This document shows positions 1 to 64,000 of a stretch of DNA of 64,000 bases, piece after piece. The DNA comes from Polyangiaceae bacterium (lineage in GTDB: Bacteria > Myxococcota_A > Polyangia > Polyangiales > Polyangiaceae). The translations under genes and the position numbers were made by a program. How positions within the stretch are numbered: position 1 is the first letter of the stretch; each line of letters starts with the position of its first letter. The stretch covers positions 1,738,708 through 1,802,707 of the forward strand of contig JABTUA010000002.1 in the NCBI GenBank assembly GCA_015075635.1. The letters are read 5' to 3'. The notes beneath the pieces are model-generated. The model ran no database searches. It worked only from the letters and a program-made list of their open reading frames with translations, and had not been told where the DNA came from.

Positions 1-1
1 G

Positions 2-70
2 CTCGAGCGCGAGCTCGGCAAGCCCATCGAGCTTCACGTCACGACCGGCGCGAAGGTCGCGAGCGCGTGA
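2..70 (+). CDS. 3' end of an upstream CDS (partial, product unknown)
   Basis: Frame is open from the window edge (...LERELGKPIELHVTTGAKVASA) to a TGA at 68-70. The stop overlaps the GTG start of the next gene (GTGA). Confidence 0.35.
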   Translation, partial: LERELGKPIELHVTTGAKVASA

Positions 71-945
71 GGGTCGGCGTCGACTTCGGCGGAACCCGCA
101 TCAAGGCCGGGCGTGTCGAGGCCGGCCGCATCGTCGCCTCCGAGATGGTGAAGACCAGAGCCGGCGGAGCGCCTGGGGAGATCCTCGATCAGATCTCCGA
201 GCTGGTCGGCCGCCTCGGCCAAGCGCCGAGCCACGTCGGGGTGGCGATCCCGGGCGAGGTGGACGCGACGGGCCGTTGTTACCGCCTGCCCAACGTTCCG
301 GGCTTCGAGGGCGTGAACGTCCGCGCCGAGCTCGAAGCGCGCCTCGGCACCCGCGTGGCGGTAGAGAACGACTCGACCTCTGCCGCGCTCGGCGAGCTCC
401 TGTTCGGCCACGGTCGCGTCTACCGGAGCTTCCTCGTCGCGACGCTGGGCACTGGCGTGGGCGGGGGCCTGGTGATCGGGGGCGCGCTCCGGCGCGGCGC
501 CCACGGCTTCGCCGCCGAGATCGGCCACCTCACCGTAGACAGCTCCGCCAATGCCGGCCGCTGCGTGTGCGGCCAGCGAGGCTGCATGGAGGTCTATGCC
601 GGCACCCGGGGCCTCCTGTCACGTTACGCCGAGCTCGGCGGCGAAGCCGAGGCGCCCGCGGAGATCGCCGCACACGCGCGAGCAGGCGACGCCGCCGCGC
701 TGGAGGTGTTCGCGGGCATGGGACGCGCGCTCGGTCGCGGCCTGGCCCAAGCTCAGAAGCTGCTCGATCTCGACGCGCTGGTGTTCGGCGGCGGCGTCAG
801 CGCGTCGTTCGAGCTGATCGAGCCGACCCTGCGCGACACGCTCCGCGAGTCGGTGTTCGGTCCGCCTACCGCGGAGGTGCCGCTGCTCGTCAGCGAGCTC
901 GGCGACGGCGCGGGGGTGCTCGGCGCGGCGCACCTCACGGGCTAG
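67..945 (+). CDS. ROK-family sugar kinase (glucokinase-like)
   Basis: N-terminal DFGGTRIKAG ATPase motif and the ROK zinc motif CVCGQRGCMEVYAG. 292 aa, GTG start. Confidence 0.9.
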   Translation: MRVGVDFGGTRIKAGRVEAGRIVASEMVKTRAGGAPGEILDQISELVGRLGQAPSHVGVAIPGEVDATGRCYRLPNVPGFEGVNVRAELEARLGTRVAVENDSTSAALGELLFGHGRVYRSFLVATLGTGVGGGLVIGGALRRGAHGFAAEIGHLTVDSSANAGRCVCGQRGCMEVYAGTRGLLSRYAELGGEAEAPAEIAAHARAGDAAALEVFAGMGRALGRGLAQAQKLLDLDALVFGGGVSASFELIEPTLRDTLRESVFGPPTAEVPLLVSELGDGAGVLGAAHLTG

Positions 946-1441
946 GAGTCTCCACCACGCGCACGAACGCGCTCTTCGGCACCGTCGAGTCACCGCGCTC
1001 GCCGGTCTCAGCCTCCGCCTCCCAGGCGATGCTCAGCGCCTGCTCGCCGCTCACCCGCTCGACGACGACGTCGAATTCGGCGTGCGAAGGTTGGGTGATC
1101 ACCACCTCCCGGAAGGTGACGATGCCCTCCTCGAACGTGCCGGCGTCGGCGGAGTCGCTCATGCGGGCCTCCTTCGGAACGAACTTGAGCCCGCGCGCGA
1201 CGACGCGGGCGCGGACGGTCGCGCCGGAGTCCCCGGGACGCACGAAGCTCGGGTGGAGGCGCAGCTGGAGGCTGAGCGCGTGACTCGAGTCCGCCGTGAG
1301 GGAGAAGCGCGCCGACTGCTGCCCGGCGGGCAGGTCGAGCACCCCGCCCTGCTTGTGGTTCACGCTCCAGCGCGCCTGCGAGGTCGCGAGCAGCGCAAAC
1401 GCCGCGACCACCAGCACCACGAAATGAGCCCAGCGCCGCAT
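935..1441 (-). CDS. Hypothetical exported/membrane-anchored protein
   Basis: Internal ATG at 1441 gives MRRWAHFVVLVVAAFALLATSQA, a signal peptide or TM anchor. GC3-rich frame. The start is chosen over the ORF-track start at 1531. Confidence 0.6.
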   Translation of the reverse strand: MRRWAHFVVLVVAAFALLATSQARWSVNHKQGGVLDLPAGQQSARFSLTADSSHALSLQLRLHPSFVRPGDSGATVRARVVARGLKFVPKEARMSDSADAGTFEEGIVTFREVVITQPSHAEFDVVVERVSGEQALSIAWEAEAETGERGDSTVPKSAFVRVVETPSP

Positions 1442-1529
1442 GCCTTGGAGCCTGCCACCGGCGGGGCCGGCGGGGAACCGGGCCCGAGATAGCGCGCAAC
1501 CGGAGCCGAACCGTCCCCGATGGGTCGCC

Positions 1530-2531
1530 ATGACTGCACCCGTCGCGCACCGACGTCCCTCGATCCCGGTCGAACATTCCGCTACCCGCGAGCAAGCCGC
1601 CCGCTCCGGAGCGCGACCAGCCCAAGCCCCGCCGCTGACTCCCGCTGCACGAAGCTTGGTCGCCAGGGCGAGCAGCCTGTCAGCAGCTCCGCTCGACGCC
1701 GCGCGTGTTCAGGCCCGCATGAACGACTTCATGGCGCACACCGGAGGGCCCTATCGCGTCGGCGGACGAGACATCCAGGTGGCTCCGGCCTTCCGCATGG
1801 TGGGAGGCATGAATCAGGGCACGGCGACCGAGTCCGTCGCGCGTATCCGAAAAGCGCTCGGGCCCGACGCCTACCGTCGGATCGCCGCCGACGTCGGGTA
1901 TGTCACGGCGGGGAAAGGTACTCCCGACCAGGTGCGTCGAGTGACCCAGGCAATCATCGACTCTCCGGTGGGTGGGCGCTACCCGACGACCGAAGCTGGC
2001 ATCCGGCAGCTGATGTGGGATCACGGGATTGGGATGGACTGCTCGGGGTACGTACACCACGCCTTCCTGGCGGTCCGCGGCGGCGCCTCCCGGTTTGGTC
2101 TCGGCGACGCCTTGACCTCTGGGCTCCAGTCACCGTCTGGGTCGGTCTTCCAGCGCGTGCATCCGCGGAGCGCCCGTCCGGGAGATGTGATCCTGCTGAC
2201 CAACGGAAGCGACGGTACGGGCCACAAGGTCATCGTCTACGCCCGTCACGAAGTCCCTCGTGGTACGGAGATGCACGACCGACTGGCCCGAGCGCTTGGA
2301 ACAGGTGCATCGCGCTTTCATCTTCTCGAGGTCGACTCTTCCTGGGGTGCCGGGGGTCGTGCCGATCGCGGAGGGGTAGAGCGTCGGGTCTGGGCCTTCG
2401 ACGAAGTGACTCAGCGCTGGGCGAGCCTCGAGAAGGACTCGAGAGGGCAGTGGCACGCCTTCGCGTCCGAGAAGGCCGGCCCGTATGACCACGACCTCGG
2501 GGGCATCTACCGTCCGAGAGCGGAGCAATGA
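1530..2531 (+). CDS. NlpC/P60-like cysteine peptidase/amidase, no signal peptide
   Basis: GMDCSGYVHHAF (catalytic Cys context) followed by PGDVILL...GHKVIVY (His context). Start is uncertain (ATG 1530 or ATG 1719). No hydrophobic N-terminus. Confidence 0.7.
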   Translation: MTAPVAHRRPSIPVEHSATREQAARSGARPAQAPPLTPAARSLVARASSLSAAPLDAARVQARMNDFMAHTGGPYRVGGRDIQVAPAFRMVGGMNQGTATESVARIRKALGPDAYRRIAADVGYVTAGKGTPDQVRRVTQAIIDSPVGGRYPTTEAGIRQLMWDHGIGMDCSGYVHHAFLAVRGGASRFGLGDALTSGLQSPSGSVFQRVHPRSARPGDVILLTNGSDGTGHKVIVYARHEVPRGTEMHDRLARALGTGASRFHLLEVDSSWGAGGRADRGGVERRVWAFDEVTQRWASLEKDSRGQWHAFASEKAGPYDHDLGGIYRPRAEQ

Positions 2532-3487
2532 TCTCCTTCGGTCGCTTGGCTTTCGCCGCGTTCCTCATCGCAGGCTGCAATGGCCCGGGGAGCACGACCA
2601 CGACCGCCGACGCCATGCCGGGGTGCGACACGCCGCTCGCGTGCTGCCGCGCTGGAGACGCTTCGGCGTGTGAGCCCGCCGCTCTCCTCGCCCCTGAAGC
2701 AGGGCGCCGCGAGCCGCTGCTCCGAGGCTGCGAGCTCGGGCGAGCTCCGCTGTGTCTGCGCGCCGCCGTCTCGTTTCTGGGCCAGCGCGCCGGCGAGTTC
2801 GAGCGCCTCGCGACCCGCGGGTGCAAGCTCGACCCGCGGGCGTGGATCTCGGGCACGAATGGCGAGGAGCTGTCTTGCGCTCACTTCGATCGGGAGGTCG
2901 CAGAGCGCGCAGAGCGGCTCGGCAACGCGTGCAGGAGCGCCGAACCTGGCTCATGTCGCGCACTCGGCGAGCTGGTGCGACCCTACGACGGCGCGATGGC
3001 CAAGCATGTTTTTTCCGAGGAGTGCAGCGCTGGTGGCCTCGTTGGCGAGGACATCCATCGCTGCGAGCGCTTCCTCGACTTCCTGGCCTCTCCGCCACAC
3101 TGCCCCAGTACACCGCGAACCACGACGGTGAGCTACGGGCGCTGTCCGAGCGAGGCCAAGGCGCCACCGAAACACCCGGGGCGACTCCGGCTCGGAGCGA
3201 CGGCGGACTCCGCGAGCCAGCCGCTCCGGCGCGCGGTCGAAGCTTCGAGCGCGCTTCGGTACTGCTATGCGGCGGGGCTCGTCGAGGCGCCCAAGCTCAG
3301 CGGCAGCGTGCGCCTGACGGCGCTCGTCGGCCGCCACGGTCGGATCCTCGACGTGTCCACTGTCGGCAGCCGCCTGGAGGATCCCCTCGCGCTCGAGTGT
3401 TTCGCGCGGGAGGCGGGCGAGCTTCGGCCGAACCCGTCCCCCAGCGTCCCCACCACGATGGTCGCATTGCTCGAGCTCCGTCCCTGA
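2528..3487 (+). CDS. Cys-rich lipoprotein with TonB-C/AgmX-like C-terminal domain
   Basis: MISFGRLAFAAFLIAGC lipobox. ATGA overlap with the upstream gene. The C-terminus (SGSVRLTALVGRHGRILDVSTVGS...ECFAREAG) resembles TonB_C-type domains. Confidence 0.75.
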   Translation: MISFGRLAFAAFLIAGCNGPGSTTTTADAMPGCDTPLACCRAGDASACEPAALLAPEAGRREPLLRGCELGRAPLCLRAAVSFLGQRAGEFERLATRGCKLDPRAWISGTNGEELSCAHFDREVAERAERLGNACRSAEPGSCRALGELVRPYDGAMAKHVFSEECSAGGLVGEDIHRCERFLDFLASPPHCPSTPRTTTVSYGRCPSEAKAPPKHPGRLRLGATADSASQPLRRAVEASSALRYCYAAGLVEAPKLSGSVRLTALVGRHGRILDVSTVGSRLEDPLALECFAREAGELRPNPSPSVPTTMVALLELRP

Positions 3488-3695
3488 GCGTCAGAACCCA
3501 TCGAGCTCGACGCGGCAGAGCTCCGCAGGAACATCCGGGTCGTCGGCGTCCAGCACCGCGAAGGCCAGGGTCCTTCCGGGCGCGCACGTGCGCGCCCGAG
3601 CGGTCGAAGAGCGGGCGCCGCTCGGTGATTCGCGCGGTCCTCACGGCTCGACAGACCATAGCAGCCGGCGGCCGTGTGGGTTAACCACTCCGGTC

Positions 3696-4675
3696 ATGAG
3701 AGCCATCGTGATCCGGGAGCCCGGCGGCCCCGAGGTGCTGTCGCTCGAAGAGGTGCCCGAGCCTCGCCTGGGCGAGGGGCAGATCGCCATCGACGTGCGG
3801 GCGACCGCGTTGAACCGCGCCGATCTCCTGCAGCGCCGCGGCCTGTATCCGCCGCCCAAGGGCGAGAGCGAGATCCTCGGTCTCGAATGCGCAGGGGTGG
3901 TCGCGGCGCACGGGCCGGGGGCGAGTGGTCCGCCGATCGGCAGCCGGGTGATGGCGCTCCTGCCCGGCGGCGGCTACGCGGAGCGCGTCGTCGTTCCGGC
4001 GCGGATGGCGCTGCCGATCCCGGAGGGGCTCTCCTTCGAGCAGGCCGCGGCCATCCCCGAGGCGTTCCTCACCGCGCAAGAAGCGCTGTTCACCTTGGGG
4101 CGCGTCGCGCCGGGTGACACGGTGCTGGTGCACGCGGCGGCCGGCGGCGTCGGCTCGGCGGCCGTGCAGCTGGCGCACGAGCACGGCGCCCGCGTGATCG
4201 CCACGGCCGGCAGCGACGAGAAGCTCGCGCGCGTGCGCGCGCTGGGCGCGGACGTCGCGGTCAACTACAAGACCGCCGATTTCGCCGAGGCCGTGCGCTC
4301 CGCCACGAACGGCCGCGGCGCCGACGTGGTGCTCGACTTCGTGGGCGGCGCGTACTGGGAGAAGCACGCGAGCTGCCTGGCGGTGGGCGGGCGCGTCGTC
4401 GTGATCGGCGTGCTCGGCGGGCCGATGGCGGAGGTGAACCTGGCGCAGCTCCTGATGCGCCGCTACCAGATCCTGGGCCTGGTGATGCGCTCGCGCCCGG
4501 TGGCGGACAAGATCGCCATCAGCCAGGCCTTCGCGCGCAACTGGCTGCCCCGCTTCGCGACCGGCAAGCTCGCGCCGGTCGTGGACAGCGTGCTCCCGCT
4601 CTCCGAGGCGCGCCGCGCCCACGAGCGCATGGAAGAGAACGCGAACGTGGGGAAGATCGTGCTGACGCTCTCGCC

Positions 4676-4679
<4 letters not shown>
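3696..4679 (+). CDS. NADPH:quinone oxidoreductase (zeta-crystallin/MDR family)
   Basis: MRAIVIREPGGPEVLSLEEVPEP and the AAGGVGSAAVQLA Rossmann motif. ATG at 3696 is preferred to the ORF-track start at 3588. Confidence 0.9.
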
Positions 4680-5598
<919 letters not shown>

Positions 5599-5602
<4 letters not shown>

Positions 5603-6372
5603 CGACACCCACCGGCTTCGTCCACGGCGCTTCGCAGGTCGCCGCCCGAAACCTGATCGTTTGGCGGCGCTACGCGGCCGCTAGCGCCCTCGGCAACTTC
5701 GGCGAGCCCCTGCTCTACCTGGTCGCCCTCGGCTACGGCCTGGGCCGCGTGGTGCCGCCGATCAACGGCCAGAGCTACGCGGAGTTCCTGGCGCCCGGCC
5801 TGATCGTCTCGACGGTGATGTACACGGCGACCTTCGAGGGCACCTTCGGCGCCTACACTCGCCTGACCACTCAGGGCACCTTCGACGCCATCCTGGCGAC
5901 ACCGGTCACGGTGCCGGAGATCGTCGCCGGCGAGGTGATCTGGGGCGGCATCAAGAGCATGTTCGGCGCGAGTGTGGTCCTGACCGTGGTGACCGTCTTC
6001 GGCCTGGTGCCTTCCTGGCTCGCCCTGTGCACCATCCCGCTCGGGTTCGTGGCCGGCGCGATGTTCTACGCCATGGCCCTCTCGATGACGGCGCTCTCGA
6101 AGAGCTACGAGTTCTTCAACTACTACTTCACGCTGCTGGTCGCGCCGATGTTCCTGTTCAGCGGCGTGTTCTTCCCGCTCGAGCAGGCGCCGCGCTGGGC
6201 GCTCGCGCTGGCGCAAGTGCTGCCCCTCACCCACGTCGTCGCCATCTCGCGGGCGCTCGTGCGCGGAGTCCCCGATGTCGGCACTGCCGGTCACGCCGCG
6301 GTGCTCGGGGTGTACGCCCTGGCTGCGTACGCGCTGGCCGCGGGGCTGTTGCGACGGCGGCTGAGGATTTGA
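5599..6372 (+). CDS. ABC-2 type transporter permease
   Basis: GTG at 5599 overlaps the ATPase stop (GTGA). About six hydrophobic segments (e.g. LLYLVALGYGLG, VVLTVVTVFGLVPSWLALCTIPLGFVAGAMFYAMAL). Confidence 0.85.
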
Positions 6373-6546
6373 GGGCCCGTTCGACGATGCGACGATTTGC
6401 CGATCTCCGTTTCGGCAATCATCGCCGGCATCACCGCTAGTCCTGCTCGGTAGTCTGGCCGGCAACCGATCAAGACTGGCATGACCGGACCGCGCGTTGA
6501 CGTGCCACCACGGCCGGCGTACCGTTAGTCCCGTAGGAGGTGGGAA

Positions 6547-7767
6547 GTGTTTGACGCCGCACGGCACGGCACGGCGCGGCGCGGCACGGCACAGTTGGCG
6601 TGTCACTGGGCGCTGCTGGGCGCCGCTGTGTTTGGAAGTGTGGCGTGTGGTCCCGGACACTCCGACGTCGAGGCGGTCAGGTCCGAGTCCGCCAAGCTCA
6701 CGACAGCGGTTAGCTCCTGCCCAAACGGAGCCCTGGCGGATGAGCACATCTACTTTCGGTATATCGACACCACGGTAACGAGCCAGATTTGCAGGCCCAC
6801 GGGTTCTGAACCTCCGACCATCATCGCGACGGAGGACGCGACCGCGAAGCAAGTCGACATCGCCAATCTCCTCGACGCAGACAGCGCTGCCTTTCATTCA
6901 TGGCACTCCGGCATTCAGCCCGCCTTTCGGGCACTTTTGGAGACCGACGCGTCCATGGACAGGGATGTCTACATCTGGTTCTACGTCGATCAAAGCGACT
7001 TGCCGGCGAAGGAGTGGCTCGCCGGCGAGAAGGACGCGGGCGCGGCCGCAGCAGCGGTGGCTGAGTCACGGATCCGTTCGGCTGCGATCAATCTAGCCGG
7101 AAAGCTCGAAACCGCAGGGGTCCACGTCACTACAGACGTGCTCCTGCCGGTTGAGGCGGCGGCGCCCCAAGTCGCGGGCATGGCAGCGACGATGCAGGAA
7201 CTGAACCCTTCGCTGAAGTACTGGCCAGAGGCGATGGTGCCGATCATCATGGCCGGCGCCGACGAGGACACTGATAACACGCTGCTCAGTCTGGAGGACG
7301 GTGTCGACGACCGCGATGGTGCGGGGCTCGTCAACGCGTACCGCAGCACCGATGTTGCCACCGCGAAATTGGATGGCGGCAACTCTCCCAGCTTCTACGG
7401 TCACGACTACGGGACGATCTACGCCTCATCAACCCCCGAGTGGGCCTTCTACTCGGAGCAATACAAGGCGCGCGCTCTGAACGGGTGGCAGCTTCGGGTC
7501 GCGGCTTTCTTTCAGACTCGTCCGACTTGTCCTGCGAGCCCTGGGTCGTGGTCCTGCACCGCGAATCCGTATCCCCTGTTTTGGCTGCTGGTGTACGACG
7601 GATCCACGTTGGTTGGTTGGTCGTTCAACGGAAACAACAACTACAAGTACACCGCGTTCACCAACACCTCCGGAGTGCAGAGGGATTACACGATCAAGCT
7701 GTACGTCGTCGCGTGGAACGGCCTTCCGGCCACTACTTTCGGTGTTGCCTGGAGCGCTAGCCCATGA
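6547..7767 (+). CDS. Hypothetical lipoprotein (possible degenerate subtilase-like C-terminal region)
   Basis: GGAGG precedes the GTG start. ...LLGAAVFGSVAC lipobox. GAGLVNAYRS resembles the segment after the catalytic Ser of S8 peptidases, but no catalytic triad was recognised. Confidence 0.65.
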   Translation: MFDAARHGTARRGTAQLACHWALLGAAVFGSVACGPGHSDVEAVRSESAKLTTAVSSCPNGALADEHIYFRYIDTTVTSQICRPTGSEPPTIIATEDATAKQVDIANLLDADSAAFHSWHSGIQPAFRALLETDASMDRDVYIWFYVDQSDLPAKEWLAGEKDAGAAAAAVAESRIRSAAINLAGKLETAGVHVTTDVLLPVEAAAPQVAGMAATMQELNPSLKYWPEAMVPIIMAGADEDTDNTLLSLEDGVDDRDGAGLVNAYRSTDVATAKLDGGNSPSFYGHDYGTIYASSTPEWAFYSEQYKARALNGWQLRVAAFFQTRPTCPASPGSWSCTANPYPLFWLLVYDGSTLVGWSFNGNNNYKYTAFTNTSGVQRDYTIKLYVVAWNGLPATTFGVAWSASP

Positions 7768-7786
7768 TGTCACATGGAGACGGCGG

Positions 7787-8632
7787 ATGAACTTGCAACA
7801 TCGGCTGGGCGTGATCGGTGCGCTCGTCCTCTGGCTCGGTGCGCAAGCCTGCGGTGAGGACGGGCAGGCAAGCACAGCGAGCACGGGAGGAGCCGGAGCG
7901 GGCGCGGCTGGCGGCGGCGACGCTACAGCTGACAGCGACGGGGAAGGCGTCGAGGAGGCGGCTGGATCGGGTGGATTAGCTGGTTCCAGCGCTGGAGGCG
8001 CGGGAGGAACGGGCGCTACCGCCTGCGGATCGGGCGGCTACGGCAACGAGGCGGGCAAGTGTCTTGGCGAGCAAGCCTCGATGATCACTTTCGTCAAGGC
8101 AAACAAGTCGTGTGGCGCCGATCAGGACTGTGTTTTCGTGTATTCGCGGTCGGACATTCGTGATCACTGTTCGGGCGGGTTCTACTTGAGCAAGAGCTAC
8201 GACCAGACCGAGTACGGCCAGCTCGAAGCGGCCGTGGCAGCTTGCCTAGGTCCCGACACCAATTACTGCGCCGCAACTCCCTATCCCGCGGCGTGTTGGC
8301 GCGGCATGTGCGTCCCCGGGGGCGGGCTTCCGCTTTCCGCTCGCGACGAGTGCGTCGCGAAGTCCGGAAGTGACGATGCGTGTGCGCTCTGCGCCTGCGG
8401 GCTCTGCAGCGCCTCCGCCTGCTGGAGCAACGCGGGCTGCCAGGCGCTGGCGGCCTGCGCTCGAGGTGCGAGCTGCCTGGGCCAGGCCTGTGGCGATCCG
8501 ACCAGCTCGAACTTCCCCTGTCCGAACGAGCTCGCGCAGGCGGGGTGCGCCAGCTCACCGCAGGTGAGCAACTACTTCCACTTGAACCAGTGCCTGGTGA
8601 GCTGGCAGTGCGCGGCCGCGTGCGCTCCCTAA
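7787..8632 (+). CDS. Cys-rich lipoprotein with Gly/Ala-rich linker
   Basis: ATG at 7787 gives MNLQHRLGVIGALVLWLGAQAC (lipobox), then a GGAGAGAAGGG linker and a Cys-rich C-terminal half. Confidence 0.7.
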   Translation: MNLQHRLGVIGALVLWLGAQACGEDGQASTASTGGAGAGAAGGGDATADSDGEGVEEAAGSGGLAGSSAGGAGGTGATACGSGGYGNEAGKCLGEQASMITFVKANKSCGADQDCVFVYSRSDIRDHCSGGFYLSKSYDQTEYGQLEAAVAACLGPDTNYCAATPYPAACWRGMCVPGGGLPLSARDECVAKSGSDDACALCACGLCSASACWSNAGCQALAACARGASCLGQACGDPTSSNFPCPNELAQAGCASSPQVSNYFHLNQCLVSWQCAAACAP

Positions 8633-9135
8633 CCCAGCCGCCGCGCGACGATCTCGACGGCCTCCTCGGCGGACGCCGCGCGCTCGACCGTGTCGTCCCG
8701 CCGCTCGTCGATGGGGCTGCCTGCGAGGCGCTCGCTCCAGCCGGGCGCGGCGACGCCCACCACGAGCTTGCCGAGCTGCCAGGCCATCGCCATCTCGCTC
8801 AGCGTGCCGGAGCCGCCACCCACGGCGATCACCGCGTCGGCGCTCTGCACGACCAGGGCGTTCCGCGCGATGCCCAGCCCGCTCGGGATGGCGATGTCCA
8901 CGTGAGGGTTGGCCTCGCTCGGATCGCTCCCCGGTAGGATGCCGAGCACGTCGCCCTCGCGATAGCTCGACGCGCGACGCGCGCCCCGCGACGCCGCCGC
9001 CATCACGCCGCCGAGTCCGCCGGTCACCAGCCGGTAGCCGCGCTCGACCAAGCGCTTGCCGAGCTCTTCGGCGATGGCGCAGATCTCCGGCGGCGCCAAG
9101 CCGTTGCCGATCACGGCCACGACCCGCCGCCGCAC
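8629..9135 (-). CDS. TIGR00725/LOG-like Rossmann-fold protein
   Basis: VAVIGNG, GGLGGVMAAASRGA and AVGGGSGTLSEMA motifs. It begins immediately after the ferredoxin stop. Confidence 0.8.
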   Translation of the reverse strand: MRRRVVAVIGNGLAPPEICAIAEELGKRLVERGYRLVTGGLGGVMAAASRGARRASSYREGDVLGILPGSDPSEANPHVDIAIPSGLGIARNALVVQSADAVIAVGGGSGTLSEMAMAWQLGKLVVGVAAPGWSERLAGSPIDERRDDTVERAASAEEAVEIVARRLG

Positions 9136-9450
9136 CTACGCCCCCACCGGCTTGAGGCGGATCAGCCCGTCCTGACCGCGCACCCTCGCCTGGCAAGCGA
9201 GCCGGTTGTTCGCGGGACCCGCCAGGAGCTCGAGCAATTCGCGCTCGAGGTCGCCCGGCGCTTCGAGCAACTCCGCGCCTTCCAGGATCTCCACCTGACA
9301 GGTGCCGCAGCTGGCCGAGCGACACGAGAACGGGATCGGCGCCAACACCTCGTCGCACACGTCCACCAGCTCGCCACCGTCCGGCGCCTCCACGCGCTTC
9401 TCGCGACCGATGGCGTTTCCTTCGAAGACGATGGTGGGCACGGAGCGCAA
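9136..9450 (-). CDS. 2Fe-2S ferredoxin (plant-type)
   Basis: C-x4-C-x2-C (CRSASCGTC) plus the distal LACQ cysteine. 104 aa. Confidence 0.88.
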   Translation of the reverse strand: MRSVPTIVFEGNAIGREKRVEAPDGGELVDVCDEVLAPIPFSCRSASCGTCQVEILEGAELLEAPGDLERELLELLAGPANNRLACQARVRGQDGLIRLKPVGA

Positions 9451-9493
9451 TTGTTGAGCGCCCCTCGCCGAAGCGCAATGCTAAGCTCGCGGC

Positions 9494-10453
9494 GTGCTCG
9501 CTCTGGTCTGCGCCGATCCCCCGCGGCTGGTCTCGGACCATCCGCCACCCGCACGCGGGGCGGGAGAAGCGCGCCTGCGCATGCGCCTGGCAGGGATCTG
9601 CGACACCGATCTGCAGCTCGCTCGGGGCTACATGGGCTACCGCGGCGTGCTCGGCCACGAGGTCGTCGCCGAGGTCGTGGAGTGCGACTCCGCCGGCTGG
9701 CTGGGCCGGCGCGTGGTGGCCGACATCAACGCCGGCTGCGGGCGCTGCCAGGACTGCCGTGAGGCGGGTGGCCACCACTGCCCGACGCGCAGCGTGCTGG
9801 GCATCCTGGCGCGTGACGGCGCGCTGGCAGAAGAGCTGGTGGTCCCCGAGCGCTGCCTGGTCTCCGTTCCCGAAGCGGTCCCGGACGAACGCGCGGTGTT
9901 CGCCGAGCCCCTCGCCGCGGCGCTGCACGTCCTCGACGAGCTGCCCGAGGACTTCTCGGGTAAGGCGCTGGTGCTCGGCGACGGCAAGCTGGGCCTCCTG
10001 ATCGCGCAGGCGCTGGCCTCGGCGGACTTGCCGGTGACGCTGGTCGGCCACCACCCGGACAAGCTCGCCCTTGGCCGAGACCTCGGCGCGCGCACGCTGC
10101 TCGAGTCCGAGCTCGACCGCGGGGCGGAGCGCGCGCCGCTCGTGGTCGAGGCCACCGGCAGCAACGCGGGGCTCGCCCTGGCGCTCAGCCTGACCGAGCC
10201 GCGCGGCACCCTGGTGCTGAAGACCACCGTCGCCGGTCGCTCCGAGGTCGATCTCTCGCCCATCGTGATCGACGAGCTGCGCGTGGTGGGCTCGCGCTGC
10301 GGCGACATGCAGCGCGCGGTGACCGCGCTCGCGGCCGGGCTCGACCCGACCCCGCTGGTGGCCGCGCGCTATCCGCTCGCTCGGGCCGCCGAGGCCCTTG
10401 CTCACGCGGGCCGGAAGGGCACGCTCAAGGTGCTGGTCGAGGGCGCGCGATGA
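9494..10453 (+). CDS. Zinc-binding alcohol/threonine dehydrogenase family protein
   Basis: GICDTDL, GHEVVAEV and the structural-zinc cluster CGRCQDCREAGGHHC. Confidence 0.88.
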   Translation: MLALVCADPPRLVSDHPPPARGAGEARLRMRLAGICDTDLQLARGYMGYRGVLGHEVVAEVVECDSAGWLGRRVVADINAGCGRCQDCREAGGHHCPTRSVLGILARDGALAEELVVPERCLVSVPEAVPDERAVFAEPLAAALHVLDELPEDFSGKALVLGDGKLGLLIAQALASADLPVTLVGHHPDKLALGRDLGARTLLESELDRGAERAPLVVEATGSNAGLALALSLTEPRGTLVLKTTVAGRSEVDLSPIVIDELRVVGSRCGDMQRAVTALAAGLDPTPLVAARYPLARAAEALAHAGRKGTLKVLVEGAR

Positions 10454-10881
10454 GCGACGCTGACGGCCTGCCGATCCGACCCGGCCTGGTCATCCCCGAG
10501 CGCGAGCTCAGCGTGCGCGCCGTGCGCTCGAGCGGCCCCGGCGGTCAGAACGTGAACCGCGTCTCGACCAAGGTCGAGCTCTCTTTCGACCTACCGGGGT
10601 CCACCGCGCTCGAGGCGCCGGTGAAGGCGCGCCTCCGCCGCCTGGCGGAGAATCGCCTGGACGCCGACGGGCGCGTGCTGATCACCAGCCAGGTCACGCG
10701 CTCGCAAGCGCAAAACCTGGCAGACGCCCGGGACAAGCTGGCGGCGCTGATCCGCGCCGCCCTGGTGGTGCCCAAGCGCCGTCGCGCGACCAAGCCCACC
10801 CGCGCCTCGAAGGAGCGCAGGCTGGACGCGAAGCGCAAGCAGTCCGCGAAGAAGCAGGCGCGCGGAAGCCGGGACGACTGA
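10450..10881 (+). CDS. arfB: Alternative ribosome-rescue factor ArfB (peptidyl-tRNA hydrolase)
   Basis: GPGGQNVNRVSTKVEL GGQ motif and a basic C-terminal tail (KRRRATKPTRASKERRLDAKRKQSAKK). ATGA overlap with the upstream gene. Confidence 0.9.
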   Translation: MSDADGLPIRPGLVIPERELSVRAVRSSGPGGQNVNRVSTKVELSFDLPGSTALEAPVKARLRRLAENRLDADGRVLITSQVTRSQAQNLADARDKLAALIRAALVVPKRRRATKPTRASKERRLDAKRKQSAKKQARGSRDD

Positions 10882-10882
10882 G

Positions 10883-11614
10883 CTACTTCGACTCCTCCCG
10901 GCAGATCTCCGCCTGGTCCTTCGGACACGACACGCGCACGTGGAAGTGATCGTCGTGCGGCATCGCGTCCTCCGGCTGCTTGAGCAGCGCGGCGACCTCC
11001 GCCACGTGCTTCTGGAAGGCCGGCTGCTTGGCGGCGTAGCCGAGCAGCCGCTGGCGCAAGCCCCGCGAGACGAAGATGTGGGAGAGCCCAGCGCGTTTGT
11101 CGCGCACCCAGGACTGCACCAGGAGCCAGTTGCGCCGATCGTCGAAGGTGTAGCCGCTGCCATCCGTGGCCTTGCCGTCGGCGCTGAAGGTCAGGAACTT
11201 CTCCGGCGTCACGGGCTTGCCGTTCGGGTCGAGCACGTAGAAGCCGACGTCGGCGTCGCGGCCGCTTTGGTGCGAGCGGTGCCCGCTGAGCGCACCGCCG
11301 TGCTTGGTCGAGAGATCCCCCACCAGCATCACCGAGCCGGGCGCCGCCTTGGCGATCTCCTTCGCGCTGCGCCCCAGCATCAAGACCAGCGCCGGGTGCC
11401 CGTAGCTCCTGTCCTCGCTGCCGGCCTTGATCGCCAGGTACTTGTTCTTCTTGATCCGCTTCGCGCGGACCTGCCAGCCCGCGTTCGGGTGCCCGACCGT
11501 CAGCGACATCAGCGAAAAAGGCGCTTTCGTGAAGCGCTTCGGCAGCACGCGGTCCGGCGCCGCGAGGGCCACGCCCGTCGCGAGCAGGATCGAAGCGGGA
11601 AGCCCCAGGCGCAC
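10883..11614 (-). CDS. mepA: Penicillin-insensitive murein endopeptidase (M74, MepA-like)
   Basis: Signal peptide, then HRSHQSGRDADV and DDHFHVRVSC LAS-type metal ligands. Confidence 0.85.
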   Translation of the reverse strand: MRLGLPASILLATGVALAAPDRVLPKRFTKAPFSLMSLTVGHPNAGWQVRAKRIKKNKYLAIKAGSEDRSYGHPALVLMLGRSAKEIAKAAPGSVMLVGDLSTKHGGALSGHRSHQSGRDADVGFYVLDPNGKPVTPEKFLTFSADGKATDGSGYTFDDRRNWLLVQSWVRDKRAGLSHIFVSRGLRQRLLGYAAKQPAFQKHVAEVAALLKQPEDAMPHDDHFHVRVSCPKDQAEICREESK

Positions 11615-11765
11615 GGCGTGACGTTAGCTCAGGCTCGACGCGGAGTCCCGCCGGGGGCAGACTGATTTGGTTCGGCCTGCGGCTTCAGCTCCGCCGGCGG
11701 CTGGGCGGCCATCAACTTCCAGTGAGCTTTACGCCGCCGGGCCGATCTGGTTTGACGAGCCTCTG

Positions 11766-12860
11766 ATGAAGACCGTCGTCGTGTTCGGCGCCACTGGGTT
11801 CACCGGCCGCTTGGTGGTCGAGTCGCTGATCGCGCAGGGAGTGCGGAACATCGTGCTCGGCGGGCGCAGCGAAGAACGCTTGCGCGAGCTGTCGCTCAGC
11901 CACGCGGGCCTGCCCTGGCGCGTGGCCGACGCGCTCGAGCCGCGCTCGCTGGGCCCGCTCGTGGCCGGTGCGCACGTCGTCGTGAGCACGGCCGGACCCT
12001 TCACGCGCTACGGAGAGCCCGTGGTCCGCGCCGCCTTGGCCGAAGGCGCTCACTTCCTCGACACGACCGGCGAGCAGGCCTACATGGCGAGGATCCTCGA
12101 GCGCTACCACGGCGCCGCCTGCGAGAAGCGCGTCGCGGTAGTCAACGCGCAGGCCTTCGAGTTCGGGCTCGGCTACTGCGCCGCCGCACTGCTGGCGGAG
12201 TGGGATCCGGCCTTGCACACCATCGACGTGTTCAACCGGGTCTACGGCTTCGGCGCCACGCGCGGCACGCAGCAGTCGGCCCTGTACCAGCTGGTGGAGG
12301 ACGCGCTCGTGCGCAAGAACGGCCGCCTGACCCGGCGCGGCCTGTCGCCGCTGCCGCTCTGGGTGACCTGGCCCGACAGCGGCAAGCGCGAGCCCGCGAG
12401 CCCGTTCCCCGGAGGCGAGGCGCTGCACCTGGTGCGCTCGCACCCGGAGGTGCTGAACGTGACGACGAACCTGGCCATGCCGGCGCGCGTGGCGCTGCCG
12501 CTGATGGCGGGTTGGAGCGCGCGGCCGCTGCTCCGGGCTGCGTCGAAGGCGGGGCTGTTCGAGCCGCTGCGCCGCATCGTGCAGGCCGGACCGGAGGGCC
12601 CGAGCGACGAGGCCCGCGCGAAGAGCGGGTTCAAGGTGCTGGCGCGGGGCAAGAGCGACGTCGCCGAGCGAGGCGTGTTGGTCAAGGGGCACGACGCCTA
12701 CGGCATCACCGGCGTCATGGCTGCGCTCGGCGCGAAGCTGCTCTGCGAGGGCGAACCCAAGGCGGTGGGCGTGATCTCCACCGATCAGGCCTTCGGCGCC
12801 GAGGCGTTCCTGAAGGCGCTAGAGCCGTTCGGCGTGACGCTCAGCCGCCACGAGCTCTGA
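11766..12860 (+). CDS. Saccharopine dehydrogenase-like NAD(P)-binding protein
   Basis: ATG at 11766 gives MKTVVVFGATGFTGRLVVESL, a Rossmann N-terminus. Confidence 0.8.
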   Translation: MKTVVVFGATGFTGRLVVESLIAQGVRNIVLGGRSEERLRELSLSHAGLPWRVADALEPRSLGPLVAGAHVVVSTAGPFTRYGEPVVRAALAEGAHFLDTTGEQAYMARILERYHGAACEKRVAVVNAQAFEFGLGYCAAALLAEWDPALHTIDVFNRVYGFGATRGTQQSALYQLVEDALVRKNGRLTRRGLSPLPLWVTWPDSGKREPASPFPGGEALHLVRSHPEVLNVTTNLAMPARVALPLMAGWSARPLLRAASKAGLFEPLRRIVQAGPEGPSDEARAKSGFKVLARGKSDVAERGVLVKGHDAYGITGVMAALGAKLLCEGEPKAVGVISTDQAFGAEAFLKALEPFGVTLSRHEL

Positions 12861-12861
12861 C

Positions 12862-14820
12862 CTACCACCAGAGCTCCGCGCTCGCGTGGTAGCTCCGTCC
12901 GGGCAGCGGCATGCCGACCGTGTCGTAGCGCTCCCGGCCCTGCAGGTTCTCCACCGCCGCCCGGAAGGCCAAGCGCTCCTGCAAGAGGAGCACGCTGGCG
13001 TCCAGGCCCAGGGACCAGTCTTCCCCGATCACCACGAGGCCGGCCGGATCGGCGACCCGCGAGGCGCGATGGCGCCCGCTCGCGCCGAGCGCCGCGCGGT
13101 CCACGCCGCCGAGATCCTTGCTGTACAGCTCGAGCCGCGCGTGCGCCGTGAGGCGCGACTGATACGGCAGCAAGTCGTTCCGCACTTGCCGGTCGTCGCT
13201 CGCGTCCCGCGGATCGGTGAGCGTCGCCGCCAGCTCGAGCCGCGCGTGGTCGAAGGCCTGGGCCGCCGTCTGGAGCTCGAGCCCCAGGACCCGGGCGCTC
13301 GCCACGTTGTACGGCCTCACCACGCCGAGGCTGGAGCGCCGGTAGGCGATCAGGTCGTCGGCGAAGCGCGCGAACGCGAACAGATCGCCGGACACCGAGA
13401 GCGCTCGGCCCCTCGCCGCTCCACGCACGCCGAGGTCGAAGGACAGCCCGCTCTCCGCCGCGAGATCCGGGTTGCCGAGCACGACCGCACTGGTTCCGTA
13501 GAGCTCGCCCAGCGTCGGGACGCGCGCGTAGCGGCCCGCGTTGCCGAGGAGCGACAGCTCCTCCAGCAAGCGGAGCTCCGCGCCCAGCCGCGCAGCCGGG
13601 GTCCACTCGGAGAGCGCCTCGGAGCCCCCCGAGGTCGCGTGGCGCTCCAGCGCGCCAGCCAGGCCCAACGAGAGCTCCGGCGAGAGCGCGAGGCGCGCGC
13701 TGGCGTCGGCGCGCGAGGCTTCGCGGCGCGCCCGTAGGCCGCTCGCCCCGGCGCGGTCGATCCCGAGCAGCTCCAGCTCTTCGCTGCCGCCCGCCCTGAG
13801 GCGGAGCGCCTCGGAGGCATACCAGACGACATGCGCTGCCTGGCCCACGCGCGCGCCCCGGCTCGTCAGCTCCGGCGCTCCGGTGGCGAGCTCCGCGCGC
13901 GGATCCCGAATGTGGTGCCGGCCGAGCAGCGCGCTGGTCGCGAGCTCGAGGCGACACTCGCCGCCCCCGGGACACGGCAAGGACGAGCGCACGCCGGCCA
14001 AGGTCCGCTCGATGCGAGCCCGGGCGTGCTGCGCAGGGATCACGCCGAGGCCGGTCACCCCTTGCTCGCGGCGGAAGCTCGTGAGGAGCGTCGTGACCTG
14101 CGCGCCGCGGCCGAGCCCGCTGCGACCGATAGCCCACACGTCCCAGGCCGCGGCGTCGGCGTTCGGGCGGCGCACCACCCGGTCGTCGGCGTCGGTCGTG
14201 GTCGTGCCGGCGTCGTCCACGTATTCGTAGTCGTTGTCGGCCCGCGCGTAGCGCACTCCGACCAGCGCGCCCGCCCCGCGCCCGACGCTCGCGCCCGCCA
14301 CGAAGCCGGAGCGCTCGCCGAAGCTGCCGATACCGAAGCCCGCGCCCAGCGTGGAGCGTCGCGGGAAGCGAGGCTCCAACAAGACGGCGCCACCGATGCC
14401 CATGCGGTCCGCGTCCTCCGGAGCCGTGCCCCGAAACACCTCGACGCGGTCGAGCATCCAGAGCGGGACCTGGGAGAGATCCGCGGCGCCGGTGACGTCG
14501 TCGTTCAGTCGGATCCCGGCCAGGTACACCGGCAGCTGGGCGCTCGTTGCGCCGCGCACCGAAGCCGTCGCGAAGTCCGCGCTGCTGCCGCTGCGCTGGA
14601 GCTGCGCTCCGGGCACCCGCTCGAGCACGTCCGGCAGATCAGCGCCGGCGGTCTGGAGCTCCTCGCGCCGGATCTGCGTGGACGCCGCGCTCGGCTCGCG
14701 CCGCGACGAGCGCTCGAGCTTGTCGTCGCGCACCACCACCTCGACGGGGGGCTCCTCGGCGCTCGCCACCGAGGCACACAGTCCGAGCCCGAGGACGAGG
14801 CCCGCTGCCCTCACGGACAC
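12862..14820 (-). CDS. TonB-dependent receptor (cobalamin-regulated, BtuB-like by context)
   Basis: GTG starts at 14820/14814 give a signal peptide (RAAGLVLGLGLCASVASAEE). Plug-like N-terminus, long beta-rich body and an aromatic C-terminus (...AELWW). The arginine-rich 5' extension in the ORF track is rejected. Confidence 0.85.
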   Translation of the reverse strand: MSVRAAGLVLGLGLCASVASAEEPPVEVVVRDDKLERSSRREPSAASTQIRREELQTAGADLPDVLERVPGAQLQRSGSSADFATASVRGATSAQLPVYLAGIRLNDDVTGAADLSQVPLWMLDRVEVFRGTAPEDADRMGIGGAVLLEPRFPRRSTLGAGFGIGSFGERSGFVAGASVGRGAGALVGVRYARADNDYEYVDDAGTTTTDADDRVVRRPNADAAAWDVWAIGRSGLGRGAQVTTLLTSFRREQGVTGLGVIPAQHARARIERTLAGVRSSLPCPGGGECRLELATSALLGRHHIRDPRAELATGAPELTSRGARVGQAAHVVWYASEALRLRAGGSEELELLGIDRAGASGLRARREASRADASARLALSPELSLGLAGALERHATSGGSEALSEWTPAARLGAELRLLEELSLLGNAGRYARVPTLGELYGTSAVVLGNPDLAAESGLSFDLGVRGAARGRALSVSGDLFAFARFADDLIAYRRSSLGVVRPYNVASARVLGLELQTAAQAFDHARLELAATLTDPRDASDDRQVRNDLLPYQSRLTAHARLELYSKDLGGVDRAALGASGRHRASRVADPAGLVVIGEDWSLGLDASVLLLQERLAFRAAVENLQGRERYDTVGMPLPGRSYHASAELWW

Positions 14821-15560
14821 GCCGCGTTCACGATCCCGACGGCGTCGAGGTCGAAGACCCCGTTCATACCCTCGAGATCCGCGCGATCGGTGACGCGCAC
14901 GAAGCGCGCTTCGGCGACGCCGACGTCGGCCAGATCGAAGGCGTCGCCGCCGGCGACCGCCGGGTCCAGCGGGTCGACCGCGTTCTCGTCCGCGTTCGCG
15001 TACACGGGGTGCCAGCCGGCGCAGCTGCCGTAAGGCGCGGCGCTCTCCGTGCACGGGAAGGCCGTCCAGCTCTTGCCGTCGGTGCTGACCTCGACCGTCC
15101 CGAGCTCTGCGAAGGGCGCGTTCGGATCACCGCCGGCGAAGAACGCGTTCTCGAACACGATGAAATCCGGACCCGGACCGTCCACGATCCGGGTCTGCCC
15201 GAAGGCGACGGTGACGTGCCCGCCGTTGCCGAGGGAGACCACGTCCAGAGAGCCTTGCTCGTCGCCGCCGCCGCGGGGCGGCCCGAGAATGGGCCCCGGG
15301 AACGCGGCTTGCCCGATGTTCTGCCCCGATCCGAAGGCGTGATCGACGGCGCTCGTCACGAAGCGCGGGCAGGGGTCGGCGCCCGCGCTGCCCGCGGCGC
15401 CTGAAGCGCCGCCGCTCGCAGGTGCCCCCCCGGCGGCGCTGACGCTGCCGTGCCCCCCGTTGCCACCGGACGCCGCCGCGGCGCCCCCCGAGTCCTCACT
15501 ACCGCATCCCGCCAAGCACAGCGCGAGCAAGAGTGTCGAGAGCCGATCCTGATTCGTCAT
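14811..15560 (-). CDS. Lipoprotein, first gene of the riboswitch-controlled operon
   Basis: MTNQDRLSTLLLALCLAGC lipobox and a Gly/Ala/Ser linker. Its stop overlaps the receptor start. GGAGG lies 5 nt upstream of the ATG. Confidence 0.8.
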   Translation of the reverse strand: MTNQDRLSTLLLALCLAGCGSEDSGGAAAASGGNGGHGSVSAAGGAPASGGASGAAGSAGADPCPRFVTSAVDHAFGSGQNIGQAAFPGPILGPPRGGGDEQGSLDVVSLGNGGHVTVAFGQTRIVDGPGPDFIVFENAFFAGGDPNAPFAELGTVEVSTDGKSWTAFPCTESAAPYGSCAGWHPVYANADENAVDPLDPAVAGGDAFDLADVGVAEARFVRVTDRADLEGMNGVFDLDAVGIVNAACP

Positions 15561-15599
15561 CGTGACCTCCGGGCGAGGCGCGCGCCCATTCGGTGATTC

Positions 15600-15812
15600 A
15601 CCTCCTCGGATCCCACGTCGCCGAAATGGCGGCGCTTCCGAGGTCCCGACGTTCAGGTCTTCTGACTTCCCGTTTGGCCCGGTCGCCTTCCCGGCTCTCG
15701 CCAGTGGCTTCGTTGACCGGACCGTCCCGAGTTACAGCGGCGGCTCCGTGCCGGATTCTCACCGGCTTCCCTTGGTGTCGGTCCCGATTCGGTAACACGG
15801 CCCTACCCGCCA
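15600..15812 (-). promoter_or_regulatory. Cobalamin (B12) riboswitch
   Basis: Minus-strand RNA reads ...AAGGGAAGCCGGUGAGAAUCCGGCACGGAGCCGCCGCUGUAA...GAAGCCACUGGCGAGAGCCGGGAAGGCGACC...GGGAAGUCAGAAGACCUGAACG. The conserved core is at 15748-15773, GCCACUGG at 15701-15708 and the B12 box at 15654-15667. A CCUC/GAGG hairpin overlaps the SD of the downstream gene. Confidence 0.9.
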
Positions 15813-15867
15813 CGCAATCACCCCGACCGCTCCACGCGCTCTCCCTCGGCCGAGCACGCGACGAGCG

Positions 15868-17379
15868 TTGGATGAGGCGATGACCCATGAGCTCCCGAAG
15901 AAGATGGCCGACCCTCCCGCGCTCGATCCCCGCCAGAGCCCGCCGCCGCGCCGGCGCCACGCGCTGCTCGTCAACCCGTTTTACCGCAAGGACCCGCACG
16001 CGAGCTTCGGCAAGCACGTGCTCACGCCGACCCTGGCGCTCACGAGCGTGGCCGCGGCCACGCCGCCGGACTGGAGCGTCGCCTACTGGGACGAGAACCT
16101 GCTCCAGGGACCTCCCCCTCTCGAGCCCTTTCCCAGCGTGGTCGGCATCAGCGTCCACCTCACCTTCGCGCGGCGCGCCTACGAGCTCAGTCGCTACTAC
16201 CGGCAACGCGGCGCCAAGGTCGTGCTCGGCGGGCTCCACGTGCTCTCCTGCCCCGACGAGGCGGCGCTCCACGCCGACGCGCTCGCGCTCGGCGAGGGCG
16301 TCGGGCTCTGGCCGCGCATCCTGGCGGACGCGGACCGCGGCGCGCTCGAGCCGCGCTACTTCGGCAGCTTCACCGCGCCATTCCGAGAGGACCCGCCGCC
16401 ACGACGCGCGCTGCTGCCGAGGCAGCACTTTCTCACCTCGACGAGCCTGATGGCCACCCGCGGCTGCCACAACCGCTGCGGCTTCTGCTACCTGGCCACC
16501 CGCGGGCTCGCGATGCCTTACCAGATGCGCGACCCCGCAGAGATCGCCGCCGAGTGGCGGGCCGAGGGCACGCCGTACGCCGTGTTCCTCGACAACAACC
16601 TGAGCTCGAGCCCTGGCTACCTCTCCCGCTTGTGCCAGGCCCTGGCGCCGCTCGACAAGATCTGGAGCGCCGCGGTCAGCATCGACGTCACCGACCGGCC
16701 TGAGCTGGTGCGGCAGATGGCGCTCTCGGGCTGCACGGCGGTGTTCGTGGGCTTCGAGTCGCTCCGCGGCGAGAACCTGGCGGAGGCCCGGAAGAAGACG
16801 CCGCGCCCGGAGGACTACGCGCGGCGCGTCGAGCTCCTGCACGACGTCGGCATCGCCGTGAACGGCAGCTTCGTGCTCGGCTTCGACCAAGACGGGCCCG
16901 ACGTATTCGCACGCACGGTGGACTGGATCGAGGCGGCCCGGCTCGAGTGCGCGACCTTCCACATCCTGACGCCGTACCCGGGCACGCCGCTCTACGCGCG
17001 TTTGAATGCCGAGGGGCGCATCCTCCACCAAGACTGGGACCTGTACGACACGGCTCACGTGGTGTTCCGGCCGGCCAGGATGAGCGAGCGCGAGCTCGCG
17101 GAGGGTTATTCCGAGTGCTATTCGCGCCTATTTTCCGCGGGTTCCATCTGGCGCCGCCGCCCGGCGCGGGCGAGCGAGCTGCCGAGCTACCTGGCGATGA
17201 GCGCCCTCTACAAACGCAGCAACGCACTCTGGCCGCTGCTCATCGAGCGAGGGCTCACGGCCCGCGTCTGGCACCCGATGGTGGAGGCCGCGCGGCGCCG
17301 CCACGTCGCGTTCCGGCGGCGACTCGCGGCGAGCGGCGCCGCGCGCGGCTACTTCGCGCCTGCTTACGCCGGAGTCTGA
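15868..17379 (+). CDS. B12-binding domain-containing radical SAM protein
   Basis: CxxxCxxC cluster ATRGCHNRCGFCY preceded by a roughly 190-aa B12-binding-type N-domain. 503 aa. Confidence 0.88.
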   Translation: MDEAMTHELPKKMADPPALDPRQSPPPRRRHALLVNPFYRKDPHASFGKHVLTPTLALTSVAAATPPDWSVAYWDENLLQGPPPLEPFPSVVGISVHLTFARRAYELSRYYRQRGAKVVLGGLHVLSCPDEAALHADALALGEGVGLWPRILADADRGALEPRYFGSFTAPFREDPPPRRALLPRQHFLTSTSLMATRGCHNRCGFCYLATRGLAMPYQMRDPAEIAAEWRAEGTPYAVFLDNNLSSSPGYLSRLCQALAPLDKIWSAAVSIDVTDRPELVRQMALSGCTAVFVGFESLRGENLAEARKKTPRPEDYARRVELLHDVGIAVNGSFVLGFDQDGPDVFARTVDWIEAARLECATFHILTPYPGTPLYARLNAEGRILHQDWDLYDTAHVVFRPARMSERELAEGYSECYSRLFSAGSIWRRRPARASELPSYLAMSALYKRSNALWPLLIERGLTARVWHPMVEAARRRHVAFRRRLAASGAARGYFAPAYAGV

Positions 17380-17449
17380 TCGGGACGCAGCTGCGTCCAC
17401 CGAGGTCCCTTGTATGTCGACCCGAGATGGAGCTAAAGGAGCGCGCATC

Positions 17450-17626
17450 ATGAACCCTGTACCGAGCCAGAAGCCCGTCGCCGAGCTCGAAGATCCGTGG
17501 TTCGCCGAGCCGGCGCCCATCTCCACGGAGCAGCCCACCGTCGCCGACCCCGAGCTCGACGGTGAGTGGTTCGCCCGCGGCCGTCCGCTCTCGAGCCGTC
17601 CGCCGCCTCCCGACGCCGAGGCGTGA
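17450..17626 (+). CDS. Small acidic Pro-rich protein (58 aa), unknown function
   Basis: AAGGAG lies 8 nt upstream of the ATG at 17450. GC3-rich codons. Duplicated W-F motif (EDPWFAEP / DGEWFARG). Confidence 0.5.
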   Translation: MNPVPSQKPVAELEDPWFAEPAPISTEQPTVADPELDGEWFARGRPLSSRPPPPDAEA

Positions 17627-17635
17627 GCCGTCTTC

Positions 17636-18061
17636 TCACTCGATGTCGAGTGAGAAGCTGACGACCTTGTCCTTCTCGAAGCCGAGGCTGTTGTAGAAGT
17701 TCAGCACGGTCGTGTCCGCCTTCACGAGCGGCGTGATCTTGACCTTCGGCCCCCGCTCGCTGTGCGCCTCGCGCAGCCGCGCCATCAGCTGCTTGCCGAT
17801 GCCGCGGCCTTGCTGCTCCGGGTGCACCATCAGCTCCTGGATGTAGAGCACGTGCCCCGTCTCGCGCTCGAAGGAATACGCGAGGATGCCGCCGCCCAGG
17901 CGCCCGTCCTCCACGGCCACCAGGCAGGAAGCCGGCTCGAAGCGGTAGAACTTCTCGATGTAGGCGCGCGCTCCGTCGAGCGACCACTTCGCGTGGTACG
18001 CGGCCAGGTAGAGCTCCGCGACGCCCGCGACGTCGCCGTCCTGCATGCCTCGGATGTCCAT
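17636..18061 (-). CDS. GNAT family N-acetyltransferase
   Basis: Acetyl-CoA motif QQGRGIGKQLM. 141 aa. Confidence 0.88.
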   Translation of the reverse strand: MDIRGMQDGDVAGVAELYLAAYHAKWSLDGARAYIEKFYRFEPASCLVAVEDGRLGGGILAYSFERETGHVLYIQELMVHPEQQGRGIGKQLMARLREAHSERGPKVKITPLVKADTTVLNFYNSLGFEKDKVVSFSLDIE

Positions 18062-18141
18062 GCGCGCGTTCTAGCAGAGCGAACGGGCGCGCGTCAGCTC
18101 CCGGCAGCGCGCGAAGGTCGCTACGCAGCGTTTGCGCGCTC

Positions 18142-18600
18142 TCACTCTTCCTTGGGGACGGAGCTGCTGAGCCGAAGCGGATTCCGCGCCGGGATCCCGG
18201 CCCACACCTCCTTGCCGCAGTACGGCGTCAAGGAGCCGGAGACCCGCTTCGCCGAGCCGCGTCGGTGCAGCGCGAGCGCGAGCGAGACCGGCTCGCTGCC
18301 GCAAGGACCGCCGCTCACGGCCGGGCTCGAGAGCTTCGCCGTGTAGAGCACCACGTCCGCCTCGGGGAAGCGCTCGAGCCTGCCGTGGCCCGTCAGGGTC
18401 GCGAGATCTCCGGCCACGCCGAAGCCGCGGCTGAGCGTCACGCGCACCCCGAGCTCGCCGCCGCGCCGCTCGATGCGCACCTGGGCGTGCTCACGGATGT
18501 CGACGTCGAGCTCCAGCGTCTCCACGTCCGGGCTCGCCACCTCGGCGTTGCCGCAGCCGAGCAGCCCGAAGAGCGGGACGAACCAGGTCGAGCGCCTCAT
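18142..18600 (-). CDS. Hypothetical lipoprotein
   Basis: MRRSTWFVPLFGLLGC lipobox. ATGA overlap with the upstream gene. Confidence 0.7.
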   Translation of the reverse strand: MRRSTWFVPLFGLLGCGNAEVASPDVETLELDVDIREHAQVRIERRGGELGVRVTLSRGFGVAGDLATLTGHGRLERFPEADVVLYTAKLSSPAVSGGPCGSEPVSLALALHRRGSAKRVSGSLTPYCGKEVWAGIPARNPLRLSSSVPKEE

Positions 18601-20366
18601 CGCGACAGCCTCCGGGCGACGTTCACGCTCCGAGCGACGGCGAGCGCTTGCTCCGCCGTGCCCTCCACCACGTGGAACACCCAGGTGTCACCCTCGCCGT
18701 CCGCGAGGGTCTCGTCGCGCATCTCGATGTCGCCGCTCTCGCGGGTGATCTTCGCGGCGAGGTGGACCCGCGCCTGGTCCTTGATCAAGAAGCGGTTCTT
18801 GCCCAGGCTCACCAGGCCCGTCGGCAGCGCCAGCTGAAAGCTCTCGAAGCTGAAGTCGCTGCGCCGGTACTTGGCCAGGTTGTCGTCGTCCAGGGCACGG
18901 GTGATGACCAGCTCGTCCTCGAGCTCGCCGGGAAAGCCGACGACGATCGCGGTCGAGGTGCCAGGACCGATGGCGAGCTCCAGCCGGTAGTGCCCGGCGC
19001 CCAGGCTCTCCCAGCTGGCTAGGACCGGGCGATCCCCCGCCTCGACGCTGGGCTCGAAGAGCGCCGCCACCGCTTCGCCCCGGAGCTCCAGGCTGCTCCC
19101 CGAGCTCATCGTGCCCAGCTCGGGATCGATGCTGGCGCTGCCGAAGCCGGCCGCGTCTTTGGCGCGACGGATCACCTCGCGCGCGATGCGCAGCGCCTCC
19201 GTGCAGTGCGCGATTCCGTATTCTGCCTCGCCGCGGAACGGGTTGATGCCGGAGGCGTCGGTGACCTGCCCGAGCGCGAGCAGGCGCCAGGCCGCGTCGA
19301 GATCGGCCCGGGCGTCGATCCCGGCGACCTTGGCCGCGGTCTCGGCGGCGACGAGCTCGCGATGCCCGAGCGCGCCGAGCGTGCGTACCTCGTTGTCCCG
19401 CTCGCCCTCCCAGATCCCCTTGCCGCCCAGCCAGCGCAGGACGCCGTTGGTGCTGTTGGGCTGCCAGGTACCGTCGAAGAGCGGCGGCATCGGCGCGTGC
19501 GGCACGCGGTCCTTCAGCGCGTCCACATATTGGTCCACTGTGACGATCTTGTAGCCCTGAGCCTCGAGCCCGAGCAGCTCGTCCTCGTACTTCTTCACCT
19601 CCTCGGGCTTGTGCTTGAACACGTCGGGCAGGTAGGGGTTGAGATCTCCGGTCGCGAGCAGCTCGCCGTCGTCGAGGAAGGTCCACGACATGCCGACGTC
19701 CACGCTGCCCTGCTGGTAGCTCGCGCCTTTGCCGCCCTGAATCAGGAAGATGTCACCGAAGGCGTAGAGCGGCTCCGCCGGCTTGTCGCCGTGCTGGAAG
19801 CTCCACAGGTTCTTCGGCCAGACCATGTTGCGATAGCCGAGGTCGGCCATGCGCGCCGCCAGCGCCTCGCCGGCCTGCCCCTCCTGGCAGAACACCGTGC
19901 GCGACAGCGGCACGTCGTGTTTGGTGAAGGTGGCCTGGGTCAAGGCCTGGGAGCGCCGCCAGTCCTCCGCCGGGTAGCCGATGAACAGCTGATCGGAGTA
20001 GTGGAAGCTCACCACGTCGATCTGCCCGCTCTTGGCCAGCTTCCGGAGCTTCGCCAGGACCGCCGGGTGACGCGCCGCGAGCACGTCCAGGAAGTAGCCC
20101 TGGAGCTCGATGTCCACGCCCCAGCTCGGGTGCTTCTCGTACAGGTCGATCACCGGCGCGAAGCTCTCGGTGACGATCAGGTCCTCGACCGCGTCGTTGT
20201 CGAGATCGAGCGCCTCGTTCGGCAGGAACGAGAAGCCCATCATGCCTCCGGCGACGTATTGCACGTTGAAGTGGAACACGCCGAGCGCGTAGCGCTCCTG
20301 CGCTTCGCTCCGGCGCACGAACGCCAACACCGAGAGCGCCACCAGGAACGCGAGCACGCTTCGCAT
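18597..20366 (-). CDS. Secreted glycoside-hydrolase-like protein (GH57/GH38-type N-domain, tentative)
   Basis: Signal peptide MRSVLAFLVALSVLAFVRRSEA. GVFHFNVQYVAGG and VVSFHYSDQLF segments resemble GH57/GH38 barrels. The function call is weak. Confidence 0.6.
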   Translation of the reverse strand: MRSVLAFLVALSVLAFVRRSEAQERYALGVFHFNVQYVAGGMMGFSFLPNEALDLDNDAVEDLIVTESFAPVIDLYEKHPSWGVDIELQGYFLDVLAARHPAVLAKLRKLAKSGQIDVVSFHYSDQLFIGYPAEDWRRSQALTQATFTKHDVPLSRTVFCQEGQAGEALAARMADLGYRNMVWPKNLWSFQHGDKPAEPLYAFGDIFLIQGGKGASYQQGSVDVGMSWTFLDDGELLATGDLNPYLPDVFKHKPEEVKKYEDELLGLEAQGYKIVTVDQYVDALKDRVPHAPMPPLFDGTWQPNSTNGVLRWLGGKGIWEGERDNEVRTLGALGHRELVAAETAAKVAGIDARADLDAAWRLLALGQVTDASGINPFRGEAEYGIAHCTEALRIAREVIRRAKDAAGFGSASIDPELGTMSSGSSLELRGEAVAALFEPSVEAGDRPVLASWESLGAGHYRLELAIGPGTSTAIVVGFPGELEDELVITRALDDDNLAKYRRSDFSFESFQLALPTGLVSLGKNRFLIKDQARVHLAAKITRESGDIEMRDETLADGEGDTWVFHVVEGTAEQALAVARSVNVARRLSR

Positions 20367-20369
20367 GGC

Positions 20370-20723
20370 TCACGCTCCAGGGAACGGCGGCCAACCCAGG
20401 GCCCGCCCGCCCACGACGTGCAGGTGGACGTGAAACACGCTCTGTCCCGCGCCGGCGCCGCAGTTCATCACCACGCGGTAGCCCTTCTCCGCGAGGCCCT
20501 CGGCCTTCGCCACTTCGGCGGCCACCCGGAACAGGTGCCCCATGTCGGGCTCGTGCTCGGCCGCCACGTCGTTGATGGTGGACACGTGCGCTCGCGGGAT
20601 CACCAGCACGTGGGTCGGGGCGACCGGGTTGATGTCGCGGAACGCGAGCGCGCGGTCGTCCTGATGGACGACCGTCGCCGGGATCTCACCCTTCACGATT
20701 TTGCAGAATAGGCAGCCGTCCAT
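20370..20723 (-). CDS. HIT family (histidine triad) protein
   Basis: CLFCKI... and the HVHLHVVGG histidine triad. Confidence 0.92.
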   Translation of the reverse strand: MDGCLFCKIVKGEIPATVVHQDDRALAFRDINPVAPTHVLVIPRAHVSTINDVAAEHEPDMGHLFRVAAEVAKAEGLAEKGYRVVMNCGAGAGQSVFHVHLHVVGGRALGWPPFPGA

Positions 20724-20763
20724 CTCGACCCGGATGGTACCCGGTCCCTCGGGCCGCGAGCCC

Positions 20764-21213
20764 TCAAAAAGTCTTCCGAGTGTCGAGCAGGATGGTCACT
20801 GGCCCGTCGTTCTCCAGCGCCACCAGCATCTCGGCGCGGAAGCGTCCGGTCGCGACCGCGGCCCCACCCTCGCGACACCGCTGGCAGAAGCGCTCGAACA
20901 GCTCGTTGGCCCGGACCGGCTCCATGGCCTCGATGAAGCTCGGGCGCCGGCCCTTGCGCGCGTCGCCGAAGAGGGTGAACTGCGAAACGGCGAGCAGCGC
21001 TCCCCCGGTCTCGAGCAGGCTCCGGTTCATCTTGCCCTCGTCGTCCTCGAAGATGCGCAGGCCCAGCACCTTGTCGGCGAGCCCGTCGGCGTCGGCCTCG
21101 ACGTCGTCGCGCCCGACCCCGACCAGCAGACACAGCCCGGCTCCGATCTCGCCGACGACCTCGTCCCCGACCCGAACGCTCGCCTTCCGAACGCGCTGCA
21201 CCACGGCTCGCAT
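20764..21213 (-). CDS. dtd: D-aminoacyl-tRNA deacylase
   Basis: ATG at 21213 gives [23 protein letters not shown] motif. 149 aa, so the ORF-track 5' extension is rejected. Confidence 0.92.
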
Positions 21214-21361
21214 GCTGCCGGAGCTAGCATGAGCGCTCGGGTCGATCCCAGCCCCGCGGCCGGACCTCACCGCCTCCCACCTGGGAGACGGACTTTCGGC
21301 AGGAACGAGCGCTCCGGGAGATAGCCGCGGGTGCGCTCGCAAATCGAGTATCCTGCGGCGG

Positions 21362-23323
21362 ATGCGCCAGCCGGTGCCGAGTGGGGCCCGCCTGCCCTTC
21401 ACGGGCATGACGTTCGCGTCCGATCTGCACCCGGGCGTGTCGTATCGCCTCGAACGCGTGTTGGGCCAGGGCGGCACCGCCGTCGCCTACCTCGCGACCC
21501 GAATGGCGAGCGACGGCGAGTCGCCGGCGGTCGTGAAGATCATCCAACCGCGCATCGCCGTGGAGTCCGGCGAGACGGCGCTGACCATCGTCAAGAAGGA
21601 GGCCGTGGCGCTCGGTCGCCTGAACGAGCAGATCCCGCCCACGCCCCACGTGGTGCGACTCATGGACACCGGCACGACCGACTACGAGTACTTCGGTCGC
21701 AAGGTCCGCTTGCCCTGGATCGCCCTCGAGTACGTGCACGGCGGCGGTGAGGGCACGACGCTGGAGCAGCGCGTCGACTACGCCGTCAAGAACACCGGCT
21801 ACGCCTTCGATCCAGAGCGCGCGGCGCGCACCATCGACAGCTTGGCGCGGGGCTTGTCGGAGATCCACGCCGTGGGAGTCGTGCACCGCGACCTCACGCC
21901 GGGGAACGTGCTCTGCTGCGGCGCCGGCGACACGGAGCTGTACAAGATCAGCGACTTCGGCATCGCGCGCCCGACGGGCCTGGCGGCGACCTTCGGCGAC
22001 GCCATCGTCGGCACGCCGGGATACGTCGCCCCCGAGCAGCTCGGCGGCAACAGCCCGCTCAGCGCGCAGAGCGACATCTTCAGCCTGGCGGCCATCGTCT
22101 ACTTCGTGCTCACCGGCCAGCGCTACTTCGACGTGACCTCGCCCACCCAGGCCATCGTCGCCGTCAGCACCCCGACGCGGCGCACGCTGCTGGAGGCCGC
22201 GACGCTCTCGCCCGAGCTGCGCGAGCGCGAGGCGGCCTGTCAGGCCATCGATCTGGCGCTCGCCCGCGCGACCGCGCCCAATCCGGGCGAGCGCCCGCGC
22301 TCCGCCACCTTGTTCGTCCAGAGCCTCTTGCCCTGGCTGGCGCGGGACTCCACCGGCGCCAAGCCCAGCCGGCGCTGGATCACCAGCATGGACCTCCTGG
22401 CGACCGTGCCGGAGGTCAGCTCGAGCTGGGTCGTGCGCCACCCGCCGGGCGCCGATCGGCTGCTGACCAGCGTGGCCTGGAACGGCAGCGGTCACTGCCT
22501 GGCCGCGTCGACCCAGGGCTTGGTCTACTGGGACGGCACGCACTGGGCCGCGGTCCCCACCGAGAGCTGGGGCGAGACGGGACGCGTCCGCTTCGTGCGG
22601 CGCCTCACCCCGACCAGCTGGCTCATCGGTAGCGAGAGCGGGGTCCTGTCGGAGTACTCGCGGGAAGGCGTGCGCGAGCTGGCGCGCCTGCCTGACTCGA
22701 GCCTGCGCTTGGTGGACGCCCACGGTGAGCTCGGGGATCTGGCGGTGATCGCCGCCGAGGACGAGACCCGCCGCCCCTTCGTCATCGGCTACGCCGCGCG
22801 CCGCTTCATGCGCCCGATGCCGGTAGAGGGCGCCGCCAGCGTCTCGGCCATCGCGCGCATCGACGACGAGCGCTGGCTGGTGATCGGGCGCAGCACCAGC
22901 GGGCGCTGCTTCGCCGCGATCCATCGGCCGCTGGACTGGAGCATCGTGCCCGTCGAGGCGCCGGAGGGCCGGGCCTTGCTCGCCGTGGCGAGCCGACCGG
23001 AGCGCCGCTTGGCGGTCGCGGTGGGGACGGACGGCAGCATCGTGCGCGTCGAGCGGGACAAGACCGAATCACTGAACGTGGAGGGCCGTCCCGATCTGGC
23101 AGCCGTCGCCATCGACGTGGTCGGCAACGAGTGGGCGGCCGGCGCGGGCTGCATCTGGACCAACCGCGCTCACCGTGGCTGGAAGCGCGCCTGGGACAAC
23201 TCCACCTGGCGCCCCCCCTTCATCAGCTTGCTGGCCGAGTCGGGCATGGTCGTGGCCGTCACGGTGGACAGCGGCGTGCTCGAGTCTCGCTCCCTCGCCC
23301 TGGACAAGACGCGCCCGGCCTGA
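21362..23323 (+). CDS. Ser/Thr protein kinase with large C-terminal (beta-propeller-like) domain
   Basis: [30 protein letters not shown] and GTPGYVAPE motifs. The start could instead be the ATG at 21407. Confidence 0.9.
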
Positions 23324-23368
23324 GCCCGGAAGCGCCACGCTCCCGGGCTGGGGGATGTCGCCCCGCCC

Positions 23369-23926
23369 TCACTTCAGGCAGGTGTTGCCGATGGCCGCGC
23401 AGTCCGCGTCGCTCATCTTCACCGCGGCGTAGCAGGCGTTGCACTGCTGGACGCTGAGGATGCCCAAGCAAGCCGGCGTGCTGGTCACGGGGTAGCCTTT
23501 CAGCTCCGCCTGGATCGTCGCGCACTGCGTCTCCCCGGCGTCCACGACGGGCTGGTACTGACACAGATCGCCGCAGCTGGTGACTGGCCAGGGCAACCCC
23601 GAGCCGCCGCCCGAGCCCGCGGCGCCCGCACTGCCGCCGACGCCCGGCAGCCCGCCGGTGCCGCCCGAGGCCTGCCCGGCGCTCCCGCCGCTGTTCGACT
23701 GGCCGCCGCTGTTCGACTGGCCGCCGCTGTTCGACTGGCCGCCGCTGTTCGACTGGCCGCCGCTGTTCGACTGGCCGCCGCTGTTCGACTGGCCGCCGCC
23801 GCCAGCGGCCGCGCCACCGGTGCCTTCGTCCTTGTCGTCGTTGGCCTCGATGTAGCAGCCGCCGACGAAGCCGAGGCAGGCGAGCAGCGTGGCGAATTTC
23901 GAAATGTGAAGGTCGAAGCGATTCAT
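23369..23926 (-). CDS. Lipoprotein with (GGQSNS)x6 linker and Cys-containing C-domain
   Basis: ATG at 23926 gives MNRFDLHISKFATLLACLGFVGGC (lipobox). Confidence 0.75.
   Translation of the reverse strand: MNRFDLHISKFATLLACLGFVGGCYIEANDDKDEGTGGAAAGGGGQSNSGGQSNSGGQSNSGGQSNSGGQSNSGGQSNSGGSAGQASGGTGGLPGVGGSAGAAGSGGGSGLPWPVTSCGDLCQYQPVVDAGETQCATIQAELKGYPVTSTPACLGILSVQQCNACYAAVKMSDADCAAIGNTCLK
23691..23798. repeat. Perfect 18-bp tandem repeat x6 (in-frame, coding)
   Basis: Unit ctgttcgactggccgccg starts at 23691, 23709, 23727, 23745, 23763 and 23781. It encodes GGQSNS on the minus strand. Confidence 0.95.
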
Positions 23927-24074
23927 GGTGGTCTCTCCGCGCCCGGGGGTGGAGCCGCGCGCAGTTGAGCCCACAGCAACTGCGGTGCCAGCGCGAAACG
24001 CGCAGCTTTTCCCCACAGAACGTCGAGCACCGGCAGGCAATCGCCGGCCAATGGAGGGCCAGGGCCGACCGGGC

Positions 24075-24491
24075 TCAGACCGGCAGGTGGTAGAGCATGA
24101 AGTAGATCGCGACGCCGCTCACCGAGACGTAGAGCCAGACCGGAAGCGCGACCCGAGCGATGCGCTTGTGAAGATCGAAGCGCTCACGGAGGGCCCGCAC
24201 CAGCGTGACCAGCGCCAGCGGCACCACCGCCGCCGCCAGGAGCACGTGCGGGATCAGGATCGCGAAGTAGATCGTCCGCAGGCTTCCCGTCCCGCGAAAC
24301 GGGACCGAGCCGACCTGCGCGTGGTGGATCAGGTAGGAAATCAGGAAGATGATCGAGAGGCCGAAAGCGCTCAGCATGCACAGCCGGTGGCGCGCGCGAT
24401 CCCCGCGACGGATGAAGACCCAGCCCGCCACGAGGCAGAGCGTGGCGGCGCCGTTCAGGATCGCGTTGAGCGTGGCCAGTGTGCCGGGCAC
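24075..24491 (-). CDS. DUF420 family membrane protein
   Basis: Four TM segments. LNAILNGAATLCLVAGWVFIRRG...H and IPHVLLAAAVVPL are typical of DUF420 (recalled by eye). Confidence 0.75.
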   Translation of the reverse strand: MPGTLATLNAILNGAATLCLVAGWVFIRRGDRARHRLCMLSAFGLSIIFLISYLIHHAQVGSVPFRGTGSLRTIYFAILIPHVLLAAAVVPLALVTLVRALRERFDLHKRIARVALPVWLYVSVSGVAIYFMLYHLPV

Positions 24492-24531
24492 CGGGGCCGT
24501 CCTAACACGGACGACCCCGGACGGGCGCGGC

Positions 24532-25689
24532 TCACTGCGGCAGCGCCGTGCAGCAGCCGGTCAGGCAGAACTGACCGCTCGGGCAAGGCGGCTGGCAGGA
24601 CAGCCCGCAGGCCTGCTTGCCCACCGGGCAAATCTGGCCGCCGCAGGTGCCGCCGGTGCCGGCCGTTCCGCCAGTGCTGACGGTGCCGCCCGTGCCTCCG
24701 GTCGTGCCGCCGCTGCCGCCCGTGCCGGTCGTGCCGCCGCTGCCGCCCACGCCGCCGTCGGGAGGCGGCGGGTAGCACTCGGCGGGCAGCGTCGGCTTGC
24801 CCAGACAGATTTCGCACTTCTCGCACTTGTTCAGGCAGGCCTGCACCGGGGTGCAGGGCTGGCACTTGGTCGGATCCGCCACGTCCTTGAGCGAGCAGCT
24901 GCCGACGTCGTTGATCTCCGAGCCGAGCCACACGTACTTGCCGCCGCCCGCCGGCAGCTCGCAGCAGCCGAAGCAGTCGCAGCCGTTCGGCGTGAGCGGC
25001 CCGCAGACGTTCTCGCAGGTCGCGGACTGCTTGGCGTTCAGCTCCGTGCAGCTGCTGGACGTGCCGGGCGTGTTCGCGTTCGCGTTGTACTCGCAGTAGG
25101 GCTTGTTGTTCTGGTCCTTGCCCTCCGGCGGGTAGTTCGGTCCGACCGCCAAGGGATCGCAGTTGTGGTTCCAGTAGCAGTTGTCGTTACCCGGACCGGA
25201 GTCCTGGTCGAAGTAGCAGTCCACGATGCAGGCCGGGCCCGCCTGACCGGGGATCGAGCCGTAGTACGTGTCCTCGGCGTTGTGGCAGGGCCCGAGGCAA
25301 TCGGGATCCGCCATGTCCACCTTGCCGTCGCCGTCGTTGTCGAGGCAGTCGCCGCACTTGTAGACCTTGCCCTGGCAGGTGAGCTGCACGCAGGCCGCGG
25401 TGCCGCCCGTGCCCGCGGTCGCGCCGGTCCCCGCCGTCGCGCCGGTCCCCGCCGTCGCTCCGGTCCCCGCGGTCGCGCCGGTCCCCGCCGTCGCGCCGGT
25501 CCCCGCCGTCGCGCCGCTGCCGCTTGCCCCGGCGCCGCTGGCGCCGCCCACGCCGCTGTCACCGGAGGAGCCGCCCTTTCCACCGGTGCTCGCGTCCTCG
25601 TCCGAGCCGCCCCCGCAACCCACACCCATCGCAAACCCGACGACCAGGAGACCTGCCAAATGACGCCAGCGCATCCTCGCAGTTTCCAC
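24532..25689 (-). CDS. Cys-rich secreted lipoprotein with (GTGATA)x6 linker
   Basis: MRWRHLAGLLVVGFAMGVGC lipobox (start at 25689 or 25674). More than 30 Cys. CLDNDGDGKVDMADPDC metal-binding-like motif. Confidence 0.8.
   Translation of the reverse strand: METARMRWRHLAGLLVVGFAMGVGCGGGSDEDASTGGKGGSSGDSGVGGASGAGASGSGATAGTGATAGTGATAGTGATAGTGATAGTGATAGTGGTAACVQLTCQGKVYKCGDCLDNDGDGKVDMADPDCLGPCHNAEDTYYGSIPGQAGPACIVDCYFDQDSGPGNDNCYWNHNCDPLAVGPNYPPEGKDQNNKPYCEYNANANTPGTSSSCTELNAKQSATCENVCGPLTPNGCDCFGCCELPAGGGKYVWLGSEINDVGSCSLKDVADPTKCQPCTPVQACLNKCEKCEICLGKPTLPAECYPPPPDGGVGGSGGTTGTGGSGGTTGGTGGTVSTGGTAGTGGTCGGQICPVGKQACGLSCQPPCPSGQFCLTGCCTALPQ
25405..25512. repeat. Near-perfect 18-bp tandem repeat x6 (in-frame, coding)
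   Basis: Unit gccggtccccgccgtcgc at 25423, 25441, 25477 and 25495, with variants at 25405 and 25459. It encodes GTGATA on the minus strand. Confidence 0.9.
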
Positions 25690-25732
25690 GATCGAGACGG
25701 GGGAGACAAGCGCGCGCTAGTATCGCCGCACA

Positions 25733-25900
25733 GTGTGCGCGCGAAACCCACATCGAATTCTGCTGCTGATCGCCCTCGCGCTCGCGGCGCTCACCGCGGG
25801 CTGTCCTGGCGAGCTCGAAGATCCGGACCGCTTCGGCGAGCCGGACGCGACGCCGGGCGGCGGCGGTAGCACCGCTGGCGACGCCGGAGGCGACGAGTGA
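25733..25900 (+). CDS. Possible small lipoprotein (55 aa)
   Basis: GTG at 25733 gives ...RILLLIALALAALTAGC (lipobox), then an acidic/Gly tail. The stop overlaps the next gene's GTG. It is below the ORF-track size cut-off. Confidence 0.4.
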   Translation: MCARNPHRILLLIALALAALTAGCPGELEDPDRFGEPDATPGGGGSTAGDAGGDE

Positions 25901-27537
25901 TCCGCCGACTTCTCGCCCTGCTGGTCGGTCTCGCGCTCGCGCTGGTAGTCCTCGCGCCGGGCGCGGCGCACGCCAGCGACTCGGTCCGCGTCGTGGTTAG
26001 CGAGCTCGACGGAGACGACAGCCCCAGCGCGCGCAACGCGCTCGTGCGGTTGCTGCTCTCCCAGTCCGGCGTCGAGCTCGTGAGCCGCGCACACTTCGAG
26101 AAGGTCGCCGCTCGGCTCGGCGTGTCGCCGAAGGATGCGAAGGGAAACCAGGCCGTCTGCCGCGCGCTCGGCGTGGCGGTGGTGCTCGAGGGCGAAGTCG
26201 ATCAGACGGAGGACGGCGTCAGCCTGACGCTGCGCGTCCGCGGCGCGGACGGCGAGGTGGCCGAGACCCAAGAGCTCGCTGCCAAGACCCAGCGCGCGCT
26301 GGTGAAGCAGCTCACCGAGTCCGGGTGGCAGAAGCTCGGGGCTGCCATCAGCGACGCCGAGCCTGCGAAGGCCGGAGCGAAGCAGCGCCTGGTGCTCACC
26401 GAGCTCAGCGGTCCGAAGGCCGCCGAGGTGCGGGCCGCCCTGGAGAAAGCCCTCGGAAAGAGTCCGACCTTGGAGCTGGTGCCCGAGGCGGAGGCCGCCG
26501 CTGCCCGGCCCGAGGAGGCGCAGAAGCCGGCGGATCGCGTGCTCGTGTCCGCAGCCCTGGGGGCAACGGCGCTCTTGCGCGGCGAGATCAAGGTCGCGGG
26601 CCGGACGGAGCTCACGCTCAGGGTGCTGAACGGAAAGAACGGCGACGACCTCGGCGAGGTGACGCTCAAGGGCGCCGGGTTGCCCGGGCTTCGGCGCGCC
26701 ATCGACGCCGACCTGGTCAAGAAGCTCGCGCCGATCCTCGCCGAAGCCGCGCGCCCCACGCCGCCGCGTGAAGAAGCGGAGGAGGAGACCCTGGAGGACG
26801 AGCCCGCGCCGAAGCAGCCCACGCTGCGCCCATCGCCGCTGGAGGCGATGCTGGCGCTGCGGGGCGGCACGCGCAACTTCCGCTACAGCGACGATCTGTT
26901 CGGCGCGCTGCGCGCTTACAAGATGGGCCCGACACCCGCGGCCTTCGTCGCCGTGCGCTGGTATCCCGCGGCTCACTTCGAAGGCGGCCCCATCGCCCAC
27001 GTCGGCATCGCCGCCTCCTTCGAGCAGGCCTTCCTGATCGAGAGCCAGGCCGACGGCGAAACGTACCCCACGACCGCCCGCGAGTGGCAGCTCGGCCTGC
27101 ACGGTCGCCTGCCGCTCGGGGCGCTCGAGCTCGGCGCCGATCTGGGTCTGGGCGAGCACAGCTTCAACGTGGACGACGACCCCAACTTCCCGCTGGTGCC
27201 GGACGTCGCCTACCGCTTCGTCCGGCTGGGCGTGGACGCGCGCTACCGCGCCGGCAGCTTCTCGGTCGGAGGGAGCTTCGGCTACCGACACGTCAGCGAG
27301 GCCGGCACGGTGGAGACCGCCGCCTGGTTCCCGCGCTTGGAGGTAGCCGGGCTCGATGCCGGGGCCTTCGCCGGCTACGCGCTGATCCCCCGCCTGGACG
27401 TGCTCGCCGGCGCGCTCTACCGGCGCTACTGGTACAGCATGAACCCCGAGCCCGGCGATCGCTTCATCGCGGGCGGCGCGCTCGACAGCTACATCAGCGG
27501 CTGGATCGGCGTCGGCTACCAGCTGTCTGCCGACTGA
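25897..27537 (+). CDS. Hypothetical exported protein (possible outer-membrane beta-barrel C-half)
   Basis: Signal peptide MIRRLLALLVGLALALVVLAPGAAHA. The C-terminal half has alternating aromatic/Gly beta-strand-like segments. Confidence 0.75.
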   Translation: MIRRLLALLVGLALALVVLAPGAAHASDSVRVVVSELDGDDSPSARNALVRLLLSQSGVELVSRAHFEKVAARLGVSPKDAKGNQAVCRALGVAVVLEGEVDQTEDGVSLTLRVRGADGEVAETQELAAKTQRALVKQLTESGWQKLGAAISDAEPAKAGAKQRLVLTELSGPKAAEVRAALEKALGKSPTLELVPEAEAAAARPEEAQKPADRVLVSAALGATALLRGEIKVAGRTELTLRVLNGKNGDDLGEVTLKGAGLPGLRRAIDADLVKKLAPILAEAARPTPPREEAEEETLEDEPAPKQPTLRPSPLEAMLALRGGTRNFRYSDDLFGALRAYKMGPTPAAFVAVRWYPAAHFEGGPIAHVGIAASFEQAFLIESQADGETYPTTAREWQLGLHGRLPLGALELGADLGLGEHSFNVDDDPNFPLVPDVAYRFVRLGVDARYRAGSFSVGGSFGYRHVSEAGTVETAAWFPRLEVAGLDAGAFAGYALIPRLDVLAGALYRRYWYSMNPEPGDRFIAGGALDSYISGWIGVGYQLSAD

Positions 27538-27539
27538 CC

Positions 27540-28448
27540 GTGCACGAATCCAACGCAAGCTCTGGGCGCGGGCGGCTCGAGGTGATCCTCGCCGCGCTGT
27601 GCTTCTCCACCGGCGGCGCCGCCATCAAGGCCACGGCGCTCACCAGCTTCCAGGTGGCGAGCTTCCGCTCCGGCGTCGCGGCGCTGGCCATGCTGGCGCT
27701 CTTGCCCGCGGCGCGCGCGCGCTGGTCGTGGCGGGCGGCCCTGGTCGGGCTCGCCTACGCGACCACGATGGTGCTCTTCGTCAGCGCGAACAAGCTGACC
27801 ACCGCGGCCAACACCATCTTCCTCCAGTCTTCGGCGCCGCTCTACGTGCTCCTGCTCTCGCCGCTGGTGCTGAAGGAGCGAGTCCGCCGCCAAGATCTCC
27901 TCTACATGCTCGTCCTGGCCGGCGGGCTCGCGCTGTTCTTCGTCGGCGTGCGCGCGCCTGACGCGCTCGCGCCCAATCCCGTGCTCGGCAACGTGCTGGC
28001 CACCACAGCCGGTCTGTCCTGGGCGCTCACGGTGTTCGGCCTGCGCTGGATCGAGCAACGCGAGCCCGAGCGTGGCGGCGCGCGCGCCGTCTTGCTCGGC
28101 AACCTCGTGGCCTTCTTCGCCTGCTTGCCCTGGGCGCTGCCCGTCGCTGCCCTGTCGCTGAAGGACGCCGGCGTCATCGCCTACCTCGGCTTGATCCAGA
28201 TCGGCCTCGCCTACCTGCTCTTGATGCGCGCCGTGCAGTCGGTGCCCGCGCTCGAGGCCTCGCTCCTCTTGCTCGTCGAGCCGGTGCTGTCGCCGCTCTG
28301 GGCGTGGCTCGTGCACGCCGAGTCGCCCGGCGCGTGGTCGCTCGCCGGCGGGGCGGTCATCCTGGGCGCCACCGCGGCGCGCACGACCTTCGATTTCCTG
28401 AAGGCGCGGCGCCTGCGCGAGCTCGGTCGCGGGGCTCACCAGGCATAG
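27540..28448 (+). CDS. EamA/DMT family transporter
   Basis: GTG at 27540. About 10 TM segments in two EamA-like halves. The ORF-track Arg-rich 5' extension is rejected. Confidence 0.85.
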   Translation: MHESNASSGRGRLEVILAALCFSTGGAAIKATALTSFQVASFRSGVAALAMLALLPAARARWSWRAALVGLAYATTMVLFVSANKLTTAANTIFLQSSAPLYVLLLSPLVLKERVRRQDLLYMLVLAGGLALFFVGVRAPDALAPNPVLGNVLATTAGLSWALTVFGLRWIEQREPERGGARAVLLGNLVAFFACLPWALPVAALSLKDAGVIAYLGLIQIGLAYLLLMRAVQSVPALEASLLLLVEPVLSPLWAWLVHAESPGAWSLAGGAVILGATAARTTFDFLKARRLRELGRGAHQA

Positions 28449-29473
28449 GTCGCCGACACGCTGACGGGCAGCACCCAGCGGCTCTCCTCCGACGCCAGGC
28501 CCGAGCCGTAGTCGTACGAGCGCTGCTTCACCGAGTAGAACGGGGCCTCGGCGCGCAGTCCGACGATCATGCGCGAGGAGTGCAGGCGCATCGCCTCGAT
28601 GCCCAGCTCGCCGAAGGCCGACAGACCCGAGCCTTCCAGCGACGGCTCACCCGAGTCGGCGTCCCCAACCTCGAGGTCCAGGTAGCCCACCGCGAGGCCG
28701 CCCCCGACGAACACGGAGGTGTCCCCGGCGGAGAAGAAGTAGCGACCGCCCACGCCGGCGCTGGCTGCACGCAGCGACTTGTCGCCGGCGCCGATCGCCG
28801 TGCGCAGCGAGAAGCCGTAGCCGTAGTCGGGCGTCTCGTAGTAGCCGATGAGCTCGATGCCGGGGCTCATCCATCGGTTCTCGGTCGGCGCACTCGTGCC
28901 GACGATGCCGAGACCCCAGAGGAACTCGCCGGACTTCTTCTCGTACTTGCGCGTCTCCTCTCCCACCAGGTTGTCGACCTTCTGGCTGCTCTCCAACGAC
29001 TCGTCCTGCACGATGGCCCGAGCGATGCGCGGCGCGACGACCGGCACCTGCTCCACGCCGTTCACCGTGATCCGGCGCGAGCGCTTCACCGTCCCGAGCG
29101 GCGCCTCGTAGGTCACCCGCACCACCAGCTGCGACCCCAGGCGGTCGAAGTGAACGCGGTACGCGTTCGCGCTGGGCGTACCCGCAGCGAGCTGCGCCAC
29201 CCCCTGGGCGCGGATCTCGTCGCACACGATCTGTCCGCCCGTCGCCGCCGACGCCGGGTCGAGCCCGTTGTTGAAGGTGAGGCAGGTCGTCCCTGTAACC
29301 GCGCCGGGCGGCGGCGGCTGCGCGGGCACCGGCGCCGGCGCGGGCGCCGGCGTCGCGGCGGGTGCGTCGGTCGCCTCGGCCGCGGGCTCGTCAGCGAGGG
29401 CCGGCGTGGGAGCGAGCGCGGCGAAGAAAGCGGCGGCCAGGAGCGTCCAGCGGAGGTTCTCGGAGGTGTTCAT
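28436..29473 (-). CDS. Outer-membrane beta-barrel protein, unknown function
   Basis: ATG at 29473 gives MNTSENLRWTLLAAAFFAALAPTPALA. Pro/Ala linker. C-terminal strands end ...SVSATYAW. Confidence 0.75.
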   Translation of the reverse strand: MNTSENLRWTLLAAAFFAALAPTPALADEPAAEATDAPAATPAPAPAPVPAQPPPPGAVTGTTCLTFNNGLDPASAATGGQIVCDEIRAQGVAQLAAGTPSANAYRVHFDRLGSQLVVRVTYEAPLGTVKRSRRITVNGVEQVPVVAPRIARAIVQDESLESSQKVDNLVGEETRKYEKKSGEFLWGLGIVGTSAPTENRWMSPGIELIGYYETPDYGYGFSLRTAIGAGDKSLRAASAGVGGRYFFSAGDTSVFVGGGLAVGYLDLEVGDADSGEPSLEGSGLSAFGELGIEAMRLHSSRMIVGLRAEAPFYSVKQRSYDYGSGLASEESRWVLPVSVSATYAW

Positions 29474-29708
29474 GCCCCGCCCAAGAGCAGCCTCCGTGCC
29501 CGCCTCCCCGCGAAGCGTCCGACGCGGGGGTGAGCTGAATGATTTCAATGAGGCTCAACCTCTCTTCGGCAGATCCACGGCAAATCTCACTGCGAATCTG
29601 TGAATCCGCCGCCACTGGACGTGTAGTGGTTCAACCACTCTGGGGTGTTGCCGGCTCCCAGCGGGAAGGCGATGGTGCTCGCGCGGAGGGGCGCCCGGCC
29701 GACGAACC

Positions 29709-30230
29709 ATGGACCCTGAGATCAAGAGCTCGCTCGATGCCCTGGGCATCACCCCCAAGAACTATCGCGTGCTGATGCTGCTGCCGCTGGTCTACGTGGC
29801 CTGGGCCGACGGGCACATGGACGAGGTCGAGATCGCGGTGCTCGACGACATCGCCAAGGAGCGCTTCATGCTCGACGCCCGCGGCCTCGCGATCCTGGAC
29901 GGCTGGCTCGGCGCGCCGATCCCGAAGCAGTACTTCGACGAGGGGATGCAGACGCTATTTCTGATGGCGCAGACCGAGACCGGCGAGCCCCTGGTGCACG
30001 CCGAGGATCTGCACGAGCTGCTCTCGCACGCGGAGGCAGTGGCCCGCGCCACGGCGGCCTCCCTGGACTCGCCCACCAACGTGTCACCCGAAGAGGAGGC
30101 AGCGCTCGCCGAGATCGCCGGACTGCTCCACCTCGACAACGGCGTCAGCTGGCGGCGCCTGCTCGACGAGCTCGACGCGGGACCGGCCTCGGTGGCGCGG
30201 GGTCGCGCGCCGAAGTCGCGGCGGGCTTAG
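29709..30230 (+). CDS. TerB-like (tellurite-resistance TerB/DjlA-N fold) protein
   Basis: LLPLVYVAWADGHMDEVEIAVLDDIA and a second EEEAALAEIAGLL helix pair. Tentative. Confidence 0.55.
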   Translation: MDPEIKSSLDALGITPKNYRVLMLLPLVYVAWADGHMDEVEIAVLDDIAKERFMLDARGLAILDGWLGAPIPKQYFDEGMQTLFLMAQTETGEPLVHAEDLHELLSHAEAVARATAASLDSPTNVSPEEEAALAEIAGLLHLDNGVSWRRLLDELDAGPASVARGRAPKSRRA

Positions 30231-30575
30231 TCACTTCGACAGAGGCGTGCGTTTCTTCGCCGGCGTGCGCTTCAGCGTGAGACGCAGCACCTCCTCACCC
30301 CGCACTACGGTCAGGCGAACCGTGGTGCCGACCCCGCCAGAGAGGTTCTCGTGCAGAGCCTTGGCGTCGAGCTGCCGGACGTCGATGCCGTCGACCAAGA
30401 GGATCTCGTCGCCCTCGCGCAGGCCCGCTTTGTCCGCCGCCAGGCCTTCGGGCACCTCGTGCACGATCAGACGGCCGTCGTCCTGCTGGGCGAACACCGC
30501 GCCCACGGTGCCCTGCGTGCCCGCGCAGGATAGGTAGAAGCCCAAACAGGCGACGAGGAACGAGGCGCGTTTCAC
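30231..30575 (-). CDS. PDZ domain lipoprotein
   Basis: MKRASFLVACLGFYLSC lipobox. GLREGDEILLVDGIDV PDZ core. Confidence 0.8.
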   Translation of the reverse strand: MKRASFLVACLGFYLSCAGTQGTVGAVFAQQDDGRLIVHEVPEGLAADKAGLREGDEILLVDGIDVRQLDAKALHENLSGGVGTTVRLTVVRGEEVLRLTLKRTPAKKRTPLSK

Positions 30576-31759
30576 GAGCGATAGCCGGCGTTGACGTCGA
30601 CGTAGCCGTGGCCGAGATCCGAGGTCAGGTAGCTCGCGCGACCGGGTCCGTCACCGAGCGCGAGGGTGATGGTGTAGCTCGGGCCGGCGAGGATCTCCGC
30701 CGCGCGCTTCTCGGCGTCGGTCCCCACGGCCACGCCGCCCTCGACGATCACCACGTCGTTCACTCGGATCTCCGCCCGCCTCGGGTCGAAGGCCACCCCG
30801 GCTCGCCCTGCCGCGGCGAGCAGCCGGCCCCAGTTCGCGTCGTTGCCGAACAGCGCCGTCTTGACCAGCAGGGAGGTGGCGACGGTGCGCGCGACGATTC
30901 GCGCCGCGGCGGCGTCGCCCAAGCCCGTCACCACGATCTCGGCTACGTGGTTCGCTCCCTCGCCGTCGGCCACCATGGCCCGCGCCAGCTCGCCGCACAC
31001 GCTCTGGAACGCCGCGCCGAGCTCCGCCTCGGTCGGTGCGCTGCCGCTCTTGCCCGAGGCCAGCGCGAGCACCGTGTCGTTGGTGCTGGTGTCGCCGTCC
31101 ACGCTGGCCGCGTTGAAGGTCAGCTCGGACGCCGCCTCGAGAACACGCTGGAGGGCCGCGTGCTCGACCCGCGCGTCCGTGAACAGGAACGCCAGCATGG
31201 TGGCGTGAGGCGGCCCGAGATCGGGGTGGATCATCCCCGCCCCCTTGGCGATCCCGAGCACCGAGCCTCCCCCCGGGAGCTCCGCGCTCGCGAGCTTCGG
31301 CCCGCGATCGGTGGTCAGGATGGCGCGCGAGAACGCGTCCCAGCCCTCCACCGACAGGCCCGCGACCAGCTCGCCGGCTTTCGCCGCGATCTCGTCGGCG
31401 GGCAAGAGCGCGCCGATCACACCCGTGGAGGCCGGCAGCACCTCGTCCGGCTCGACGCCGAGCGCCCGCGCCACGGCGGCGGTCGAGCCGAGCGTCGCCG
31501 CTTCACCCGGCGCACCGGTGCAGGCGTTCGCGCAGCCCGCGTTCACCAGCACGGCGCGCGCGCGGCCCGCCACCACCCGCCGCATCGCGACCTCCACCGG
31601 CGCCGCCCTCACCAGGTTCCGCGTGAAGACACCGGCGGCGACCGCGCGCTCGTTGCTCACCGCGAGCGCGAGGTCGATGCGCCCGTCCTTGCGGATCCCG
31701 GCCGAAACTGCTGCGAAACGAAACCCCGAAGGGACTCTCATCAGGCTCACTTGACTCAC
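30572..31759 (-). CDS. argJ: Bifunctional glutamate N-acetyltransferase/amino-acid acetyltransferase
   Basis: Autoprocessing site context PHATMLAFLFTDA. 395 aa. The end ...DVNAGYRS is typical of ArgJ. Confidence 0.92.
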   Translation of the reverse strand: MSQVSLMRVPSGFRFAAVSAGIRKDGRIDLALAVSNERAVAAGVFTRNLVRAAPVEVAMRRVVAGRARAVLVNAGCANACTGAPGEAATLGSTAAVARALGVEPDEVLPASTGVIGALLPADEIAAKAGELVAGLSVEGWDAFSRAILTTDRGPKLASAELPGGGSVLGIAKGAGMIHPDLGPPHATMLAFLFTDARVEHAALQRVLEAASELTFNAASVDGDTSTNDTVLALASGKSGSAPTEAELGAAFQSVCGELARAMVADGEGANHVAEIVVTGLGDAAAARIVARTVATSLLVKTALFGNDANWGRLLAAAGRAGVAFDPRRAEIRVNDVVIVEGGVAVGTDAEKRAAEILAGPSYTITLALGDGPGRASYLTSDLGHGYVDVNAGYRS

Positions 31760-31797
31760 CCGAGCGCGTGCGTATTCTCGCGCGCCCCAACAGGGTC

Positions 31798-33122
<1,325 letters not shown>

Positions 33123-33126
<4 letters not shown>

Positions 33127-33449
33127 GCTGCCCTCCCGGCCAGCGCCTGCTCGAGCTGGGCCACGCTCACGCGAACGCCGCCGCCCGGCAGGCGAACGTG
33201 CGGCAGGCGACCGGCGTCGAGCCAACGGCGCGCGGTGCGCTGCGACACACCGAGGCGCTCGGCGACCTGCGGGAGCGAGAGGTAAACGATCTCGGGCGCG
33301 GGCTGCGGCTTGGCTTCCTCCCGAAGCTCCTGAAGCTCTCGCCGGGTTTCTGCTAGCTCGGTGCGCAGCTCTTCGAGCACGCCGACCAGCGGCTTCTGGG
33401 CCTCGATGATCGCGGCCGCCACGAGATCGGAGAACACATCAGACGCCAT
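33123..33449 (-). CDS. Excisionase/MerR-type HTH DNA-binding protein
   Basis: ATG at 33449. C-terminal LSLPQVAERLGVSQRTARRWLDAGRLPHVRLPGGGVRV matches the excisionase-family HTH. Confidence 0.75.
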
Positions 33450-33538
33450 CCAGCCACTCCCCAAACGCACCCGGAATATAATCAAGTAAGCGTAAACAAG
33501 CAACGCTTTTCTCGCTGCGACTTGACGATTTCGGCAGC

Positions 33539-33805
33539 GTGGGCGAACACTCCCGAGCGATGGCTGCGAAGCGATCGCCCGGCCGGCCAAGAAAACGCGA
33601 GACCAAGTTCTCGCGCTGGATCGACGCCTCCAAGATGAACCGCGACGAGGTCGCCGTCGCGCTCGGGATAAACCGCACTCACCTGGACAAGGTCTGCCGC
33701 GGTGGATGCCGTCCTGGGCTTGCTCTCGCTCTCCGGATCGAAAAACTCACGCAGGGCGCGATACCGGCGGCGGAGTGGCTGAACGTGCGGATCGAAGGTT
33801 CGTAG
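33539..33805 (+). CDS. Cro/XRE-like HTH regulator
   Basis: MNRDEVAVALGINRTHLDKVCRGGCRPGLALALRIEKLT helix-turn-helix. Divergent from the excisionase-like gene. The start could be 33560. Confidence 0.6.
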   Translation: MGEHSRAMAAKRSPGRPRKRETKFSRWIDASKMNRDEVAVALGINRTHLDKVCRGGCRPGLALALRIEKLTQGAIPAAEWLNVRIEGS

Positions 33806-33830
33806 ACGAATAAATCGTCGTCGTCGTCGG

Positions 33831-33941
33831 GCCTGTGGACTTGTGGGCAAGCCGCAGGCTTGTCCAAGCGCCTGGGGACAAGCGAGGCGGACATCGACGT
33901 GAAGTGACGGCTTGTCCCCCAGGCGCGGCAAGTCCACAGGC
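33831..33941. other. 111-nt compound inverted repeat between convergent genes (bidirectional terminator or operator cluster)
   Basis: The outer 13-bp perfect arms are gcctgtggacttg (33831-33843) and caagtccacaggc (33929-33941). The inner arms are gcgcctggggacaagc (33868-33883) and gcttgtcccccaggcgc (33910-33926, with a 1-nt bulge). Confidence 0.6.
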
Positions 33942-33953
33942 CGTCCCAGGTCA

Positions 33954-35222
33954 CTACGTCTTCGCCCGCCGACGACTTCGGGAGCCCACGTCCGCGCGTA
34001 GACCCAGCTCCCACGCACTCAGAGCCGCCGAACGGAGCGCCTCGTCGTCCACCGCAGCGGCTGGGTCGCCAAGGGCTGCGCGAACGCGCGCAACAAGATT
34101 CGGCTTCGAGAAAAGGCGGACGACGTCCCGTACCCTGAACCAGTCCGCGGCGAGACCGGGCAGGGGCCGTTCTGCGAGGAGCTCGACTCTCACGGACCGG
34201 TAGCCAAAGTCTGAGACGGTCTCGTCCACGACTTGACCGAGGTACCCGCGTGCAAGGACGAAGTCCCCTACGCTAACAGCAGCTCGGAAGTTCAAGGACT
34301 CCATCAGCCGGGTCGGCTCTTGATTGGAGTCGAGCACCGTCGCGATCTGTGTGAGCGGTGGCACCGGAGGTCGGCCCAGCAGCTCGTGAACGCGACGCAT
34401 CACGCACAGGCCCATCAGACCGAGCTTGGTTCCTTCGACCACTACCGTGCTATCCCGCGAATGGTCGACCGAATCTGCACCCGCGCGAAAGTGGATGCTC
34501 TCGCTGGGACTCCCGAATGCCTCACCGTAGGTGGTGCCGATCGCAAGTCGCTCGAAGTCGGTCATCAAGGGCAGGGCCCGAACAACCCGCTGGCGGGCCG
34601 ATGTCAGAGTTCGTTGCCAGTCATCCGCGCGAGCCGGCCGCGCGGACGCACGGGCGTACCAGGCGTCGCTGGCGTCCACCAACGACTCGACCTTGCGGGC
34701 TTCTTCCACCGTCATCTCGATCGTCGCGCCGATCCAGGCGCTGGGCATGCCGTGAAACTCCGCGAGCTCTTGGTTGAAAGCCGCCGCCCGCACCAGCTCC
34801 TCAAGAAGAAGAAAGTGCTTGTAGACTTCCGGCGTGTCCTTCCGCGAGAACAGCACGAGTTGAACAAGGAGCTCGCAAAGTCGACGCGTTCGCAAGCGTT
34901 CTTCCTCGAGCAACACGGCTTCGATCGCTCGTTCGATGCAGTCGATATCATCCGCCTCGGCCGAGCGAGGCTCATCATCGGCGAGGAATCCGTCGAGCTT
35001 CATGAGGAACACGCACGCTTTGAGCACTTCGTCGAGCGCCGTCCACAAGAAGAACTCGCGCGGCATTCGGTGGAAGGTGTGAGTGCGGAAGGTCGCCTCG
35101 TCGATGCCGACGTGCCTTCTGGCAGCCTCAACGGCGGGCAGGAGCAACGTGGTTGCGACGCCCCAGCGTTCTTCGGCGCCGTTTCGCGATGCAGAGGGTG
35201 GAGATGTGACTTCGCGTGACAT
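33954..35222 (-). CDS. Hypothetical protein (422 aa), last gene of the TcmP operon
   Basis: Long GC3-biased ORF 16 nt downstream of the DUF5131 gene. No family recognised. Confidence 0.7.
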   Translation of the reverse strand: MSREVTSPPSASRNGAEERWGVATTLLLPAVEAARRHVGIDEATFRTHTFHRMPREFFLWTALDEVLKACVFLMKLDGFLADDEPRSAEADDIDCIERAIEAVLLEEERLRTRRLCELLVQLVLFSRKDTPEVYKHFLLLEELVRAAAFNQELAEFHGMPSAWIGATIEMTVEEARKVESLVDASDAWYARASARPARADDWQRTLTSARQRVVRALPLMTDFERLAIGTTYGEAFGSPSESIHFRAGADSVDHSRDSTVVVEGTKLGLMGLCVMRRVHELLGRPPVPPLTQIATVLDSNQEPTRLMESLNFRAAVSVGDFVLARGYLGQVVDETVSDFGYRSVRVELLAERPLPGLAADWFRVRDVVRLFSKPNLVARVRAALGDPAAAVDDEALRSAALSAWELGLRADVGSRSRRRAKT

Positions 35223-35238
35223 GAGACGAGCGGTCGGT

Positions 35239-36006
35239 TCACACGCGCACGGGGAGCGAGCGCCCGCGCGACGCGGGTCGCAACGAGGTTGATGCGTACG
35301 CGGTCGGCATCTCGTTCCACGTTCGCCCGTCGAGCAGTCGACCTGCCTTCTTCTTGTTTTTGCCGCCCCACTGCTTGAAGAAGAACGGCACGCCAGCGCG
35401 TGCGCACTGGTCGCGGATGTTGGTCACCCAGGCTGGGTCCATCGGCCGCGCTCCATGACCGGATTCGCCACCGACGATTACCCAGTCGATGTCCTTGAGC
35501 TTCAATTTGGGCAAGGGGCCCAAGAGCGGCTCGAGGGAGAGGAACTTGACGTGCGCGCCGGTCTTGCGAAGGTCGTCGATGCGGTCGATGTGGTCGGCGC
35601 TCTCGACGCTAACCCCCATCCACACGTTCGCGGGCCACTCGATCGCGCGGCTCAACTCGACGAGCCGGCGCGCGCGCTTCGTGAGCACCTGAAAGCGGTG
35701 CCAGTGCGCGCGTCGCATGACGTCAAAGACACGCTGGATGTACTCGAAAGGCACATCCTTGTGGAACAGGTCGCTCATCGAGTTGACGAAAATCGCCTGC
35801 GGCTTCTTCCACCGCAGCGGAAGCTCCAGCATCTGCGGCTGCAACGTGAGCTCGAAGCCGTTCCTGTAGTTCGCCTGGCCCATCGCCTGCAGCCGTTCCG
35901 CCATGCGTTCGGCGTAGCAGTACTTGCAGCCCGGACTGATCTTGCTGCACCCCGTGACCGGGTTCCACGTGGACTCGGTCCACTCGATGCCGGAGCCGAG
36001 CGCCAT
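35239..36006 (-). CDS. DUF5131 (phage Gp37/Gp68) family three-Cys protein
   Basis: [28 protein letters not shown]-terminus, [17 protein letters not shown] and a FFFKQWGG tail. Confidence 0.88.
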
Positions 36007-36947
36007 CAGGGCACATCCCTCAGTCGCTTGAGTGTGTGGTTGGCGATGCGCAGCGCGATGTCCTTCCCGCGCTCGTTGCCCACCGCGAAGCAGAGGAGGT
36101 ACAGCGGGTTGTTCGCCGAGTTCCAGAGCACTCCCGGCTCCTCGACGACGCCCGCGAACACCTGCTTCAGGCGGTCGTTGAAGTAACGAGCCATCACGTC
36201 CATCGACGCCTTTACCTGGACTTGGTCATCGCCGAAGAGCGTCGGCTTCGTCTCGACCTTATAGAACTCCTCGTACCACGCCGTGGTGCCGAGAAAGGCG
36301 TCCATTCGCTGACGCCACGACTCCGGCAACCTGCCGGACTTCGTTGCGAGCCGGTTCATCCCCATTCCGAGCGGCACGAGCAGCCAGAGGTCGATCGCCT
36401 TCGTGGCAGCAACGGCCTCGATCGTCTTCCACTCGACTTGCATTCCGTAGGGGTCGAGGAACAGCACCGCGCGACGAGACTTCCAATTGTCGGGTGACCC
36501 ACAGAGCCTCTGGATCTCCTCGTTCGCTTCACCCTGGCGGACCGCGATGTCGCCGGCGAGCGCGGGGAACTCTGCCTTCAAGCTTTCGAGCTGTGAGCAG
36601 CGCTCCGGGCTCCGCTCGATGAAGATGTACTTGTCGAAACGGGGCTCGACCTGCAGCGCAAGCCTCGCTGAGCCGTCGAGCAGCTTCTGCGGTGAGGGCT
36701 CGGCGAGATCGGGAAACAGCAGCGTCTCAGTCGCCTCGCCCGTCCCGCGCTCGCGCGCCGTGCGAGAGCCGGTGCCGGCGAACGCGTCGATGTACGCCTT
36801 GCGGAACGGCTGGCCGCCACTCGGCTTGTCCTTCAACGCCTTGGTGTACGCGGCCAGGTAGTCCCTGAGCACGTCGAGCTTCGCCTGGGTCCAGTCCCCT
36901 CCGAAACGATGGGCGTTCCCCTTGGACGTGGATCGCGACTTCGCCAT
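36006..36947 (-). CDS. tcmP: Three-Cys-motif partner protein TcmP
   Basis: ATG at 36947. [17 protein letters not shown]...[10 protein letters not shown]...FLDPYG pattern. 1-nt TGATG overlap with the DUF5131 gene. Confidence 0.75.
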
Positions 36948-37199
36948 GATACTGACCCTACGTTCAGTATACCCCGCCTGCGGTATCACGCAGCAGCAAA
37001 GTACCTGAGATCCCGAGAACATTGAACTCTTCGGTCCCAAACCCGAGTAAGTTTGGGGCGTCTCGATACACGCCGGGGGCACCCATGAGCTCCCGGCACC
37101 GGTGGGTCCAGGCGCGGAAAACCCCGCGGCGGCAGCTCGCGCCTTTCTTGAAGCCTCGGCCCGAGCCGGTCCGGGCGGGCCAAGCCACGAGCGTCGTCG
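36948..37199. promoter_or_regulatory. Divergent control region between the TcmP operon and the defence super-operon
   Basis: This 252-bp spacer is the most AT-rich stretch seen in the island. It holds two short hairpins, atactga/tcagtat at 36949-36970 and cccaaac/gtttggg at 37036-37057. No convincing -35/-10 pair was found. Confidence 0.4.
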
Positions 37200-40100
37200 A
37201 TGGAGGAGGAACCAGAGCAAGCGATGATGCGGAGCGCGGAGACCAGAGACGACCGACGACTCGAGCCCGCGAGGGCCCTACGTGCGGTGGAGCGCGCCGA
37301 ACCGTTCGACGTGCGCCTGCGTTTCGGGTCGGCTGCCGAGGCCTCCCGGTATCTCCGCGCGCTCACGAGTCTGCTCTTTGGCGCGAGCACCAAGGTCACC
37401 GCGACGCTCACCACGGGCGCGCCCCGCGAAGACCTCGCCGCCGAAGAAATCGCGGATCGGCTCGAGCGCGCAGGCATCAACAAGCTCCGCTTCGCGCTCC
37501 AACTCGGCGAGCACGCGATCGCCGTCGAGCTCGCTCTCTTGGGCTCGGAACCGGGTTCCGTCGCTATCCGCGCGCCGTTCACGAGCGGCCCCGCCACCGC
37601 GCGCCTGTGGCTCCAGTCCGACGTCGACGTGGTCGCGCCCATCCCCGCGCTGGCGCTCCCGACCACCGCTGAGGCGCTCGCGCTCGACGCCGCCCACGCG
37701 TTCGTCGGGCTCGCGCTCCGGTGTGGCGGCTTCGAGGAGGCCGAGCTCACCGGCGACCATCCGCTCTCCTGGAACACGACGAAGTCGAACGATGCCGCCC
37801 AGCCGGTCCGCAGCACGCTCCGCGACGCCGTCTGGAGCACCGCAAGCTCGGAGGGAGCCGTCGCCCTGTGGGTAAACGGCCTCGCGCCAGCGTCGAAGCC
37901 GCGCGTACCCGAGGCCGGTTGGTGGGAGCAGTACGACGTGCTCACGCGCACCCCGCGCGAGGCGCTGAACGAGCTGCACTTCCACCTCGCGGCGCACTTC
38001 GACATCCCGTTCGCGTGGGCCATCGTCGACAAGACAGCCGCCCCCGAGGGCACCTTCGTCGTCCCGCCCGAAGCGAGCGCCATCGCGCGTCTCGTGCCCG
38101 AAGCTGACCGCGTCGTCGTCGCCGTCGACCTCGAGCAGCCCGCCTCGCTGGTCGCCGAGATGCTGCTCCACCTCTGCGCGCACCTCACGCTCGGCCACGT
38201 TCGCCCGGGCGATGCGTGCGGCCACTGGGACACGCAGGCCTCGCTTTCGCCGACGCCCCATCGGCAGTGGGACCGCGAAGCGCGCGCCTTCGTCGACGCC
38301 CATTTCGCCCGTCCTGTGCGCCGCGTCTCGTCGCTCGAAGAGTGCAACCCGCGCGAGAAGGCATGGCTCGTGCTCCTCGATCACATCGGGCGCATGGTCG
38401 GCCAGCAGCGCACGCTGCACGCCGCAACGGAGCGTTACCAGGCCGCCGCCTATCAGCGTCAGGCCGCGCAGCGGCTCGTCGCCCAGCTCGAGGAGTATGG
38501 CGGCGCGATGCTCTGCGACGGCGTCGGCCTCGGGAAGACCTACGTCGCCACCACCGTCGCCGTTCACTACGCGAACCAGTGGCGGGAGCAGCTCGCCGAC
38601 ACGAAGCGCTCGGCGACCGACGACCCGTTCCGAATCACGGTGCTTTCGCCGAACTCGGTGGTGAGCACCTGGGTGCGCGAGGCCATCGCGCCTCTCGCTG
38701 CGCACGGCGTTCCGCTCGCCACCATCCGCGTCATCTCGCACTCGAAGCTCTCGCGCATCGTGCCGTCGAGCGACATCCTCACGCGCGGCCGCGCGGGCAT
38801 GAGCGACATGGAGCACCTGCTCCTGTCGGATCTCGTGGTGGTGGACGAGGCGCACAACTTCCGCTCTGTCGGCGCGCGCCGCACCACGGTGCTGCGTGAC
38901 CTCCTGCGCTTGCAGCCGCGCAAGGATCTGCGTCGCAAGGTGCTGCTGCTCACCGCCACGCCCGTGAACAACAGCCTCGAAGACCTGCGCCAGCAGGCGG
39001 CGCTGATGTTCGGCAAGCCGCTCTTCTTCAACGACAACCTCACGCCCGACAAGTACCGCACGCGCGTGTTCAAGGACGTCGAGGAGCGCGTGGCGAAGGC
39101 CACCAAGGGCAAAGGTGCGGCCGACGTCGCGGCGCTGCTCATTCACGGCGACGCCTCGGCGAAGTTTGCCTACGCGCCCGACTTCCGCGACGACGTGCAG
39201 TTCGGCGTGCAAGTGCCGCGCGTGGGCGACTACCTCAGGGAGCAGGAGAAACGGCTCACCGCGCAGCAAGCCGCCGTGCGCGCCGCCATCCAGAGCGGCC
39301 AGCCTCCGGCAGAAGTGCCTGCGCGCATCGCGGGCGAGCTGCTCGACCGCATCGTGGTCCAACGCTCGCGCGCGCTCTGCAAGCAGATCGAGCGCGAGCA
39401 GGGCTCGAACGCGCGGCTCTTGTTCCGGCCCGACGCGGCCACTCCCGAGAAGCTCGTCTACGAGGACGTCTACGACGACACCCGCGACGTGCTCGCGCGC
39501 TTCCTCCCGCTCTTCGAGACCGAGGCCGAGGCCACCGACACGGAGACGCCGCCGCTCTCGCTCAAGATCTACATGTGGGCCGACGTTCGCGACGGCATCC
39601 GCGACGCGGGCGAGGTTTCGTCGGTCGTCGGCCTGCAGCGCGTGCTGGTGCTCAAGCGCCTCGAGTCGTCGCCCGTCGCGTTCCTCATCACCCTGCTCCG
39701 GCTGCTCGCGCTGCATGCGCATCGTCTCAAGCAGCTCGGGGAGCTGTGTCGCGAGGTCGGCGACAAGAAGCGCGAGAAGGCTCTCGCTGCCGAGCTGGCG
39801 GACCTCGTCGACGCGGTGAAGCCCTTGGAGCGTGAGCGCATCGACACGCTGCTTACCGGCGGCAAGGCGAGGGCGCGCGGCAACGATCTGCTCGAGCGGT
39901 GGAGCGGTGCCCACAGCGCGCGTGCTGCCGCCGACAGCGACGACCCGCCGCCGCCCCAGTTCGAGCTGTTCGGACGAGACGACGACAAGTCGTCTGAGCG
40001 CAAGGAGCAGCTCGATCGTCTGTGGAACCTGCGCGAGCACCTCACGCGCGATCTGGCCACGCTGCTCCGCGTAGCGCCCGGCCTCGCCGACATCGTCTTC

Positions 40101-41606
40101 GGTCGCTTCGCGCAGAGCGACTGGCCGCAGCGCTTCATCAATGGCGGTCAGGAGGTCGACTGGCCGAAGTCGGCGGCGTGGGCGATGCGCATCGTCACCG
40201 ACGGCAAGCTGCGCCGCCTGGTGGCGCGCCTGCTGCGCGCGCGGGCCGACGGCCAGAAGGTCATCGTCTTCTCGCAGTTCACCGACACCCTGGCCTACGT
40301 CGACTCGGTGCTGCGAGCGACGCACGCGCTCTCGCGTCAGGAGTGGGCGATCGTCACGGGGCTGCTCGGTGCCGACGTCGGGCGCGCGGTTCGCCATGAC
40401 GACGTGCTCGCCCTCGTAGACCGCAGCGCCGTCGTCAGCGGCGAAACCGAAGATCGCGATGCGGTCATCCACGCCTTCGCGCCGTTCTACCGTCTCGGCC
40501 CGTCGCGCCCGCGCTTGCCCGGCGCTTCGGTCTTCGAACAGCAGCAGCTCGATGCGCTGTGGACCAACGGCTGGACGCAGGCGCTCAAGCAGCCCACCGA
40601 CGTCCTCTTCGCCACTGACGTTCTCGCCGAGGGCGTGAACCTCCAGGACGCCGCGCTGCTCATCAACTTCGACGTCCACTGGAACCCGGTGCGGATGATC
40701 CAGCGCGCGGGCCGCATCGACCGCCGCCTGAACCCCGCCATCGAAGAGGCAACGAGCTTCCCCGACCTCGAAACGCTCGCGCGTGACCTCGGCGTTCCGC
40801 CGCCGCGCTACTGGTGGCACGCGCACGCCGGCGCCGCGCCCGTCACCGTGAACCTGCTCCTGCCCGACGAGCTCGAGGCCGAGCTGCAGCTCCGCGAGCG
40901 CATCGCCAACAAGACGCTCGCCATCGACTTCACCCTCGGCCTCGAACAGGGCACCGGCGCCGAAGCTGACTGGATGGCCGACTACCGCTTCCGGGGCATC
41001 TCGGCCCTCAACGCCTGGCAGGGCGACCGCGCCATCGAGCAGATCGCGGGCTACCAACAACGCCTTCGCCGCCTCATGAGCGAGCGCGGCATCGACGCCG
41101 AGTGGCTCGCCGCGTGGAACGGCTGGCTCCGTGAGGTCGGCGGGCGCCAAGACGACCGCATCCTCGCGTGGGCGCAGCTTGGCCGTAAGGGCGGCGAGAC
41201 CACCGTCTACACGCGGCAGCTCCAACCGCGCCTCGTTGACGGTGTTCCGCACTGGCTGTGGACGACGGCGAAGCCCGCGGACTCGCTGCTCAACTTCTGG
41301 CTCGCACTCGACAGCAAGACCTTCCCGGCGGCGACGCGCACCGGCCTTCCGTTCTCCGAGGACGCCTCGCGCCCCATCGCCGCCTGGGACCTCCTCGCGG
41401 CCTCGCGGCGCCTTGTCGACGAAGACACCGCCCTGGAAGAGCTCGGCGACATGCGCCGCCCCCTCCTGCAAGGTGCGTCGGCCATCTCGGCGGGCTTCCT
41501 TGGCGCGGAGCCCGATCGGCGCGCCATCGCCGTCAGTGGATTTCGACTCCTTCAGCTTCGTGTTCTCGACGAGGCTGCGCCCGTGAGACCGAGTGAGGAA
41601 GCATGA
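37200..41606 (+). CDS. SNF2-family helicase with ~420-aa unknown N-terminal region (DrmD-like / type-ISP motor-like)
   Basis: Motif [13 protein letters not shown], motif [12 protein letters not shown], motif [18 protein letters not shown]-lobe [41 protein letters not shown]. Confidence 0.9.
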
Positions 41607-44600
41607 AGAAGGAAGAGTTCGTTAGCCGCATTCTCGATGGTGTCGCGCCCAAGCCGAAGAAGGCGTCGAAGTCGACTTCGGCCGCTTCGTTCAGCGCAGA
41701 CGATGTCTTCGGCAACGACGACACCACCACGCCCTCGGTTCCGCCGCCCGCCGATACGCGCTTCGCTCAGCTCCTCCTCGAGGAGGTCTTCGCGCACGGT
41801 GAGGCGCAGCCCCGTGACGAGATCGTCCTCGGCGACCAGAGGACCAGCAAGTTCCTGCCGAACGCCGGCATCTACTGGCCGAAGACCAACGAGCGCCCGT
41901 TCCACATCGTGCTCTTCGAGCTCGACAAGAAGGGGCGCGAGCTGCTGGCCGACCCGTTCTTCCGGCAGACCGATCAGCTCGAAGACGCGCTCCACCGCAT
42001 CGTTCAGGACGTCCTCGAGGGCTTCGAGAAGAAGCGCACGGCGTCCGCCCGGCAGGGCGCTCAGACCGAGACCCTCTGCGTCGTCTCCATCGTCGACGAC
42101 CGCGCCTCCTCTGCAGGCCGCCAGATCGTCTGCTTCGGAACCAAGAGCACCACCACCGGCGCCCTCGAGGTGTTCACGCTTCGCGAGGAGGTGCGAGACT
42201 GGGATCGGCCCTTGGCCGAGGAGCACCTCGATCAGCTCTTCAGCCGTCACTTCGAGAAGCTCGCTAGCGGCGCCAAGTGGCAGGACGCCTTCATCACGGG
42301 CGCCGAGCGCAAGAAGATCAAGGACCTCCTCGCGGTCTGCACGCAGGGGAGCCTGCTCGGGATCGCCGAAGAGGAGTTGCGCAAGAAGCTCCGCGACGTG
42401 CTCGACGAGATCGCGGGCTCGTTCGGCATCCACCGCAAGAGCGCGAACCAGAACCGGCGCCTCGACATGATCGAGCTGCCCGTGAACCACGGCATCGGCG
42501 CCGATCCCGTCGAATCGCAGAAGCCAGGCTTCAAGAACCCGCTCCAGGGCGTTCGCATCTACGACCGCAACGAGCGGCTCCTCGGCTTCATCGTGTACGT
42601 CGCCTCGACCAAGGCGAAGGTCGAGCCGCTGCGCGCAGCGCTCGCGAACAACAACCACTTCCACAACGTCCTCGTCATCTACCCCGACAGCGCCGAGCCG
42701 GAGCTGGAGCTCTGGCAGGGCAGCACGCCGCTCCGTGGTCGCCTCACGCGAGGCCCGAAGCGGACTCAGTTCGACGGCGAGGGCGGCGTCGTCCAGCTCC
42801 TCTCGCGCTTCTTCGTCGTCAGCAAGAGCGCCATCGAGAAGCCGAAGCAGCTGGCCACCGAGCTGGCGTGGCGCGCCCAGCATCTGAAGGCGCTGGCCGT
42901 CGAGGAGCTGGAGAAGGAGATCGCGGCGGGCAACGACAGGGGCCCGCTCAAGAAGCTGTTCGACACCTTCAACGCCGCGCTCGCCACGCTCACCGTCGAG
43001 AAGTTCGCCGACGCCTACGCGCAGACGATCACCTACGGCATGTTGGCCGCGCGCTGGATCTCGAGCGACGACGAGAACAAGCCGCTCTTCACGCGCAAGA
43101 ACTTGAAGGACCTGCTCCCCGAGACGAGCGCGTTCTTGAAGGACCTGTTCGACAAGCTGGTCAACAACTCCAACTTCGACAAGAACCTGACCTGGCTTCT
43201 CGACGACATCACCAGCTTGCTCGCGCGCACCTCGGTCAAAGAGGTATTCCAGGACGAGAAGCGCGACCCGTCGATCCACTTCTACGAGGACTTCCTCGAC
43301 GCCTACGACCCGCAGGTACGCAAGGACCAGGGCGTCTACTACACGCCCGACGAGGTGGTCTCGTACATCGTGCGGACCGCGCACGCCTCGCTCCAGAATG
43401 ACTTCGGTCTCCCGCTCGGTCTCGCCGACACGACGGCGTGGGCCGCCTTCGCCAAGGCGAAGAAGCTGTCGGTGCCCGAGGGCGTCGACCCGAAGGCGCC
43501 CTTCGTCCAGGTGCTCGACCCGGCGCTCGGAACGGGCACCTTTATCCTGCGCGTCATCGAGGTCATCCACGAGACGATGCAGGCCGAGTTCAAGAAGCAG
43601 GGGCTCGACGAGGAGGCCGCGCGCAAGGCGTGGGTCAGCTACGTCCGCAAGGACCTCTTGCCGCGCATCAACGGCTTCGAGCTGATGATGGCGCCCTACA
43701 TCGTGAGCCACCTGCGCCTCGGACTCGCGCTGCAGGAGACCGGCTTCACGTTCACGAAGAACGATCGCCTACGTGTGTTCCTCACCAACTCGCTCGAGCC
43801 GCACACGGCAGCTCAGCTCTCATTCATAGGAGAACACGTCGCGGAGGAGGCGAAGGAGGCAGAGCGTGCCAAGAAATCCATCCGCGTCACTGTCGTGGTG
43901 GGCAACCCGCCTTACGCCGGTCACTCGCAGAACAACGGCGAATGGGCGCGAGGCCTTGTCGAGCCGTACCGGAGTATCGGCGGCAAGGCGCTACGCCTCG
44001 CTCAAGGAAAGTGGCTCCAGAACGACTACGTGAAGTTCATCGCGTACGCAGAACGCAGACTTGCTGCGACTGGGTTCGGAGTGCTTGGGTTCATAACCGA
44101 CCACAGCTACTTGGATGGCGACACGTTCCCGGGCCTGAGGCATCACCTCCTGACCACCTTTTCGAACGTGGACGTGCTGAACCTCCACGGGAATCTCGCC
44201 CGCCGCGAAGCTCCCCCCGATGGCGGGGCTGACGACAACGTTTTCAACATCATGCAAGGCGTTGCGATCTTGTGCGCGCGGCGCACTCCGGACGCTGCTG
44301 CCGATGGGTTGGCCACCTTCCGAACCGCTGACTTGTGGGGTGCGCGTGGACCGAAGCTGCAGCGGCTTCGCGCAGCCTTCGAGGGCGTTGCGCCCATCGT
44401 CTGGCTCACCGACGTCCAGCACGATGACCGTTTCCTCTTTCTCGCGACTCGTACGGGCACGGATGCGAGTGTCGAGTTCGCGCAGTTTGATGCCATCGAC
44501 GCGGTGTTCTCCCCCAATGGCAGACCTGCGCCTGGCTTCCTGACCACGCACGACGACTTCGCGATCGCATTCACCCGAGAAGAAATCTCTGACCATGTAA

Positions 44601-45625
44601 CCACGCTGCTCGCCACGAAATCCGAGGCGGACGCGCGCGACCAGTTCAAGCTCTGCACGCAGTCGCAGTGGCAGTACGCCAACGCCAAGAAGGTCCTGGC
44701 TACCGGCGGATGGCGAAAGCAGTTGGTGTCGTGCCTGTACCGTCCCTTCGATGAGCGATGGACGGTCTATGACCCGAGCGTCCTTGTTCATCGCCGAGAG
44801 CGCGTGAACGCCCATCTCCTGGATCCGGGAAACGTCGCCCTCCTCACGACGCGAATGACCAAGGGAGACGACTTCAACCACGTCTTCTTGTCCGACCAGA
44901 TCACAGAGGTCATCAGCCTTTCGTCGAAGACCTCGGCCAACGCGTTCGTGTTCCCGCTGTTCCTCCGCGATCCCGACGGACTCGTGAAGCGCAACCAGCC
45001 CAACATCGACCGCCACGTGGTGGCTGCGTACACCGACATCGCGGGGAAGGCGGCCACGCCCATGGCGATGTTCGAGTACTGGTACGCCGTACTCTCCAGT
45101 CCATCCTACAGACGGCGGTACAACGATCTCCTCATCCGAGAGTTCCCTCGCGTGCCTCGCCCCTCGTCGGCTGAGGTGTTCAAGGCGCTTGGCGAGCACG
45201 GGAAGCGCCTCGTCGAACTGCACCTGCTGAAGACGTCGCCGAAATCGCTCGGGCCCGATGAGGGACTCCAGGGAAAAGGGGACGGAGTCGTCGCGCCTGG
45301 GATGCCGAAGTTCGACGCTAAGGAAGGAAAACTCTGGATCAACACGAAGCAGTGGTTCGGAGGAGTCTCCGCTGCTGTCTGGGGATTCAAGATCGGCAGC
45401 TACGAGGTCTGCAAGAAGTGGCTCTCCGCCCGGCGTGGACGCGCTCTCTCAACTGACGAGTCCCGGAGGTTCGCGCTGGTGCTCAACGCTCTCCGAGAAA
45501 CGATCGAGGAGCAGAGCAAGATCGATCGCACCATCGAGACGTGCGGCGGGTGGCCGGATGCCTTCCGCCTGGTCGGAGGTGCGGCGGCAGCCGCGAGCGT
45601 GCCCCCCGAGGAAGACGATGAGTAA
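41603..45625 (+). CDS. N6-adenine DNA methyltransferase, gamma-class, with type-ISP-like C-terminal specificity region
   Basis: [14 protein letters not shown], motif [14 protein letters not shown], motif [12 protein letters not shown]. The C-terminal [25 protein letters not shown] resembles the type ISP/IIG C-terminal domain. ATGA overlap with the helicase gene. Confidence 0.88.
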
Positions 45626-47546
45626 TGCCCGCTTCTGGTTCGTCCCCCTGAAGGACATCGCGCCCGCCGAGCAGCAAGCCCAGCTCGCCGCGAAGGAGGA
45701 CGTGCGCGCGAGCGACCTGCCCGCGTCGTTCAACGTCCCGTCAAAGCTCCATCAAGAGGGCATTCGCGCGGGCCACGTGCTCGCTCTGCACGACGGCGAC
45801 ACCGTAACGGCGCTCGCGCGCGTGCTGGCGCTAGACAGTGCGAGCTCGCTGCACTGGCGACGCCTACCGATGCTGGAGGCGCCGGAGCTGTCGGCGACGC
45901 CGGAGCTGCGCGAGGTCACAAGCACGGAGGCCCAGCAGTTCAAGGTCGGCATCGACGCCGTCCTTCGCGACGTGCCCGCGAGCAGCGTCGCGACGGCGAC
46001 GCCAACCACCACGGCCGCCTCTGGCGCGCGCTACTGGAAGGTCGCTCCCGGTCGAAACGGCATCGCGTGGCCCGAGTGGCGACAGCGAGGCATCGCGGCC
46101 ATCGGCTGGCCCGACCTCGGCGACATCTCCACGCTCGCCGAGGCTGACTTCCAAGCGCTCTCCAAGGCCAAGTACAACAAGAGCAAGCGCAGCGAGGGGC
46201 CGTACCAGGTGTGGCTGTTCCGCGCGATTCAGCCCGGGGACCGCGTCATCGCCAACAACGGGAGGACGTCGATCCTCGGCGTCGGCACCGTCACCGAGGG
46301 CTACCGGTATCGGCCCGGCGAGCACACCGTCGAGGGCGAGGACTTCCCGCACCAGATCAAGGTGAAGTGGGACGACACCACCGCGCGCGACATCGAGGAC
46401 CAGGCAGACTGGACGCGCACGCTGCGCGAGCTGCCGCAGGAGAAGTTCGAGACGCTCGTCGGCGGTAGCGGAGCCGTCCCGTTCTCGGTCACCGACCCGA
46501 GCAACATCATCCTCTACGGCCCGCCCGGCACCGGGAAGACGTACAACGTGCGAAGGCGCGCCCTCGAGCTGCTGGGCGACGCGACCGCCACCGACGCACC
46601 GAACGATCATGTGCAAGCCGAGTGGGAGCGGCTGCGCCAGGCGGGGCAGATCGTCTTCTGCACGTTCCACCAGGCCTTCGCCTACGAGGAGTTCGTCGAA
46701 GGCCTGCGCGCCATCACCGACGAAGAAGGCGACGTCCACTACCGAGTCGAGCCCGGCATCTTCAAGCGCATCGCCGCCACGGCGGCGCAGCAACGGAAGG
46801 CCGCCTTCGTCCTCGTTATCGATGAGATCAACCGCGCCAATATCGCGCGCGTCTTCGGCGAGCTGATCACGCTGCTCGAACCCGACAAGCGGCTCGGCAA
46901 CCCGAACGAACTGCGCGTGCAGCTCCCGTCGTCGAAGGAGTGGTTCGGCGTGCCGCCGAACCTGCACGTCGTCGGCACCATGAACACCGCCGACCGCTCC
47001 ATCGCGCTGATGGACGTCGCGCTGCGCCGCCGGTTCACCTTCGAGGAGATGATGCCCGACGCCGACGCGCTGAGCGATGCGCTCGCCGAGGCGAACGTCG
47101 ACGAGGCGTTGCGCACGCTTGTCGTCGCGGTGTTCACGAAGCTCAACGAGCGCCTGCGCTACCTCTACGACCGCGAGCACCAGATCGGGCACGCCTACTT
47201 CTTCGGCGTGCGCTCGTTCGATGGTCTGCGTGCCGTCTTCGCCGACTGCATCCTCCCGCTGCTTCAGGAGTACTTCTACGGCCAGTGGGACAAGGTCGCA
47301 CTCGCACTCGGCTACCCGATCAAGGCCGACGGCACGCCGAAGGAGGTGCGCGGCACCGAGCACGGCAGCGGCACCTTCCTCACGACGCAGAAGCTCGACG
47401 AGAAGACCGTGCTGGGCTTCGACCACGACGAGTACGTCGACCAGGTCGCGTGGGACGTGCATCCGGCCTTCCGCCCGCGCGGCAAGGCTGGCGATACGTG
47501 GCTGAAGCAGGCCTTCGAAGAGCTGGTTAGAGCCAAGGGGACCTGA
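45618..47546 (+). CDS. mcrB: McrB-family AAA+ GTPase with two-part N-terminal reader-like region
   Basis: ILYGPPGTGKTY, FHQAFAYEEFVEG, VLVIDEINRANIARVFGELITLLE, VVGTMNTADRSIALMDVALRRRF. 8-nt overlap with the MTase gene. Confidence 0.9.
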   Translation: MSNARFWFVPLKDIAPAEQQAQLAAKEDVRASDLPASFNVPSKLHQEGIRAGHVLALHDGDTVTALARVLALDSASSLHWRRLPMLEAPELSATPELREVTSTEAQQFKVGIDAVLRDVPASSVATATPTTTAASGARYWKVAPGRNGIAWPEWRQRGIAAIGWPDLGDISTLAEADFQALSKAKYNKSKRSEGPYQVWLFRAIQPGDRVIANNGRTSILGVGTVTEGYRYRPGEHTVEGEDFPHQIKVKWDDTTARDIEDQADWTRTLRELPQEKFETLVGGSGAVPFSVTDPSNIILYGPPGTGKTYNVRRRALELLGDATATDAPNDHVQAEWERLRQAGQIVFCTFHQAFAYEEFVEGLRAITDEEGDVHYRVEPGIFKRIAATAAQQRKAAFVLVIDEINRANIARVFGELITLLEPDKRLGNPNELRVQLPSSKEWFGVPPNLHVVGTMNTADRSIALMDVALRRRFTFEEMMPDADALSDALAEANVDEALRTLVVAVFTKLNERLRYLYDREHQIGHAYFFGVRSFDGLRAVFADCILPLLQEYFYGQWDKVALALGYPIKADGTPKEVRGTEHGSGTFLTTQKLDEKTVLGFDHDEYVDQVAWDVHPAFRPRGKAGDTWLKQAFEELVRAKGT

Positions 47547-48934
47547 TGCTGCGCGTGACTGTCCTCGAGCGTGGCCGCATCGTGCGGTCTGACTCCGACG
47601 CCGACAGCGTCGAGCTTGGGACACCTTCGCGCCGCGTGCTGCCCCAGCGCCTGTACGACCGGCTCTATCGCAGCGAGGGCGCTCGCGAAGACCGAGGCGA
47701 GGCGGCGGTGTTTCGCTGGCGGCGTAACCACTGCTTCGTCGGCCCCTGGGTTGGTGTGATGCAGATCCCCGGTTTGCAGCTCGAGATCTTGCCGAAGACC
47801 GACGAGGGCGCGGCGCAGGACAGCGACCAGGATGTCCGCGACATCCGAAGCAACCTGATGGAGATGCTGCTGCGCGGGGGGCTCGGAGCGGTGCGCGCGC
47901 GCGGCATCGCCGACCTCGCCCTCAAGCGCGGCAACCTTCACGATCAGCTCGTCGCCGCCTTCCTCGAGCGCACGCTGTTCGAGCTGCGGCGTGGGCTCGA
48001 TCGCGGCTACGCCACCGAGGAAGACAACCTCGCGACGCTGCGAGGCAAGCTCGTGCTCTCGCGGCACGTGGCGCTGAACGCCGCGCAGAAGGCCCGCTTC
48101 TACTGCCGGCACGACGTGCTCACCGAGGCCACGCAGATCTCCGTGCGGCTCAAGCAGGCGTGCCGCGTGCTCGCCGGCCGCGTGCTGCCCGTGACCGTAC
48201 TGGTGAAGTGCCATCAGGTGCTCGCGCTGCTCGACGACGTGCCCGACCTGCCGTTCCGCCACCGCGAGCCCGACCCGGTGTTCACGCGCCAGAACGAGCG
48301 CTTCGCCGACATCTACGGCTTCGCCTGCATGCTGCTCGAAGGCCAGGCGCCCGACGCGCGCAGCGGCGAGGTCGAGACCTTCTCCCTGCTGTTCGACATG
48401 GAGCAGGTGTTCGAGCGCTACATCGCCGCATTCCTCGCCTCCGAGGTCATGTACCGCTTTGCCGACGCGAGCCTGTTTCCGCAGGCGAAGGGGCAGCGTC
48501 ACAACCTCTACCTCGACGGGCAGGAGAAGGTGCTGCGCATGGCGCCCGACCTCGTATTCGTTCACGAGACGGCGGGTATCGAAGAAGCCAAGACGAAGAC
48601 GCTGATCATCGACACGAAGTGGAAGCGCCTCTCCGAAGAGGATGGCGGTCGCCCGAGCCGATCGGACCTCTACCAGCTCTACGCCTACCTGCACCGCTAC
48701 GACTGCCAGCGCGCGCACCTGCTCTATCCGAAGGCGGCGGGCATCCAGACGCGCGACCTCAATGCACGAGGGCGCAACGACTCGGACGCGGGCACGGTGG
48801 GCGTGCGCTTCGTCGACCTGAACCGGAAGCTCTGGACGCGCGAAGGCAAGACGGCGTTGGCCGACGAGCTCGCGGTCATCGTCCGTGAAGGTCTCGACCT
48901 CGCAGCGGCGGCGCCCGTGGAGGCCACGGCATGA
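47546..48934 (+). CDS. mcrC: McrC-family PD-(D/E)xK nuclease subunit
   Basis: APDLVFVHE...LIIDTKWKRL...DLYQLYAYL. TGATG overlap with mcrB. Confidence 0.85.
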   Translation: MLRVTVLERGRIVRSDSDADSVELGTPSRRVLPQRLYDRLYRSEGAREDRGEAAVFRWRRNHCFVGPWVGVMQIPGLQLEILPKTDEGAAQDSDQDVRDIRSNLMEMLLRGGLGAVRARGIADLALKRGNLHDQLVAAFLERTLFELRRGLDRGYATEEDNLATLRGKLVLSRHVALNAAQKARFYCRHDVLTEATQISVRLKQACRVLAGRVLPVTVLVKCHQVLALLDDVPDLPFRHREPDPVFTRQNERFADIYGFACMLLEGQAPDARSGEVETFSLLFDMEQVFERYIAAFLASEVMYRFADASLFPQAKGQRHNLYLDGQEKVLRMAPDLVFVHETAGIEEAKTKTLIIDTKWKRLSEEDGGRPSRSDLYQLYAYLHRYDCQRAHLLYPKAAGIQTRDLNARGRNDSDAGTVGVRFVDLNRKLWTREGKTALADELAVIVREGLDLAAAAPVEATA

Positions 48935-51525
48935 CCCGCGCTTCCTTCGACGTCCTCGTCACGCGCCTCGCCGAGTCGCCCACGACGTTCAGCGAGCGTG
49001 AGCTGCTCGAGCCCTCGCACTGGAGCCTCGGCGAAGACGCGCGGCTGCGCGAGGACCTGCGCTTCCGCGAGACGCCCTGGGGCCGCTGGATGCTCGCCGA
49101 GGACCTCGTCGTCAACGACGCGGTCTACCGCTGGCTCCACGCCGAGCGGCGCAGCTCGGTCGCGCTCGACGCCGCGCTGAAGCGCGCGGGCGAGGTGTTC
49201 GGGCGCCGCAGCGTGTTCTGCGCCGACGACCCGCGCTTCGTGCTGCGCCACGACGCGGTCCACCTCGCGGCGAGTGAGCTGTCGCGCCAGCCGGTGGTTG
49301 AGGGCAAGATCGGCGATCTTGAGAAGTACCGAACGCACCTGCCGCTCCACAGCCTGAAGGCAGCCGCCGCCTCGGAGCCCGCCGGCGAGTGGGGGAAGCG
49401 TGCGCAGGACCAGGTCATCGAGACGCTCGGCTGGGTGCGCGTCTCGCTGCCCGGGCGTCGGCTCAACGATCGGATGTTCATCGCGGCCATCGAGGGTCAC
49501 AGCATGGACGACGGCAGGAGCGGCCTCGTCGACGGCGGCTACGCGGTCTTCGAGCTCTGGCCGTCGGGCACCAAGCAGAACCTGAGCGTGCTGGTGCGCG
49601 GCGCCTTCTCCGACCCGGAGACCGGCAACTACGCGGTCAAGAAGTACGTGGCCGACCAGCGCGACGAAGAGGGTCGCCACAACAAGGTCTCGCTCGTCTC
49701 GCTGAACCCGAACAAGGAGCGCTACCCGAGCATCGAGCTGCAGCCCGAGGACGACGATGACATCACCGTCGTGGCCAAGGTGGTGCAGGCGCTCTCGACC
49801 GACGACTACGAGCGGCGCCCCAAGGCGAAACGCCGCGTGGGTCGGCGCAACCTCACCGGTGACGAGCAGGCCACGAGGCTCGGCCGTCGCGTGGCGTCGT
49901 TCTTCGATGGCACCGCGCCCGAGGCCGACGACGAGGGCGCGACCACGGCGACGAGCACCGGCTGGCAGACGCGGCTCGTGTGCCTCGACATCGCCGCTGG
50001 CGGTCTGCAGCTCGAGGTCGGCCCGCTCGATGGTCTCCCGACGTTCGTGAAGAAGCTGCGCGTCGTGGGCACGGAGTGGGATGGCTTCGTGCTGTCGGCG
50101 AACGCCAAGACGCGCCCGACGCGCGCGGCGGTACGTCCTGGAACGGGCCCGTGGCGCTGGGAGGCTGTGGGCTTTGAGGAGGAGCACGACCTCGGCCTCG
50201 ACAAGCTCGCCCTCGACGCGCTCGACGTAATGGCGCCCACCGTGTTCCGCGTCGATGCCGACGGCGTCGGCCAGCGCATCAAGAGCACGACCCTCGCGCT
50301 CGAGCAGGCCTACCGGTTGCTGCTCCCGCCGAACGTCGGAGATGACCTCGGCACCGAGCTGGATGGCGGCTGGCGTATCTGGTCGCTCGACCTCGCGGCG
50401 CAGCTCGCGCCCGCGACGCGGCAGATGCTGTTCACGCTCGGGCTTGATGTCGGTGAGGCGTGGCCGCGACTGGAGTGGGCGCTGGCTCCGGCTTCCGCGT
50501 GGCACACCAACCCGCGCGGCGAGAGCTACCCCGTCTTCGAAGTGGGCACGGAACTGCTCGTGAACGTGGGCAGCGTCGCGGTGGAGGATGGCGACGAGGC
50601 TGTGCTGTTCCTCCACGGCCCCTCGGGGACCGAGCGCCTGCCGCTGCCGTCGAGCGGCCTCGTCTCGCTGGGCGCGCCCGCAGCAGGGCGCTGGGCCTGC
50701 GCGCTCGTGCACTCGCGCACCAGCGTGCAGCCCGCGTCGCTGCTCTTCGAGGTCGCGGAGGACGCGCTTGAGGATATCGCTGCGTCGTACTCGGCGGTCG
50801 CCCACAGCGGACTGGCTTCGCTCGAAGCGGCGGCACCGCCCGGCTGGCCCGTCACGCTGCGCTGGCGCGTCTTCGCCGCCCACGAGGAGCTGCTGGCGAC
50901 CGTCTACGGCAACGAAGACGGGACGGTGCCGGTCGACGGCGATGTCGCGGAGACGATCAAGACCCGCGCCGCGCGGAGTCGCATCGCCGACCTCCTGATC
51001 GACTTCGGCGAGTTGGGGCGACGCATCCTCGCCCACGACGGCCGCGCGTCGTTGAAGCAGGTGCGTGAGCAACTCACGGCCCTCTGGCAGCAGTGCTCCG
51101 GCCTCGTGCAGAGCCGCAAGGGCGCGTGGCTCCAGCTCAGGAAGCCGTGGTTCGAGCCCGTCACGGAGCTCTTCGGTTACGGCCTCGAGGAGGCGACGCT
51201 GCTCGCCGACGTCGAGGCTCCTCATGACCTCACCGCGTGGGGTCTCACGGTCGACGAGCGCATGATGGGCAGCATCACGCGCTCGCCCTCGCGTGTCCTC
51301 GTGCTCACCACGGACCTTGACGCCGTGCTGCGCGACCACCGCACGTGGATCGACAGCGCGTGCTCGGCAGCGAAGGTGCGTGACGCCATCATCACCGATG
51401 GCGCCCGCTGGACGACGCACCGCAAGGGCAGCCAGCAGCTCAAGCAGCAGGTGTGGAGCCTCGATCACGCCATCGGGCTCGGCAGCATCGACGAGATGCT
51501 CGGCGACCTCGCGGAGAATCTGTGA
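48931..51525 (+). CDS. S24 (LexA/UmuD-like) domain protein fused to a ~554-aa unknown C-terminal module
   Basis: HLPLHSLKAAAASEPAGEWG...AAIEGHSMDD...YAVKKYV...ITVVAKVV fits the S24 Ser-Lys fold. The C-terminal module (from 49861) is paralogous to the C-terminus of the next gene. Confidence 0.8.
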   Translation: MTRASFDVLVTRLAESPTTFSERELLEPSHWSLGEDARLREDLRFRETPWGRWMLAEDLVVNDAVYRWLHAERRSSVALDAALKRAGEVFGRRSVFCADDPRFVLRHDAVHLAASELSRQPVVEGKIGDLEKYRTHLPLHSLKAAAASEPAGEWGKRAQDQVIETLGWVRVSLPGRRLNDRMFIAAIEGHSMDDGRSGLVDGGYAVFELWPSGTKQNLSVLVRGAFSDPETGNYAVKKYVADQRDEEGRHNKVSLVSLNPNKERYPSIELQPEDDDDITVVAKVVQALSTDDYERRPKAKRRVGRRNLTGDEQATRLGRRVASFFDGTAPEADDEGATTATSTGWQTRLVCLDIAAGGLQLEVGPLDGLPTFVKKLRVVGTEWDGFVLSANAKTRPTRAAVRPGTGPWRWEAVGFEEEHDLGLDKLALDALDVMAPTVFRVDADGVGQRIKSTTLALEQAYRLLLPPNVGDDLGTELDGGWRIWSLDLAAQLAPATRQMLFTLGLDVGEAWPRLEWALAPASAWHTNPRGESYPVFEVGTELLVNVGSVAVEDGDEAVLFLHGPSGTERLPLPSSGLVSLGAPAAGRWACALVHSRTSVQPASLLFEVAEDALEDIAASYSAVAHSGLASLEAAAPPGWPVTLRWRVFAAHEELLATVYGNEDGTVPVDGDVAETIKTRAARSRIADLLIDFGELGRRILAHDGRASLKQVREQLTALWQQCSGLVQSRKGAWLQLRKPWFEPVTELFGYGLEEATLLADVEAPHDLTAWGLTVDERMMGSITRSPSRVLVLTTDLDAVLRDHRTWIDSACSAAKVRDAIITDGARWTTHRKGSQQLKQQVWSLDHAIGLGSIDEMLGDLAENL

Positions 51526-54500
51526 TGGCGCCGTCGAACTACGCTGCAATCAGCGACGAGAACCGAACGCGCTACGGCACCGACATCGGCATCGTCGGCC
51601 CGATGCTGCTCGCGGACCGCTACGACGACCGCACGCACTTCATCTTCGAGTTGCTCCAGAACGCCGAGGACGCGCTTGGCCGACGCAGCGACGCGAGGGG
51701 ACCTCGGAGCGTCACCTTCACGCTGTCGCCCTGGCGCCTGAAGCTCTCGCACTTCGGAAGACCGTTCGACGAGGCTGACGTGCGTGGCGTCTGCGGCATC
51801 GCGCAGAGCACCAAGGACCAGCACTCCATAGGCCGCTTCGGCATCGGCTTCAAGTCGGTCTACACGTTCACGGATTGCCCGGAAATTCACTCGGGCGAGG
51901 AGGACTTCGCAGTCGAAAACTACGTCCAGCCGAAGGCGGTGGCGCCGTCGGCGCGCGTCGCAGGCGAGACCCAGATCATCCTGCCCCTCAAGTTGGGCGA
52001 CAGCAGCGCGGAGCAGGAGATCGCGAACGGCTTCCAGCGCCTCGGCCCTGGCGCGCTGCTGTTCCTTCGACACATCGACGAGATCAACTGGAACATCGAG
52101 GGCGGCGCTTCCGGCGTCTACATGCGGAGCGCCCCGGAAGCTCTCGCTGAGAACGTCCACCGCATCAAGGTGATCGGCCAGGAGACCGGCAAGCCCGAGG
52201 TCGACCAGAACTGGCTGGTGTTCCACCGCGACGTGTCCTCGAACGCCGCCGAGAAGGTCGGTCGCGTTGAGATCGCCTTCTCGCTCATGCCCAGCAACGA
52301 CGAACCCGGGCGATGGGCGGTTCAGCAGCTCGTGGCGTCGCATCTGGTGGTCTTCTTCCCCACGGTCGTCTCCACGAACCTTGGCTTCCTCGTGCAGGGG
52401 CCGTACCGCACGACGCCCAGCCGCGACAACGTGCAGCGCAACGACCCTTGGAACCAACAGCTCGTGCAAGAGACGGCCGACTTGCTGGTAGAGGCCGTTC
52501 GCTGGCTTCGCGACAACGGGATGCTCGACGCTTCGGCGCTGCGTTGCCTCCCGACGGACCGAGCCAAATTCCCCGAGGGCGCGATGTTCACGCCGCTCTT
52601 CGAGGCGGTGCGCGAGGCCTTCTTGGAAGAAGCGCTGCTCCCGCGCAACGACGGCGGCCACGTCACTGCAGCACAAGCAAGGCTGGCGCGCACCCAGGAG
52701 CTGCGAGAGCTGTTCAGCGCCGGGCAGCTCGAGGAGTTGTTCGACGCCGAAGACTGCGCGTGGCTCACGGGAGACATCACGCAGGACCGCGCGCCTGAGC
52801 TTCGAAGGTACCTGCTGCAGGAACTCCAGGTTCCAGAGCTCACGCCCGACAAGATCGTCGTGAAGCTGGACAAGGCATTCCTCGAAGCGCAGTCGGACGA
52901 GTGGCTGACGCGCCTCTATGCCTTCTTGAGCGCGCAGAAGGCGATCGCGGGCCTCTTCAGCGGGCTTCCTTTGGTTCGCCTCGACGACGGCACGCACGTC
53001 GTCGCGCGCGAGAACGGGAAGTCGAATGCGTTCCTTCCCAGCGACATAGAGACCAGCTTCCCGACCGTCCGTCACGCCGTGTGTGGGTCTCCCGAGGCGC
53101 GCAGTTTCCTCGTCTCACTCGGGCTCACGGCACCGGATCCGGTCGATGACGTCGTGTGGAACGTGCTGCCGAAATACCCAGCGCCCGCAGTCGAGGGCGA
53201 CGACAACGCTTATGCCGCCGACATCGAGCGCATCCGCGTCGCCTTCAACACCGACTCGAAGGCGCAGCGAGACAAGCTGGTCTCGGCGCTGCGAGAGACG
53301 TCGTTCGTGATGGTGGTCGATGCCGGTGACGGGGAGGGCTACGTCGCTAGTCCCGGTAAGGTGTACATCGCGACAGACCGACTGAAGGCGCTTTTCGCTG
53401 GCGTTTCTGACGTCCTCGTCGTCGACGACAACTACGAGTGCCTTCGCGGAGAGGCCGTCCGTGAGCTGCTCGAGGCTTGCGGAGCGCTGAGGTACCTGCG
53501 CCCGGTGCCGACCCCGAACGCGCTTTCGCCGGAGGCGCGCCGGGAACTCCGACGCCAAACCGGCCATGAACAACTTGGGCAGTACGAGGATGTGACGGAT
53601 TGGGAACTGCTGGGTATTGAAGCGCTTCTCGCTCTGCTGCCGACGCTTTCCCAAGAGCAGCGCGCTGAACGCGCGCGCTTGCTCTGGGAATCCTTGGGCG
53701 ACCTCGAGGAGCGACGCGGGCGTGGCGTGTTCGAGGGCTCCTACACGTGGACGCACTACGGCCAGCGCAAGGCACCGCCGTTCCCGGCCGCCTTCCTCCG
53801 TCGTCTCGCCAAGGCAGCATGGGTGCCCGATGCCAGCGGCGATCTGGTGCGTCCCGCGCTCGTGACTTTCGAGAGCCTCAGCTGGAAGGCCAACCCGTTC
53901 CTCCTCAGCAAGATCGCGTTCAAGCCGCCGATCATCGACCAACTCGCGAAGGAAGCGGGAATCGAGCCCGCAGCGCTCGACCTGCTGCGAAAGCTCGGCA
54001 TCACCAGCGTCGCCGATCTGGCCCGCATCGGCATCGCCAACAAGCCTCCGCCCTCACCGCCTGATGAAGCGGCGACCGATAACGATGAAACGGCGGACGA
54101 AGGCGCGGAGGCGCAGGCCGCGGAGGTCGACGAGGCCAGCGATGATGCTGACGACGCCCTCAGCGTCGCCAATGCGGCTGCCTCGGAGGATAACGACGCC
54201 TCCGACCTGACCGTGGCCGACGCTGATGAGCCAGCGGGGAGCGACACCAACGACGAAAGCCCCGAAGCAGAACCGACCGGGCCGCACGCCAACGGCGCTC
54301 GCGGACCTCGGTCAACTAGCGGCCAGCACCGCCCCCACGGAGCAGCACGTCCGGGTCAACGCAACATCACCGGCCAAGCAGGGCTCGACGAGCAGGCAAA
54401 GCGCCTGCGGCGCCGCGTGGCGTCGTTCTTCGAGGGCGCGACCTCCGACGCAGACGACGAAGATACGACCGCAAGTTCGAGCGTCGCGTGGCAGACGAAG

Positions 54501-56048
54501 CTCGTCTGCCTCGACGTCGCTGCGGGCGGCCTCCAGCTCGAGATCGGTCCGCTCGATGGTCTCCCGCCCTTCGTGAAGAAGCTCCGCGTCCTCGGCACCG
54601 AGTGGGATGCCTTCGTGTTGGCGACGAACGCGAAGTTGCGCCCAACGCGGGTGTCTGTGCGGCCCGGAACCGGTCCGTGGCAGTGGGAGGCCGTGGGCTT
54701 CGAAGACGAGCAAGACCTCGGCCTCGACCAGCTCGCGCTCGGCGCGCTCGACGTCACGACGCCGCGCGTGTTCCGCGTCGACACAGAGGGCGTGGGCCAG
54801 CTCGTCACGAGCACCACCCTCTCCCTCGGGCAGTCCTATCGGCTGCTGCTTCCGCCGAACGTCGGTGGGGAGGTCGGCACGGCGCTGGCTGACGGGTGGA
54901 GGATCTGGACGCTCGACCTGCCGGCGCAGCTCTCGCCGTCGACGGGCGACGCACTGAAGGCCATCGGCGTTGACGTGGGCGAAGCATCGCCGCGCCTCGA
55001 GTGGGCCCTGGCCCCTGCTTCAGCGTGGCGCACCAACGCGCGTGGCGACAGCTATCCGGTGTTCGACGAGGGGATGGAGCTCCTCGTGAACCTGAACGCC
55101 GTCGCCCTCGAGGACGGCGACGAGGCCATGCTGTCCCTCCACGGCCCCGCAGGCACGGAACGCCTGGCTCTCTCGACGAGCGGGCTCGTCTCCCTGGGCA
55201 AACCCGCGGCGGGACGGTGGGCCTGCGCGCTGCTGCATTCGCGGACCAACGTGCAGACCGCGACGCTGGTCTTCGAGGTCGCGCGGAGCGTCACCGAGTA
55301 CGTCAGCGCGGCGTGGACGACGGGCGTGCCGCACGGATTGGCGTCGCTCGAAGCGACCGCCCCGCCTGGGTGGCCCGTCTCCGTGCGCTGGGGTGGGCTC
55401 GCCGCACACGAGGAGACGATCGCGACGGTCTACGGCAACGACGACCGGACCGTGTCCTTCGAGGATGTCCATCCACTCCTCGAGGCCCGTGCCGCACGAG
55501 CATCCGTCGCTGACCTCGTCGTCGACTTCCGCGAGCTGGGTCGCCGTCTGGTCCCTCTCGAGGGCCGCGCCTCGCTGGAGGAAATCCGCGCGCAGCTCAT
55601 CGCTCTCTGGCAACAGCGCTCCGAGCTCGTGCAGAGCCGCAAGGGCATGTGGTTGCAGCTCATGCCCACGTGGTTCGAGCCGACGACGACACGCCTTGGC
55701 TATGGCGTCGAATCGCTCGCCATACCCGACGGCGCAGATGCGCCGCACGACCTCGCCGCGTACCTGCTCACCATCGACGAGCGGACGAACGGAAGCATCA
55801 CGCGGTCGCCGTCGCGTCTCCTCGTGCTCACGACCGACGTCGACAGCGTGCTCCGCGACCTGCGCGAGTGGATCGACAGCGCCTGCGCGGCAGCGAGGGT
55901 GCGCGACGCGATCGTCACCGACGGCACCCGGTGGGCGACGCACCGCAAAGGCGACCGCCAACTCCGGCGGCGCGAGTGGTCGTTCGACCGCGCAATCAAT
56001 CTCGGCAGCGTGGACGACATGCTGAACGACCTCACGGAGGGTTTGTGA
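51525..56048 (+). CDS. GHKL (Bergerat-fold, sacsin/MORC-like) ATPase, 1507 aa, with acidic linker and shared C-terminal module
   Basis: N-box FIFELLQNAEDAL and G-box SIGRFGIGFKSVYTF. Asp/Glu/Ala-rich linker at about 54040-54290. The C-terminal ~553 aa are paralogous to the previous protein. TGATG overlap. Confidence 0.85.
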   Translation: MAPSNYAAISDENRTRYGTDIGIVGPMLLADRYDDRTHFIFELLQNAEDALGRRSDARGPRSVTFTLSPWRLKLSHFGRPFDEADVRGVCGIAQSTKDQHSIGRFGIGFKSVYTFTDCPEIHSGEEDFAVENYVQPKAVAPSARVAGETQIILPLKLGDSSAEQEIANGFQRLGPGALLFLRHIDEINWNIEGGASGVYMRSAPEALAENVHRIKVIGQETGKPEVDQNWLVFHRDVSSNAAEKVGRVEIAFSLMPSNDEPGRWAVQQLVASHLVVFFPTVVSTNLGFLVQGPYRTTPSRDNVQRNDPWNQQLVQETADLLVEAVRWLRDNGMLDASALRCLPTDRAKFPEGAMFTPLFEAVREAFLEEALLPRNDGGHVTAAQARLARTQELRELFSAGQLEELFDAEDCAWLTGDITQDRAPELRRYLLQELQVPELTPDKIVVKLDKAFLEAQSDEWLTRLYAFLSAQKAIAGLFSGLPLVRLDDGTHVVARENGKSNAFLPSDIETSFPTVRHAVCGSPEARSFLVSLGLTAPDPVDDVVWNVLPKYPAPAVEGDDNAYAADIERIRVAFNTDSKAQRDKLVSALRETSFVMVVDAGDGEGYVASPGKVYIATDRLKALFAGVSDVLVVDDNYECLRGEAVRELLEACGALRYLRPVPTPNALSPEARRELRRQTGHEQLGQYEDVTDWELLGIEALLALLPTLSQEQRAERARLLWESLGDLEERRGRGVFEGSYTWTHYGQRKAPPFPAAFLRRLAKAAWVPDASGDLVRPALVTFESLSWKANPFLLSKIAFKPPIIDQLAKEAGIEPAALDLLRKLGITSVADLARIGIANKPPPSPPDEAATDNDETADEGAEAQAAEVDEASDDADDALSVANAAASEDNDASDLTVADADEPAGSDTNDESPEAEPTGPHANGARGPRSTSGQHRPHGAARPGQRNITGQAGLDEQAKRLRRRVASFFEGATSDADDEDTTASSSVAWQTKLVCLDVAAGGLQLEIGPLDGLPPFVKKLRVLGTEWDAFVLATNAKLRPTRVSVRPGTGPWQWEAVGFEDEQDLGLDQLALGALDVTTPRVFRVDTEGVGQLVTSTTLSLGQSYRLLLPPNVGGEVGTALADGWRIWTLDLPAQLSPSTGDALKAIGVDVGEASPRLEWALAPASAWRTNARGDSYPVFDEGMELLVNLNAVALEDGDEAMLSLHGPAGTERLALSTSGLVSLGKPAAGRWACALLHSRTNVQTATLVFEVARSVTEYVSAAWTTGVPHGLASLEATAPPGWPVSVRWGGLAAHEETIATVYGNDDRTVSFEDVHPLLEARAARASVADLVVDFRELGRRLVPLEGRASLEEIRAQLIALWQQRSELVQSRKGMWLQLMPTWFEPTTTRLGYGVESLAIPDGADAPHDLAAYLLTIDERTNGSITRSPSRLLVLTTDVDSVLRDLREWIDSACAAARVRDAIVTDGTRWATHRKGDRQLRRREWSFDRAINLGSVDDMLNDLTEGL

Positions 56049-57031
56049 TGACGCTCTCGCATGTCACTCGCGAAGAGGCAGTGAAGCGGCTCGCTGAGAG
56101 GCAAGCCGGTGCCCCAGACTCCATCGAAGCGCTGTGCGATTTCCTGCGCGCCGAGGTTCACGCCCGGAAGCACGCGCCGCGCGCGGCGACGCTTTCGCGC
56201 GTCGCACGACTGCTCGCGCCCGCCATCACGCTCGATGAGCAGCGCCTCGACGAGGTGTGCGACGCGCTCGAGCGCGAGGGTGACGTGATGCTCAACCCGG
56301 GCGGCATCCTCTACGCAACGCCGACCCGCGTGGTTGCCACTGAGACGAGTGCTCGTACCTTCAGCAGCGTGCCGACGCGCGCGCTTGCGAAGGCGCTCGG
56401 ACGCGACATCTCCGCGAAGGGCGCCTCGCGCACAATCACCTCGGTGGAAGGGCTCACCGAAGCCGTCGCCAAGGTGAGCGGCGTGATGGTCCCACCCGCA
56501 GCGTGGGCCGGGCTCGACCGCTCGCCGAACGCCGACGCGGCCTTCCTTGGGAAGCTCGACCAGAGGCTCGAATGGCAGGCGCTCGGCGCAGGCTCGCTTG
56601 AGAAGGACGGGGCGCTCGAATGGCGTGCCTGGCATGTCACGCCGGAAGGGGCGCGGTGGCGGCGCAGCAACGAAGGCCAACTCTGGTGGGCGCGTACGCG
56701 CTTCGGCAGCCACCATCGCGCGTGGACGACGAGCGCGTCTCCGGCGACGAGCCCGTTCGTCGCGCTGAGCCCCGACGACGCCGACCGCGCCCGCTTCGCG
56801 CTCTCGCGCGAGATCGCTGCGGCTTCGGTCCTGCGTGTCGAGCGAGCCGGCAAGCGCGTGACTATCGAGGTTCCCGGTTGGCTGCCGCGCCCCGAGTACC
56901 GCTGGCTCTCGCTGCACGCGGTGGCCGTTGCGGAGAGCAAGGGCATGCGCTGGGAGACCTCGACGGATAGCGAAGACCAGATCACGAAGCTGCTGGCCGA
57001 GCGTCTCGGTCTCGTCGTGGAGGCCACGTGA
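56048..57031 (+). CDS. Hypothetical protein (327 aa)
   Basis: The ATG at 56048 overlaps the previous stop (TGATG). GC3-biased. No family recognised. Confidence 0.7.
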   Translation: MTLSHVTREEAVKRLAERQAGAPDSIEALCDFLRAEVHARKHAPRAATLSRVARLLAPAITLDEQRLDEVCDALEREGDVMLNPGGILYATPTRVVATETSARTFSSVPTRALAKALGRDISAKGASRTITSVEGLTEAVAKVSGVMVPPAAWAGLDRSPNADAAFLGKLDQRLEWQALGAGSLEKDGALEWRAWHVTPEGARWRRSNEGQLWWARTRFGSHHRAWTTSASPATSPFVALSPDDADRARFALSREIAAASVLRVERAGKRVTIEVPGWLPRPEYRWLSLHAVAVAESKGMRWETSTDSEDQITKLLAERLGLVVEAT

Positions 57032-59094
57032 CGCGACGACAGCTCACCATCAAACCGAGCTGCATGCGGGAGATCGCGACGTTCCCTTCGGACCGCGCCG
57101 CGCTGCTCTGGGACAAGATCGACGCGCTCGTCTCCGACCCACTCCCCGATGGGAAGGTGAAGAAGAAGCTCAAGGGCGCCGACGGCGTCTACCGCATGCG
57201 CGTGACGGACCACCGCGTGTTCTATCGCTTCGGCGAGGACTGGCTCAGCCTGCTCGGCATCCGGCGGCGCGCCGAAGACACCTACGACGGCGTGCCCGAC
57301 GAGACCGCCGGCGCCCAAGCGCCCGACGACGGCGACGAAAACCTCGATGCGCTCATCGCAGCCGCGCAGCCGAAGGTCTTCCAGCTCAAGACGACCGCGC
57401 CCGAGACAACGCTGCCCGAGCCCATCACGCAGGAGCTGCTGCGCGAGCTCGGCGTGCCCGTCGCGGTGGTGCCGACTCTGTTGCACTGCAAGACGGAAGA
57501 AGCGTTGCTCGAAGCCCCCGTGCCTCCCGACGTTCTCAGTCGCGTCGTCGACCGCCTCTTCCCGCCGACCATCGAACGGCTCGACGAGCAGCCCGATCTC
57601 GTCGTCGCGTCCACGAAGGACCTGGTTCGTTTCAAGGAGGGCGACCTCCTCGGCTTCCTGCTGCGGCTCGACGAGGACCAGCTCAAGCTGACCCAGTGGG
57701 CGATGAAGGGACCCACGCTTGTTCGTGGCGGTGCAGGTACGGGCAAGAGCACCGTCGCCCTCTACCGCGTGAAGGCCCTCCTCGAACGGCCCGGCGCGAC
57801 AGGCGCCGAGCGCGTGCTGTTCACGACCTACACGCGCTCGCTGCTCACCGTAACGCAGCAGCTCCTCGAACAGCTCCTCACGCCCGCCCAGCTTCGCCGT
57901 GTCGATGTCGCGACGTGCGACCAGGTTGCATGGCGCATCGTCGGCAAGGCTCGCAAGGTCGGCCAGCTCGAATCCGACAACGACGCGCTCAAGCGCCTGG
58001 CCAAGCTCCGGGCGACGCACGCGCCCGGCGGCTCCGACTTCGAAGCGAAGCTGCGTGCGCGGGCGCTGGAGCGCCTGACGGACGCGTGGCTGCTCGAAGA
58101 GTTCGAGTGGATCATCGAGGGACGCGGCCTGACGAGCCTCACCGAGTACCAGGCGGCGGCGCGTCCGGGTCGAGGGCTGCCGCTCAACGAGCGTGCTCGC
58201 GCGGCTGTTTGGGAACTGTACGAGGCGTTCAGCAGGGGCGCGGGCGAACGCTACCCGGCGCTGCGCTGCGAGGCGCTGAAGCTGCTCGCCGAAGACGCCA
58301 AGGCGGTCCGCTACGACTACGTGGTCGTCGATGAGGCGCAGGACCTGAGCCCCGTCTCGCTCGCGCTGATGGCCGAGGTCTGCAAGACCGCCGAGGGCCT
58401 GTTCTTCGCCGCCGACAACAAGCAGTCGCTCTACTCGCGCAACTACACGTGGAGCTCGGCGCACCCGCGCCTCCAGTTCCGAGGGCGCACGGCGCTGCTC
58501 TCTCGCAACTACCGCTCGACGCGTGAGATCGACCGCGCCGCGTTCTCGGTGCTCGTGCCCGGTGAGGACGAGGAGCTGGTGGCCTCGAATAGCGTCCACG
58601 AAGGGCCGCTTCCGGTGCTGGTACGTGGCATCGCCGCCGACAAGCAGGCCGAGTGGATGGCACGCTTCGTCCGGCAAATGGCGCGTCACCTTCACCTGAA
58701 GGCGAGCACCGCCGCCGTGCTCGTACCCGTGGCTGCCGCAGGCGAAACGCTGGCCACCGAGCTTCAGGCGCAGGGCGTCCCGGCTCGCTTCTTCCCTGGC
58801 CGCGATCTCGACCTCAAGGCCGACGTCGTGCGCGTGTTGACGCTGCACGCGGCCAAGGGCCTGGAGTTTCCCATCGTCATCGTCGCTGGCCTCGACAGCG
58901 GCAACTGGCCCGTGCCCGAGGACTTCGAAGAACCGGACCTCTTCGCTGAGCGCGCACGCCACGAGCGGCGTGTGCTCTACGTCGGGCTCACCCGCGCGAT
59001 GCGCGGCTTGATGCTGATTTCTCCACAAGGATGTCGGCATCCCGCCGTCGTCGATCTCGACCTCAACCACTGGCACGTGGAGAGCGCCCCATGA
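57028..59094 (+). CDS. RelE/ParE-like N-domain fused to UvrD/Rep-type SF1 helicase
   Basis: N-terminus KKLKGADGVYRMRVTDHRVFYRFGEDWLSLLGIRRRAEDTY. Helicase motifs GGAGTGKSTVALY, YDYVVVDEAQDLSP, RNYRSTREI, LTLHAAKGLEFPIVIV, VLYVGLTRAMRGL. Confidence 0.88.
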   Translation: MTRRQLTIKPSCMREIATFPSDRAALLWDKIDALVSDPLPDGKVKKKLKGADGVYRMRVTDHRVFYRFGEDWLSLLGIRRRAEDTYDGVPDETAGAQAPDDGDENLDALIAAAQPKVFQLKTTAPETTLPEPITQELLRELGVPVAVVPTLLHCKTEEALLEAPVPPDVLSRVVDRLFPPTIERLDEQPDLVVASTKDLVRFKEGDLLGFLLRLDEDQLKLTQWAMKGPTLVRGGAGTGKSTVALYRVKALLERPGATGAERVLFTTYTRSLLTVTQQLLEQLLTPAQLRRVDVATCDQVAWRIVGKARKVGQLESDNDALKRLAKLRATHAPGGSDFEAKLRARALERLTDAWLLEEFEWIIEGRGLTSLTEYQAAARPGRGLPLNERARAAVWELYEAFSRGAGERYPALRCEALKLLAEDAKAVRYDYVVVDEAQDLSPVSLALMAEVCKTAEGLFFAADNKQSLYSRNYTWSSAHPRLQFRGRTALLSRNYRSTREIDRAAFSVLVPGEDEELVASNSVHEGPLPVLVRGIAADKQAEWMARFVRQMARHLHLKASTAAVLVPVAAAGETLATELQAQGVPARFFPGRDLDLKADVVRVLTLHAAKGLEFPIVIVAGLDSGNWPVPEDFEEPDLFAERARHERRVLYVGLTRAMRGLMLISPQGCRHPAVVDLDLNHWHVESAP

Positions 59095-62000
59095 GCAATG
59101 TGAACCTCCACAACTACGCCGATGAAGGTCGTCTCGTCGACGCGGACATCGTCGGCTTCCTCCGCAAGAAGCTCGACAAGGGCGACAAGCTTGATTTCAC
59201 GAACATAGTCGAGGTGGCCGACGCGGTGCTCGACGCGCTTTTCGACGGCTGGTCGCCGGAGCAAGTGGCCGAGGTCATCGCTGAGCTGAGCCCGGCCGCC
59301 GACAGGGCGCTCGCTGCGTGGTCGGATCGCGCGGGCGGCAAGGTCACGAAGGCAGAGAAGACCACGCGCAAAGCCACCGTGCGCAAGCCGGCGCAGTCGC
59401 CGCGCCCGCCCTCGGTCCTCGAACGCGACCCGACGGGCGACGAGCGTTTCACGCCCACGCGCCTCGTGCGCCGTCTTCAGGAGGCCCTGCAGGGCTACAT
59501 CGAGAGCGCATACCCGCTGAACGACCCGACGCTGGTCCGCTCACGTCGCCGCCTGCTCAAAGAGGAGGCGGGCGGCCACCTGCTCGCGCAGGAGCCCTAC
59601 ATCGAGACCACCACGCGCTACGCGACGTCGAAGGCGACCTACGGTGACATCGGGTTCACGCCGGAGATCGCAGGCTTTTTCTCGAAACTGGCCAAGACGC
59701 CGTCGGCGCAGAGCACTCCGGAGGACGAACGCACGGTCCTTCTTCCGTCGATCTACATGCATCAGGAGCGCGCCTTCCGCGAGTTCCTCGTGGAGCGGAA
59801 GGACATCGTCGTGGCGACGGGCACGGGCTCCGGGAAGACGGAGTGCTTCCTCGTGCCGATGCTGGGCTCGCTCTACGATGAGGCCGTTCGGTCGCCGAGG
59901 ACGTTCGAGCAGCCCGGCGTGCGCGCGCTGATCCTGTACCCGATGAACGCGCTGGTGAATGACCAACTCTCGCGCCTGCGCCTGCTACTCGGCGACCCTG
60001 CCGTCGCCGACGCCTTCAAGGGGCTCGGGAAGGATCGCCGCTTCCCGCGCTTCGGCATGTACACCGGGCGCACGCCGTACCCCGGCCCGCGAACGACCTC
60101 GCGAGACGGCGAGCGTGTGAAGCCGCTGCTTGACTACTATTTGGGCCTGCCGCCCGAGGTCGAAGAACGCCTCCGTCGTCTGGGACGCTATCCCGCCAAG
60201 GATCTCCGCGCCTTCTACGCGCAGAACGAGGCGCGCCGCAAGACGTACCAGAGCGGCAAGCGCACCGGGCAGGAGTATACGGACCACAACTGGGAGCGGC
60301 GCCTGCATACCGGGGCTGCCGATCGCGAGCTGCTGACGCGGCAGGAGATGGTCCACGGCGCAGGCAGCCGCCCGGGCCACGCGCCCGACGTCCTGGTCAC
60401 GAACTATTCGATGCTCGAGTACATGCTCATGCGCCCGTTCGAGCGCCCCATCTTCGCCGAGACGAAGGGCTGGCTCGACCGGGACGGCACGCAGCTCCTG
60501 CTCGTCCTCGACGAGGCGCACATGTACCGGGGAGCCAAGGGTGCGGAGGTCGCGTTCCTCATCCGCCGCTTGCGCGCGCGTCTTGGCATCCACGACCGCC
60601 CCGACAAGCTGCGCGTCATCGCCACATCCGCCTCGCTCGGCGAAGGCGCGGCGGCGGTCGATGCGGTCAAGCGCTTCGCCGCTGACATCACCGGCAAGCG
60701 CCCTGAGAGCTTCGAGGCCATCACGGGCACGCGCGAGGTTCCGACGCCTGCCAGCCCCGCCCCGAAGGACGTGGCCGACACGCTGGCCTCGCTCGACCTC
60801 GACGGCATCAACGAGGCGCTCGACGCACCCGCGCTCCGCGAGAAGCTCGCGCCGCTGCTCCCGGCGAGCATCGCGACTGACGCCAGCGAGAACGAAGTGC
60901 TCGCGGCCCTGCATGCAGCCTTGAAGAACAAGCCGTGGGTCAACCAGTTGGTGAAGGAAGCGGCTGGCCACGCGGTCGCAGTGAGCGAGCTCGCTCCGCG
61001 CGTGTTCCCGGGTCACCCGGAGGCTCGCCGCGCGCTGGAAGCGCTTCTCACGGTGTCCACGCTCGCGCGCAACAAGGCCGACGAACCGGGGTTAGTGCCG
61101 ACGCGCGTGCATGGGCTCTTCCGTGGCCTGCACGGGCTCTATGCCTGCGTGAACCCGCAGTGCGGTGGACGCCAGAGCGAGCCGGGCGAGCAGGCTATCC
61201 TGGGCAAGCTATTCACCACTCCGAGCGCGGTGTGTGACGCCTGCGGCTGCCGCGTCTTCGAGATCGCGTCATGCCGCGACTGCGGCAGCCCGTACCTGCT
61301 CGCCTACTCGCAGGAGGAGTCGCTCGACCGGCTCTCCTTCCTCTGGGGCGAGACCGAGGGCGCGCTGTTCCGTCTGCAGCTTTTGCCGACCGCGCCGCGC
61401 TACACCGACCGCACCGAGATCGTGCGGCTCCACCTGCGCACCGGCTACCTCGATACCGGCAATCGCTTCCCTGACGACGAGGTTCGCAACCTGGCCCTCT
61501 GGCTCGATAGCGATGGCAAGCGCGAGGCCTCGTTCGACCGCTGCGCCATGTGCCAGCCCTCGGCGAACGCGAGGAGCCGCATCCACGACTTCAGGACGCG
61601 CGGCGAGCAGCCCTTCACGGCGCTCATCGAGGCGCAGTTCGCGGAACAGCCGCCGCAGAAGAAGGACCGTCGCCTACCGAACCACGGGCGAAAGGTCCTG
61701 GTCTTCAGCGACGGCCGGCAGAAGGCTGCACGCCTGGCACCCGCGCTCGAGCACAGCCACGCACGCGATCTGTTCCGCCAGGTCGTCGCGCTTGCTGCCC
61801 ACGAGCTTCGTGACAAGGCGGGCATGTCGGCGATGCAGTACCTCTATCCCGCCGTCGTGCATCTCTGCGCCCAGCGCGGCTACGACCTGTTTCCTGCCGC
61901 CGACGAGAGCGAGTTCCACAACCATCTGAAGCAAGCGAATGGACGTTCGCTCGCAGAGGTAAGGAAGCTCGCAGATCGCGGCATGCTGCGCGCCACGCGT

Positions 62001-64000
62001 TCGTTCGCGCAGGCCATCTTCAGCGAGCTGACTGACCGTTACTACTCGCTGCAAGCGCTCGCGCTCGCGACCATCGAAGAAGACCCCGACACGGCGTTCA
62101 TGATCTTCGATGACTTCCCGACCGTCGGTCTCGACGCTGACGCGCAGAAGGTCCTCTTCCGTGCGTGGCTTCGCCAGCATCTCGAGCGGCGCTCGTTCAG
62201 CCCCAACGGTGCCGAAACGCGCGAGCTCGGTGAAGGATGGGCACACCCGCAAGGCATCAACGCCACGCGCTTCGAGCATGTCCTTCCCAACCGCTTCGAC
62301 CAGTACCTCGCCCACGTTCTAGGTGGCGATGCCGCCAAGGTCGAAGCTGTGAGCAAGTGGTTCCAGCATTTTGTGCGCGACAAGGGCCTGTTGCACTTCG
62401 AGAGCGACCTCTACTACCTGCGTCTTGAGGGCTTGAGCCTGAACCTTCGGCTCGACTCCAACTGGCTGCGCTGCCAGGACTGCGCGCGCATTCATCCCGA
62501 GGCGCTGGCCAATGCGTGCCCCGCGTGCTTGGGCGCCGTCGTCGATGTCGATCCCGACTACCTCGACGCCCGCACCGGGTTCTACAGGCAGCAGATGCAG
62601 CGAGCCTTCGATGAGCGCGCGATCGAGCCCTTCGGTCTCTTGGCGGCAGAGCACTCTGCACAGCTCACGGGCCAGCCCGACGAGAGCGCCTTCAACAAGG
62701 TCGAGGAGTACGAGCTGCGCTTCCAGGACGTGCCGCTCGACAACCTGCCGCCGATCGACGTGCTGAGCTGCACGACGACGATGGAGGTCGGCATCGACAT
62801 CGGCGCGCTCTCCGGCGTTGCGCTGCGCAACGTGCCGCCTCACGTCGCGAACTACCAGCAGCGGGCAGGTCGTGCGGGCCGTCGTGGCCGCTCGATCGCG
62901 TCGGTCATCACCTACGCCCACGGCACCTCTCACGACGCTCACTTCTTTGACCACCCTGAGCAGATCATCTCGGGCGACGTACACGCGCCGGTCGTCTACG
63001 TCGAGAACCAGCAGGTGCTTGCGCGGCACGTGCACGCCTATCTCGTGCAGCGCTTCTTCCATGAGCGCGTGCCACCGGACCCTACCAGCTACGATCTGTT
63101 CGGCTCCCTGGGGTCGGTTGAGCAGTTCCTCTCCGAGGCGCACCCTTGCTCGCTGCTCAAGCTCGAAGCGTGGCTCGATGAGAACGCCGACGTTCTGCAG
63201 CGTGAGCTCGCGGGTTGGGTGCCCGCGTTCAGCTTCGGCCTCAACGAGCCCATCGCCGAGGTCGAGGGCACAATCCGTGAAGCAATCCCCAACGCCAAGA
63301 GGCGCATTCGCGACGTGCTCCCGGTCGCGGAATACGCGGCCCGTGAGAGTCTCCCCGACCTCGAACGCGAGTCGCTCGAACGCCGCCTTGGCGAGCAACT
63401 CCTCGACACGCTCATCTGTCAAGCGGTCTTCCCGCGCTATGCGTTCCCGACGGACGTCGTGACGTTCTGGGTCTCGAAGCCTAGGCAACAAGGCGACGCT
63501 CCCAACAAGCGGACCTTCGACTACGAACCGCAGCGCGACCTTCAGCTTGCACTCACCGAGTACGCGCCCGGCCGAAGCCTCACCATCGACAAATGGCGCT
63601 TCGAGTCGGCGGCGCTCTACTCGCCCTATGAGCCGAGCCCAGCGCACACGATCCAGCGGCAGCGGCCGTACACGTCGTGCAGCGATTGCTCGTGGGCGAC
63701 GATGGACGGCTCGATGGCGCAAGCCACGCTGTGCCCGGTGTGCGGAAGCGACCAGCTCACGCGGACCGCGTTCATCACGCCAGCAGGCTTCGCACCGGAC
63801 CTAAACGCCAAGCGCGAGGTCGATCGCGGTCAGGCCATCAGCTACGCGGGCATGACCGACCGCGCGCGGCTCGAACCGCAGGACCCACCCTCGGCGTGGG
63901 CGGAGGGCTGCGACGGCCGCCTCCTGCGGTGGACCGGCCCGCGCCGCCTCGTGATGGTCAACAAGGGCGTCGGCCAGCGTGGCTTCCGCGTGTGCCCCGA
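59091..64000 (+). CDS. DEAH helicase fused to a DUF1998 zinc-ribbon domain (DruE-like / fused DrmA-DrmB-like), 3' end outside the window
   Basis: I translated the frame myself. It is absent from the ORF track because it has no stop in the window. Motifs seen are VATGTGSGKTECFLVP, LVLDEAHMYRG, IATSASLG, TTTMEVGIDIG, NYQQRAGRAGRRG, the DUF1998-like LALTEYAPGRSLTIDKWRF, and CSDC...CPVCGS at 63678-63746. Confidence 0.85.
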   Translation, partial: MSNVNLHNYADEGRLVDADIVGFLRKKLDKGDKLDFTNIVEVADAVLDALFDGWSPEQVAEVIAELSPAADRALAAWSDRAGGKVTKAEKTTRKATVRKPAQSPRPPSVLERDPTGDERFTPTRLVRRLQEALQGYIESAYPLNDPTLVRSRRRLLKEEAGGHLLAQEPYIETTTRYATSKATYGDIGFTPEIAGFFSKLAKTPSAQSTPEDERTVLLPSIYMHQERAFREFLVERKDIVVATGTGSGKTECFLVPMLGSLYDEAVRSPRTFEQPGVRALILYPMNALVNDQLSRLRLLLGDPAVADAFKGLGKDRRFPRFGMYTGRTPYPGPRTTSRDGERVKPLLDYYLGLPPEVEERLRRLGRYPAKDLRAFYAQNEARRKTYQSGKRTGQEYTDHNWERRLHTGAADRELLTRQEMVHGAGSRPGHAPDVLVTNYSMLEYMLMRPFERPIFAETKGWLDRDGTQLLLVLDEAHMYRGAKGAEVAFLIRRLRARLGIHDRPDKLRVIATSASLGEGAAAVDAVKRFAADITGKRPESFEAITGTREVPTPASPAPKDVADTLASLDLDGINEALDAPALREKLAPLLPASIATDASENEVLAALHAALKNKPWVNQLVKEAAGHAVAVSELAPRVFPGHPEARRALEALLTVSTLARNKADEPGLVPTRVHGLFRGLHGLYACVNPQCGGRQSEPGEQAILGKLFTTPSAVCDACGCRVFEIASCRDCGSPYLLAYSQEESLDRLSFLWGETEGALFRLQLLPTAPRYTDRTEIVRLHLRTGYLDTGNRFPDDEVRNLALWLDSDGKREASFDRCAMCQPSANARSRIHDFRTRGEQPFTALIEAQFAEQPPQKKDRRLPNHGRKVLVFSDGRQKAARLAPALEHSHARDLFRQVVALAAHELRDKAGMSAMQYLYPAVVHLCAQRGYDLFPAADESEFHNHLKQANGRSLAEVRKLADRGMLRATRSFAQAIFSELTDRYYSLQALALATIEEDPDTAFMIFDDFPTVGLDADAQKVLFRAWLRQHLERRSFSPNGAETRELGEGWAHPQGINATRFEHVLPNRFDQYLAHVLGGDAAKVEAVSKWFQHFVRDKGLLHFESDLYYLRLEGLSLNLRLDSNWLRCQDCARIHPEALANACPACLGAVVDVDPDYLDARTGFYRQQMQRAFDERAIEPFGLLAAEHSAQLTGQPDESAFNKVEEYELRFQDVPLDNLPPIDVLSCTTTMEVGIDIGALSGVALRNVPPHVANYQQRAGRAGRRGRSIASVITYAHGTSHDAHFFDHPEQIISGDVHAPVVYVENQQVLARHVHAYLVQRFFHERVPPDPTSYDLFGSLGSVEQFLSEAHPCSLLKLEAWLDENADVLQRELAGWVPAFSFGLNEPIAEVEGTIREAIPNAKRRIRDVLPVAEYAARESLPDLERESLERRLGEQLLDTLICQAVFPRYAFPTDVVTFWVSKPRQQGDAPNKRTFDYEPQRDLQLALTEYAPGRSLTIDKWRFESAALYSPYEPSPAHTIQRQRPYTSCSDCSWATMDGSMAQATLCPVCGSDQLTRTAFITPAGFAPDLNAKREVDRGQAISYAGMTDRARLEPQDPPSAWAEGCDGRLLRWTGPRRLVMVNKGVGQRGFRVCP

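Follow-up and report, generated by a model that had tools for sequence, protein, structure and literature searches.

A ten-gene mobile operon with ARMADA- and Druantia type I-like parts, putatively acting in defence, in a Polyangiaceae genome

The 64,000-nt stretch of Polyangiaceae DNA analysed here (the window) contains most of a tightly packed ten-gene operon of ~29 kb, carried on a mobile island. We consider it probable, with moderate confidence, that this is one mobile, co-transcribed anti-phage or anti-plasmid operon with a conserved seven-gene core and two passenger slots. The cassette is a variant joining ARMADA and Druantia type I parts, and while such loci are briefly mentioned in the literature searched, their architecture was not found there. 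The original prediction that no described system has this gene set or order has to be qualified by the description of ARMADA in 2025 (PMC12458937) and by the flagging of a 'DISARM-like' cassette in 2024 (PMC11090510).

Operon structure and genomic setting

All nine plus-strand ORFs and eight overlapping junctions of the original prediction were recovered at their positions, and none of the nine ORFs contains an internal stop. The genes overlap by 1-8 nt at 8/8 internal junctions, through ATGA at g1/g2 (41603/41606), g4/g5 (48931/48934) and g8/g9 (59091/59094), TGATG at g3/g4 (47546), g5/g6 (51525) and g6/g7 (56048), GTGA at g7/g8 (57028/57031) and an 8-nt overlap at g2/g3 (45618/45625), all on the plus strand. 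A Shine-Dalgarno-like motif resembling GGAGG or GAGGAAG is found 6-13 nt upstream of every internal start, within the preceding gene. The source contig (L001, numbered as window + 47027) showed that nine genes are not the whole unit, since the operon runs beyond the window end, where the full-length g9 overlaps a tenth gene, g10, by 4 nt. Within the block, scans for promoter and terminator signals gave nothing beyond what shuffled sequence would give, the promoter scan using a sigma-70 consensus which could miss internal promoters in a 68% GC myxobacterial genome. The best terminator within 20 kb, and the sole strong one, is located 47 nt past the g10 stop (window-equivalent 66105-66124, outside the window; 8-bp stem with 7 GC pairs, T6). 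The block was predicted to be one coupled unit and not a loose island, and this is supported by its co-orientation, translational coupling and synteny kept across phyla.

The island probably integrated at a tRNA-Thr(CGT) gene (31798..31872, plus strand, ARAGORN), which would also be its left boundary and downstream of which the GC content falls from about 0.71 to 0.64-0.69. The tyrosine recombinase/integrase of the island is encoded on the minus strand in the ORF 31804..33438, with its true start probably internal to this ORF; its NCBIfam XerC/XerD-type matches (1e-6) are under the curated cut-offs. Two minus-strand genes are divergent from g1 and encode a DUF5131 protein (35239-36006; Pfam DUF5131, 1e-105) and a TcmP three-Cys-motif partner protein (36006 to about 36947; TIGR04474, 2e-62). 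Other loci lack this pair on the upstream side of g1, and it therefore lies outside the conserved cassette.

Core proteins and slot contents

The domain assignments of the original prediction were upheld (SNF2, adenine methyltransferase with Type_ISP_C, McrBC, a DruE-like giant, GHKL-X, RelE-UvrD and, more tentatively, S24-X). The first gene, g1 (37200..41606, plus strand), encodes an SNF2-family ATPase (Pfam SNF2-rel_dom, Helicase_C) of 1468 aa, or probably 1460 aa: the predicted start at 37200 probably has to give way to 37224, which is preceded by GGAGGAGG, and homologues are 1460-1463 aa long. The protein has a DEAH motif at residue 549, a 530-aa insertion separating its two helicase lobes, and a 410-aa N-terminal domain which carries an invariant His-rich motif and matched no family and no PDB entry. 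It weakly matches the DrmD, HmaA and BrxH models, while the match to E. coli ArmA is limited to the helicase motifs (E=1e-5), and g1 exceeds ArmA by 500 aa and does not share its N-terminal domain. The g1 protein is a core component, predicted to be ArmA/DrmD-like. On the DrmD equivalog it scored 79.5 bits versus a cut-off of 610, and every DISARM model remained far under its curated cut-off. The overlapping g2 (41603..45625, plus strand, 1340 aa) encodes a gamma-class N6-adenine DNA methyltransferase (Pfam Type_ISP_C 8e-63, N6_Mtase, Eco57I) with NPPY at residue 768 and a Type ISP-like target-recognition domain, matching PADLOC REase_MTase_IIG at 4e-173 and PglX at merely 0.0027. It gave no BLASTP match to E. 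coli ArmB at E<0.1. Its identity ranges from 37% to 94% among cassettes which are elsewhere 83-97% identical, and g2 is a core component and probably determines specificity. Domain and PDB searches detected no nuclease domain in g1 or g2.

In this genome slot A contains g3 (45618..47546, plus strand), encoding an McrB AAA+ GTPase (Pfam AAA_5; NCBIfam McrB, 2.5e-36), and g4 (47546..48934, plus strand), encoding the PD..DxK nuclease subunit McrC (Pfam McrBC 3e-58; NCBIfam McrC 4e-20). Assignment to McrBC rests on the intact Walker A (GPPGTGKT), Walker B (VLVIDE) and NxxD-type (NTAD) motifs of g3 and on the McrC nuclease of g4, with its PD-(D/E)xK motif read as PD..DTK. The N-terminal DNA-binding region of g3 is far more variable than the neighbouring genes; the start at 45618 is the choice of the gene callers, and one annotation begins 20 codons earlier.

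The S24-X core protein g5 (48931..51525, plus strand, 864 aa) was analysed by sub-threshold Pfam Peptidase_S24 matching, motifs, AF2, Foldseek and hhalign. It consists of a helical N-terminal region, an S24/LexA-like candidate Ser-Lys peptidase domain, a run of three or four Ig-like beta-sandwiches (about residues 345-660 in the AF2 model, where Foldseek found similar arrays) and, at the C terminus, an alpha/beta domain (665-864). The match to Peptidase_S24 (E=0.0024) scores 18 bits against a curated cut-off of 23.3, the AF2 model is poor over this region, and PDB sequence and profile searches and hhalign versus LexA were all negative for the S24 assignment. The motifs 'EGHSMDDG' (S191), 'AVKKY' (K237) and 'LPLHSLKAAAAS-P' are invariant at 36-92% identity, and the LexA-like loop 'LPL..AAAS-P' has Ala-Ser in place of the Ala-Gly of LexA. 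A 160-column beta-sandwich segment of g5 matches a 955-aa protein in the DruB/C position of a Nitrosococcus Druantia type I variant (hhalign probability 91-93%).

Slot B contains the GHKL/Tiamat-like accessory gene g6 (51525..56048, plus strand, 1507 aa; PADLOC TmtA, Pfam SACS, NCBIfam P_loop_sacsin). Homology between its N-terminal sacsin/GHKL ATPase, which also matches sacsin in the PDB, and TmtA of Tiamat covers the N-terminal half of TmtA, with g6 residues 32-778 aligning to positions 71-850 of the 1486 in the PADLOC model (1.5e-57). BLASTP gave 66% identity between residues 934-1507 of g6 and residues 294-864 of g5, and g6 is classed as an optional paralogue of g5. Since this ~575-aa module is common to both proteins, they may have a common docking partner.

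Both g7 and g8 belong to the core. Profile-profile comparison of g7 (56048..57031, plus strand, 327 aa) with DruD gave an hhalign probability of 96% (E=4.4e-9, 248 columns), with the controls DruA, DruB, DruC and McrC all below 1%, and g7 is accordingly assigned, on profile similarity, as distantly homologous to DruD of Druantia type I. It has no evident enzymatic motif and no significant PDB fold match; the AF2 model (pLDDT 70) suggests an alpha/beta fold, possibly tandem PH-like. The g8 protein (57028..59094, plus strand, 688 aa) combines a RelE/ParE-like domain (Pfam ParE_toxin, 2.5e-4) with a UvrD/GajB-like SF1 helicase (Pfam UvrD domains; motifs GTGKS and DEAQD; PADLOC GajB, 1e-28). It is 29% identical to E. 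coli ArmD (E=7e-39) and has the same architecture as ARMADA type II ArmD. Hence two of the four proteins which the original prediction could not place, the 327-aa protein and RelE-UvrD, now have counterparts in DruD and ArmD, while S24-X could be placed only in part, through its beta-sandwich segment.

The core protein g9 (59091..64904, window-equivalent as the window ends at 64000; plus strand, 1937 aa) is a YprA-family DEAH helicase of the DruE1 type (PADLOC DruE1, Pfam MZB), with many CxxC zinc modules, an MZB/DUF1998 Cys4 cluster and a 130-aa C-terminal tail in which no nuclease motif is evident. It scores 1368 bits on the DruE1 model and 613 on the next type; for calibration, E. coli ArmC scores 324 on the DruE1 model. 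Direct comparison gave 880 bits with Druantia-I DruE versus about 250 bits with E. coli ArmC; identity to P. putida Druantia-I DruE is 35% over 93% of the length, and the best plasmid homologues are DruE proteins adjoining DruA (33-35% identity). The last core gene, g10 (window-equivalent 64901-66058, outside the window), encodes a Cas4/AddB-like PD-(D/E)xK nuclease of 385 aa (Pfam PDDEXK_1 2e-22; cas4 6e-8) with a C..CxxCx5C cluster, and in Meiothermus a g10-like nuclease is encoded after DruE.

Conservation, modularity and spread

Across genomes, ~40 homologous loci were found to share the gene order, including some whose proteins are only 35-50% identical. They come from Myxococcota, from Beta-, Gamma- and Alphaproteobacteria, and from Acidobacteriota and Chloroflexota. 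The order g1-g2-[slot]-g5-[g6]-g7-g8-g9-g10 is kept in 18 genome loci and 6 extra contexts, and in 15/28 metagenome loci, these being all those long enough to span neighbouring genes; it persists even where g5 and g7 are merely 26-48% identical. In homologous loci at 66-92% identity the genes again overlap or abut at the same junctions, and in loci at 35-50% identity gaps do not exceed about 25 nt.

These comparisons point to a core of seven genes (g1, g2, g5, g7, g8, g9 and g10) and two variable slots. Slot A contains a second methyltransferase instead of McrBC in L036 and an AAA_15 ATPase module in L061/L062, while g6 is absent from L004, L005, L011, L017-L020, L023, L024, L044, L058 and L061-L067. 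In Archangium the SNF2-methyltransferase pair g1-g2 is present alone (g1 84% identical). The idea of a fixed nine-gene system therefore does not hold, as McrBC and the GHKL gene are absent or replaced in many loci, and with a seven-gene core and two variable slots the cassette is better viewed as an ARMADA/Druantia type I hybrid with passengers. Some modules can apparently function, or at least persist, independently, given the lone g1-g2 pair and the replaceable McrBC. The genes g5-g7-g8-g9-g10 were never seen without upstream g2 (and g1) in loci with enough flanking sequence. Very large defence operons can thus be modular at set positions, as seen in the contents of slot A and in a duplicated, putative docking module with different N-terminal heads, and this modularity makes hypotheses on the assembly of composite immune systems and on effector sharing directly testable.

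The proteins are 84-92% identical among Polyangiaceae, Xenophilus, Rhodanobacter and Ramlibacter, and 72-89% identical in the Chloroflexota copy where its genes are intact. The cassette has spread horizontally, almost unchanged, between distant bacterial phyla; the Xenophilus copy is located in a conjugative element, and the window copy on the tRNA-Thr/integrase island. Such high identity, above 85% across Myxococcota and several proteobacterial classes and extending at the lower values to Chloroflexota, suggests that the cassette works in very different hosts, a portability which bears on mobile-element ecology and makes heterologous testing feasible.

Relation to known systems and proposed function

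PADLOC did not resolve the block into complete named systems, with no DruA-C, DruH, DrmC or split DrmA/B, in line with the original prediction of a mixed architecture. ARMADA, described in a preprint by Bell et al. (2025; PMC12458937), combines SNF2, methyltransferase, YprA helicase and RelE-UvrD proteins. In ARMADA II all of ArmA-D are needed for defence, which is direct and non-abortive (PMC12458937; PMC13463889, a study of EHEC OI-172), the gene order A-B-C-D is 'strict', and ArmC has an active C-terminal Vsr nuclease (PMC12458937). The cassette holds all four component types and is likewise found on mobile elements, but its order is A-B-[slot]-g5-(g6)-g7-D-C-nuclease, its g2 has a Type ISP target-recognition domain (Type_ISP_C is missing from E. 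coli ArmB) without BLAST similarity to ArmB, its core includes g5 and g7, to which nothing in ARMADA corresponds, and its g9 is DruE1-like without an obvious Vsr nuclease and is followed by a separate Cas4-like nuclease. By bit scores and tail motif scan, g9 was rejected as an ARMADA-clade YprA helicase with Vsr (ArmC). As g1 and g2 are just distantly related to E. coli ArmA and ArmB, carrying ARMADA behaviour over to the cassette is an analogy.

Druantia type I consists of DruA-B-C-D-E (Doron et al. 2018) and is termed 'Type IV CoCoNuT' in Bell et al. 2025 (PMC12458937). The cassette shares with it the DruE1-type g9, the DruD homologue g7 and the beta-sandwich segment of g5, which resembles the DruB/C-position protein of the Nitrosococcus variant. 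None of the ten proteins matched DruA/DUF4338 (hhalign of g5 and g7 versus DruA below 1%), and neither BLAST nor hhalign detected similarity to DruB or DruC of P. putida or Ralstonia. The cassette also differs in having RelE-UvrD between its DruD-like and DruE-like genes, and in the SNF2 and methyltransferase genes preceding this module, which Druantia type I lacks. In the literature searched on Druantia mechanism, type III (DruH-DruE) is covered, and nothing was found on the roles of DruA-D. The cassette retains DruD and DruE but in place of DruA-C has recognisable parts, namely a putative self-marking pair of methyltransferase and SNF2 proteins, a proposed S24-type switch and a separate Cas4-like nuclease. 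It could therefore be easier to interpret than Druantia itself when asking what DruD and DruE need.

DISARM class 1 (DrmD, DrmMI, DrmA, DrmB, DrmC) similarly has an SNF2 helicase and adenine methyltransferase, then a helicase with DUF1998, then a nuclease. However, helicase and DUF1998/MZB are fused in g9 and split in DISARM, and the cassette nuclease is of the PD-(D/E)xK and not the PLD type, with no PLD domain present. The adjoining of a gamma-class methyltransferase with Type_ISP_C and an SF2 ATPase resembles a split version of the single-chain Type ISP enzymes (LlaGI/LlaBIII), but the ATPase is a separate 1468-aa SNF2 protein and the pair sits in a larger operon; a single Type ISP polypeptide was rejected on the separate ATPase gene and on the failure to detect an Mrr-like nuclease domain. 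PADLOC-DB, which collects known as well as candidate defence systems, has models for the Tiamat family (TmtA). The alignment of g6 with the N-terminal half of TmtA includes the sacsin-type GHKL N-box, but its 575 C-terminal aa are the module common to g5, and it is an optional operon gene and not stand-alone; with merely the N-terminal half aligning, g6 was rejected as a full-length TmtA (about 1300-1800 aa) single-gene system. Finally, Bell et al. (2024, eLife; PMC11090510) name a 'DISARM-like cassette' associated with canonical McrBC in the green clade of their McrB tree, where, in the accessible text, canonical NxxD McrB and McrC are co-oriented with SWI2/SNF2, PglX-like methyltransferase and YprA/DUF1998 genes. 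This is probably the same class of locus. The accessible text devotes one sentence and a figure legend to it and defers the rest to a 'forthcoming publication'; g5, g6, g7, RelE-UvrD, the Cas4-like nuclease and the slot structure are not described in that text.

In the mechanism we favour, g2 would mark host DNA by methylating a specific adenine motif, and the SNF2 translocase g1 would interrogate DNA jointly with g2, as in ARMADA, DISARM class 1 and Type ISP, with whole-gene swapping of g2 shifting specificity. The effector module (g5, g7-g10) may be derived from Druantia type I: g9 would load onto unmarked or ssDNA-containing invader DNA, and g10 would degrade the strands unwound by g9, a putative division of labour, as no nuclease domain was detected in g1 and no catalytic motif in the g9 tail. 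The g7 protein and the beta-sandwich/C-terminal module shared by g5 and g6 could be adaptors holding the complex together, while g8 could serve as an auxiliary helicase similar to ArmD and perhaps also as an RNase. In g5, the LexA-like S24 domain could act as a self-cleaving switch, triggered by damage or ssDNA/RecA, which licenses the effector. In slot A, McrBC would independently restrict modified-cytosine DNA escaping the methylation-based system, and in slot B g6 would bring in a GHKL ATPase of the Tiamat type, carried on the docking module it has in common with g5. A bolder version, which we regard as doubtful, is that the cassette represents a distinct unnamed YprA-helicase class linking ARMADA to Druantia type I, in which g5, as a LexA-like S24 autoprotease sensing DNA damage or RecA-ssDNA, would license a DruD/DruE-type helicase and Cas4-like nuclease, the 575-aa docking module would take alternative sensor heads (S24 domain or Tiamat-type GHKL ATPase) and the slot after the methyltransferase gene would capture whole passenger systems (McrBC, a second methyltransferase or an AAA_15 ATPase).

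McrBC is autonomous in other settings, and the block could be a compacted defence island. A split Type ISP-like restriction-modification system, McrBC, a Tiamat-like gene and a Druantia-like helicase-nuclease system, three or four systems in all and each self-sufficient, would then lie head to tail on a mobile element for co-transfer and co-expression without interacting. We think this unlikely, although it would account for the lone g1-g2 pair of Archangium, the swapping of McrBC for a methyltransferase or AAA_15 module and the optional g6, and superoperons of independent restriction systems are described in the accessible text of Bell et al. (PMC11090510). It fits poorly with the constant presence of g2 (and g1) upstream of g5-g7-g8-g9-g10 in the loci with enough flank, with the docking partner suggested by the 575-aa module of g5 and g6, with the failure to detect in g1 or g2 a nuclease to complete a restriction enzyme, and with ARMADA II, which needs its SNF2, methyltransferase, YprA and UvrD proteins together.

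That the cassette is a plain member of ARMADA type I/II or Druantia type I missed by older models, with McrBC inserted by chance, appears improbable. The four ARMADA II component types, the DruE1 score of g9 and the DruD homology of g7 would agree with it, and the accessible part of Bell et al. Table S1 gives 'ARMADA Type I helicases' in Corallococcus and Polyangiaceae genomes, but the departure from the strict A-B-C-D order, the much greater closeness of g9 to DruE than to ArmC, the absence of DruA, DruB and DruC and the Type_ISP_C region of g2 argue against it, as does, weakly, the absence of the cassette accessions from the entries listed from that table. We give very little credence to a non-defence role as a maintenance, exclusion or DNA-processing module of an integrative/conjugative element, for instance in entry exclusion, or in addiction via the RelE-like domain and the methyltransferase. 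The cassette is always on mobile elements, and a RelE/ParE-like domain with a methyltransferase could create post-segregational dependence; against this, the nearest characterised relatives of most of the genes are phage-defence systems, and swapping of specificity domains is typical of restriction systems.

Structure and limits of the operon

The nine plus-strand ORFs which the original prediction had joined into a defence super-operon of at least 26.8 kb were all re-derived by translation and are uninterrupted, encoding, for genes g1 to g9 in 5' to 3' order, proteins of 1468, 1340, 642, 462, 864, 1507, 327, 688 and more than 1636 aa within the window. All eight junctions overlap as described there (ATGA, 8 nt, TGATG, ATGA, TGATG, TGATG, GTGA and ATGA, in order), and a motif resembling GGAGG or GAGGAAG is present 6–13 nt ahead of every internal start, still within the 3' end of the gene before it. 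The more likely start of g1 is at 37224, which is preceded by GGAGGAGG and fits homologues of 1460–1463 aa. The last of the nine ORFs, g9, runs past the window end and has a full length of 1937 aa on the source contig, where it overlaps by 4 nt with a tenth gene (g10; 385 aa, PDDEXK_1), after which the coding strand switches. The predicted unit was borne out and grew to about 28.9 kb with ten genes. A scan of 20 kb gave a single strong intrinsic terminator, 47 nt downstream of the g10 stop codon, in which GTTTTTT follows an 8-bp stem (7 GC pairs). In the stretch 66105–66541 (window numbering continued past its end; 19078–19514 in source-contig locus L001), this bidirectional terminator is common to the operon and a convergent PTP-SAK gene, which encodes a small dual-specificity/PTP-like phosphatase. 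Within the block, no promoter-like or terminator-like sites were found beyond shuffle expectation, such a scan being weak evidence at 68% GC.

Relationships of the encoded proteins

The first gene, g1, encodes a SNF2-family ATPase with DEAH at residue 549, and its likeness to DrmD, BrxH, HmaA and ArmA is weak and restricted to motifs. The 410-aa N-terminal domain gave no Pfam match above chance and none in PDB profile searches. It contains an invariant His-rich motif (LLHLC[AG]Hx[ETAV]LGH[VI]RPGDxxxHWDT, residues 320–346, window 38160–38240); this resembles a degenerate HExxH, and a peptidase assignment was rejected because the Glu is not conserved. By its motifs and domains, the g2 product is an N6-adenine methyltransferase, with NPPY at 768 and a target-recognition domain of the Type ISP kind (Type_ISP_C 8e-63; PADLOC type IIG 4e-173), and g3 and g4 encode a canonical McrB (GPPGTGKT, VLVIDE, NTAD) and McrC.

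The g5 protein had no significant match in the first family-library scans, and a re-scan of sub-regions gave Pfam Peptidase_S24 at E=0.0024, below cut-off. Residues 135–290 are its best-conserved part among homologues down to 36% identity, and contain the motifs HLPLHSLKAAAAS-PAGEWG, EGHSMDDG.SGL.DG, YAVKKYVAD, LVSLNPDK.RYPDI.L and ITVVAKVV, which together correspond to the cleavage loop, the GxSM serine, the VK[RK] lysine and the closing strands that characterise S24 peptidases of the LexA/UmuD type. One UniRef record also names the Xenophilus homologue an S24 family peptidase, and g5 is a likely candidate for carrying an S24 peptidase domain. Searches of PDB chains with the g5 sequence and with its alignment profile gave no match, the S24 sub-region alone had no relevant match there, and hhalign of the g5 profile with E. 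coli LexA was likewise negative. The AF2 model is confident at residues 345–864, where three or four Ig-like beta-sandwich domains precede an alpha/beta domain, and Foldseek matched it only to generic tandem beta-sandwich arrays with low TM-scores. Residues 294–864 of g5 are 66% identical to residues 934–1507 of g6, and the two genes therefore have a module of 575 aa in common. The N-terminal part of g6 is a sacsin-type GHKL ATPase (N-box ELLQNAED), for which a sequence search of PDB chains gave sacsin only. Up to residue 780, g6 is homologous to Tiamat TmtA (N-terminal half), but the resemblance ends there, as the C-terminal module of g6 is the one common to g5.

For g7 there was no direct match in any family library and none among PDB chains by sequence, and Foldseek with the g7 model gave nothing at E<=0.001 (best match the FACT double-PH domain, 5e-3). 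A profile of g7 homologues did match the Druantia type I DruD profile (hhalign probability 96%, E=4.4e-9, 248 columns), with controls against DruA, DruB, DruC and McrC each below 1% probability. In BLAST and hhalign comparisons of g5 and g7 with DruA, DruB, DruC, McrB and McrC, only g7 and DruD were related, next to g5 and a Nitrosococcus protein. The latter is a 955-aa protein without Pfam match that replaces both DruB and DruC in a Druantia type I operon of Nitrosococcus watsonii pNWAT01 (L026, 8019–10886), and has a beta-sandwich segment of about 165 aa in common with g5; this variant may be the closest link to the cassette. The possibility that DruB and DruC are inactivated McrB-like proteins was unsupported upon comparison with the cassette McrB.

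In the g8 protein, a fused RelE/ParE-like domain precedes a UvrD/GajB-like helicase, an architecture identical to that of ARMADA ArmD (29% identity to E. coli ArmD). The g9 protein is a YprA/DUF1998 helicase with many CxxC modules, and scored 1368 bits on the PADLOC DruE1 model with the next type at 613, in a calibration where canonical Druantia-I DruE reached 2332, E. coli type III DruE 571 and ARMADA ArmC 324. Its best plasmid homologues (33–35% identity over 93% of the length) are DruE proteins in DruA-first operons, and by these sequence comparisons g9 is of the DruE1 type. The g10 product is a nuclease of the RecB/Cas4 family, with D188...D201-x-K203, QxxxY and a C30...C282xxC285x5C291 cluster. 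An unannotated g10-like ORF (PD-(D/E)xK, E=1e-9) is located downstream of DruE on a Meiothermus plasmid (L028, 17478–18482), in a disrupted Druantia-I-like locus, and thus the pairing of helicase and Cas4-like nuclease is not unique to the cassette.

The original prediction knew of no described system with this gene content, which holds in part. Bell et al. 2024 (PMC11090510) reported a 'DISARM-like' cassette of YprA, DUF1998, SWI2/SNF2 and PglX, often with canonical McrBC, and deferred its description, while Bell et al. 2025 (PMC12458937) defined ARMADA types I and II and noted that Druantia I and II are CoCoNuT-related; the general kind, i.e. ARMADA/Druantia-like and McrBC-associated, has thus been reported. 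The accessible text and supplements were not found to describe the S24 protein, the module common to g5 and g6, the link to DruD, the Cas4-like nuclease or the slots, and the cassette accessions were not found in the Bell 2024 supplements or in the consulted part of the Bell 2025 supplement. All four component types of ARMADA II are present in the cassette, but it departs from the strict gene order and the helicase clade that define ARMADA II. DruD and DruE are common to the cassette and Druantia I, whereas DruA, DruB and DruC are absent from it, as are the split helicase and PLD nuclease of DISARM. Of specialist interest are how the cassette bridges ARMADA and Druantia I, the docking module duplicated under alternative heads, the candidate LexA-like switch and the passenger slot at a defined position.

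Conservation, modularity and proposed mode of action

Loci were collected from GTDB species representatives using the g5 alignment (18 loci) and from metagenomes using the g7 alignment (28 loci), together with several contexts from exact-protein look-ups, and all ten proteins were mapped by tblastn. The cassette is rare: the patterns used matched only 18/185,579 species representatives. With slot A denoting the position of McrBC and slot B that of g6, every contig of sufficient length has the gene order g1-g2-[slot A]-g5-[slot B]-g7-g8-g9-g10; the carriers belong to Myxococcota, Beta-, Gamma- and Alphaproteobacteria, Acidobacteriota and Chloroflexota (Ardenticatenia), and include an Olavius symbiont. 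The order is kept even where g5 and g7 identity is only 26–48%, and the junctions overlap or are at most about 25 nt apart. None of the collected loci has g5-g10 without an upstream g2. This synteny across phyla bears out the predicted super-operon as a conserved unit, which is of mixed ancestry but not a fixed set of nine genes, since the slots vary and the g1-g2 pair also stands alone. McrBC is found in slot A in most loci, whereas g6 is found in slot B only in the clade near the window copy and is missing from at least 15 loci. In Archangium lansingense (L033, 9792–18363; g1 identity 84%), the pair occurs with none of the other eight cassette genes in the flanks covered (6 kb downstream, 10 kb upstream). 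Because of these variable slot contents and the solitary pair, the cassette is considered modular, and the aligned loci show that passenger modules have a defined slot where McrBC is found in the window. A small HTH_17 gene precedes the Archangium pair. Slot A holds a second g2-like methyltransferase in metagenome locus L036 (18306–22016). In metagenome locus L061 (4578–7264), and in L062, its occupants are an AAA_15/AAA_21 ATPase, a 189-aa protein and a wHTH fragment.

Among cassettes with other proteins 83–97% identical, g2 identity spans 37% to 94%, and the N-terminal region of McrB is also replaced. This is the pattern expected of specificity modules under diversifying exchange, and suggests recombinational switching of specificity. 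Compared with L008, L010, L015, L016 and L022, the exchange covers the entire g2 gene (41603–45625) and the McrB N-terminus (45618–46800), at 37–60% identity.

From these relationships we infer that the seven-gene core (g1, g2, g5 and g7-g10) combines a self-marking and translocating pair with an effector block that descends from Druantia type I. The g1/g2 pair would provide methylation-based self-marking and translocation, analogous to ARMADA ArmA/ArmB, DISARM DrmD/DrmMI or a split Type ISP enzyme, and the effector block would consist of g7 as DruD and the DruE1-like g9, with the ArmD-like helicase g8 and the separate Cas4-like nuclease g10 added. Unmethylated invader DNA would be sensed by g1/g2 and passed to g9, or substrate exposed for it, and the unwound strands would be degraded by g10, with g7 and the shared C-terminal module of g5 and g6 possibly acting as scaffolds. 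The S24 domain of g5, if active, could be a LexA-like self-cleavage switch stimulated by ssDNA/RecA, g6 would equip the shared docking module with a Tiamat-type ATPase head, and McrBC would independently restrict modified DNA. Parts of this scheme are supported by analogy with ARMADA II, in which all four proteins are needed for a direct, non-abortive defence, and with type III DruE, a helicase-nuclease acting on ssDNA-containing intermediates. The main rival, in which the modules work independently of one another and are only packaged together, has real support, as the g1-g2 pair also occurs on its own and the slot contents are replaceable.

Signs of decay are seen in some copies of the cassette: in Xenophilus an IS (DDE_Tnp_1) splits g8 (L003/L007, 19299–20159), in an Ardenticatenia MAG g1 is fragmented and g9 gapped (L004, 1–2108 and 18048–18223), and in a deltaproteobacterial MAG g6 has a frameshift (L021, about 15655).

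Genomic context of the cassette

The window originates from a Myxococcota MAG annotated as Polyangiaceae/Myxococcales, and on this annotation an actinobacterial origin, at first suggested by the high GC, was rejected. At 31798–33438, a tRNA-Thr(CGT) gene (31798–31872) and a tyrosine-integrase ORF abut on opposite strands, and GC content is lower from there onward, which argues that the operon is cargo of an integrated island with its left end probably at this position. A copy of the tRNA-Thr 3' end that could serve as attR was not found up to position 69094, 5 kb past the window. Between integrase and g1 are three minus-strand genes unrelated to and divergent from the operon (33954–36947), encoding an unassigned 422-aa protein, a DUF5131 protein which also weakly matches 'radical SAM mobile pair protein A', and a TcmP three-Cys-motif partner protein; this trio is not conserved beside the cassette in other genomes. 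The Xenophilus copy is located inside a conjugative element (Trb T4SS, ParAB/KorB), and directly upstream of its g1, in the same direction, is a gene for a WYL-domain regulator (HTH_11-WYL-WCX, BrxR/CapW-like; L032, 8893–9873), which the window copy lacks. An alphaproteobacterial copy adjoins an integrase and an HTH_17 gene.

Follow-up and report, generated by a model that had tools for sequence, protein, structure and literature searches.

To our knowledge, Druantia type I has no known mechanism; the system is said to have been described by Doron et al. in 2018 as the array DruA-DruB-DruC-DruD-DruE. In the type III system the partner of DruE is DruH, for which cryo-EM places ssDNA binding between Ig5 and the C-terminal domain (CTD) and which has been described as an ssDNA-binding sensor (bioRxiv 10.64898/2026.05.12.722862). 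Druantia type I was named 'Type IV CoCoNuT' by Bell et al. 2025 (PMC12458937), where ARMADA type II (ArmA-ArmB-ArmC-ArmD) and the class of island seen here, in which the helicase is accompanied by ARMADA-like SNF2, methyltransferase and RelE-UvrD genes and by McrBC, are also described; that class had been flagged in Bell et al. 2024 (PMC11090510). Tiamat (TmtA) is a single-gene defence system in PADLOC; literature searches for Tiamat/TmtA and for DruK gave nothing useful. The locus compared here with these systems lies in a window of 64,000 nucleotides, the whole stretch of DNA that was analyzed, from a Polyangiaceae bacterium. Two adjacent genes in this window encode proteins with different N-terminal parts, or heads, and a shared C-terminal module. 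The features of the window referred to below are as follows.

31798-31872, + strand: tRNA-Thr, probable island boundary (31798..33225)
31804-33225, - strand: tyrosine integrase beside tRNA-Thr, probable island boundary
37200..41606, + strand: SNF2-family helicase (DrmD/BrxHII/ArmA-like), first gene of the co-directional array
41603..45625, + strand: type ISP/IIG-like N6-adenine methyltransferase with Type_ISP_C specificity domain (profile matches)
45618-47546, + strand: McrB of a McrB/McrC pair (for the pair: Pfam AAA_5 and McrBC, NCBIfam McrB)
47546-48934, + strand: McrC of the same pair
48931..51525, + strand: S24-module gene, 864 aa (translation, Pfam on the family, residue conservation)
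49861..51522, + strand: module copy 1 (M1), the C-terminal 554 aa of the S24 protein (BLASTP, AF2, Foldseek)
51525..56048, + strand: GHKL-module gene, 1507 aa (Pfam, PADLOC, NCBIfam; called at 1507 aa in four independent assemblies)
54387..56045, + strand: module copy 2 (M2), the C-terminal 553 aa of the GHKL protein, paralogue of M1
56048..57031, + strand: p327, 327 aa, putative distant DruD relative (synteny)
57028..59094, + strand: UvrD-family helicase with ParE/RelE-like N-terminus, ArmD/GajB-like (Pfam UvrD-helicase/UvrD_C, PADLOC GajB)
59091..64000, + strand, running past the window end: YprA-family helicase of the DruE1 (Druantia type I) type, 1937 aa in source contigs

The housekeeping gene argJ lies just ahead of the tRNA-Thr/integrase boundary, and the array shares with ARMADA type II both its location on a tRNA-integrated island and the combination, in a single array, of SNF2, N6-adenine methyltransferase, RelE/ParE-UvrD and YprA-family helicase genes. 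It differs from ARMADA type II in gene order (SNF2, methyltransferase, McrB, McrC, S24-module, GHKL-module, p327, UvrD, YprA), with UvrD preceding YprA and five extra genes between the methyltransferase and UvrD. ARMADA type II as described is without a module, S24 or GHKL component, and S24, GHKL, sacsin and peptidase were not found in the accessible portions of the ARMADA and CoCoNuT papers and supplements. The SNF2 protein matches DrmD/BrxHII profiles and reaches only 6e-6 with E. coli ArmA; the methyltransferase reaches the PglX profile with an E of just 0.0027, and BLASTP found no match between it and E. coli ArmB. The UvrD protein aligns with E. coli ArmD at 29% identity over 518 aa (E 4e-39), and its residues 23-84 match Pfam ParE_toxin with an E of 2.5e-4, which is under the gathering score. 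The YprA helicase, whose gene calls carry DEAD, YjiV_N, Helicase_C and MZB domains, is of DruE1 type and not of ArmC type. An orthologue 86-89% identical to the partial gene of the window (locus L006) scores 1411 bits (E = 0) against PADLOC DruE1, and the helicase of locus L033 scores 1439 bits, spanning profile positions 4-1771 of 1776; for calibration, the same profile gives E. coli ArmC 323 bits and E. coli type III DruE 575 bits. BLASTP yields 3e-25 for E. coli ArmC versus 8e-36 for E. coli DruE. With the helicase calibrated in this way against E. coli ArmC and DruE, the assignment of the island to ARMADA type II was rejected.

The system of the window resembles Druantia type I in this near full-length DruE1-type helicase, in its co-directional operon and, through a weak link, in the protein of about 330 residues encoded upstream of the helicase. 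PADLOC DruD1 was matched by 3 of 12 p327 family members (best 1e-5 and 5e-4) and not by the p327 of the window at E <= 5, and a profile search of p327 against the PDB returned noise only; these matches hint weakly that p327 may be a distant DruD relative. DruA, DruB and DruC had no PADLOC match in the operon proteins, nor in 34 S24-module members at E <= 0.5, and a protein made of head and module stands where they would be in Druantia type I. Further differences from that system are the UvrD helicase gene between the DruD-like and DruE-like genes of the window, a separate PD-(D/E)xK nuclease gene after the helicase, and the SNF2, methyltransferase and canonical McrBC genes upstream.

Related loci were searched for using a 12-sequence module alignment as query, and 21 were found. 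The association of the module with its downstream neighbors is obligate: in every locus with downstream sequence (about 30 loci), the last module gene is directly followed by a p327 homologue, and the DruE1-type YprA helicase comes after p327 either directly or with UvrD, or one or two inserted genes, in between. The synteny of module, p327 and helicase holds from 90% down to 30% module identity, and in related loci the gene next after the helicase usually encodes a PD-(D/E)xK (DruK/Cas4-like) protein. The left half of the island (SNF2-methyltransferase-McrB) and its right half (module to PD-(D/E)xK) have separate histories: in locus L032 the methyltransferase is 99% identical to that of the window and the module 33%. 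The module therefore moves together with the DruD/DruE part.

The reading that we favor, with a probability of roughly 0.6, is that the module defines, as its C-terminal part, the variable partner subunit in a helicase-nuclease defence system resembling Druantia type I, and docks different heads to the core. The invariant arrangement would be a protein of head and module, the DruD-like protein of about 330 aa and the DruE1-type YprA helicase, usually followed by the PD-(D/E)xK nuclease. The module, as an Ig-like scaffold with a family-specific CTD, would dock onto the DruD-like/DruE-like core, its scaffold may also bind an infection signal, and once docked it would couple its N-terminal head (S24, GHKL, ZorD or BrxHI-type) to the helicase-nuclease. 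Gene order taken alone would fit docking or an independent activity of the module alike. The functional unit may also be larger than the triad of module protein, DruD-like protein and helicase, since UvrD splits p327 from the helicase and ARMADA-like and McrBC genes lie upstream. A preliminary description, made from the letters of the window, had proposed the module as a plausible core of a new system. The module is indeed a core part of a multi-gene system and not a chance repeat; the system is not wholly new, the module being tied to a DruD-like protein and a DruE1-type YprA helicase, and the novelty lies in the module family and in the range of its fusion partners.

The same description had reported, by eye, a module of about 553 aa doubled as the C-termini of two adjacent proteins with different N-termini, colinear almost without gaps and about two-thirds identical. 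Translation of 48931-51525 (864 aa) and 51525-56048 (1507 aa) gives its peptides where it had placed them, and the pairwise alignment that it had proposed as a check confirms the duplication. BLASTP of the two full proteins matches residues 311-864 of the S24 protein with residues 955-1507 of the GHKL protein at 66% amino acid identity (380/575 identities, 80% positives, 5 gap positions, 765 bits, E = 0.0), the aligned segment starting about 17 residues before DEQA and ending at both C-termini, with no further aligning part outside the module. The corresponding DNA segments, 49861-51522 and 54387-56045, agree at 1248 of 1659 positions (75.2% identity), with 3 gap columns. Compositional bias as the source of the repeat is ruled out, because the same colinear S24-module/GHKL-module pair recurs in different organisms, at no fewer than 11 independent loci. 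Two observations could point to an assembly or annotation artefact behind the repeat, or to decay of the GHKL fusion into a pseudogene: a word-indexed homologue search did not return the 1507-aa protein, and the related locus L001 is disrupted by frameshifts. An open gene of 1503-1507 aa is, however, called in independent NCBI, ENA, JGI and Logan assemblies and occurs in Xenophilus, Rhodanobacter, Ramlibacter, Myxococcus and Rubrivivax; the 50% library contains P0125, a 1507-aa representative of the fusion; and dN/dS is about 0.2. The independent assemblies, P0125 and the dN/dS already refute the artefact or pseudogene reading, whose remaining probability we regard as negligible.

The first of the two proteins comprises an N-terminal domain (aa 1 to about 130), the sequence LKAAAAS (aa 142-148), which resembles a LexA-type cleavage site, an S24 peptidase-like domain (aa ~163-285, nt 49417-49785), a basic linker and the module. 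Its Ser191 lies in GHSMDD and its Lys237 in AVKKY. The protein of the window is sub-threshold for Pfam Peptidase_S24 (PF00717; E 0.012, 15.8 bits versus a cut-off of 23.3), and the label of S24 protein that it had been given is sustained by the family, in which 21 of 34 members match PF00717 (best 4.4e-10) and the Ser191/Lys237 dyad is kept in at least 90% of members. S24-module proteins share with the LexA/UmuD/lambda-CI family the Ser/Lys dyad (GxSMDDG...K), a domain ahead of the peptidase domain, which had no PDB sequence match, and an upstream alanine-rich strand resembling the cleavage-site region. They differ in the putative site, which is AAAS instead of Ala-Gly (the conserved A146-A147-S148 lies in the expected cleavage-site strand without a Gly at P1'), in the appended 554-aa module, and, for the window copy, in the score below the Pfam threshold. 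Identical copies of this S24 protein (P0001) were found on 8 contigs.

The second protein carries a sacsin/Hsp90-like GHKL ATPase and Tiamat (TmtA)-like region (aa 1 to about 850, nt 51525-54074), followed by an acidic low-complexity linker (aa ~851-954, nt 54075-54386) and then the module. Matches to Pfam SACS (2.2e-14), NCBIfam P_loop_sacsin (3.9e-21) and PADLOC TmtA (1.5e-57) support its earlier designation as a GHKL protein. Likeness to Tiamat extends to the sacsin-type GHKL ATPase motif and to residues 33-779, which correspond to positions 71-850 of the 1486 in the TmtA profile. In contrast to Tiamat, the GHKL protein lacks the C-terminal ~640 profile positions, having in their place the acidic linker and the module (itself without a match to TmtA in PADLOC), and its gene lies inside a conserved multi-gene operon and does not stand alone. 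The M2 sequences from 11 loci form a single clade, sister to the M1 clade. M1-M2 identity within a locus is 59-71%, the same as the cross-locus mean of 66.8%, and a test for gene conversion between M1 and M2 found none. The GHKL copy goes back to a single old duplication. Both copies are under purifying selection (dN/dS 0.15-0.30 for M1 and M2, and 0.15-0.24 between M2 orthologues). The lineage of the window underwent one tandem duplication of the module, with the copy gaining the GHKL ATPase head, and its system therefore comprises two module proteins, probably sharing one partner surface either in parallel or as alternatives.

The preliminary description had suggested hetero-oligomerisation of the S24 and GHKL proteins, module to module, or a common ligand or target. 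Ig-like arrays often mediate self-association, and the adjacent genes do encode 66%-identical modules that are both under purifying selection. Most loci, however, encode a single module protein, and the GHKL copy is missing from 10 of the 21 mapped genome loci and from 138 of 139 representative clusters, an accessory limited to one sub-clade, so hetero-oligomerisation is not the ancestral role of the family; nor is there concerted evolution of M1 and M2, which a mutual interface might favor. We therefore hold hetero-oligomerisation to be an unlikely primary role, homo-oligomerisation may still occur, and of the original suggestion a common partner or target is the most economical part to retain.

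The preliminary description could not place the module in any domain family, and the searches made here agree: no match was found in Pfam (E <= 10), NCBIfam or PADLOC (E <= 5), in PADLOC at E <= 0.5 for the modules of 34 S24-module family members, or among PDB sequences by single-sequence and profile searches, and neither profile nor structure comparison placed the module in a known family. The AF2 model of the whole M1 module (pLDDT 89.1, pTM 0.54) predicts a helix (aa 2-16), a short acidic disordered linker, a beta-sandwich region consisting of a run of Ig-like domains (aa ~36-354, nt 49966-50922) and an alpha/beta CTD of 200 residues (aa 355-554, nt 50923-51522), which modeled alone reaches pLDDT 93.5 and pTM 0.87. 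Foldseek against the PDB and BFVD matched the whole-module model only to generic tandem Ig-like/macroglobulin arrays with TM of 0.10-0.20, and these were rejected as homologues. For the CTD there was no significant Foldseek match among solved structures (best E 0.049); no fold was assigned, and matches to nuclease domains were kept as a weak lead only. That lead would make the CTD an enzyme, such as a very divergent restriction-endonuclease-like nuclease, and the module proteins effectors. The top matches are nuclease-bearing proteins (EcoR124I HsdR and MspJI), and D381, H392 and D513, the only polar residues of the CTD that at least 90% of 59 diverse members retain, could reflect catalysis rather than docking. 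The matches are nonetheless non-significant (E 0.05-0.4, TM <= 0.26, probability <= 0.66), the CTD shows no PD-(D/E)xK motif pattern and has no Pfam, PADLOC or PDB sequence match, and the system already encodes a dedicated PD-(D/E)xK protein, leaving an enzymatic CTD as a decidedly improbable explanation.

Set against the published description of DruH, the modeled module proteins appear alike in layout, with a globular N-terminal head, an Ig-like run and a distinct CTD encoded upstream of a DruE-family helicase; they differ in that the module has fewer beta domains and a DruD-like gene intervenes before the helicase. Homology to DruH was rejected at the sequence and profile level. With E. coli Sakai (NC_002695) ECs_5259 and 41 homologues as the DruH reference, BLASTP found no match to the module, hhalign of a module profile of 58 sequences against a DruH profile of 41 sequences gave a probability of 0.1% (E 0.56), and the DruH families PF27205 and PF27201 (STY4851/ECs_5259) were absent from both modules at Pfam E <= 10. 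The parallel in architecture counts in favor of the docking reading and also of a module that is mainly a sensor of a phage nucleic-acid intermediate (e.g. ssDNA) or of a phage protein, its fast evolution reflecting an arms race. In distant loci the module (31-38% identity) and p327 (30-41%) have diverged about twice as fast as UvrD and YprA (60-69%), and across the family the N-terminal S24 part is better conserved than the module. No gene-wide positive selection is seen, however, given the dN/dS of 0.15-0.30, there is no detectable homology to DruH or to its nucleobase pocket, and the fast divergence, being paralleled by p327, fits a co-evolving interface equally well. We give sensing as the main role a little less than an even chance; it overlaps with the docking reading, and both could hold together.

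The docking reading is also supported by the fusion of the module to several heads. The family numbers about 140 clusters at 50% identity, and a census of heads in 139 representatives counted 42 with an N-domain and S24, 8 with an N-domain only, 26 with other heads, 1 with GHKL and 61 fragments. The LexA-like S24 domain is the commonest head, and the Tiamat-like GHKL ATPase is found in one 50% cluster, the one that includes the protein of the window. In locus L033 a ZorD-module fusion is the final gene of a Zorya I operon, ZorA-ZorB-ZorC-ZorD. BrxHI-type helicases carry the module as well, and one such fusion terminates a BREX type 2 operon, PglX-PglY-PglZ-x-BrxD-BrxHI. The ZorD and BrxHI architectures each occur in two separate 50% clusters.

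A broader reading, which we put forward tentatively and at clearly less than even odds, takes the module to be a general docking adaptor that physically wires Zorya I (through ZorD), BREX type 2 (through BrxHI), a Tiamat-like ATPase and a LexA-like damage sensor to a shared Druantia-type helicase-nuclease effector. If so, the fusions would record, in the manner of a Rosetta stone, a hard-wired cooperation of defence systems, and the window would present one effector core served by two input heads at once. The docking reading predicts that the module binds the DruD-like protein or the helicase, that exchanging heads alters the trigger of the system, and that in the fused loci Zorya or BREX activity feeds the Druantia-type effector. 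Co-located Zorya, Druantia and ARMADA systems have been reported from experiments to act synergistically (PMC12458937, PMC13192584), and the module fusions offer a possible structural basis for this coupling. The variable partner of the DruD-like/DruE1-type core can be recognized by this one unannotated module, which occurs joined to Zorya, BREX and Tiamat signature proteins. It merits a family definition, since annotation pipelines now call the large defence proteins of about 140 clusters "hypothetical".

The preliminary description had noted that two adjacent genes of the window end in the same block, or module, behind different N-terminal parts (heads). The translations of both genes match that description:

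48931-51525, + strand, S24-module gene (864 aa)
51525-56048, + strand, GHKL-module gene (1507 aa)
54075-54386, acidic linker between the GHKL part and the module (~100 residues, Ala/Asp/Glu-rich, low-complexity)

The C-terminal duplication was borne out at both levels and at the coordinates given. BLASTP aligned residues 294-864 of the S24 protein with the C-terminal 574 residues of the GHKL protein (380 of 575 identities, 66%; 80% positives; 5 gap positions; E = 0.0) and returned no other alignment outside this C-terminal block, and at the DNA level the two blocks (49861-51522 versus 54387-56045) share 75.2% identity, interrupted by three gap columns. The GHKL-module gene is limited to one sub-clade of related loci (the window, L007/L013, L012, L014-L019, L021+L023, L022 and the P0112 contig) and was not found in L006, L020 or any more distant locus mapped. 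In a neighbour-joining tree, the GHKL modules group together as a single clade whose sister group is the S24 modules of this sub-clade, and the identity of S24 and GHKL modules within a locus (59-71%) equals the cross-locus mean of 66.8%. Taken together, the monophyly of the GHKL clade and this equality point to a single old duplication, with no gene conversion seen since. Values of dN/dS between orthologues, 0.15-0.30 for both genes alike, indicate that both copies have been kept by selection. In L007/L013 (Xenophilus sp., ~18089-21031), an IS element with a DDE_Tnp_1 transposase interrupts the UvrD gene, and the system may therefore not function there.

As first described, the module fits no domain family: no match was obtained in Pfam, NCBIfam, PADLOC or PDB sequences, even at permissive thresholds, nor for the module when 34 family members were scanned singly. 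An AlphaFold2 model built from a 59-sequence alignment was confident (mean pLDDT 89.1), and its pTM (0.54) would be consistent with domains strung along a chain in uncertain relative orientation. The model begins with a helix and a short acidic, disordered stretch. Then comes a region of mainly beta structure (aa ~36-354), which by its strand pattern appears to form three or four beta-sandwich domains, the first of them better conserved than any other part of the module. An alpha/beta C-terminal domain of 200 residues completes the model. Foldseek searches of the whole module against PDB and BFVD returned nothing more specific than tandem arrays of Ig-like or macroglobulin domains, as in complement C3, adhesins and phage tail proteins. 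The C-terminal domain, modelled alone with very high confidence (pLDDT 93.5, pTM 0.87), did not significantly resemble any solved structure (best E 0.049); D381, H392 and D513 are its only polar residues kept at ≥90% across 59 diverse members.

A search of a 50%-identity library recovered 140 representative clusters carrying the module, with markedly varied heads.

Head census among 139 representatives
N-terminal domain plus S24: 42
N-terminal domain only: 8
other heads: 26
GHKL: 1
fragments: 61

Other heads include ZorD-like SNF2+Mrr proteins (P0133, P0228) and BrxHI/Lhr-like helicases (P0163, P0194). The S24 protein opens with a conserved domain (aa 1-~130) and continues with an S24-like peptidase domain; the window protein falls under the Pfam threshold for Peptidase_S24 (E 0.012), a profile matched by 21 of 34 family members (best 4.4e-10). 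Ser191 (GHSMDD) and Lys237 are kept in at least 90% of members, and an alanine-rich AAAS stretch lies at the position of the LexA cleavage site. At the N-terminus of the GHKL protein lies a GHKL ATPase of the sacsin type (Pfam SACS 2.2e-14; NCBIfam 3.9e-21), and residues 33-779 of the protein match the PADLOC profile of TmtA from Tiamat (1.5e-57), a resemblance covering the N-terminal half of that profile. Gene calls on the source contigs include the 1507-aa protein, and the library holds a representative of the same length (P0125). A word-indexed homologue search listed only the fragments P0100 and P0103 and not the window's full-length protein, a gap of the search tool and not a biological feature. 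In both fragments the acidic linker keeps its position, its sequence being only loosely conserved.

The window proteins were located in 21 genome loci and in several metagenome contigs. The gene order is fixed, even where module identity is just 31-38%: SNF2, methyltransferase, McrB, McrC, S24 plus module, optionally GHKL plus module, p327 (a 327-aa protein), UvrD, YprA helicase and PD-(D/E)xK nuclease. Where the module carries another head, the genes before it are wholly different and those after it unchanged. A Zorya type I operon ends in a ZorD-module gene and a BREX type 2 operon in a BrxHI-module gene (P0163); in both, a p327 homologue comes next (29-37% identical), with a ~1900-aa YprA helicase bearing a YjiV_N domain downstream of it, and UvrD is missing. 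A p327 homologue and a YprA helicase likewise follow a second BrxHI-like fusion (P0194) and a module protein with an unassigned 228-aa head. Because the downstream genes stay constant across heads, the invariant unit is the head-module gene, p327 and the YprA helicase, usually with a nuclease. At L033 (763-11245) the Zorya type I operon is complete, as is the BREX type 2 operon on the JGI contig of P0163, and in each the terminal module fusion is followed by DruD-like and DruE1-type genes; both loci are candidates for a hard-wired hybrid of two defence systems. In L036 (5819-7343, - strand), inserted genes for a caspase-like Peptidase_C14 and a ThsB-type TIR protein separate the p327 homologue from the YprA helicase, so that the system encloses a further defence pair.

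Against the PADLOC DruE1 profile the YprA helicase scored 1411-1439 bits over almost the full length, as compared with 323 bits for E. coli ArmC and 575 bits for E. coli type III DruE; by profile match it is a DruE of the Druantia type I kind. DruD1 profiles were matched by 3 of 12 p327 relatives (best 1e-5), and DruK/Cas4 profiles by the nuclease. Druantia type I shares the DruE1-type helicase with this operon, but no equivalent of DruA, DruB or DruC is present. The window also has parts that resemble ARMADA: its UvrD, with a ParE/RelE-like N-terminus, shares 29% identity with E. coli ArmD. ARMADA type II as defined in PMC12458937 fits neither the gene order nor the helicase type.

The setting of the array is defined by the following features:

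30572-31759, - strand, argJ (housekeeping)
31798-31872, tRNA-Thr(CGT), after argJ
31804-33225, - strand, tyrosine integrase ORF
35239-36006, - strand, DUF5131 gene (phage Gp37/Gp68-like, E 1e-105), between integrase and defence array
45618-47546, McrB, with an N-terminal DUF8426 domain in precomputed gene calls

Given the tRNA-Thr and integrase beside argJ, the defence array appears to lie on a tRNA-integrated genomic island. The G+C content drops to 0.64-0.68 at 32-38 kb and 42-46 kb. The DUF5131 gene lies between two ORFs, of 421 and 403 aa, neither with a Pfam match. McrB residues 138-258 match the PADLOC candidate family PDC-S02 (2e-15), and this may be a DNA-reader domain. Relative to the window, L032 is 99% identical in the methyltransferase, 88% in McrB, 33% in the module and 59% in the helicase; L006 shows the reverse, with 89% in the S24 head and only 41% in the methyltransferase. 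Judged by these identities, the island's two halves differ in their history, with a recombination breakpoint seemingly around McrC, and the opposite patterns imply that the module was inherited with the DruD/DruE half rather than the methyltransferase/McrBC half. The mosaic is visible in L006, L026 and L032 against window positions 37200-48934.

Published work (PMC11090510, PMC12458937) already covers YprA-helicase defence islands, including their association with McrBC and the way they are carried on tRNA-integrated elements, and this island, adjoining tRNA-Thr and an integrase, indeed agrees with such carriage. In the literature searched, no mention was found of the module family, of its obligate pairing with a DruD-like protein, or of its fusion to ZorD, BrxHI, a TmtA-like ATPase or an S24 domain. 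The earlier proposal of the module as a plausible core of a new system is borne out in part: the module belongs to the invariant unit, within a class of islands that was already known.

The closest working analogy for the module proteins is offered by DruH, the DruE partner in type III Druantia, for which cryo-EM revealed a globular head followed by six Ig-like domains and a C-terminal domain, with ssDNA bound between Ig5 and the C-terminal domain (bioRxiv 10.64898/2026.05.12.722862). No homology between module and DruH could be detected (hhalign probability 0.1%, no BLASTP match and no match to DruH's Pfam families), and the resemblance to the published description is therefore architectural only. 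From synteny, fusion pattern and predicted fold, we infer that the module would serve in docking and sensing. The preliminary description had suggested hetero-oligomerisation of the S24 and GHKL proteins; this is possible, but it cannot have been the original function, since only one module protein is present in most systems. We conclude that the module is probably the part linking a variable head to the DruD-like/DruE1-type core, and both module proteins of the window most likely address the same partner.

Follow-up and report, generated by a model that had tools for sequence, protein, structure and literature searches.

A divergent LexA-type (S24) Ser-Lys protease domain in a subunit of an McrBC-containing defence cassette, with a possible role as a self-cutting switch

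The segment encoded at 49330-49801 (frame-1 translation, aa 134-290) of the window, i.e., the whole stretch of 64,000 nucleotides analysed here, is a real but divergent Ser-Lys protease domain of the LexA/UmuD/lambda cI type (S24), and this assignment is secure by homology through intermediate relatives, by fold and by catalytic dyad. The domain lies within an 864-aa protein (ORF 48931-51525, + strand) encoded in a conserved cassette with SNF2, methyltransferase, McrB, McrC and helicase genes, which bears out the defence-operon setting proposed in the first-pass annotation. The best explanation we can offer is that the domain acts as a LexA/UmuD-like intramolecular self-cutting switch in a coupled subunit of the cassette. 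We favour this explanation tentatively, stopping a little short of calling it probable, and the same reserve applies to one of its parts, namely that the S24 protein, a fixed part of the cassette, is a stoichiometric and translationally coupled subunit of it. Such a self-cutting switch may control the defence system.

The S24 identity was recovered mainly through relatives of the domain. Compared alone with PF00717 (Peptidase_S24), the domain gave a weak match (E=0.0015, 18.6 bits) below the Pfam gathering cut-off of 23.3 bits, and the full-length 864-aa protein had no Pfam match at E<=0.1. The HMM search suggested in the first-pass annotation as a check of the assignment thus fell short for the window domain itself, but it succeeded for 18 of the 48 family members (best E=7e-7) and for all of the 83 nearest non-family relatives that were scanned (best E=4.6e-16). 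A profile of the domain retrieved 581 representative proteins at E<=1e-3 among 1.84 billion, and hhalign of the family against those non-family relatives gave 99.9% probability (E=3.7e-35). When these relatives were themselves used as a profile, LexA was the sole PDB match (E=0.003-0.01). When the PDB was searched by sequence with the window domain, the close-family profile or the 48-member profile, no LexA, UmuD or cI came up, and the only matches were chance ones to antibodies and NOMO2; hhalign of the family with a single E. coli LexA sequence (an approximate query) was not significant, although it paired GHSMDD with GMSMKD. The AlphaFold2 model of the S24 protein (pLDDT 85.7) matched the cleavable fragment of lambda cI (2hnf; target TM 0.68 over 162 columns) and T. 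maritima LexA (3k2z), both with a Foldseek probability of 1.00. Because of the profile intermediates, hhalign and Foldseek, membership in S24 is secure despite the low Pfam score.

Both halves of the Ser-Lys dyad that had been read from the segment are present, as G189-H-S191-M192 (49495-49506) and V236-K237-K238 (49636-49644). Ser191 and Lys237 align with S119 and K156 of LexA and with S60 and K97 of UmuD, so that the G-x-S-M nucleophile and the V-K-K/R base stand where they do in LexA, UmuD and cI (MEROPS S24, PF00717). Down to about 29% overall identity, the serine is kept in 47/48 and the lysine in 45/48 family members.

The homologues of the 864-aa ORF (362 at E<=1e-3, with 62-100% identity among the 120 matches listed) indicate that it is a real gene, and one of the listed homologues carries the UniRef name 'S24 family peptidase'. 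No PADLOC or NCBIfam model matched the protein, and the plasmid and phage collections searched held no homologue. Its ATG overlaps the stop codon of McrC (ATGA), and at its other end the TGA shares bases with the start of the gene that follows, start and stop codons overlapping in the cassette generally. Among 25 related loci from Myxococcota, Pseudomonadota, Acidobacteriota and Desulfobacterota, the order SNF2, methyltransferase, McrB, McrC, S24 protein, (optional sacsin-like ATPase), unknown, RelE-UvrD and YprA helicase was found in 25/25, the outer genes being counted in the loci that reach them, and it was unchanged even where the S24 protein was merely 37-40% identical. The cassette adjoins a tRNA gene and an integrase. 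Judged by its sequence, it is a mobile, nine-gene operon of the anti-phage type on a tRNA-integrated island.

Table 1. Genes of the cassette and predicted features of the S24 protein in the window
Feature	Position	Strand	Basis or remark
SNF2-family helicase (ArmA/BrxH-like), first cassette gene	37200..41606	+	
Type IIG / Type ISP-like N6-adenine methyltransferase with specificity domain (ArmB-like)	41603..45625	+	
McrB-like AAA+ GTPase, N-terminal reader-type domain	45618..47546	+	
McrC	47546..48934	+	PF10117, E=3.4e-58
S24-domain protein gene, 864 aa	48931..51525	+	ORF list, homologue search
N-terminal domain, aa 1-130	48931..49320	+	predicted alpha/beta, winged-helix-like topology
Cleavage-site-region homologue, aa 135-156, THLPLHSLKAAAASEPAGEWGK	49333..49398	+	alignments, hhalign, conservation by region
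Candidate scissile bond 1, Ala147-Ser148	49369..49374	+	aligns with LexA Ala84-Gly85, following Glu-Pro as anchor
Candidate scissile bond 2, Ala151-Gly152	49381..49386	+	AGEWG aligns with AGxFG of restriction-enzyme-fused relatives (hhalign)
S24 catalytic core, aa 162-290	49414..49800	+	Pfam, family profile, Foldseek, hhalign
Ser191 codon AGC, predicted nucleophile in GHSM	49501..49503	+	family and LexA/UmuD alignment
Lys237 codon AAG, predicted general base in AVKK	49639..49641	+	family and LexA/UmuD alignment
Basic segment, conserved helix and acidic linker, aa 291-344	49801..49962	+	alignment, model, comparison with next gene
Array of Ig-like beta-sandwich domains, aa 345-661	49963..50913	+	model; Foldseek matches to adhesin and cytokine-receptor Ig/FN3 arrays
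C-terminal alpha/beta domain, aa 662-864	50914..51522	+	model pLDDT 91.9; PDB and BFVD comparisons
Sacsin/TmtA-like GHKL-type ATPase	51522..56048	+	optional in related loci
Conserved 328-aa protein, function not assigned	56045..57031	+	
UvrD/GajB-like helicase, N-terminal ParE/RelE-like domain (ArmD-like)	57028..59094	+	
Large DEAD-box helicase (ArmC/YprA-like)	59091..64000	+	continues past window end

Just N-terminal of the catalytic core, and behind a separate N-terminal domain as in LexA, UmuD and cI, lies a conserved Ala-rich element, THLPLHSLKAAAASEPAGEWG (aa 135-155), which is homologous to the cleavage-site region of those proteins. Residues 131-156 are the best-conserved stretch of the protein, with 68% mean identity among distant members, against 57% in the S24 core, 44% in the N-domain and 27-34% in the C-terminal parts. 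The bond itself has changed: the region has AAAASEPAGEWG in place of the canonical Ala-Gly, reading AAAASEP (Ala-Ser) where LexA, UmuD and cI have Ala-Gly or Cys-Gly. At the first candidate bond, 46/48 members have A147, S148 and P150 are each present in 44/48, and Gly occurs at 147 or 148 in 0/48; Ser148 is the residue aligned with Gly85 of LexA. At the second, G152 is kept in 41/48 members and the P1 residue A151 in just 27/48. To our knowledge, Gly is at P1' in all characterised S24 self-cleavers. Since the canonical Ala-Gly bond has been replaced family-wide, even self-cleavage is not assured; the loss of Gly at the LexA Gly85 position and the poorly conserved P1 of Ala151-Gly152 both count against a self-cut. 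The motif and the dyad go together, in that the AAS motif is lost in all three members missing Ser or Lys and kept in 44/45 with an intact dyad (Fisher p=2e-4, uncorrected for phylogeny). In the model, aa 142-146 form a short helix and aa 152-161, right after the motif, have pLDDT <50, so that docking of the motif in the active site is not confidently predicted.

We infer the cut, its site, its trigger and its consequence as follows. The conserved AAAASEPAG segment would dock in the Ser191/Lys237 site, and an intramolecular cut would be made at Ala147-Ser148 or Ala151-Gly152. The trigger could be a signal arising when the helicase/McrBC machinery engages foreign DNA, for which the RecA-ssDNA filament is a precedent. 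The cut would split off a ~16-kDa N-terminal domain (~147-151 residues) and leave an S24+C-terminal fragment, which would stay anchored in the complex through its C-terminal module, and the state of the system would change. The first-pass annotation had instead supposed that a cut would release the C-terminal module. The position of the cleavage-site region does not support this: as it is N-terminal of the core, a LexA-like cut would detach the ~150-aa N-terminal domain and not the C-terminal module, and no conserved S24-type site was found between core and module. DNA damage or infection, likewise proposed there as the trigger, would be pure conjecture, and so would RecA*. Nothing ties the cassette to RecA, which also weighs against a self-cut.

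A conserved dyad would also be expected if the domain were an active Ser-Lys protease working in trans, cutting a cassette subunit or a phage protein, with AAAASEP as a pseudo-substrate that keeps the protease autoinhibited until activation displaces it. The paired loss of dyad and motif is as compatible with a pseudo-substrate as with a substrate, and the missing canonical Gly would explain an occupant of the active site that is not cleavable. In UmuD dimers cleavage can be intermolecular, and enzymes of S26, the sister family, cut other proteins after Ala-X-Ala. However, no conserved candidate site was found elsewhere. Two strings considered as trans-cleavage sites were ruled out: AAAS, in the linker of the sacsin-like neighbour, is not conserved in the orthologues of that neighbour, and AAGG, in the C-terminal module, has variable P1 and P2 residues. 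As we also know of no S24 member that acts mainly on foreign substrates, we regard a trans protease as unlikely.

Some observations would suit a domain that is mainly a structural dimerisation or scaffold module, its proteolysis having no role in defence. The C-terminal domains of LexA, cI and UmuD' dimerise; here the candidate cleavage site is non-canonical, and Ser or Lys has been lost in a few members (P0154, P0171, P0268 and the 174-aa P0167) in which the architecture is retained. The mid-operon position of the gene and its overlapping starts and stops are typical of subunits of a complex. On the other hand, the near-complete retention of Ser191 and Lys237 extends over several phyla, and no part of the protein is better conserved than the cleavage-site region, a finding that is difficult to account for unless catalysis or substrate binding is involved. 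We therefore hold a mainly structural role to be improbable, and the self-cutting switch remains our tentative preference.

The 864-aa protein is predicted to have five parts, i.e., an N-terminal winged-helix-like domain, the LexA-type cleavage-site region, the S24 core, an Ig-like array and a restriction-endonuclease-like alpha/beta domain. The layout described earlier, with an N-terminal domain of ~130 aa before the segment and a duplicated C-terminal module (~560 aa, aa ~303-864) after it, holds, the module recurring at the end of the next gene. The N-terminal domain contains the invariant motif HWxLGEDARLREDxRFRxTPWGRW, and the secondary structure predicted for it would fit a winged helix. 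No HTH family match to it was found in Pfam, either for the window protein or for family members. Its reading as a HARE-HTH domain was unsupported, hhalign against a B. subtilis RpoE delta sequence (an approximate query) being not significant. The protein might be a LexA-like repressor of its own operon, with the N-domain binding the operator and SOS-type self-cleavage derepressing the defence genes, and it does have the LexA order of N-terminal winged-helix-like domain, cleavage region and S24 core, with the Foldseek alignment to full-length T. maritima LexA (234-241 columns) reaching beyond the catalytic core, but its gene is the fifth of nine in the operon and translationally coupled to McrC, its 560-aa C-terminal module is common to the neighbouring ATPase and its N-domain has no HTH family match, so we consider a repressor very unlikely.

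Within the segment following the core, a conserved helix reads RRNLTG..DEQAxRLGRRVASFFDG. The C-terminal alpha/beta domain, with the conserved motif ITDGxRW, had no significant match in the PDB, where the best was HsdR of EcoR124I (E=0.045); in BFVD the best match was borderline (E=0.0099, probability 0.97) and was to a 'Type I restriction enzyme R protein N-terminal domain'. From the model, this domain is possibly an inactivated HsdR-N-like restriction-endonuclease fold. It was not called as a nuclease, as no D...ExK catalytic motif is conserved.

The protein departs from LexA, UmuD and cI in several further respects. Its S24 core is internal and followed by the 560-aa module, whereas theirs is C-terminal; the core has two insertions relative to LexA; the N-domain is not recognisable as a LexA or HTH_3 DNA-binding domain; and the gene lies mid-operon and codes for a defence-cassette subunit, not for a regulator. 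The closest sequence relatives of the domain are instead C-terminal S24 domains appended to restriction or defence enzymes (E=1e-20 to 4e-11; hhalign 99.9%), with partners that include Schlafen-like helicase, ResIII, Type_ISP_C, RE_endonuc, HNH, Eco57I/MmeI methyltransferases, AlwI, DpnI_C and MZB. These fused domains share the core insertions, the LP(L/V)xSLKAAA lead-in and the defence context with the present family. They stand at the extreme C-terminus and keep a canonical AAAG.FG site, in contrast to the 864-aa family, in which five residues are inserted at this site and the C-terminus is greatly extended.

In textbook accounts, S24 peptidases connect DNA damage, sensed through RecA filaments, with gene regulation, mutagenesis and prophage induction. 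In the literature searched for S24 domains in defence or restriction systems, nothing relevant was found, neither an account of S24 peptidases inside restriction-type immune machinery nor one of the enzyme-fused clade. The enzymes to which S24 domains of this clade are fused comprise type IIG, ISP and III enzymes, Schlafen-like helicases and HNH nucleases. It is conceivable, although somewhat doubtful, that a self-cleaving S24 clade (hundreds of 50%-identity clusters) was recruited as a proteolytic switch by restriction and defence enzymes and became a dedicated subunit here. Such a switch would couple the sensing of DNA damage or of ssDNA/RecA filaments to the activation of restriction or to its self-protective alleviation, and the change of the site from Ala-Gly to AAAAS would have brought new cleavage rules or a new trigger. 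If the Ser191/Lys237 site does process the protein, a widespread and horizontally mobile McrBC/ARMADA-like system would be under an irreversible post-translational self-cut, and the same logic would probably extend to the many restriction enzymes that have a C-terminal S24 domain with the canonical Ala-Gly site. It would also give a testable answer to the question of how multi-helicase systems are turned on, or turned off to spare the host chromosome.

Among known systems, the cassette is closest in content to ARMADA type II, whose ArmA (SNF2/BrxH-like), ArmB (PglX/type IIG-like), ArmD (RelE/ParE-UvrD, GajB-like) and ArmC (YprA-like) all have counterparts here; the MZB domain of the ArmC-like helicase was seen only in an 88%-identical orthologue (L003), the window ending before it. 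The position beside a tRNA gene and an integrase is a further likeness to ARMADA type II. ARMADA type II has four genes in the strict order ArmA-ArmB-ArmC-ArmD (preprint PMC12458937), whereas the order here, A-B-[McrB-McrC-S24 protein-(sacsin-like)-unknown]-D-C, differs from that four-gene order. On gene content, the cassette is best described as ARMADA-type-II-like with an McrBC insert. No S24, McrBC or sacsin component is mentioned in the ARMADA preprint (PMC12458937), and the McrBC census paper notes just a 'DISARM-like' association, with its description deferred. A likeness to Tiamat concerns the sacsin-like neighbour gene only, which matches the PADLOC TmtA models (E=1.8e-57) and the sacsin ATP-binding domain. 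The TmtA match covers the N-terminal ~800 residues of the neighbour, and its final ~560 residues are a copy of the linker and C-terminal module of the S24 protein.

The gene for the 864-aa S24 protein is real, and the peptide quoted in the first-pass annotation is the exact frame 1 translation of 49330-49801, which encodes its residues 134-290. A search of 5.8 billion proteins retrieved 362 homologues at E<=1e-3 (62-100% identity among the 120 listed out of the 362), one of which had already been auto-named 'S24 family peptidase'. The homologue with 100% identity came from a Polyangiaceae MAG, and others at 88-92% identity were present in Xenophilus, Rhodanobacter and Corallococcus, a distribution indicative of horizontal spread of the gene.

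Direct evidence for an S24 domain (LexA/UmuD/cI-type Ser-Lys peptidase, PF00717) from the sequence of the window protein itself is weak. The full-length protein had no match in Pfam, the isolated domain matched PF00717 (E=0.0015, profile positions 17-116) with 18.6 bits and did not reach the curated cut-off of 23.3 bits, and no LexA, UmuD or cI chain was matched when the PDB was searched by phmmer and with the family profiles. However, the evidence via relatives and the model is strong and consistent. PF00717 was matched by 18 of the 48 aligned homologues that form the target family (best E=7e-7), no other Pfam family was matched by any of the 48, and all 83 scanned outsiders, i.e., the nearest S24 relatives not belonging to the family, matched it as well (best E=4.6e-16). 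The S24 layout claimed in the first-pass annotation was upheld by PF00717 in the relatives, but not at the cut-off for the window's own domain. A profile of residues 118-300 (A2) retrieved 581 proteins (E<=1e-3), 163 of them at E<=1e-10, from 1.84 billion representative proteins, and its matches outside the target family carry the S24 domain at the extreme C-terminus. When ten matches were scanned singly, nine exceeded the PF00717 cut-off with 27-49 bits; the tenth (P0165, 17 bits) has the same architecture as the S24 protein. Target family and outsiders were aligned by hhalign over 156 columns (99.9% probability, E=3.7e-35), and in the PDB the outsiders' profile matched LexA chains and nothing else (E=0.003-0.01). 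The AlphaFold2 model of the full protein, based on the 48-sequence alignment, had a mean pLDDT of 85.7 and a pTM of 0.49, and therefore the single domains are good and their mutual arrangement is not. Foldseek against the PDB recovered the LexA fold with probability 1.00, both for the hyper-cleavable lambda repressor fragment 2hnf (162 columns, target TM 0.68) and for T. maritima LexA 3k2z (234-241 columns). The homology of the domain to S24 is regarded as established.

The nucleophile (G-x-S-M) and general-base (V-K-K/R) motifs proposed earlier correspond to GHSM (G189-M192) and AVKK (A235-K238). Alignment by MAFFT with LexA and UmuD of E. coli, in which the residue numbers agreed with the textbook ones, placed the predicted catalytic Ser191 on LexA S119 and UmuD S60, and Lys237 on LexA K156 and UmuD K97. 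Ser191 is kept in 47/48 family members (lowest member identity ~29%) and Lys237 in 45/48, with Arg in the remaining three. Beside a putative dyad kept to this extent, a purely structural role of the S24 domain as a dimerisation module is unlikely.

The scissile bond of LexA, cI and UmuD lies directly N-terminal of the core. The counterpart of this cleavage-site region is THLPLHSLKAAAASEPAGEWG (aa 135-155), and aa 131-156 showed the highest conservation in the whole S24 protein; the 37 more distant members shared on average 68% identity with the window protein here, 57% in the S24 core, 44% in the N-terminal domain, 34% in the Ig-like array, 29% in the linker and 27% in the C-terminal alpha/beta domain. 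The closest outside relatives have the canonical LKAAAG.FG at this position, whereas it is absent from the target family, in which A146 (48/48), A147 (46/48), S148 (44/48) and P150 (44/48) are kept and no member has Gly at position 147 or 148. If AASEP is placed on the AAGEP of LexA, Ala147-Ser148 becomes the counterpart of Ala84-Gly85; hhalign instead places GEWG on G.FG with ASEPA as an insertion, making Ala151-Gly152 the counterpart, of which G152 is retained by 41/48 members and A151 by just 27/48. The three members that lost Ser or Lys (P0154, P0171 and P0268) all lost the AAS motif too, which is kept in 44 of the 45 with an intact dyad. This co-loss (Fisher p=2e-4, uncorrected for phylogeny and perhaps representing two independent events) speaks for a joint function of segment and active site, in which the segment would be either substrate or pseudo-substrate. 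The pseudo-substrate alternative, with the S24 domain as a trans-acting protease, could accommodate the co-loss and seems rather improbable. The docked state is not predicted by the AlphaFold2 model because aa 152-161 have a pLDDT <50.

Since the cleavage-site region is N-terminal of the core, cleavage as in LexA would detach the first ~147-151 residues, and the S24 core would stay joined to the C-terminal module. The release of that module, as the first-pass annotation had proposed, is not supported by this arrangement, and no conserved S24-type site was found between core and module or in the linker of the sacsin-like neighbour. The leading, though tentative, reading is that a catalytically competent S24 domain would cut its own AAAASEPAG segment intramolecularly in LexA/UmuD style, that this would separate the N-terminal domain from the rest of the subunit, anchored to the McrBC/helicase complex via the C-terminal module, and that the system would switch state upon the cut. 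Homology and fold, the conserved dyad and motif, the joint loss of these two and the obligate gene setting were observed; we infer the occurrence of cleavage, the bond cut, the trigger and the direction of effect. A RecA filament would be the trigger by family precedent only.

The N-terminal domain (aa 1-130) matched no Pfam family and was modelled with high confidence as an alpha/beta, helix-helix-hairpin domain that would be compatible with a winged helix; an assignment to HARE-HTH was unsupported by comparison. That the S24 protein is a LexA-like repressor of the operon, which such a domain might suit, is very unlikely. The core is followed by a basic stretch, a conserved helix RRNLTG...DEQAxRLGRRVASFFDG and an acidic linker, and aa 345-661 form Ig-like beta sandwiches according to AlphaFold2 and Foldseek. 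From ~residue 303 on, the sequence is common to the C-terminus of the next gene's product, as the earlier claim of a duplicated module had it; the last ~560 residues of this sacsin/TmtA-like ATPase are a paralogous copy of the linker and C-terminal module (62-68% identity). Modelled alone, the C-terminal alpha/beta domain (aa 662-864; pLDDT 91.9, pTM 0.86) had no significant match among PDB structures, the best being EcoR124I HsdR (E=0.045), and several other top-ranked weak matches were HsdR as well. Its best BFVD match was a phage 'Type I restriction enzyme R protein N-terminal domain' (E=0.0099, probability 0.97, query TM 0.40), and no conserved D...ExK motif was found in it. The domain would at most represent an inactivated restriction-endonuclease-like fold, which may bind DNA or protein.

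Coordinates of the S24 protein, its cassette and the neighbouring features
Feature	Position	Strand	Remarks
tRNA-Thr	31798-31872		tyrosine integrase gene directly after
Tyrosine integrase gene	31804-33225	-
DUF5131/PDC-M41A candidate pair	35239-37220	-
Gene 1, SNF2 helicase	37200-41606	as S24 gene
Gene 2, Type IIG/ISP-like methyltransferase	41603-45625	as S24 gene
Gene 3, McrB	45618-47546	as S24 gene
Gene 4, McrC	47546-48934	as S24 gene
Gene 5, S24 protein, 864 aa	48931-51525	+	ATG overlaps McrC stop (ATGA); TGA overlaps next gene's start
Ser191 codon	49501-49503	+	in GHSM
Lys237 codon	49639-49641	+	in AVKK
C-terminal alpha/beta domain	50914-51522	+	conserved ITDGxRW; borderline structural likeness to HsdR N-terminal PD-(D/E)xK domains
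Gene 6, sacsin/TmtA-like (Tiamat-type) ATPase	51522-56048	+
Gene 7, 328-aa unknown	56045-57031	as S24 gene
Gene 8, ParE/RelE-UvrD helicase	57028-59094	as S24 gene
ParE/RelE-toxin-like N-terminal domain of gene 8 (UvrD/GajB-like)	57028-57280	+	PF05016, E=2.5e-4
Gene 9, very large DEAD-box helicase	59091 to beyond window end	as S24 gene

Nine genes run in the same direction, their ends overlapping or abutting, and the S24 gene is number five; the gene 9 orthologue in locus L003 has the MZB/DUF1998 domain of YprA-family helicases. In all 25 related loci, from Myxococcota, Beta-, Gamma- and Alphaproteobacteria, Acidobacteriota and Desulfobacterota, the cassette genes that are present keep the same order, even where the S24 protein has 37-40% identity. 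The sacsin-like gene is missing from, e.g., L001, L008 and L011-L018 and, as only closer relatives have it, is regarded as an accessory paralogue of the C-terminal module. Identity between L020 and the window is 98-99% for the SNF2 helicase and methyltransferase; for McrC, the S24 protein, the 328-aa protein and the two helicases downstream it is only 38-62%, and the methyltransferase alone ranges from 37 to 99% between loci with neighbouring genes at 80-95%. The comparison of L020 with the window, and also L007, L010 and L021, shows a mosaic cassette, which suggests recombination and specificity swapping. L013 (6730-8622), L016 (3701-6575) and L020 (8001-10001) contain a further 2-3 kb between McrB, McrC or the S24 gene; this DNA had no match to the window's cassette proteins and may represent additional inserted genes.

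The four flanking helicase/methyltransferase genes correspond to ArmA, ArmB, ArmD and ArmC of ARMADA type II, an experimentally validated non-abortive anti-phage system (preprint PMC12458937), and the ParE/RelE-like N-terminal domain of the UvrD helicase is likewise reported for its ArmD. The cassette order A-B-...-D-C differs from ARMADA type II, and no McrBC, S24 or sacsin component is mentioned in the preprint (PMC12458937). A census of McrBC reported its association with a 'DISARM-like' cassette, which was deferred to later work (PMC11090510). The S24 fold and chemistry are known already; in the literature searched, the location of the S24 domain inside the protein, its altered cleavage-site motif, the C-terminal module common to the S24 protein and the GHKL-type ATPase, and the place of the S24 protein as a fixed subunit in an ARMADA-like cassette that contains McrBC appear undescribed.

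The cassette region lies just beyond the tRNA-Thr and the tyrosine integrase gene, the G+C content falls from ~71% to 64-69% from ~32 kb onward, and the defence region resembles a genomic island integrated at a tRNA gene. Upstream of the cassette, a DUF5131 protein adjoins a protein matching the PADLOC candidate system PDC-M41A (E=3.8e-129), and the two look like a separate candidate defence pair. In the profile search, a large sister clade (P0173-P0270), of which no description was found in the literature searched, has the canonical LKAAAG.FG site and carries S24 at the very C-terminal end of restriction/defence enzymes, i.e., Schlafen-like helicases, ResIII, Type_ISP_C, RE_endonuc, HNH, Eco57I/MmeI methyltransferases, AlwI and DpnI_C, with HTH domains in only a few of its members.

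Follow-up and report, generated by a model that had tools for sequence, protein, structure and literature searches.

A type I-lineage Druantia DruE helicase in a conserved gene module without DruA or DruC on a Polyangiaceae tRNA-Thr island

To our knowledge, type III (DruH-DruE) alone among the Druantia types has had its mechanism described; we know of none for type I, and of no function assigned to DruA, DruB, DruC or DruD. Type I, as set out by Doron et al. in 2018, reportedly consists of DruA-DruB-DruC-DruD-DruE. The type I lineage nearest to the locus described here has DruA, a protein of the DruB family (~955 aa), DruD, DruE and, optionally, a PD-(D/E)XK nuclease, 'DruK'. The type III DruE helicase unwinds DNA in the 3'-to-5' direction from ssDNA and loads at duplex-ssDNA junctions after processing by its partner (bioRxiv 10.64898/2026.05.13.724758, 10.64898/2026.05.13.724313), and type IV is defined by DruF/DruL (PMC8565338). 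ARMADA type II is composed of ArmA-ArmB-ArmC-ArmD (Bell et al. 2025, PMC12458937).

The window, which is the whole stretch of 64,000 nucleotides analysed here from a Polyangiaceae metagenome-assembled genome (MAG), ends within a long reading frame (MBE7483088.1). The original prediction described this frame as open to the window edge, with SF2 motifs I, II, III and VI and multiple Cys clusters, all of which was borne out: translation from the ATG gave 1636 codons without a stop, the four motifs lay in frame, and CxxC pairs were confirmed where they had been predicted (Table 1). The Cys pairs were all invariant in six clade members that were 54-79% identical to the window protein. The closest in-frame stop 5' of the ATG ended at 58949; the ATG overlapped the TGA of the preceding gene (ATGA) and was preceded by a Shine-Dalgarno-like GGAGAG. 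On the source contig the stop was located outside the window, at the window-equivalent position 64904, and the window frame represented the first 84% of a 1937-aa helicase.

Pfam analysis of the windowed fragment revealed matches to DEAD and Helicase_C only, because the MZB/DUF1998 domain (residues 1726-1804 of the full protein) lies past the window end at residue 1636. When the contig-extended protein was searched, the proposed DUF1998 domain was recovered (MZB, 45.3 bits against a cut-off of 24.2) together with DEAD and Helicase_C. In contrast to the original prediction, which placed the last Cys cluster within a DUF1998-like region, both this cluster (C1530..C1551) and LALTEYAPGRSLTIDKWRF (residues 1486-1504) were outside DUF1998 proper. 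Bell et al. (2025, PMC12458937) describe zinc-binding inserts in the OB-CON region, which precedes DUF1998, and the cluster probably corresponds to one of them.

Table 1. Coordinates of features in the window
Feature	Position	Strand	Remarks
tRNA-Thr(CGT)	31798-31872	+	left island boundary
Tyrosine integrase ORF	31804-33225	-	left island boundary
SNF2-family helicase, 1468 aa	37200..41606	+	first gene of the ten-gene overlapping array
Type ISP/IIG-like N6-adenine methyltransferase, 1340 aa	41603..45625	+	Type_ISP_C specificity domain
McrB-type AAA+ GTPase, 642 aa	45618..47546	+	DUF8426 + AAA_5 + McrB_lid
McrC, 462 aa	47546..48934	+	overlaps both neighbours
P864, 864 aa	48931..51525	+	S24/LexA-like 163-285 (sub-threshold), DruB-like 340-720, C-terminal alpha/beta domain
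Sacsin/TmtA-like protein, 1507 aa	51525..56048	+	N-terminal ~800 aa sacsin-type ATPase
Divergent DruD homologue, 327 aa	56048..57031	+	hhalign, canonical DruD HMM
UvrD/GajB/ArmD-like SF1 helicase, 688 aa	57028..59094	+	N-terminal RelE/ParE-fold domain
DruE helicase, N-terminal 1636/1937 residues	59091..64000	+	YprA-family SF2, DEAH, type I lineage
SF2 motif I, GTGSGKT	59820		helicase frame
SF2 motif II, DEAH	60510		helicase frame
SF2 motif III, TSAS	60624		helicase frame
SF2 motif VI, QQRAGRAGRRG	62856		helicase frame
Helicase CxxC pairs	61233, 61272, 61542, 62472, 62517, 63678, 63732		plus C686/C691

The best model for the helicase was DruE1 (PADLOC), with scores of 1368 bits for the fragment and 1567.7 bits for the full protein; on the same HMM a genuine type I DruE scored 2300 bits and a type III DruE 541 bits. 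The match was collinear and spanned the whole model (profile positions 9-1770 of 1776). Identity to bona fide type I DruE proteins was ~35%, and the summed BLAST scores to these proteins (786-880 bits) equalled the level observed between type I DruE subclades (746-793 bits), compared with ~380-400 bits to DruE3 and ~250 bits to ArmC of the E. coli ARMADA reference (Sakai, NC_002695.2). In a neighbour-joining tree of 84 helicases, built with no support values, the helicase clade was monophyletic and was placed inside the type I radiation. Identities between clade helicases and others were bimodal, at either ≥52% or ≤37%, and the window helicase carried a clade-specific N-terminal extension of ~120 aa. 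The 1937-aa protein also has the make-up of the Druantia signature gene product, DruE, a YprA-family SF2 helicase of ~2000 aa with DUF1998/MZB. By these sequence comparisons, the window helicase falls within the type I DruE lineage and does not belong with the helicases of ARMADA or DISARM or with MrfA. The original prediction had left a choice between DruE and a DrmA-DrmB fusion; the first was supported (DruE1, 1568 bits) and the second was not, the DrmA models giving no more than 47 bits. Unlike in DISARM, where a separate DrmB carries it, DUF1998 is fused to the helicase, and the associated nuclease is of the PD-(D/E)XK type and not the PLD protein DrmC.

A housekeeping role in DNA repair, as an MrfA/YprA- or Lhr-type helicase, would be in keeping with the YprA family and the DUF1998/MZB domain of the window protein, relatives of which are annotated in sources as 'ATP-dependent helicase YprA'. 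This explanation was effectively refuted. The MrfA-like NCBIfam model TIGR03817 gave 116 bits against a cut-off of 874, MrfB was absent, and the ~1900-aa protein, with its multiple Zn modules, had its best models in DruE. MrfA/YprA repair helicases are proteins of ~750 aa that are encoded in the core genome beside MrfB or in no conserved context, whereas this gene has defence-type neighbours on an integrase-bearing island of lower GC content at a tRNA gene, and is patchily distributed across phyla with ~90% identity between distant taxa.

Directly 3' of the helicase gene, on the contig beyond the window and translationally coupled to it, was a gene encoding a PD-(D/E)XK nuclease of the Cas4/RecB type, rather than the PLD/DrmC-like nuclease that had been suggested. 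This nuclease was homologous to the PD-(D/E)XK gene product found 3' of many canonical type I DruE genes and matched PADLOC DruK. Residues D188, D201-x-K203, Q214xxxY218 and C30/C282/C285/C291 were conserved in at least 90% of 21 sequences; the predicted catalytic and Fe-S residues are intact. The tail of the helicase after DUF1998 is only ~130 aa in length and aligned with the type I DruE tail, which Bell et al. (2025, PMC12458937) report to be a Vsr domain that has been inactivated. A clade-specific strand, 'VWVDVHHPL', was observed in the tail, which might conceivably retain some residual nuclease activity.

No known Druantia partner had originally been recognised upstream of the helicase, and this remained the case by eye, with PADLOC even at E≤10 and with Pfam, but deeper profiles revealed a DruD homologue and a DruB-like core. 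The 327-aa protein showed full-length homology to DruD (hhalign 99.5%, E 1e-22; canonical DruD HMM, E 1.2e-15), its gene being separated from that of DruE by the 688-aa helicase gene. The beta-sandwich core of P864, at residues 340-720, matched DruB (hhalign 95.6%, E 1.3e-8) and the ~955-aa DruB-family protein of the commonest type I lineage (97%, E 8e-11), while the N- and C-terminal regions of P864 differed from DruB and residues 1-340 had no counterpart in DruB proteins. Profiles of three or four sequences had given P864 no likeness to DruA, DruB or DruC; the deeper profiles reversed this result for DruB only, and the PADLOC DruB models did not match P864. Treatment of the ~955-aa canonical protein as a 'fused DruBC' was dropped, with the DruC signal absent; the commonest canonical type I lineage likewise had no DruC signal.

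Residues 163-285 of P864 probably constitute an S24/LexA-like Ser-Lys peptidase domain, which is offered as a lead only. The isolated fragment scored 16 bits for S24 in Pfam, below the cut-off of 23.3, and a local hhalign comparison was in register but had a P of only 0.047; there was no match to LexA with the full-length profile and none in the PDB by phmmer. The AF2 models of P864 (pLDDT 64, pTM 0.35) and of the DruD-like protein (pLDDT 61.5) were mediocre, and Foldseek returned no functional match for either: generic tandem Ig-like structures only (TM-scores ≤0.13) when P864 was compared with the PDB, and no match for the DruD-like protein (best E 0.09).

DruA was not detected by PADLOC on the neighbouring genes at E≤10, and a 21-sequence HMM, run on every ORF of the window, of the contig extension and of 11 clade loci, gave no match at E<0.1. 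DruC gave an hhalign probability of <1%, and its HMM found nothing in the window, the contig extension or the clade loci. There were no PADLOC matches to DruM/DruF/DruG (type II), DruH (type III) or DruF/DruL (type IV) in any neighbouring gene.

These data bear on whether the locus is an ordinary type I system in which DruA-C have diverged past recognition and P864 is a diverged long DruB. P864 occupies the position of the ~955-aa DruB-family gene directly upstream of DruD and has the homologous core, DruD and the DruK-like nuclease are common to both, the helicase is collinear with type I DruE and falls within type I sequence depth, and the order (DruB-like, DruD, DruE, nuclease) is the same apart from the inserted gene. 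That insertion, however, a RelE/ParE-UvrD-like SF1 helicase between DruD and DruE, was present in all clade loci and in no canonical locus surveyed. Furthermore, DruA (DUF4338) was 74% identical among three distant type I hosts, yet its profile failed to find a homologue here, as did that of DruC. The DruB-like protein also differs, with an N-terminus that is S24-like or, in a paralogue, a sacsin-type ATPase; the helicase has its extra N-terminal domain, and the cassette is usually joined with McrBC. An ordinary type I system is therefore considered unlikely. The cassette fits none of the four described Druantia types, and is a variant within an established defence family rather than a system of a new kind.

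The sacsin gene is a tandem paralogue of the P864 gene with a swapped N-terminal module: over the last 575 aa of its product, identity to the DruB-like module at the C-terminus of P864 is 66%. It was found only in the closest relatives. Its N-terminal ~800 residues resembled the Tiamat protein TmtA (193 bits) and carried the sacsin ATPase domain, but only positions 71-850 of the 1486 in the TmtA profile were matched, the C-terminus was the P864/DruB-like module and not that of TmtA, and the gene was translationally coupled on both sides within the cassette rather than standing alone. P864 and the DruD-like protein belong to rare families (362 and 183 clusters; 128 representatives), which were seen here in this context only.

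The gene between the DruD and DruE homologues encodes an SF1 helicase with intact motor motifs: Walker A (234-242), DEAQD (435-439) and TRA (655-657) were conserved, as were the RelE-like residues R56, R58, R63, R79-81 and Y86. ParE_toxin matched residues 23-84 with 24.0 bits (cut-off 23). The protein scored 98 bits for GajB in PADLOC and was 29% identical to E. coli ArmD over 518 aa (E 3e-40).

This similarity raises a type II-like ARMADA system beside McrBC, with extra genes inserted, as an explanation. An SNF2 helicase, a large N6-methyltransferase, a YprA/DUF1998 helicase and a RelE-like plus GajB-like helicase, which are all four component kinds, occur alongside McrBC in a single operon, and this operon is carried by an integrative element at a tRNA gene; ARMADA has been reported near McrBC, and ArmD consists of a RelE-like domain and a GajB-like helicase (Bell et al. 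2025). However, the gene with the ArmD architecture lies upstream of the YprA gene and not downstream. The SNF2 helicase and methyltransferase are six genes upstream, with McrBC and three to four further genes between the methyltransferase and the YprA gene, whereas ArmA and ArmB directly precede the YprA gene. Neither protein was accepted as an orthologue of ArmA (BrxHII-like) or ArmB (PglX-like): BLAST matched the SNF2 protein to ArmA over ~50 residues only, a generic motor motif, and the methyltransferase had no match to ArmB. The YprA helicase itself was much closer to type I DruE than to ArmC by BLAST score and lacked the long C-terminal Vsr nuclease array of ArmC. The locus also encodes DruB- and DruD-like proteins and, as a protein apart from the helicase, a Cas4-like nuclease, and in two loci (L004 and L034) the module is not directly preceded by McrBC. 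An ARMADA system was judged very unlikely.

The DruE-type cassette forms the 3' half of a ten-gene operon, running from 37200 to contig-equivalent 66058, that includes the SNF2 helicase, the methyltransferase and McrBC, and in which all nine junctions overlap, by 1-8 nt. A promoter and terminator scan of 36-56 kb gave counts at or below the shuffled expectation. The G+C content decreased from ~0.71 to 0.64-0.69 past the tRNA-Thr/integrase boundary. The downstream attR that had been envisaged was not found, with no 14-nt match to the tRNA-Thr in the window or in the 5 kb past it.

Conservation was assessed in the helicase-clade loci with enough flanking sequence (n=8). The same five genes, encoding P864, the DruD-like protein, the SF1 helicase, DruE and the nuclease, were present in the same order in all eight independent loci, and three further cassette loci were found through P864. 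This order was kept across helicases with as little as 52% identity, in hosts from the Myxococcota, Alpha-, Beta- and Gammaproteobacteria, Acidobacteriota and Chloroflexota. McrBC usually shared an operon with the module, as did the methyltransferase and SNF2 helicase in several loci.

It was also considered that the genes are stacked by chance in a defence island, with no functional unit larger than DruE and its nuclease. Defence islands commonly place unrelated systems side by side, and the genes could be divided into a split type ISP-like restriction-modification pair, McrBC, Tiamat, a Gabija-like helicase and a solitary DruE with its nuclease; PADLOC alone would call TmtA, a GajB-like protein, McrBC and an orphan DruE. 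McrBC was not directly upstream in 2/8 loci, and the sacsin gene was restricted to the closest relatives. Set against this are the invariance of the five-gene order across several phyla, the confinement of two rare families to this context, the overlap at every junction, the C-terminal module that the supposed Tiamat gene shares with P864, and the fusion of SNF2 to a P864-type module in other proteins. Chance stacking is consequently quite unlikely.

The explanation that best fits these data, to which we assign a probability of about 75%, is that DruE is the motor of a conserved five-gene module without DruA or DruC, inside a ten-gene operon. The module would consist of P864, DruB-like with a putative S24-like N-terminus, the DruD-like protein, the RelE/ParE-UvrD-like SF1 helicase, DruE and the Cas4/RecB-type Fe-S nuclease. 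In the Polyangiaceae MAG the DruB-like gene appears to have been duplicated, the second copy having a sacsin-ATPase N-terminus, and the translationally coupled operon would be carried on an island integrated at tRNA-Thr.

The type III DruE has in common with the window helicase the SF2 DEAH core, the YjiV_N region, the Zn modules and MZB/DUF1998, and it is from this likeness that 3'-to-5' translocation starting at ssDNA or fork junctions is deduced, although the similarity is limited to ~28% identity over ~700 aa. By analogy, DruE may load where replicating phage DNA exposes ssDNA or has fork-like junctions, and then translocate in the 3'-to-5' direction. Such a transfer of mechanism is a loose one, because the type III DruE has its own tandem C-terminal PLD nuclease domains and a partner exonuclease, DruH, which is unrelated to DruB and DruD; the cassette described here has no DruH, and its PD-(D/E)XK nuclease is encoded by a gene of its own. 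DNA cleavage would be supplied in trans by the downstream nuclease, because the helicase tail is short and aligns with the inactivated-Vsr tail of type I. The SF1 helicase may act as a second motor, as in AddAB/RecBCD, or as an accessory like ArmD in ARMADA II, and the DruB-like and DruD-like proteins may form a sensing or licensing scaffold. For this clade we infer anti-phage activity, complex formation and substrate from sequence.

The DruB-like module may bear interchangeable N-terminal enzymatic heads. The N-termini behind which P864-type modules were seen are of the S24-like peptidase, sacsin/Tiamat-type ATPase, SNF2 helicase (alone or together with an Mrr nuclease) and Lhr-like DEAD helicase kinds, which suggests a modular organisation. 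A tentative extension, possible but doubtful at present, is that the module at ~294-864 of P864 is a docking adaptor that joins these heads to a DruD-DruE-nuclease core. If so, the window, with two heads in tandem, would encode a natural Druantia machine with swappable sensor/effector modules, Tiamat-type ATPases would be physically linked to Druantia, and there would be a first functional handle on the type I accessory proteins.

Compared with canonical type I, DruA and DruC are missing from this variant and an SF1 helicase is extra, whereas DruD, the core of DruB, DruE and the Cas4-like nuclease have been retained; the retained genes point to a minimal conserved Druantia core and suggest that a nuclease acting in trans may make up for the activity that type I DruE lacks. 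The PADLOC v2 models for DruA-D miss the partners in the cassette, which is then seen as an orphan DruE with neighbours read as separate GajB-like and Tiamat genes. A dedicated model set would mend the annotation wherever the cassette occurs, which is in a few hundred genomes and metagenome bins. In two of the three related loci found through P864 the UvrD-like gene was disrupted, and given this disruption the gene may be dispensable.

The system around the window helicase was classed as a variant form of Druantia type I with a partner set of its own; this set agrees with none of Druantia types I-IV, the types recognised in the searchable literature up to mid-2026. The surprise is moderate, since a specialist would expect DruE in a defence island; the interest lies in a reduced or altered partner set and a modular DruB-like adaptor.

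Translated in frame 3, the stretch between the ATG at 59091 and the last window base gave 1636 codons and no stop, confirming the open frame of the original prediction; its omission from the ORF track was due solely to its running past the window end. The ATG shares bases with the preceding stop codon (ATGA), and GGAGAG lies 5' of it. The full-length gene was read from the contig of a Polyangiaceae MAG (GCA_048500035.1, JASNYU010000001.1), matched exactly via the complete upstream protein. With the contig so extended, the helicase (MBE7483088.1) has 1937 aa and its gene ends at window-equivalent 64904. The predicted SF2 motifs and Cys clusters were all found in place, and the cysteines were invariant across six aligned relatives that share 54-79% identity with the window protein. 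The last cluster exists, but it does not lie inside a DUF1998-like region as had been thought: the stretch so described (residues 1486-1551) precedes Pfam MZB/DUF1998 (1726-1804, outside the window) and probably corresponds to the OB-CON region with zinc-binding insert described by Bell et al. 2025.

The helicase scored 1568 bits with the PADLOC DruE1 model, the match being collinear from profile position 9 to 1770 of 1776, compared to 617-689 bits for DruE2, DruE3 and DruE4, 85 for DpdJ and 47 for DrmA. On the DruE1 scale, genuine type I DruE proteins, taken from plasmids with annotated DruA, score approximately 2300 bits and E. coli type III DruE 541. The helicase is thus DruE-like as predicted; the suggested alternative, a DrmA-DrmB fusion, is not supported by the DrmA score. 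Since PADLOC v2 is older than ARMADA, ArmC of E. coli Sakai was added to the comparison. Summed BLAST bits were 786-880 against type I DruE, ~380-400 against DruE3 and ~250 against ArmC; the two canonical type I subclades gave 746-793 against each other. A conserved N-terminal extension of ~120 aa is particular to the window clade (the helicase and its close relatives). The tail of ~130 aa past DUF1998 is alignable to type I DruE and has no Vsr region, unlike ArmC, where this region is long. When 84 helicases were placed in a neighbour-joining tree with ArmC as root and no support values, the window clade was monophyletic within the type I DruE radiation. Membership in MrfA, raised beforehand as the alternative to a defence clade, was not found, nor did the system belong to ARMADA or DISARM.

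One genome per GTDB species was surveyed, giving 80 loci, in which identity to the window helicase was bimodal (≥52% or ≤37%). HMMs made for the window neighbours and canonical DruA-D were run on all ORFs of these loci. In all eight independent clade loci with enough flank, the order was constant: P864 (~700-900 aa), a ~330-aa protein, a UvrD-like helicase, a DruE-like helicase and a PD-(D/E)XK nuclease; these HMMs gave no match to DruA, DruB or DruC there. Loci at ≤37% were largely canonical type I (DruA, DruB/C or a ~955-aa protein, DruD, DruE), about a dozen with a homologous PD-(D/E)XK gene immediately downstream. Further loci, from Xenophilus, Corallococcus and Ardenticatenia, were reached by way of P864 homologues and show that a larger array is also conserved: SNF2, type ISP-like methyltransferase, McrB, McrC, P864, (sacsin gene), DruD-like, UvrD-like, DruE and nuclease. 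Neighbouring genes of this ten-gene array overlap in the window at every one of the nine junctions, by 1-8 nt; the array sits in a lower-GC island that starts with tRNA-Thr and an integrase. Cassette proteins were 88-92% identical among the Polyangiaceae MAG, Xenophilus (Betaproteobacteria), Rhodanobacter (Gammaproteobacteria) and Corallococcus (Myxococcota), a degree of identity that points to a recent horizontal spread of the complete array.

Coordinates of features in the window and in comparison loci (L numbers)
Feature	Location	Strand	Remark
422-aa ORF	window 33954-35222	-	between integrase and PDC-M41; no Pfam/PADLOC match
PDC-M41 pair (PADLOC candidate system)	window 35239-37220	-	two genes, divergent, just upstream of ten-gene array
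DUF5131 protein of pair	window 35239-36006	-	PADLOC 416 bits
PDC-M41A	window 36006-37220	-	PADLOC 429 bits
SNF2 protein, first 415 residues	window 37200-38444		no Pfam/PADLOC match
Segment compared with Xenophilus L091	window 45618-59094
P864 (864 aa)	window 48931-51525	+
Sacsin gene (1507 aa)	window 51525-56048	+
DruD-like (327 aa)	window 56048-57031	+
UvrD-like helicase	window 57028-59094	+
2578-aa sacsin-domain protein	L004 17063-24799		after nuclease, not within cassette
~955-aa protein	L008 5019-7886
DruH-DruE pair, E. coli	L009 18056-27703
Type II DNA methyltransferase	L062 15198-16100		immediately after DruE
Broken RelE-UvrD-like gene, Xenophilus	L091 18089-21031
Split RelE-UvrD-like gene, Corallococcus interemptor	L093 13584-14959
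P864/DruD-like locus	L094 3853-9776		more distant; P864 62% identical

The original prediction recognised no Druantia partner upstream. This held for PADLOC and Pfam, which gave no match to the 327-aa protein, but not for deeper profiles: against 37 canonical DruD sequences the probability was 99.5% (E 1e-22, full length), and the canonical DruD HMM matched directly (E 1.2e-15). At L094 the DruD-like domain is the C-terminus of a 1095-aa protein with a Sigma70_r4 HTH domain, and an SNF2 helicase gene lies upstream of P864.

The P864 family is small (362 clusters) and has no Pfam annotation. With deeper profiles, residues 340-720 matched DruB (95.6%, E 1.3e-8), and residues 415-708 matched the ~955-aa protein that the commonest type I lineage carries (97%, E 8e-11); DruA and DruC gave no signal even with deeper profiles. 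The P864 N-terminus probably holds an S24/LexA-like domain, in which Ser191 and Lys237 are invariant and in register with LexA; every S24/LexA test was sub-threshold. The ~955-aa protein (L008 and about 30 GTDB loci) was weakly DruB-like (hhalign 35.8%, E 4e-4) and showed no similarity to DruC in profile comparison, so many 'type I' systems may altogether lack a DruC equivalent.

The 1507-aa gene, between the P864 and DruD-like genes, resembles a Tiamat/sacsin ATPase in PADLOC and Pfam searches. Over its final 575 residues, however, it shares 66% identity with residues 294-864 of P864, which makes it, by sequence, a tandem paralogue of P864 with a swapped N-terminal head rather than a separate system inserted there. 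Exhaustive phmmer found 128 relatives of the shared module among 1.84 billion representatives, C-terminal in every host; the commonest hosts are P864-sized (about 860-930 aa). Among eight hosts scanned with Pfam, two had SNF2 heads (one with Mrr_cat), two Lhr-like DEAD heads, one a sub-threshold S24-like head and three no match. As evidence of the Rosetta-stone type, the SNF2 fusions support a functional link of the module to the SNF2 helicases of these operons. The 2578-aa sacsin-domain protein of L004, one of the clade loci, lacks the module.

The UvrD-like protein has an SF1 motor intact by sequence and an N-terminal domain above the Pfam ParE_toxin cut-off; its helicase core aligned to E. 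coli ArmD (29% identity, E 3e-40) and also to GajB models. This RelE-UvrD-like gene is broken in Xenophilus by an IS with a DDE transposase and split in Corallococcus interemptor into 286-aa and 179-aa pieces, the remaining cassette genes being intact in both. These disruptions resemble ARMADA II, where ArmD was reported to be less required (EHEC study). In an alignment of 21 nuclease sequences drawn from both clades, D188, D201-x-K203, Q214xxxY218 and a Cas4/AddB-type four-Cys pattern were kept in at least 90%; both sets matched PADLOC 'DruK' weakly (31-49 bits).

The mechanism that we infer is a proposal as a whole. Type III DruE unwinds 3'-to-5' from exposed ssDNA, and is loaded where duplex DNA meets ssDNA, following processing by its partner; because the motors are homologous, window DruE would act on phage replication intermediates. 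Licensing or targeting of this motor would fall to the DruB-like and DruD-like proteins, the SF1 helicase would serve as a second, accessory motor, and the separate Cas4-like nuclease would supply cleavage. Self-marking and a complementary restriction layer may come from the methyltransferase, SNF2 helicase and McrBC that are co-transcribed.

In E. coli K-12, yjiT and yjiV, adjoining mcrBC and mdtM, are what is left of a druH-druE pair of Druantia type III, which accounts for the Pfam name YjiV_N. The pair is intact in another E. coli (L009; DruH3 1830 bits, DruE3 2695 bits); K-12 strains cover only 46% of druE, in features annotated yjiT and 'DEAD/DEAH box helicase'. At one locus in the Firmicutes branch of the type I systems (L062; DruB1 373 bits, DruD1 516 bits), the methyltransferase (PD-Lambda-5_B/MTase_II, 375 bits) may be relevant to the unexplained changes in m6A that have been reported in type I Druantia (bioRxiv 10.1101/2024.04.14.589459).
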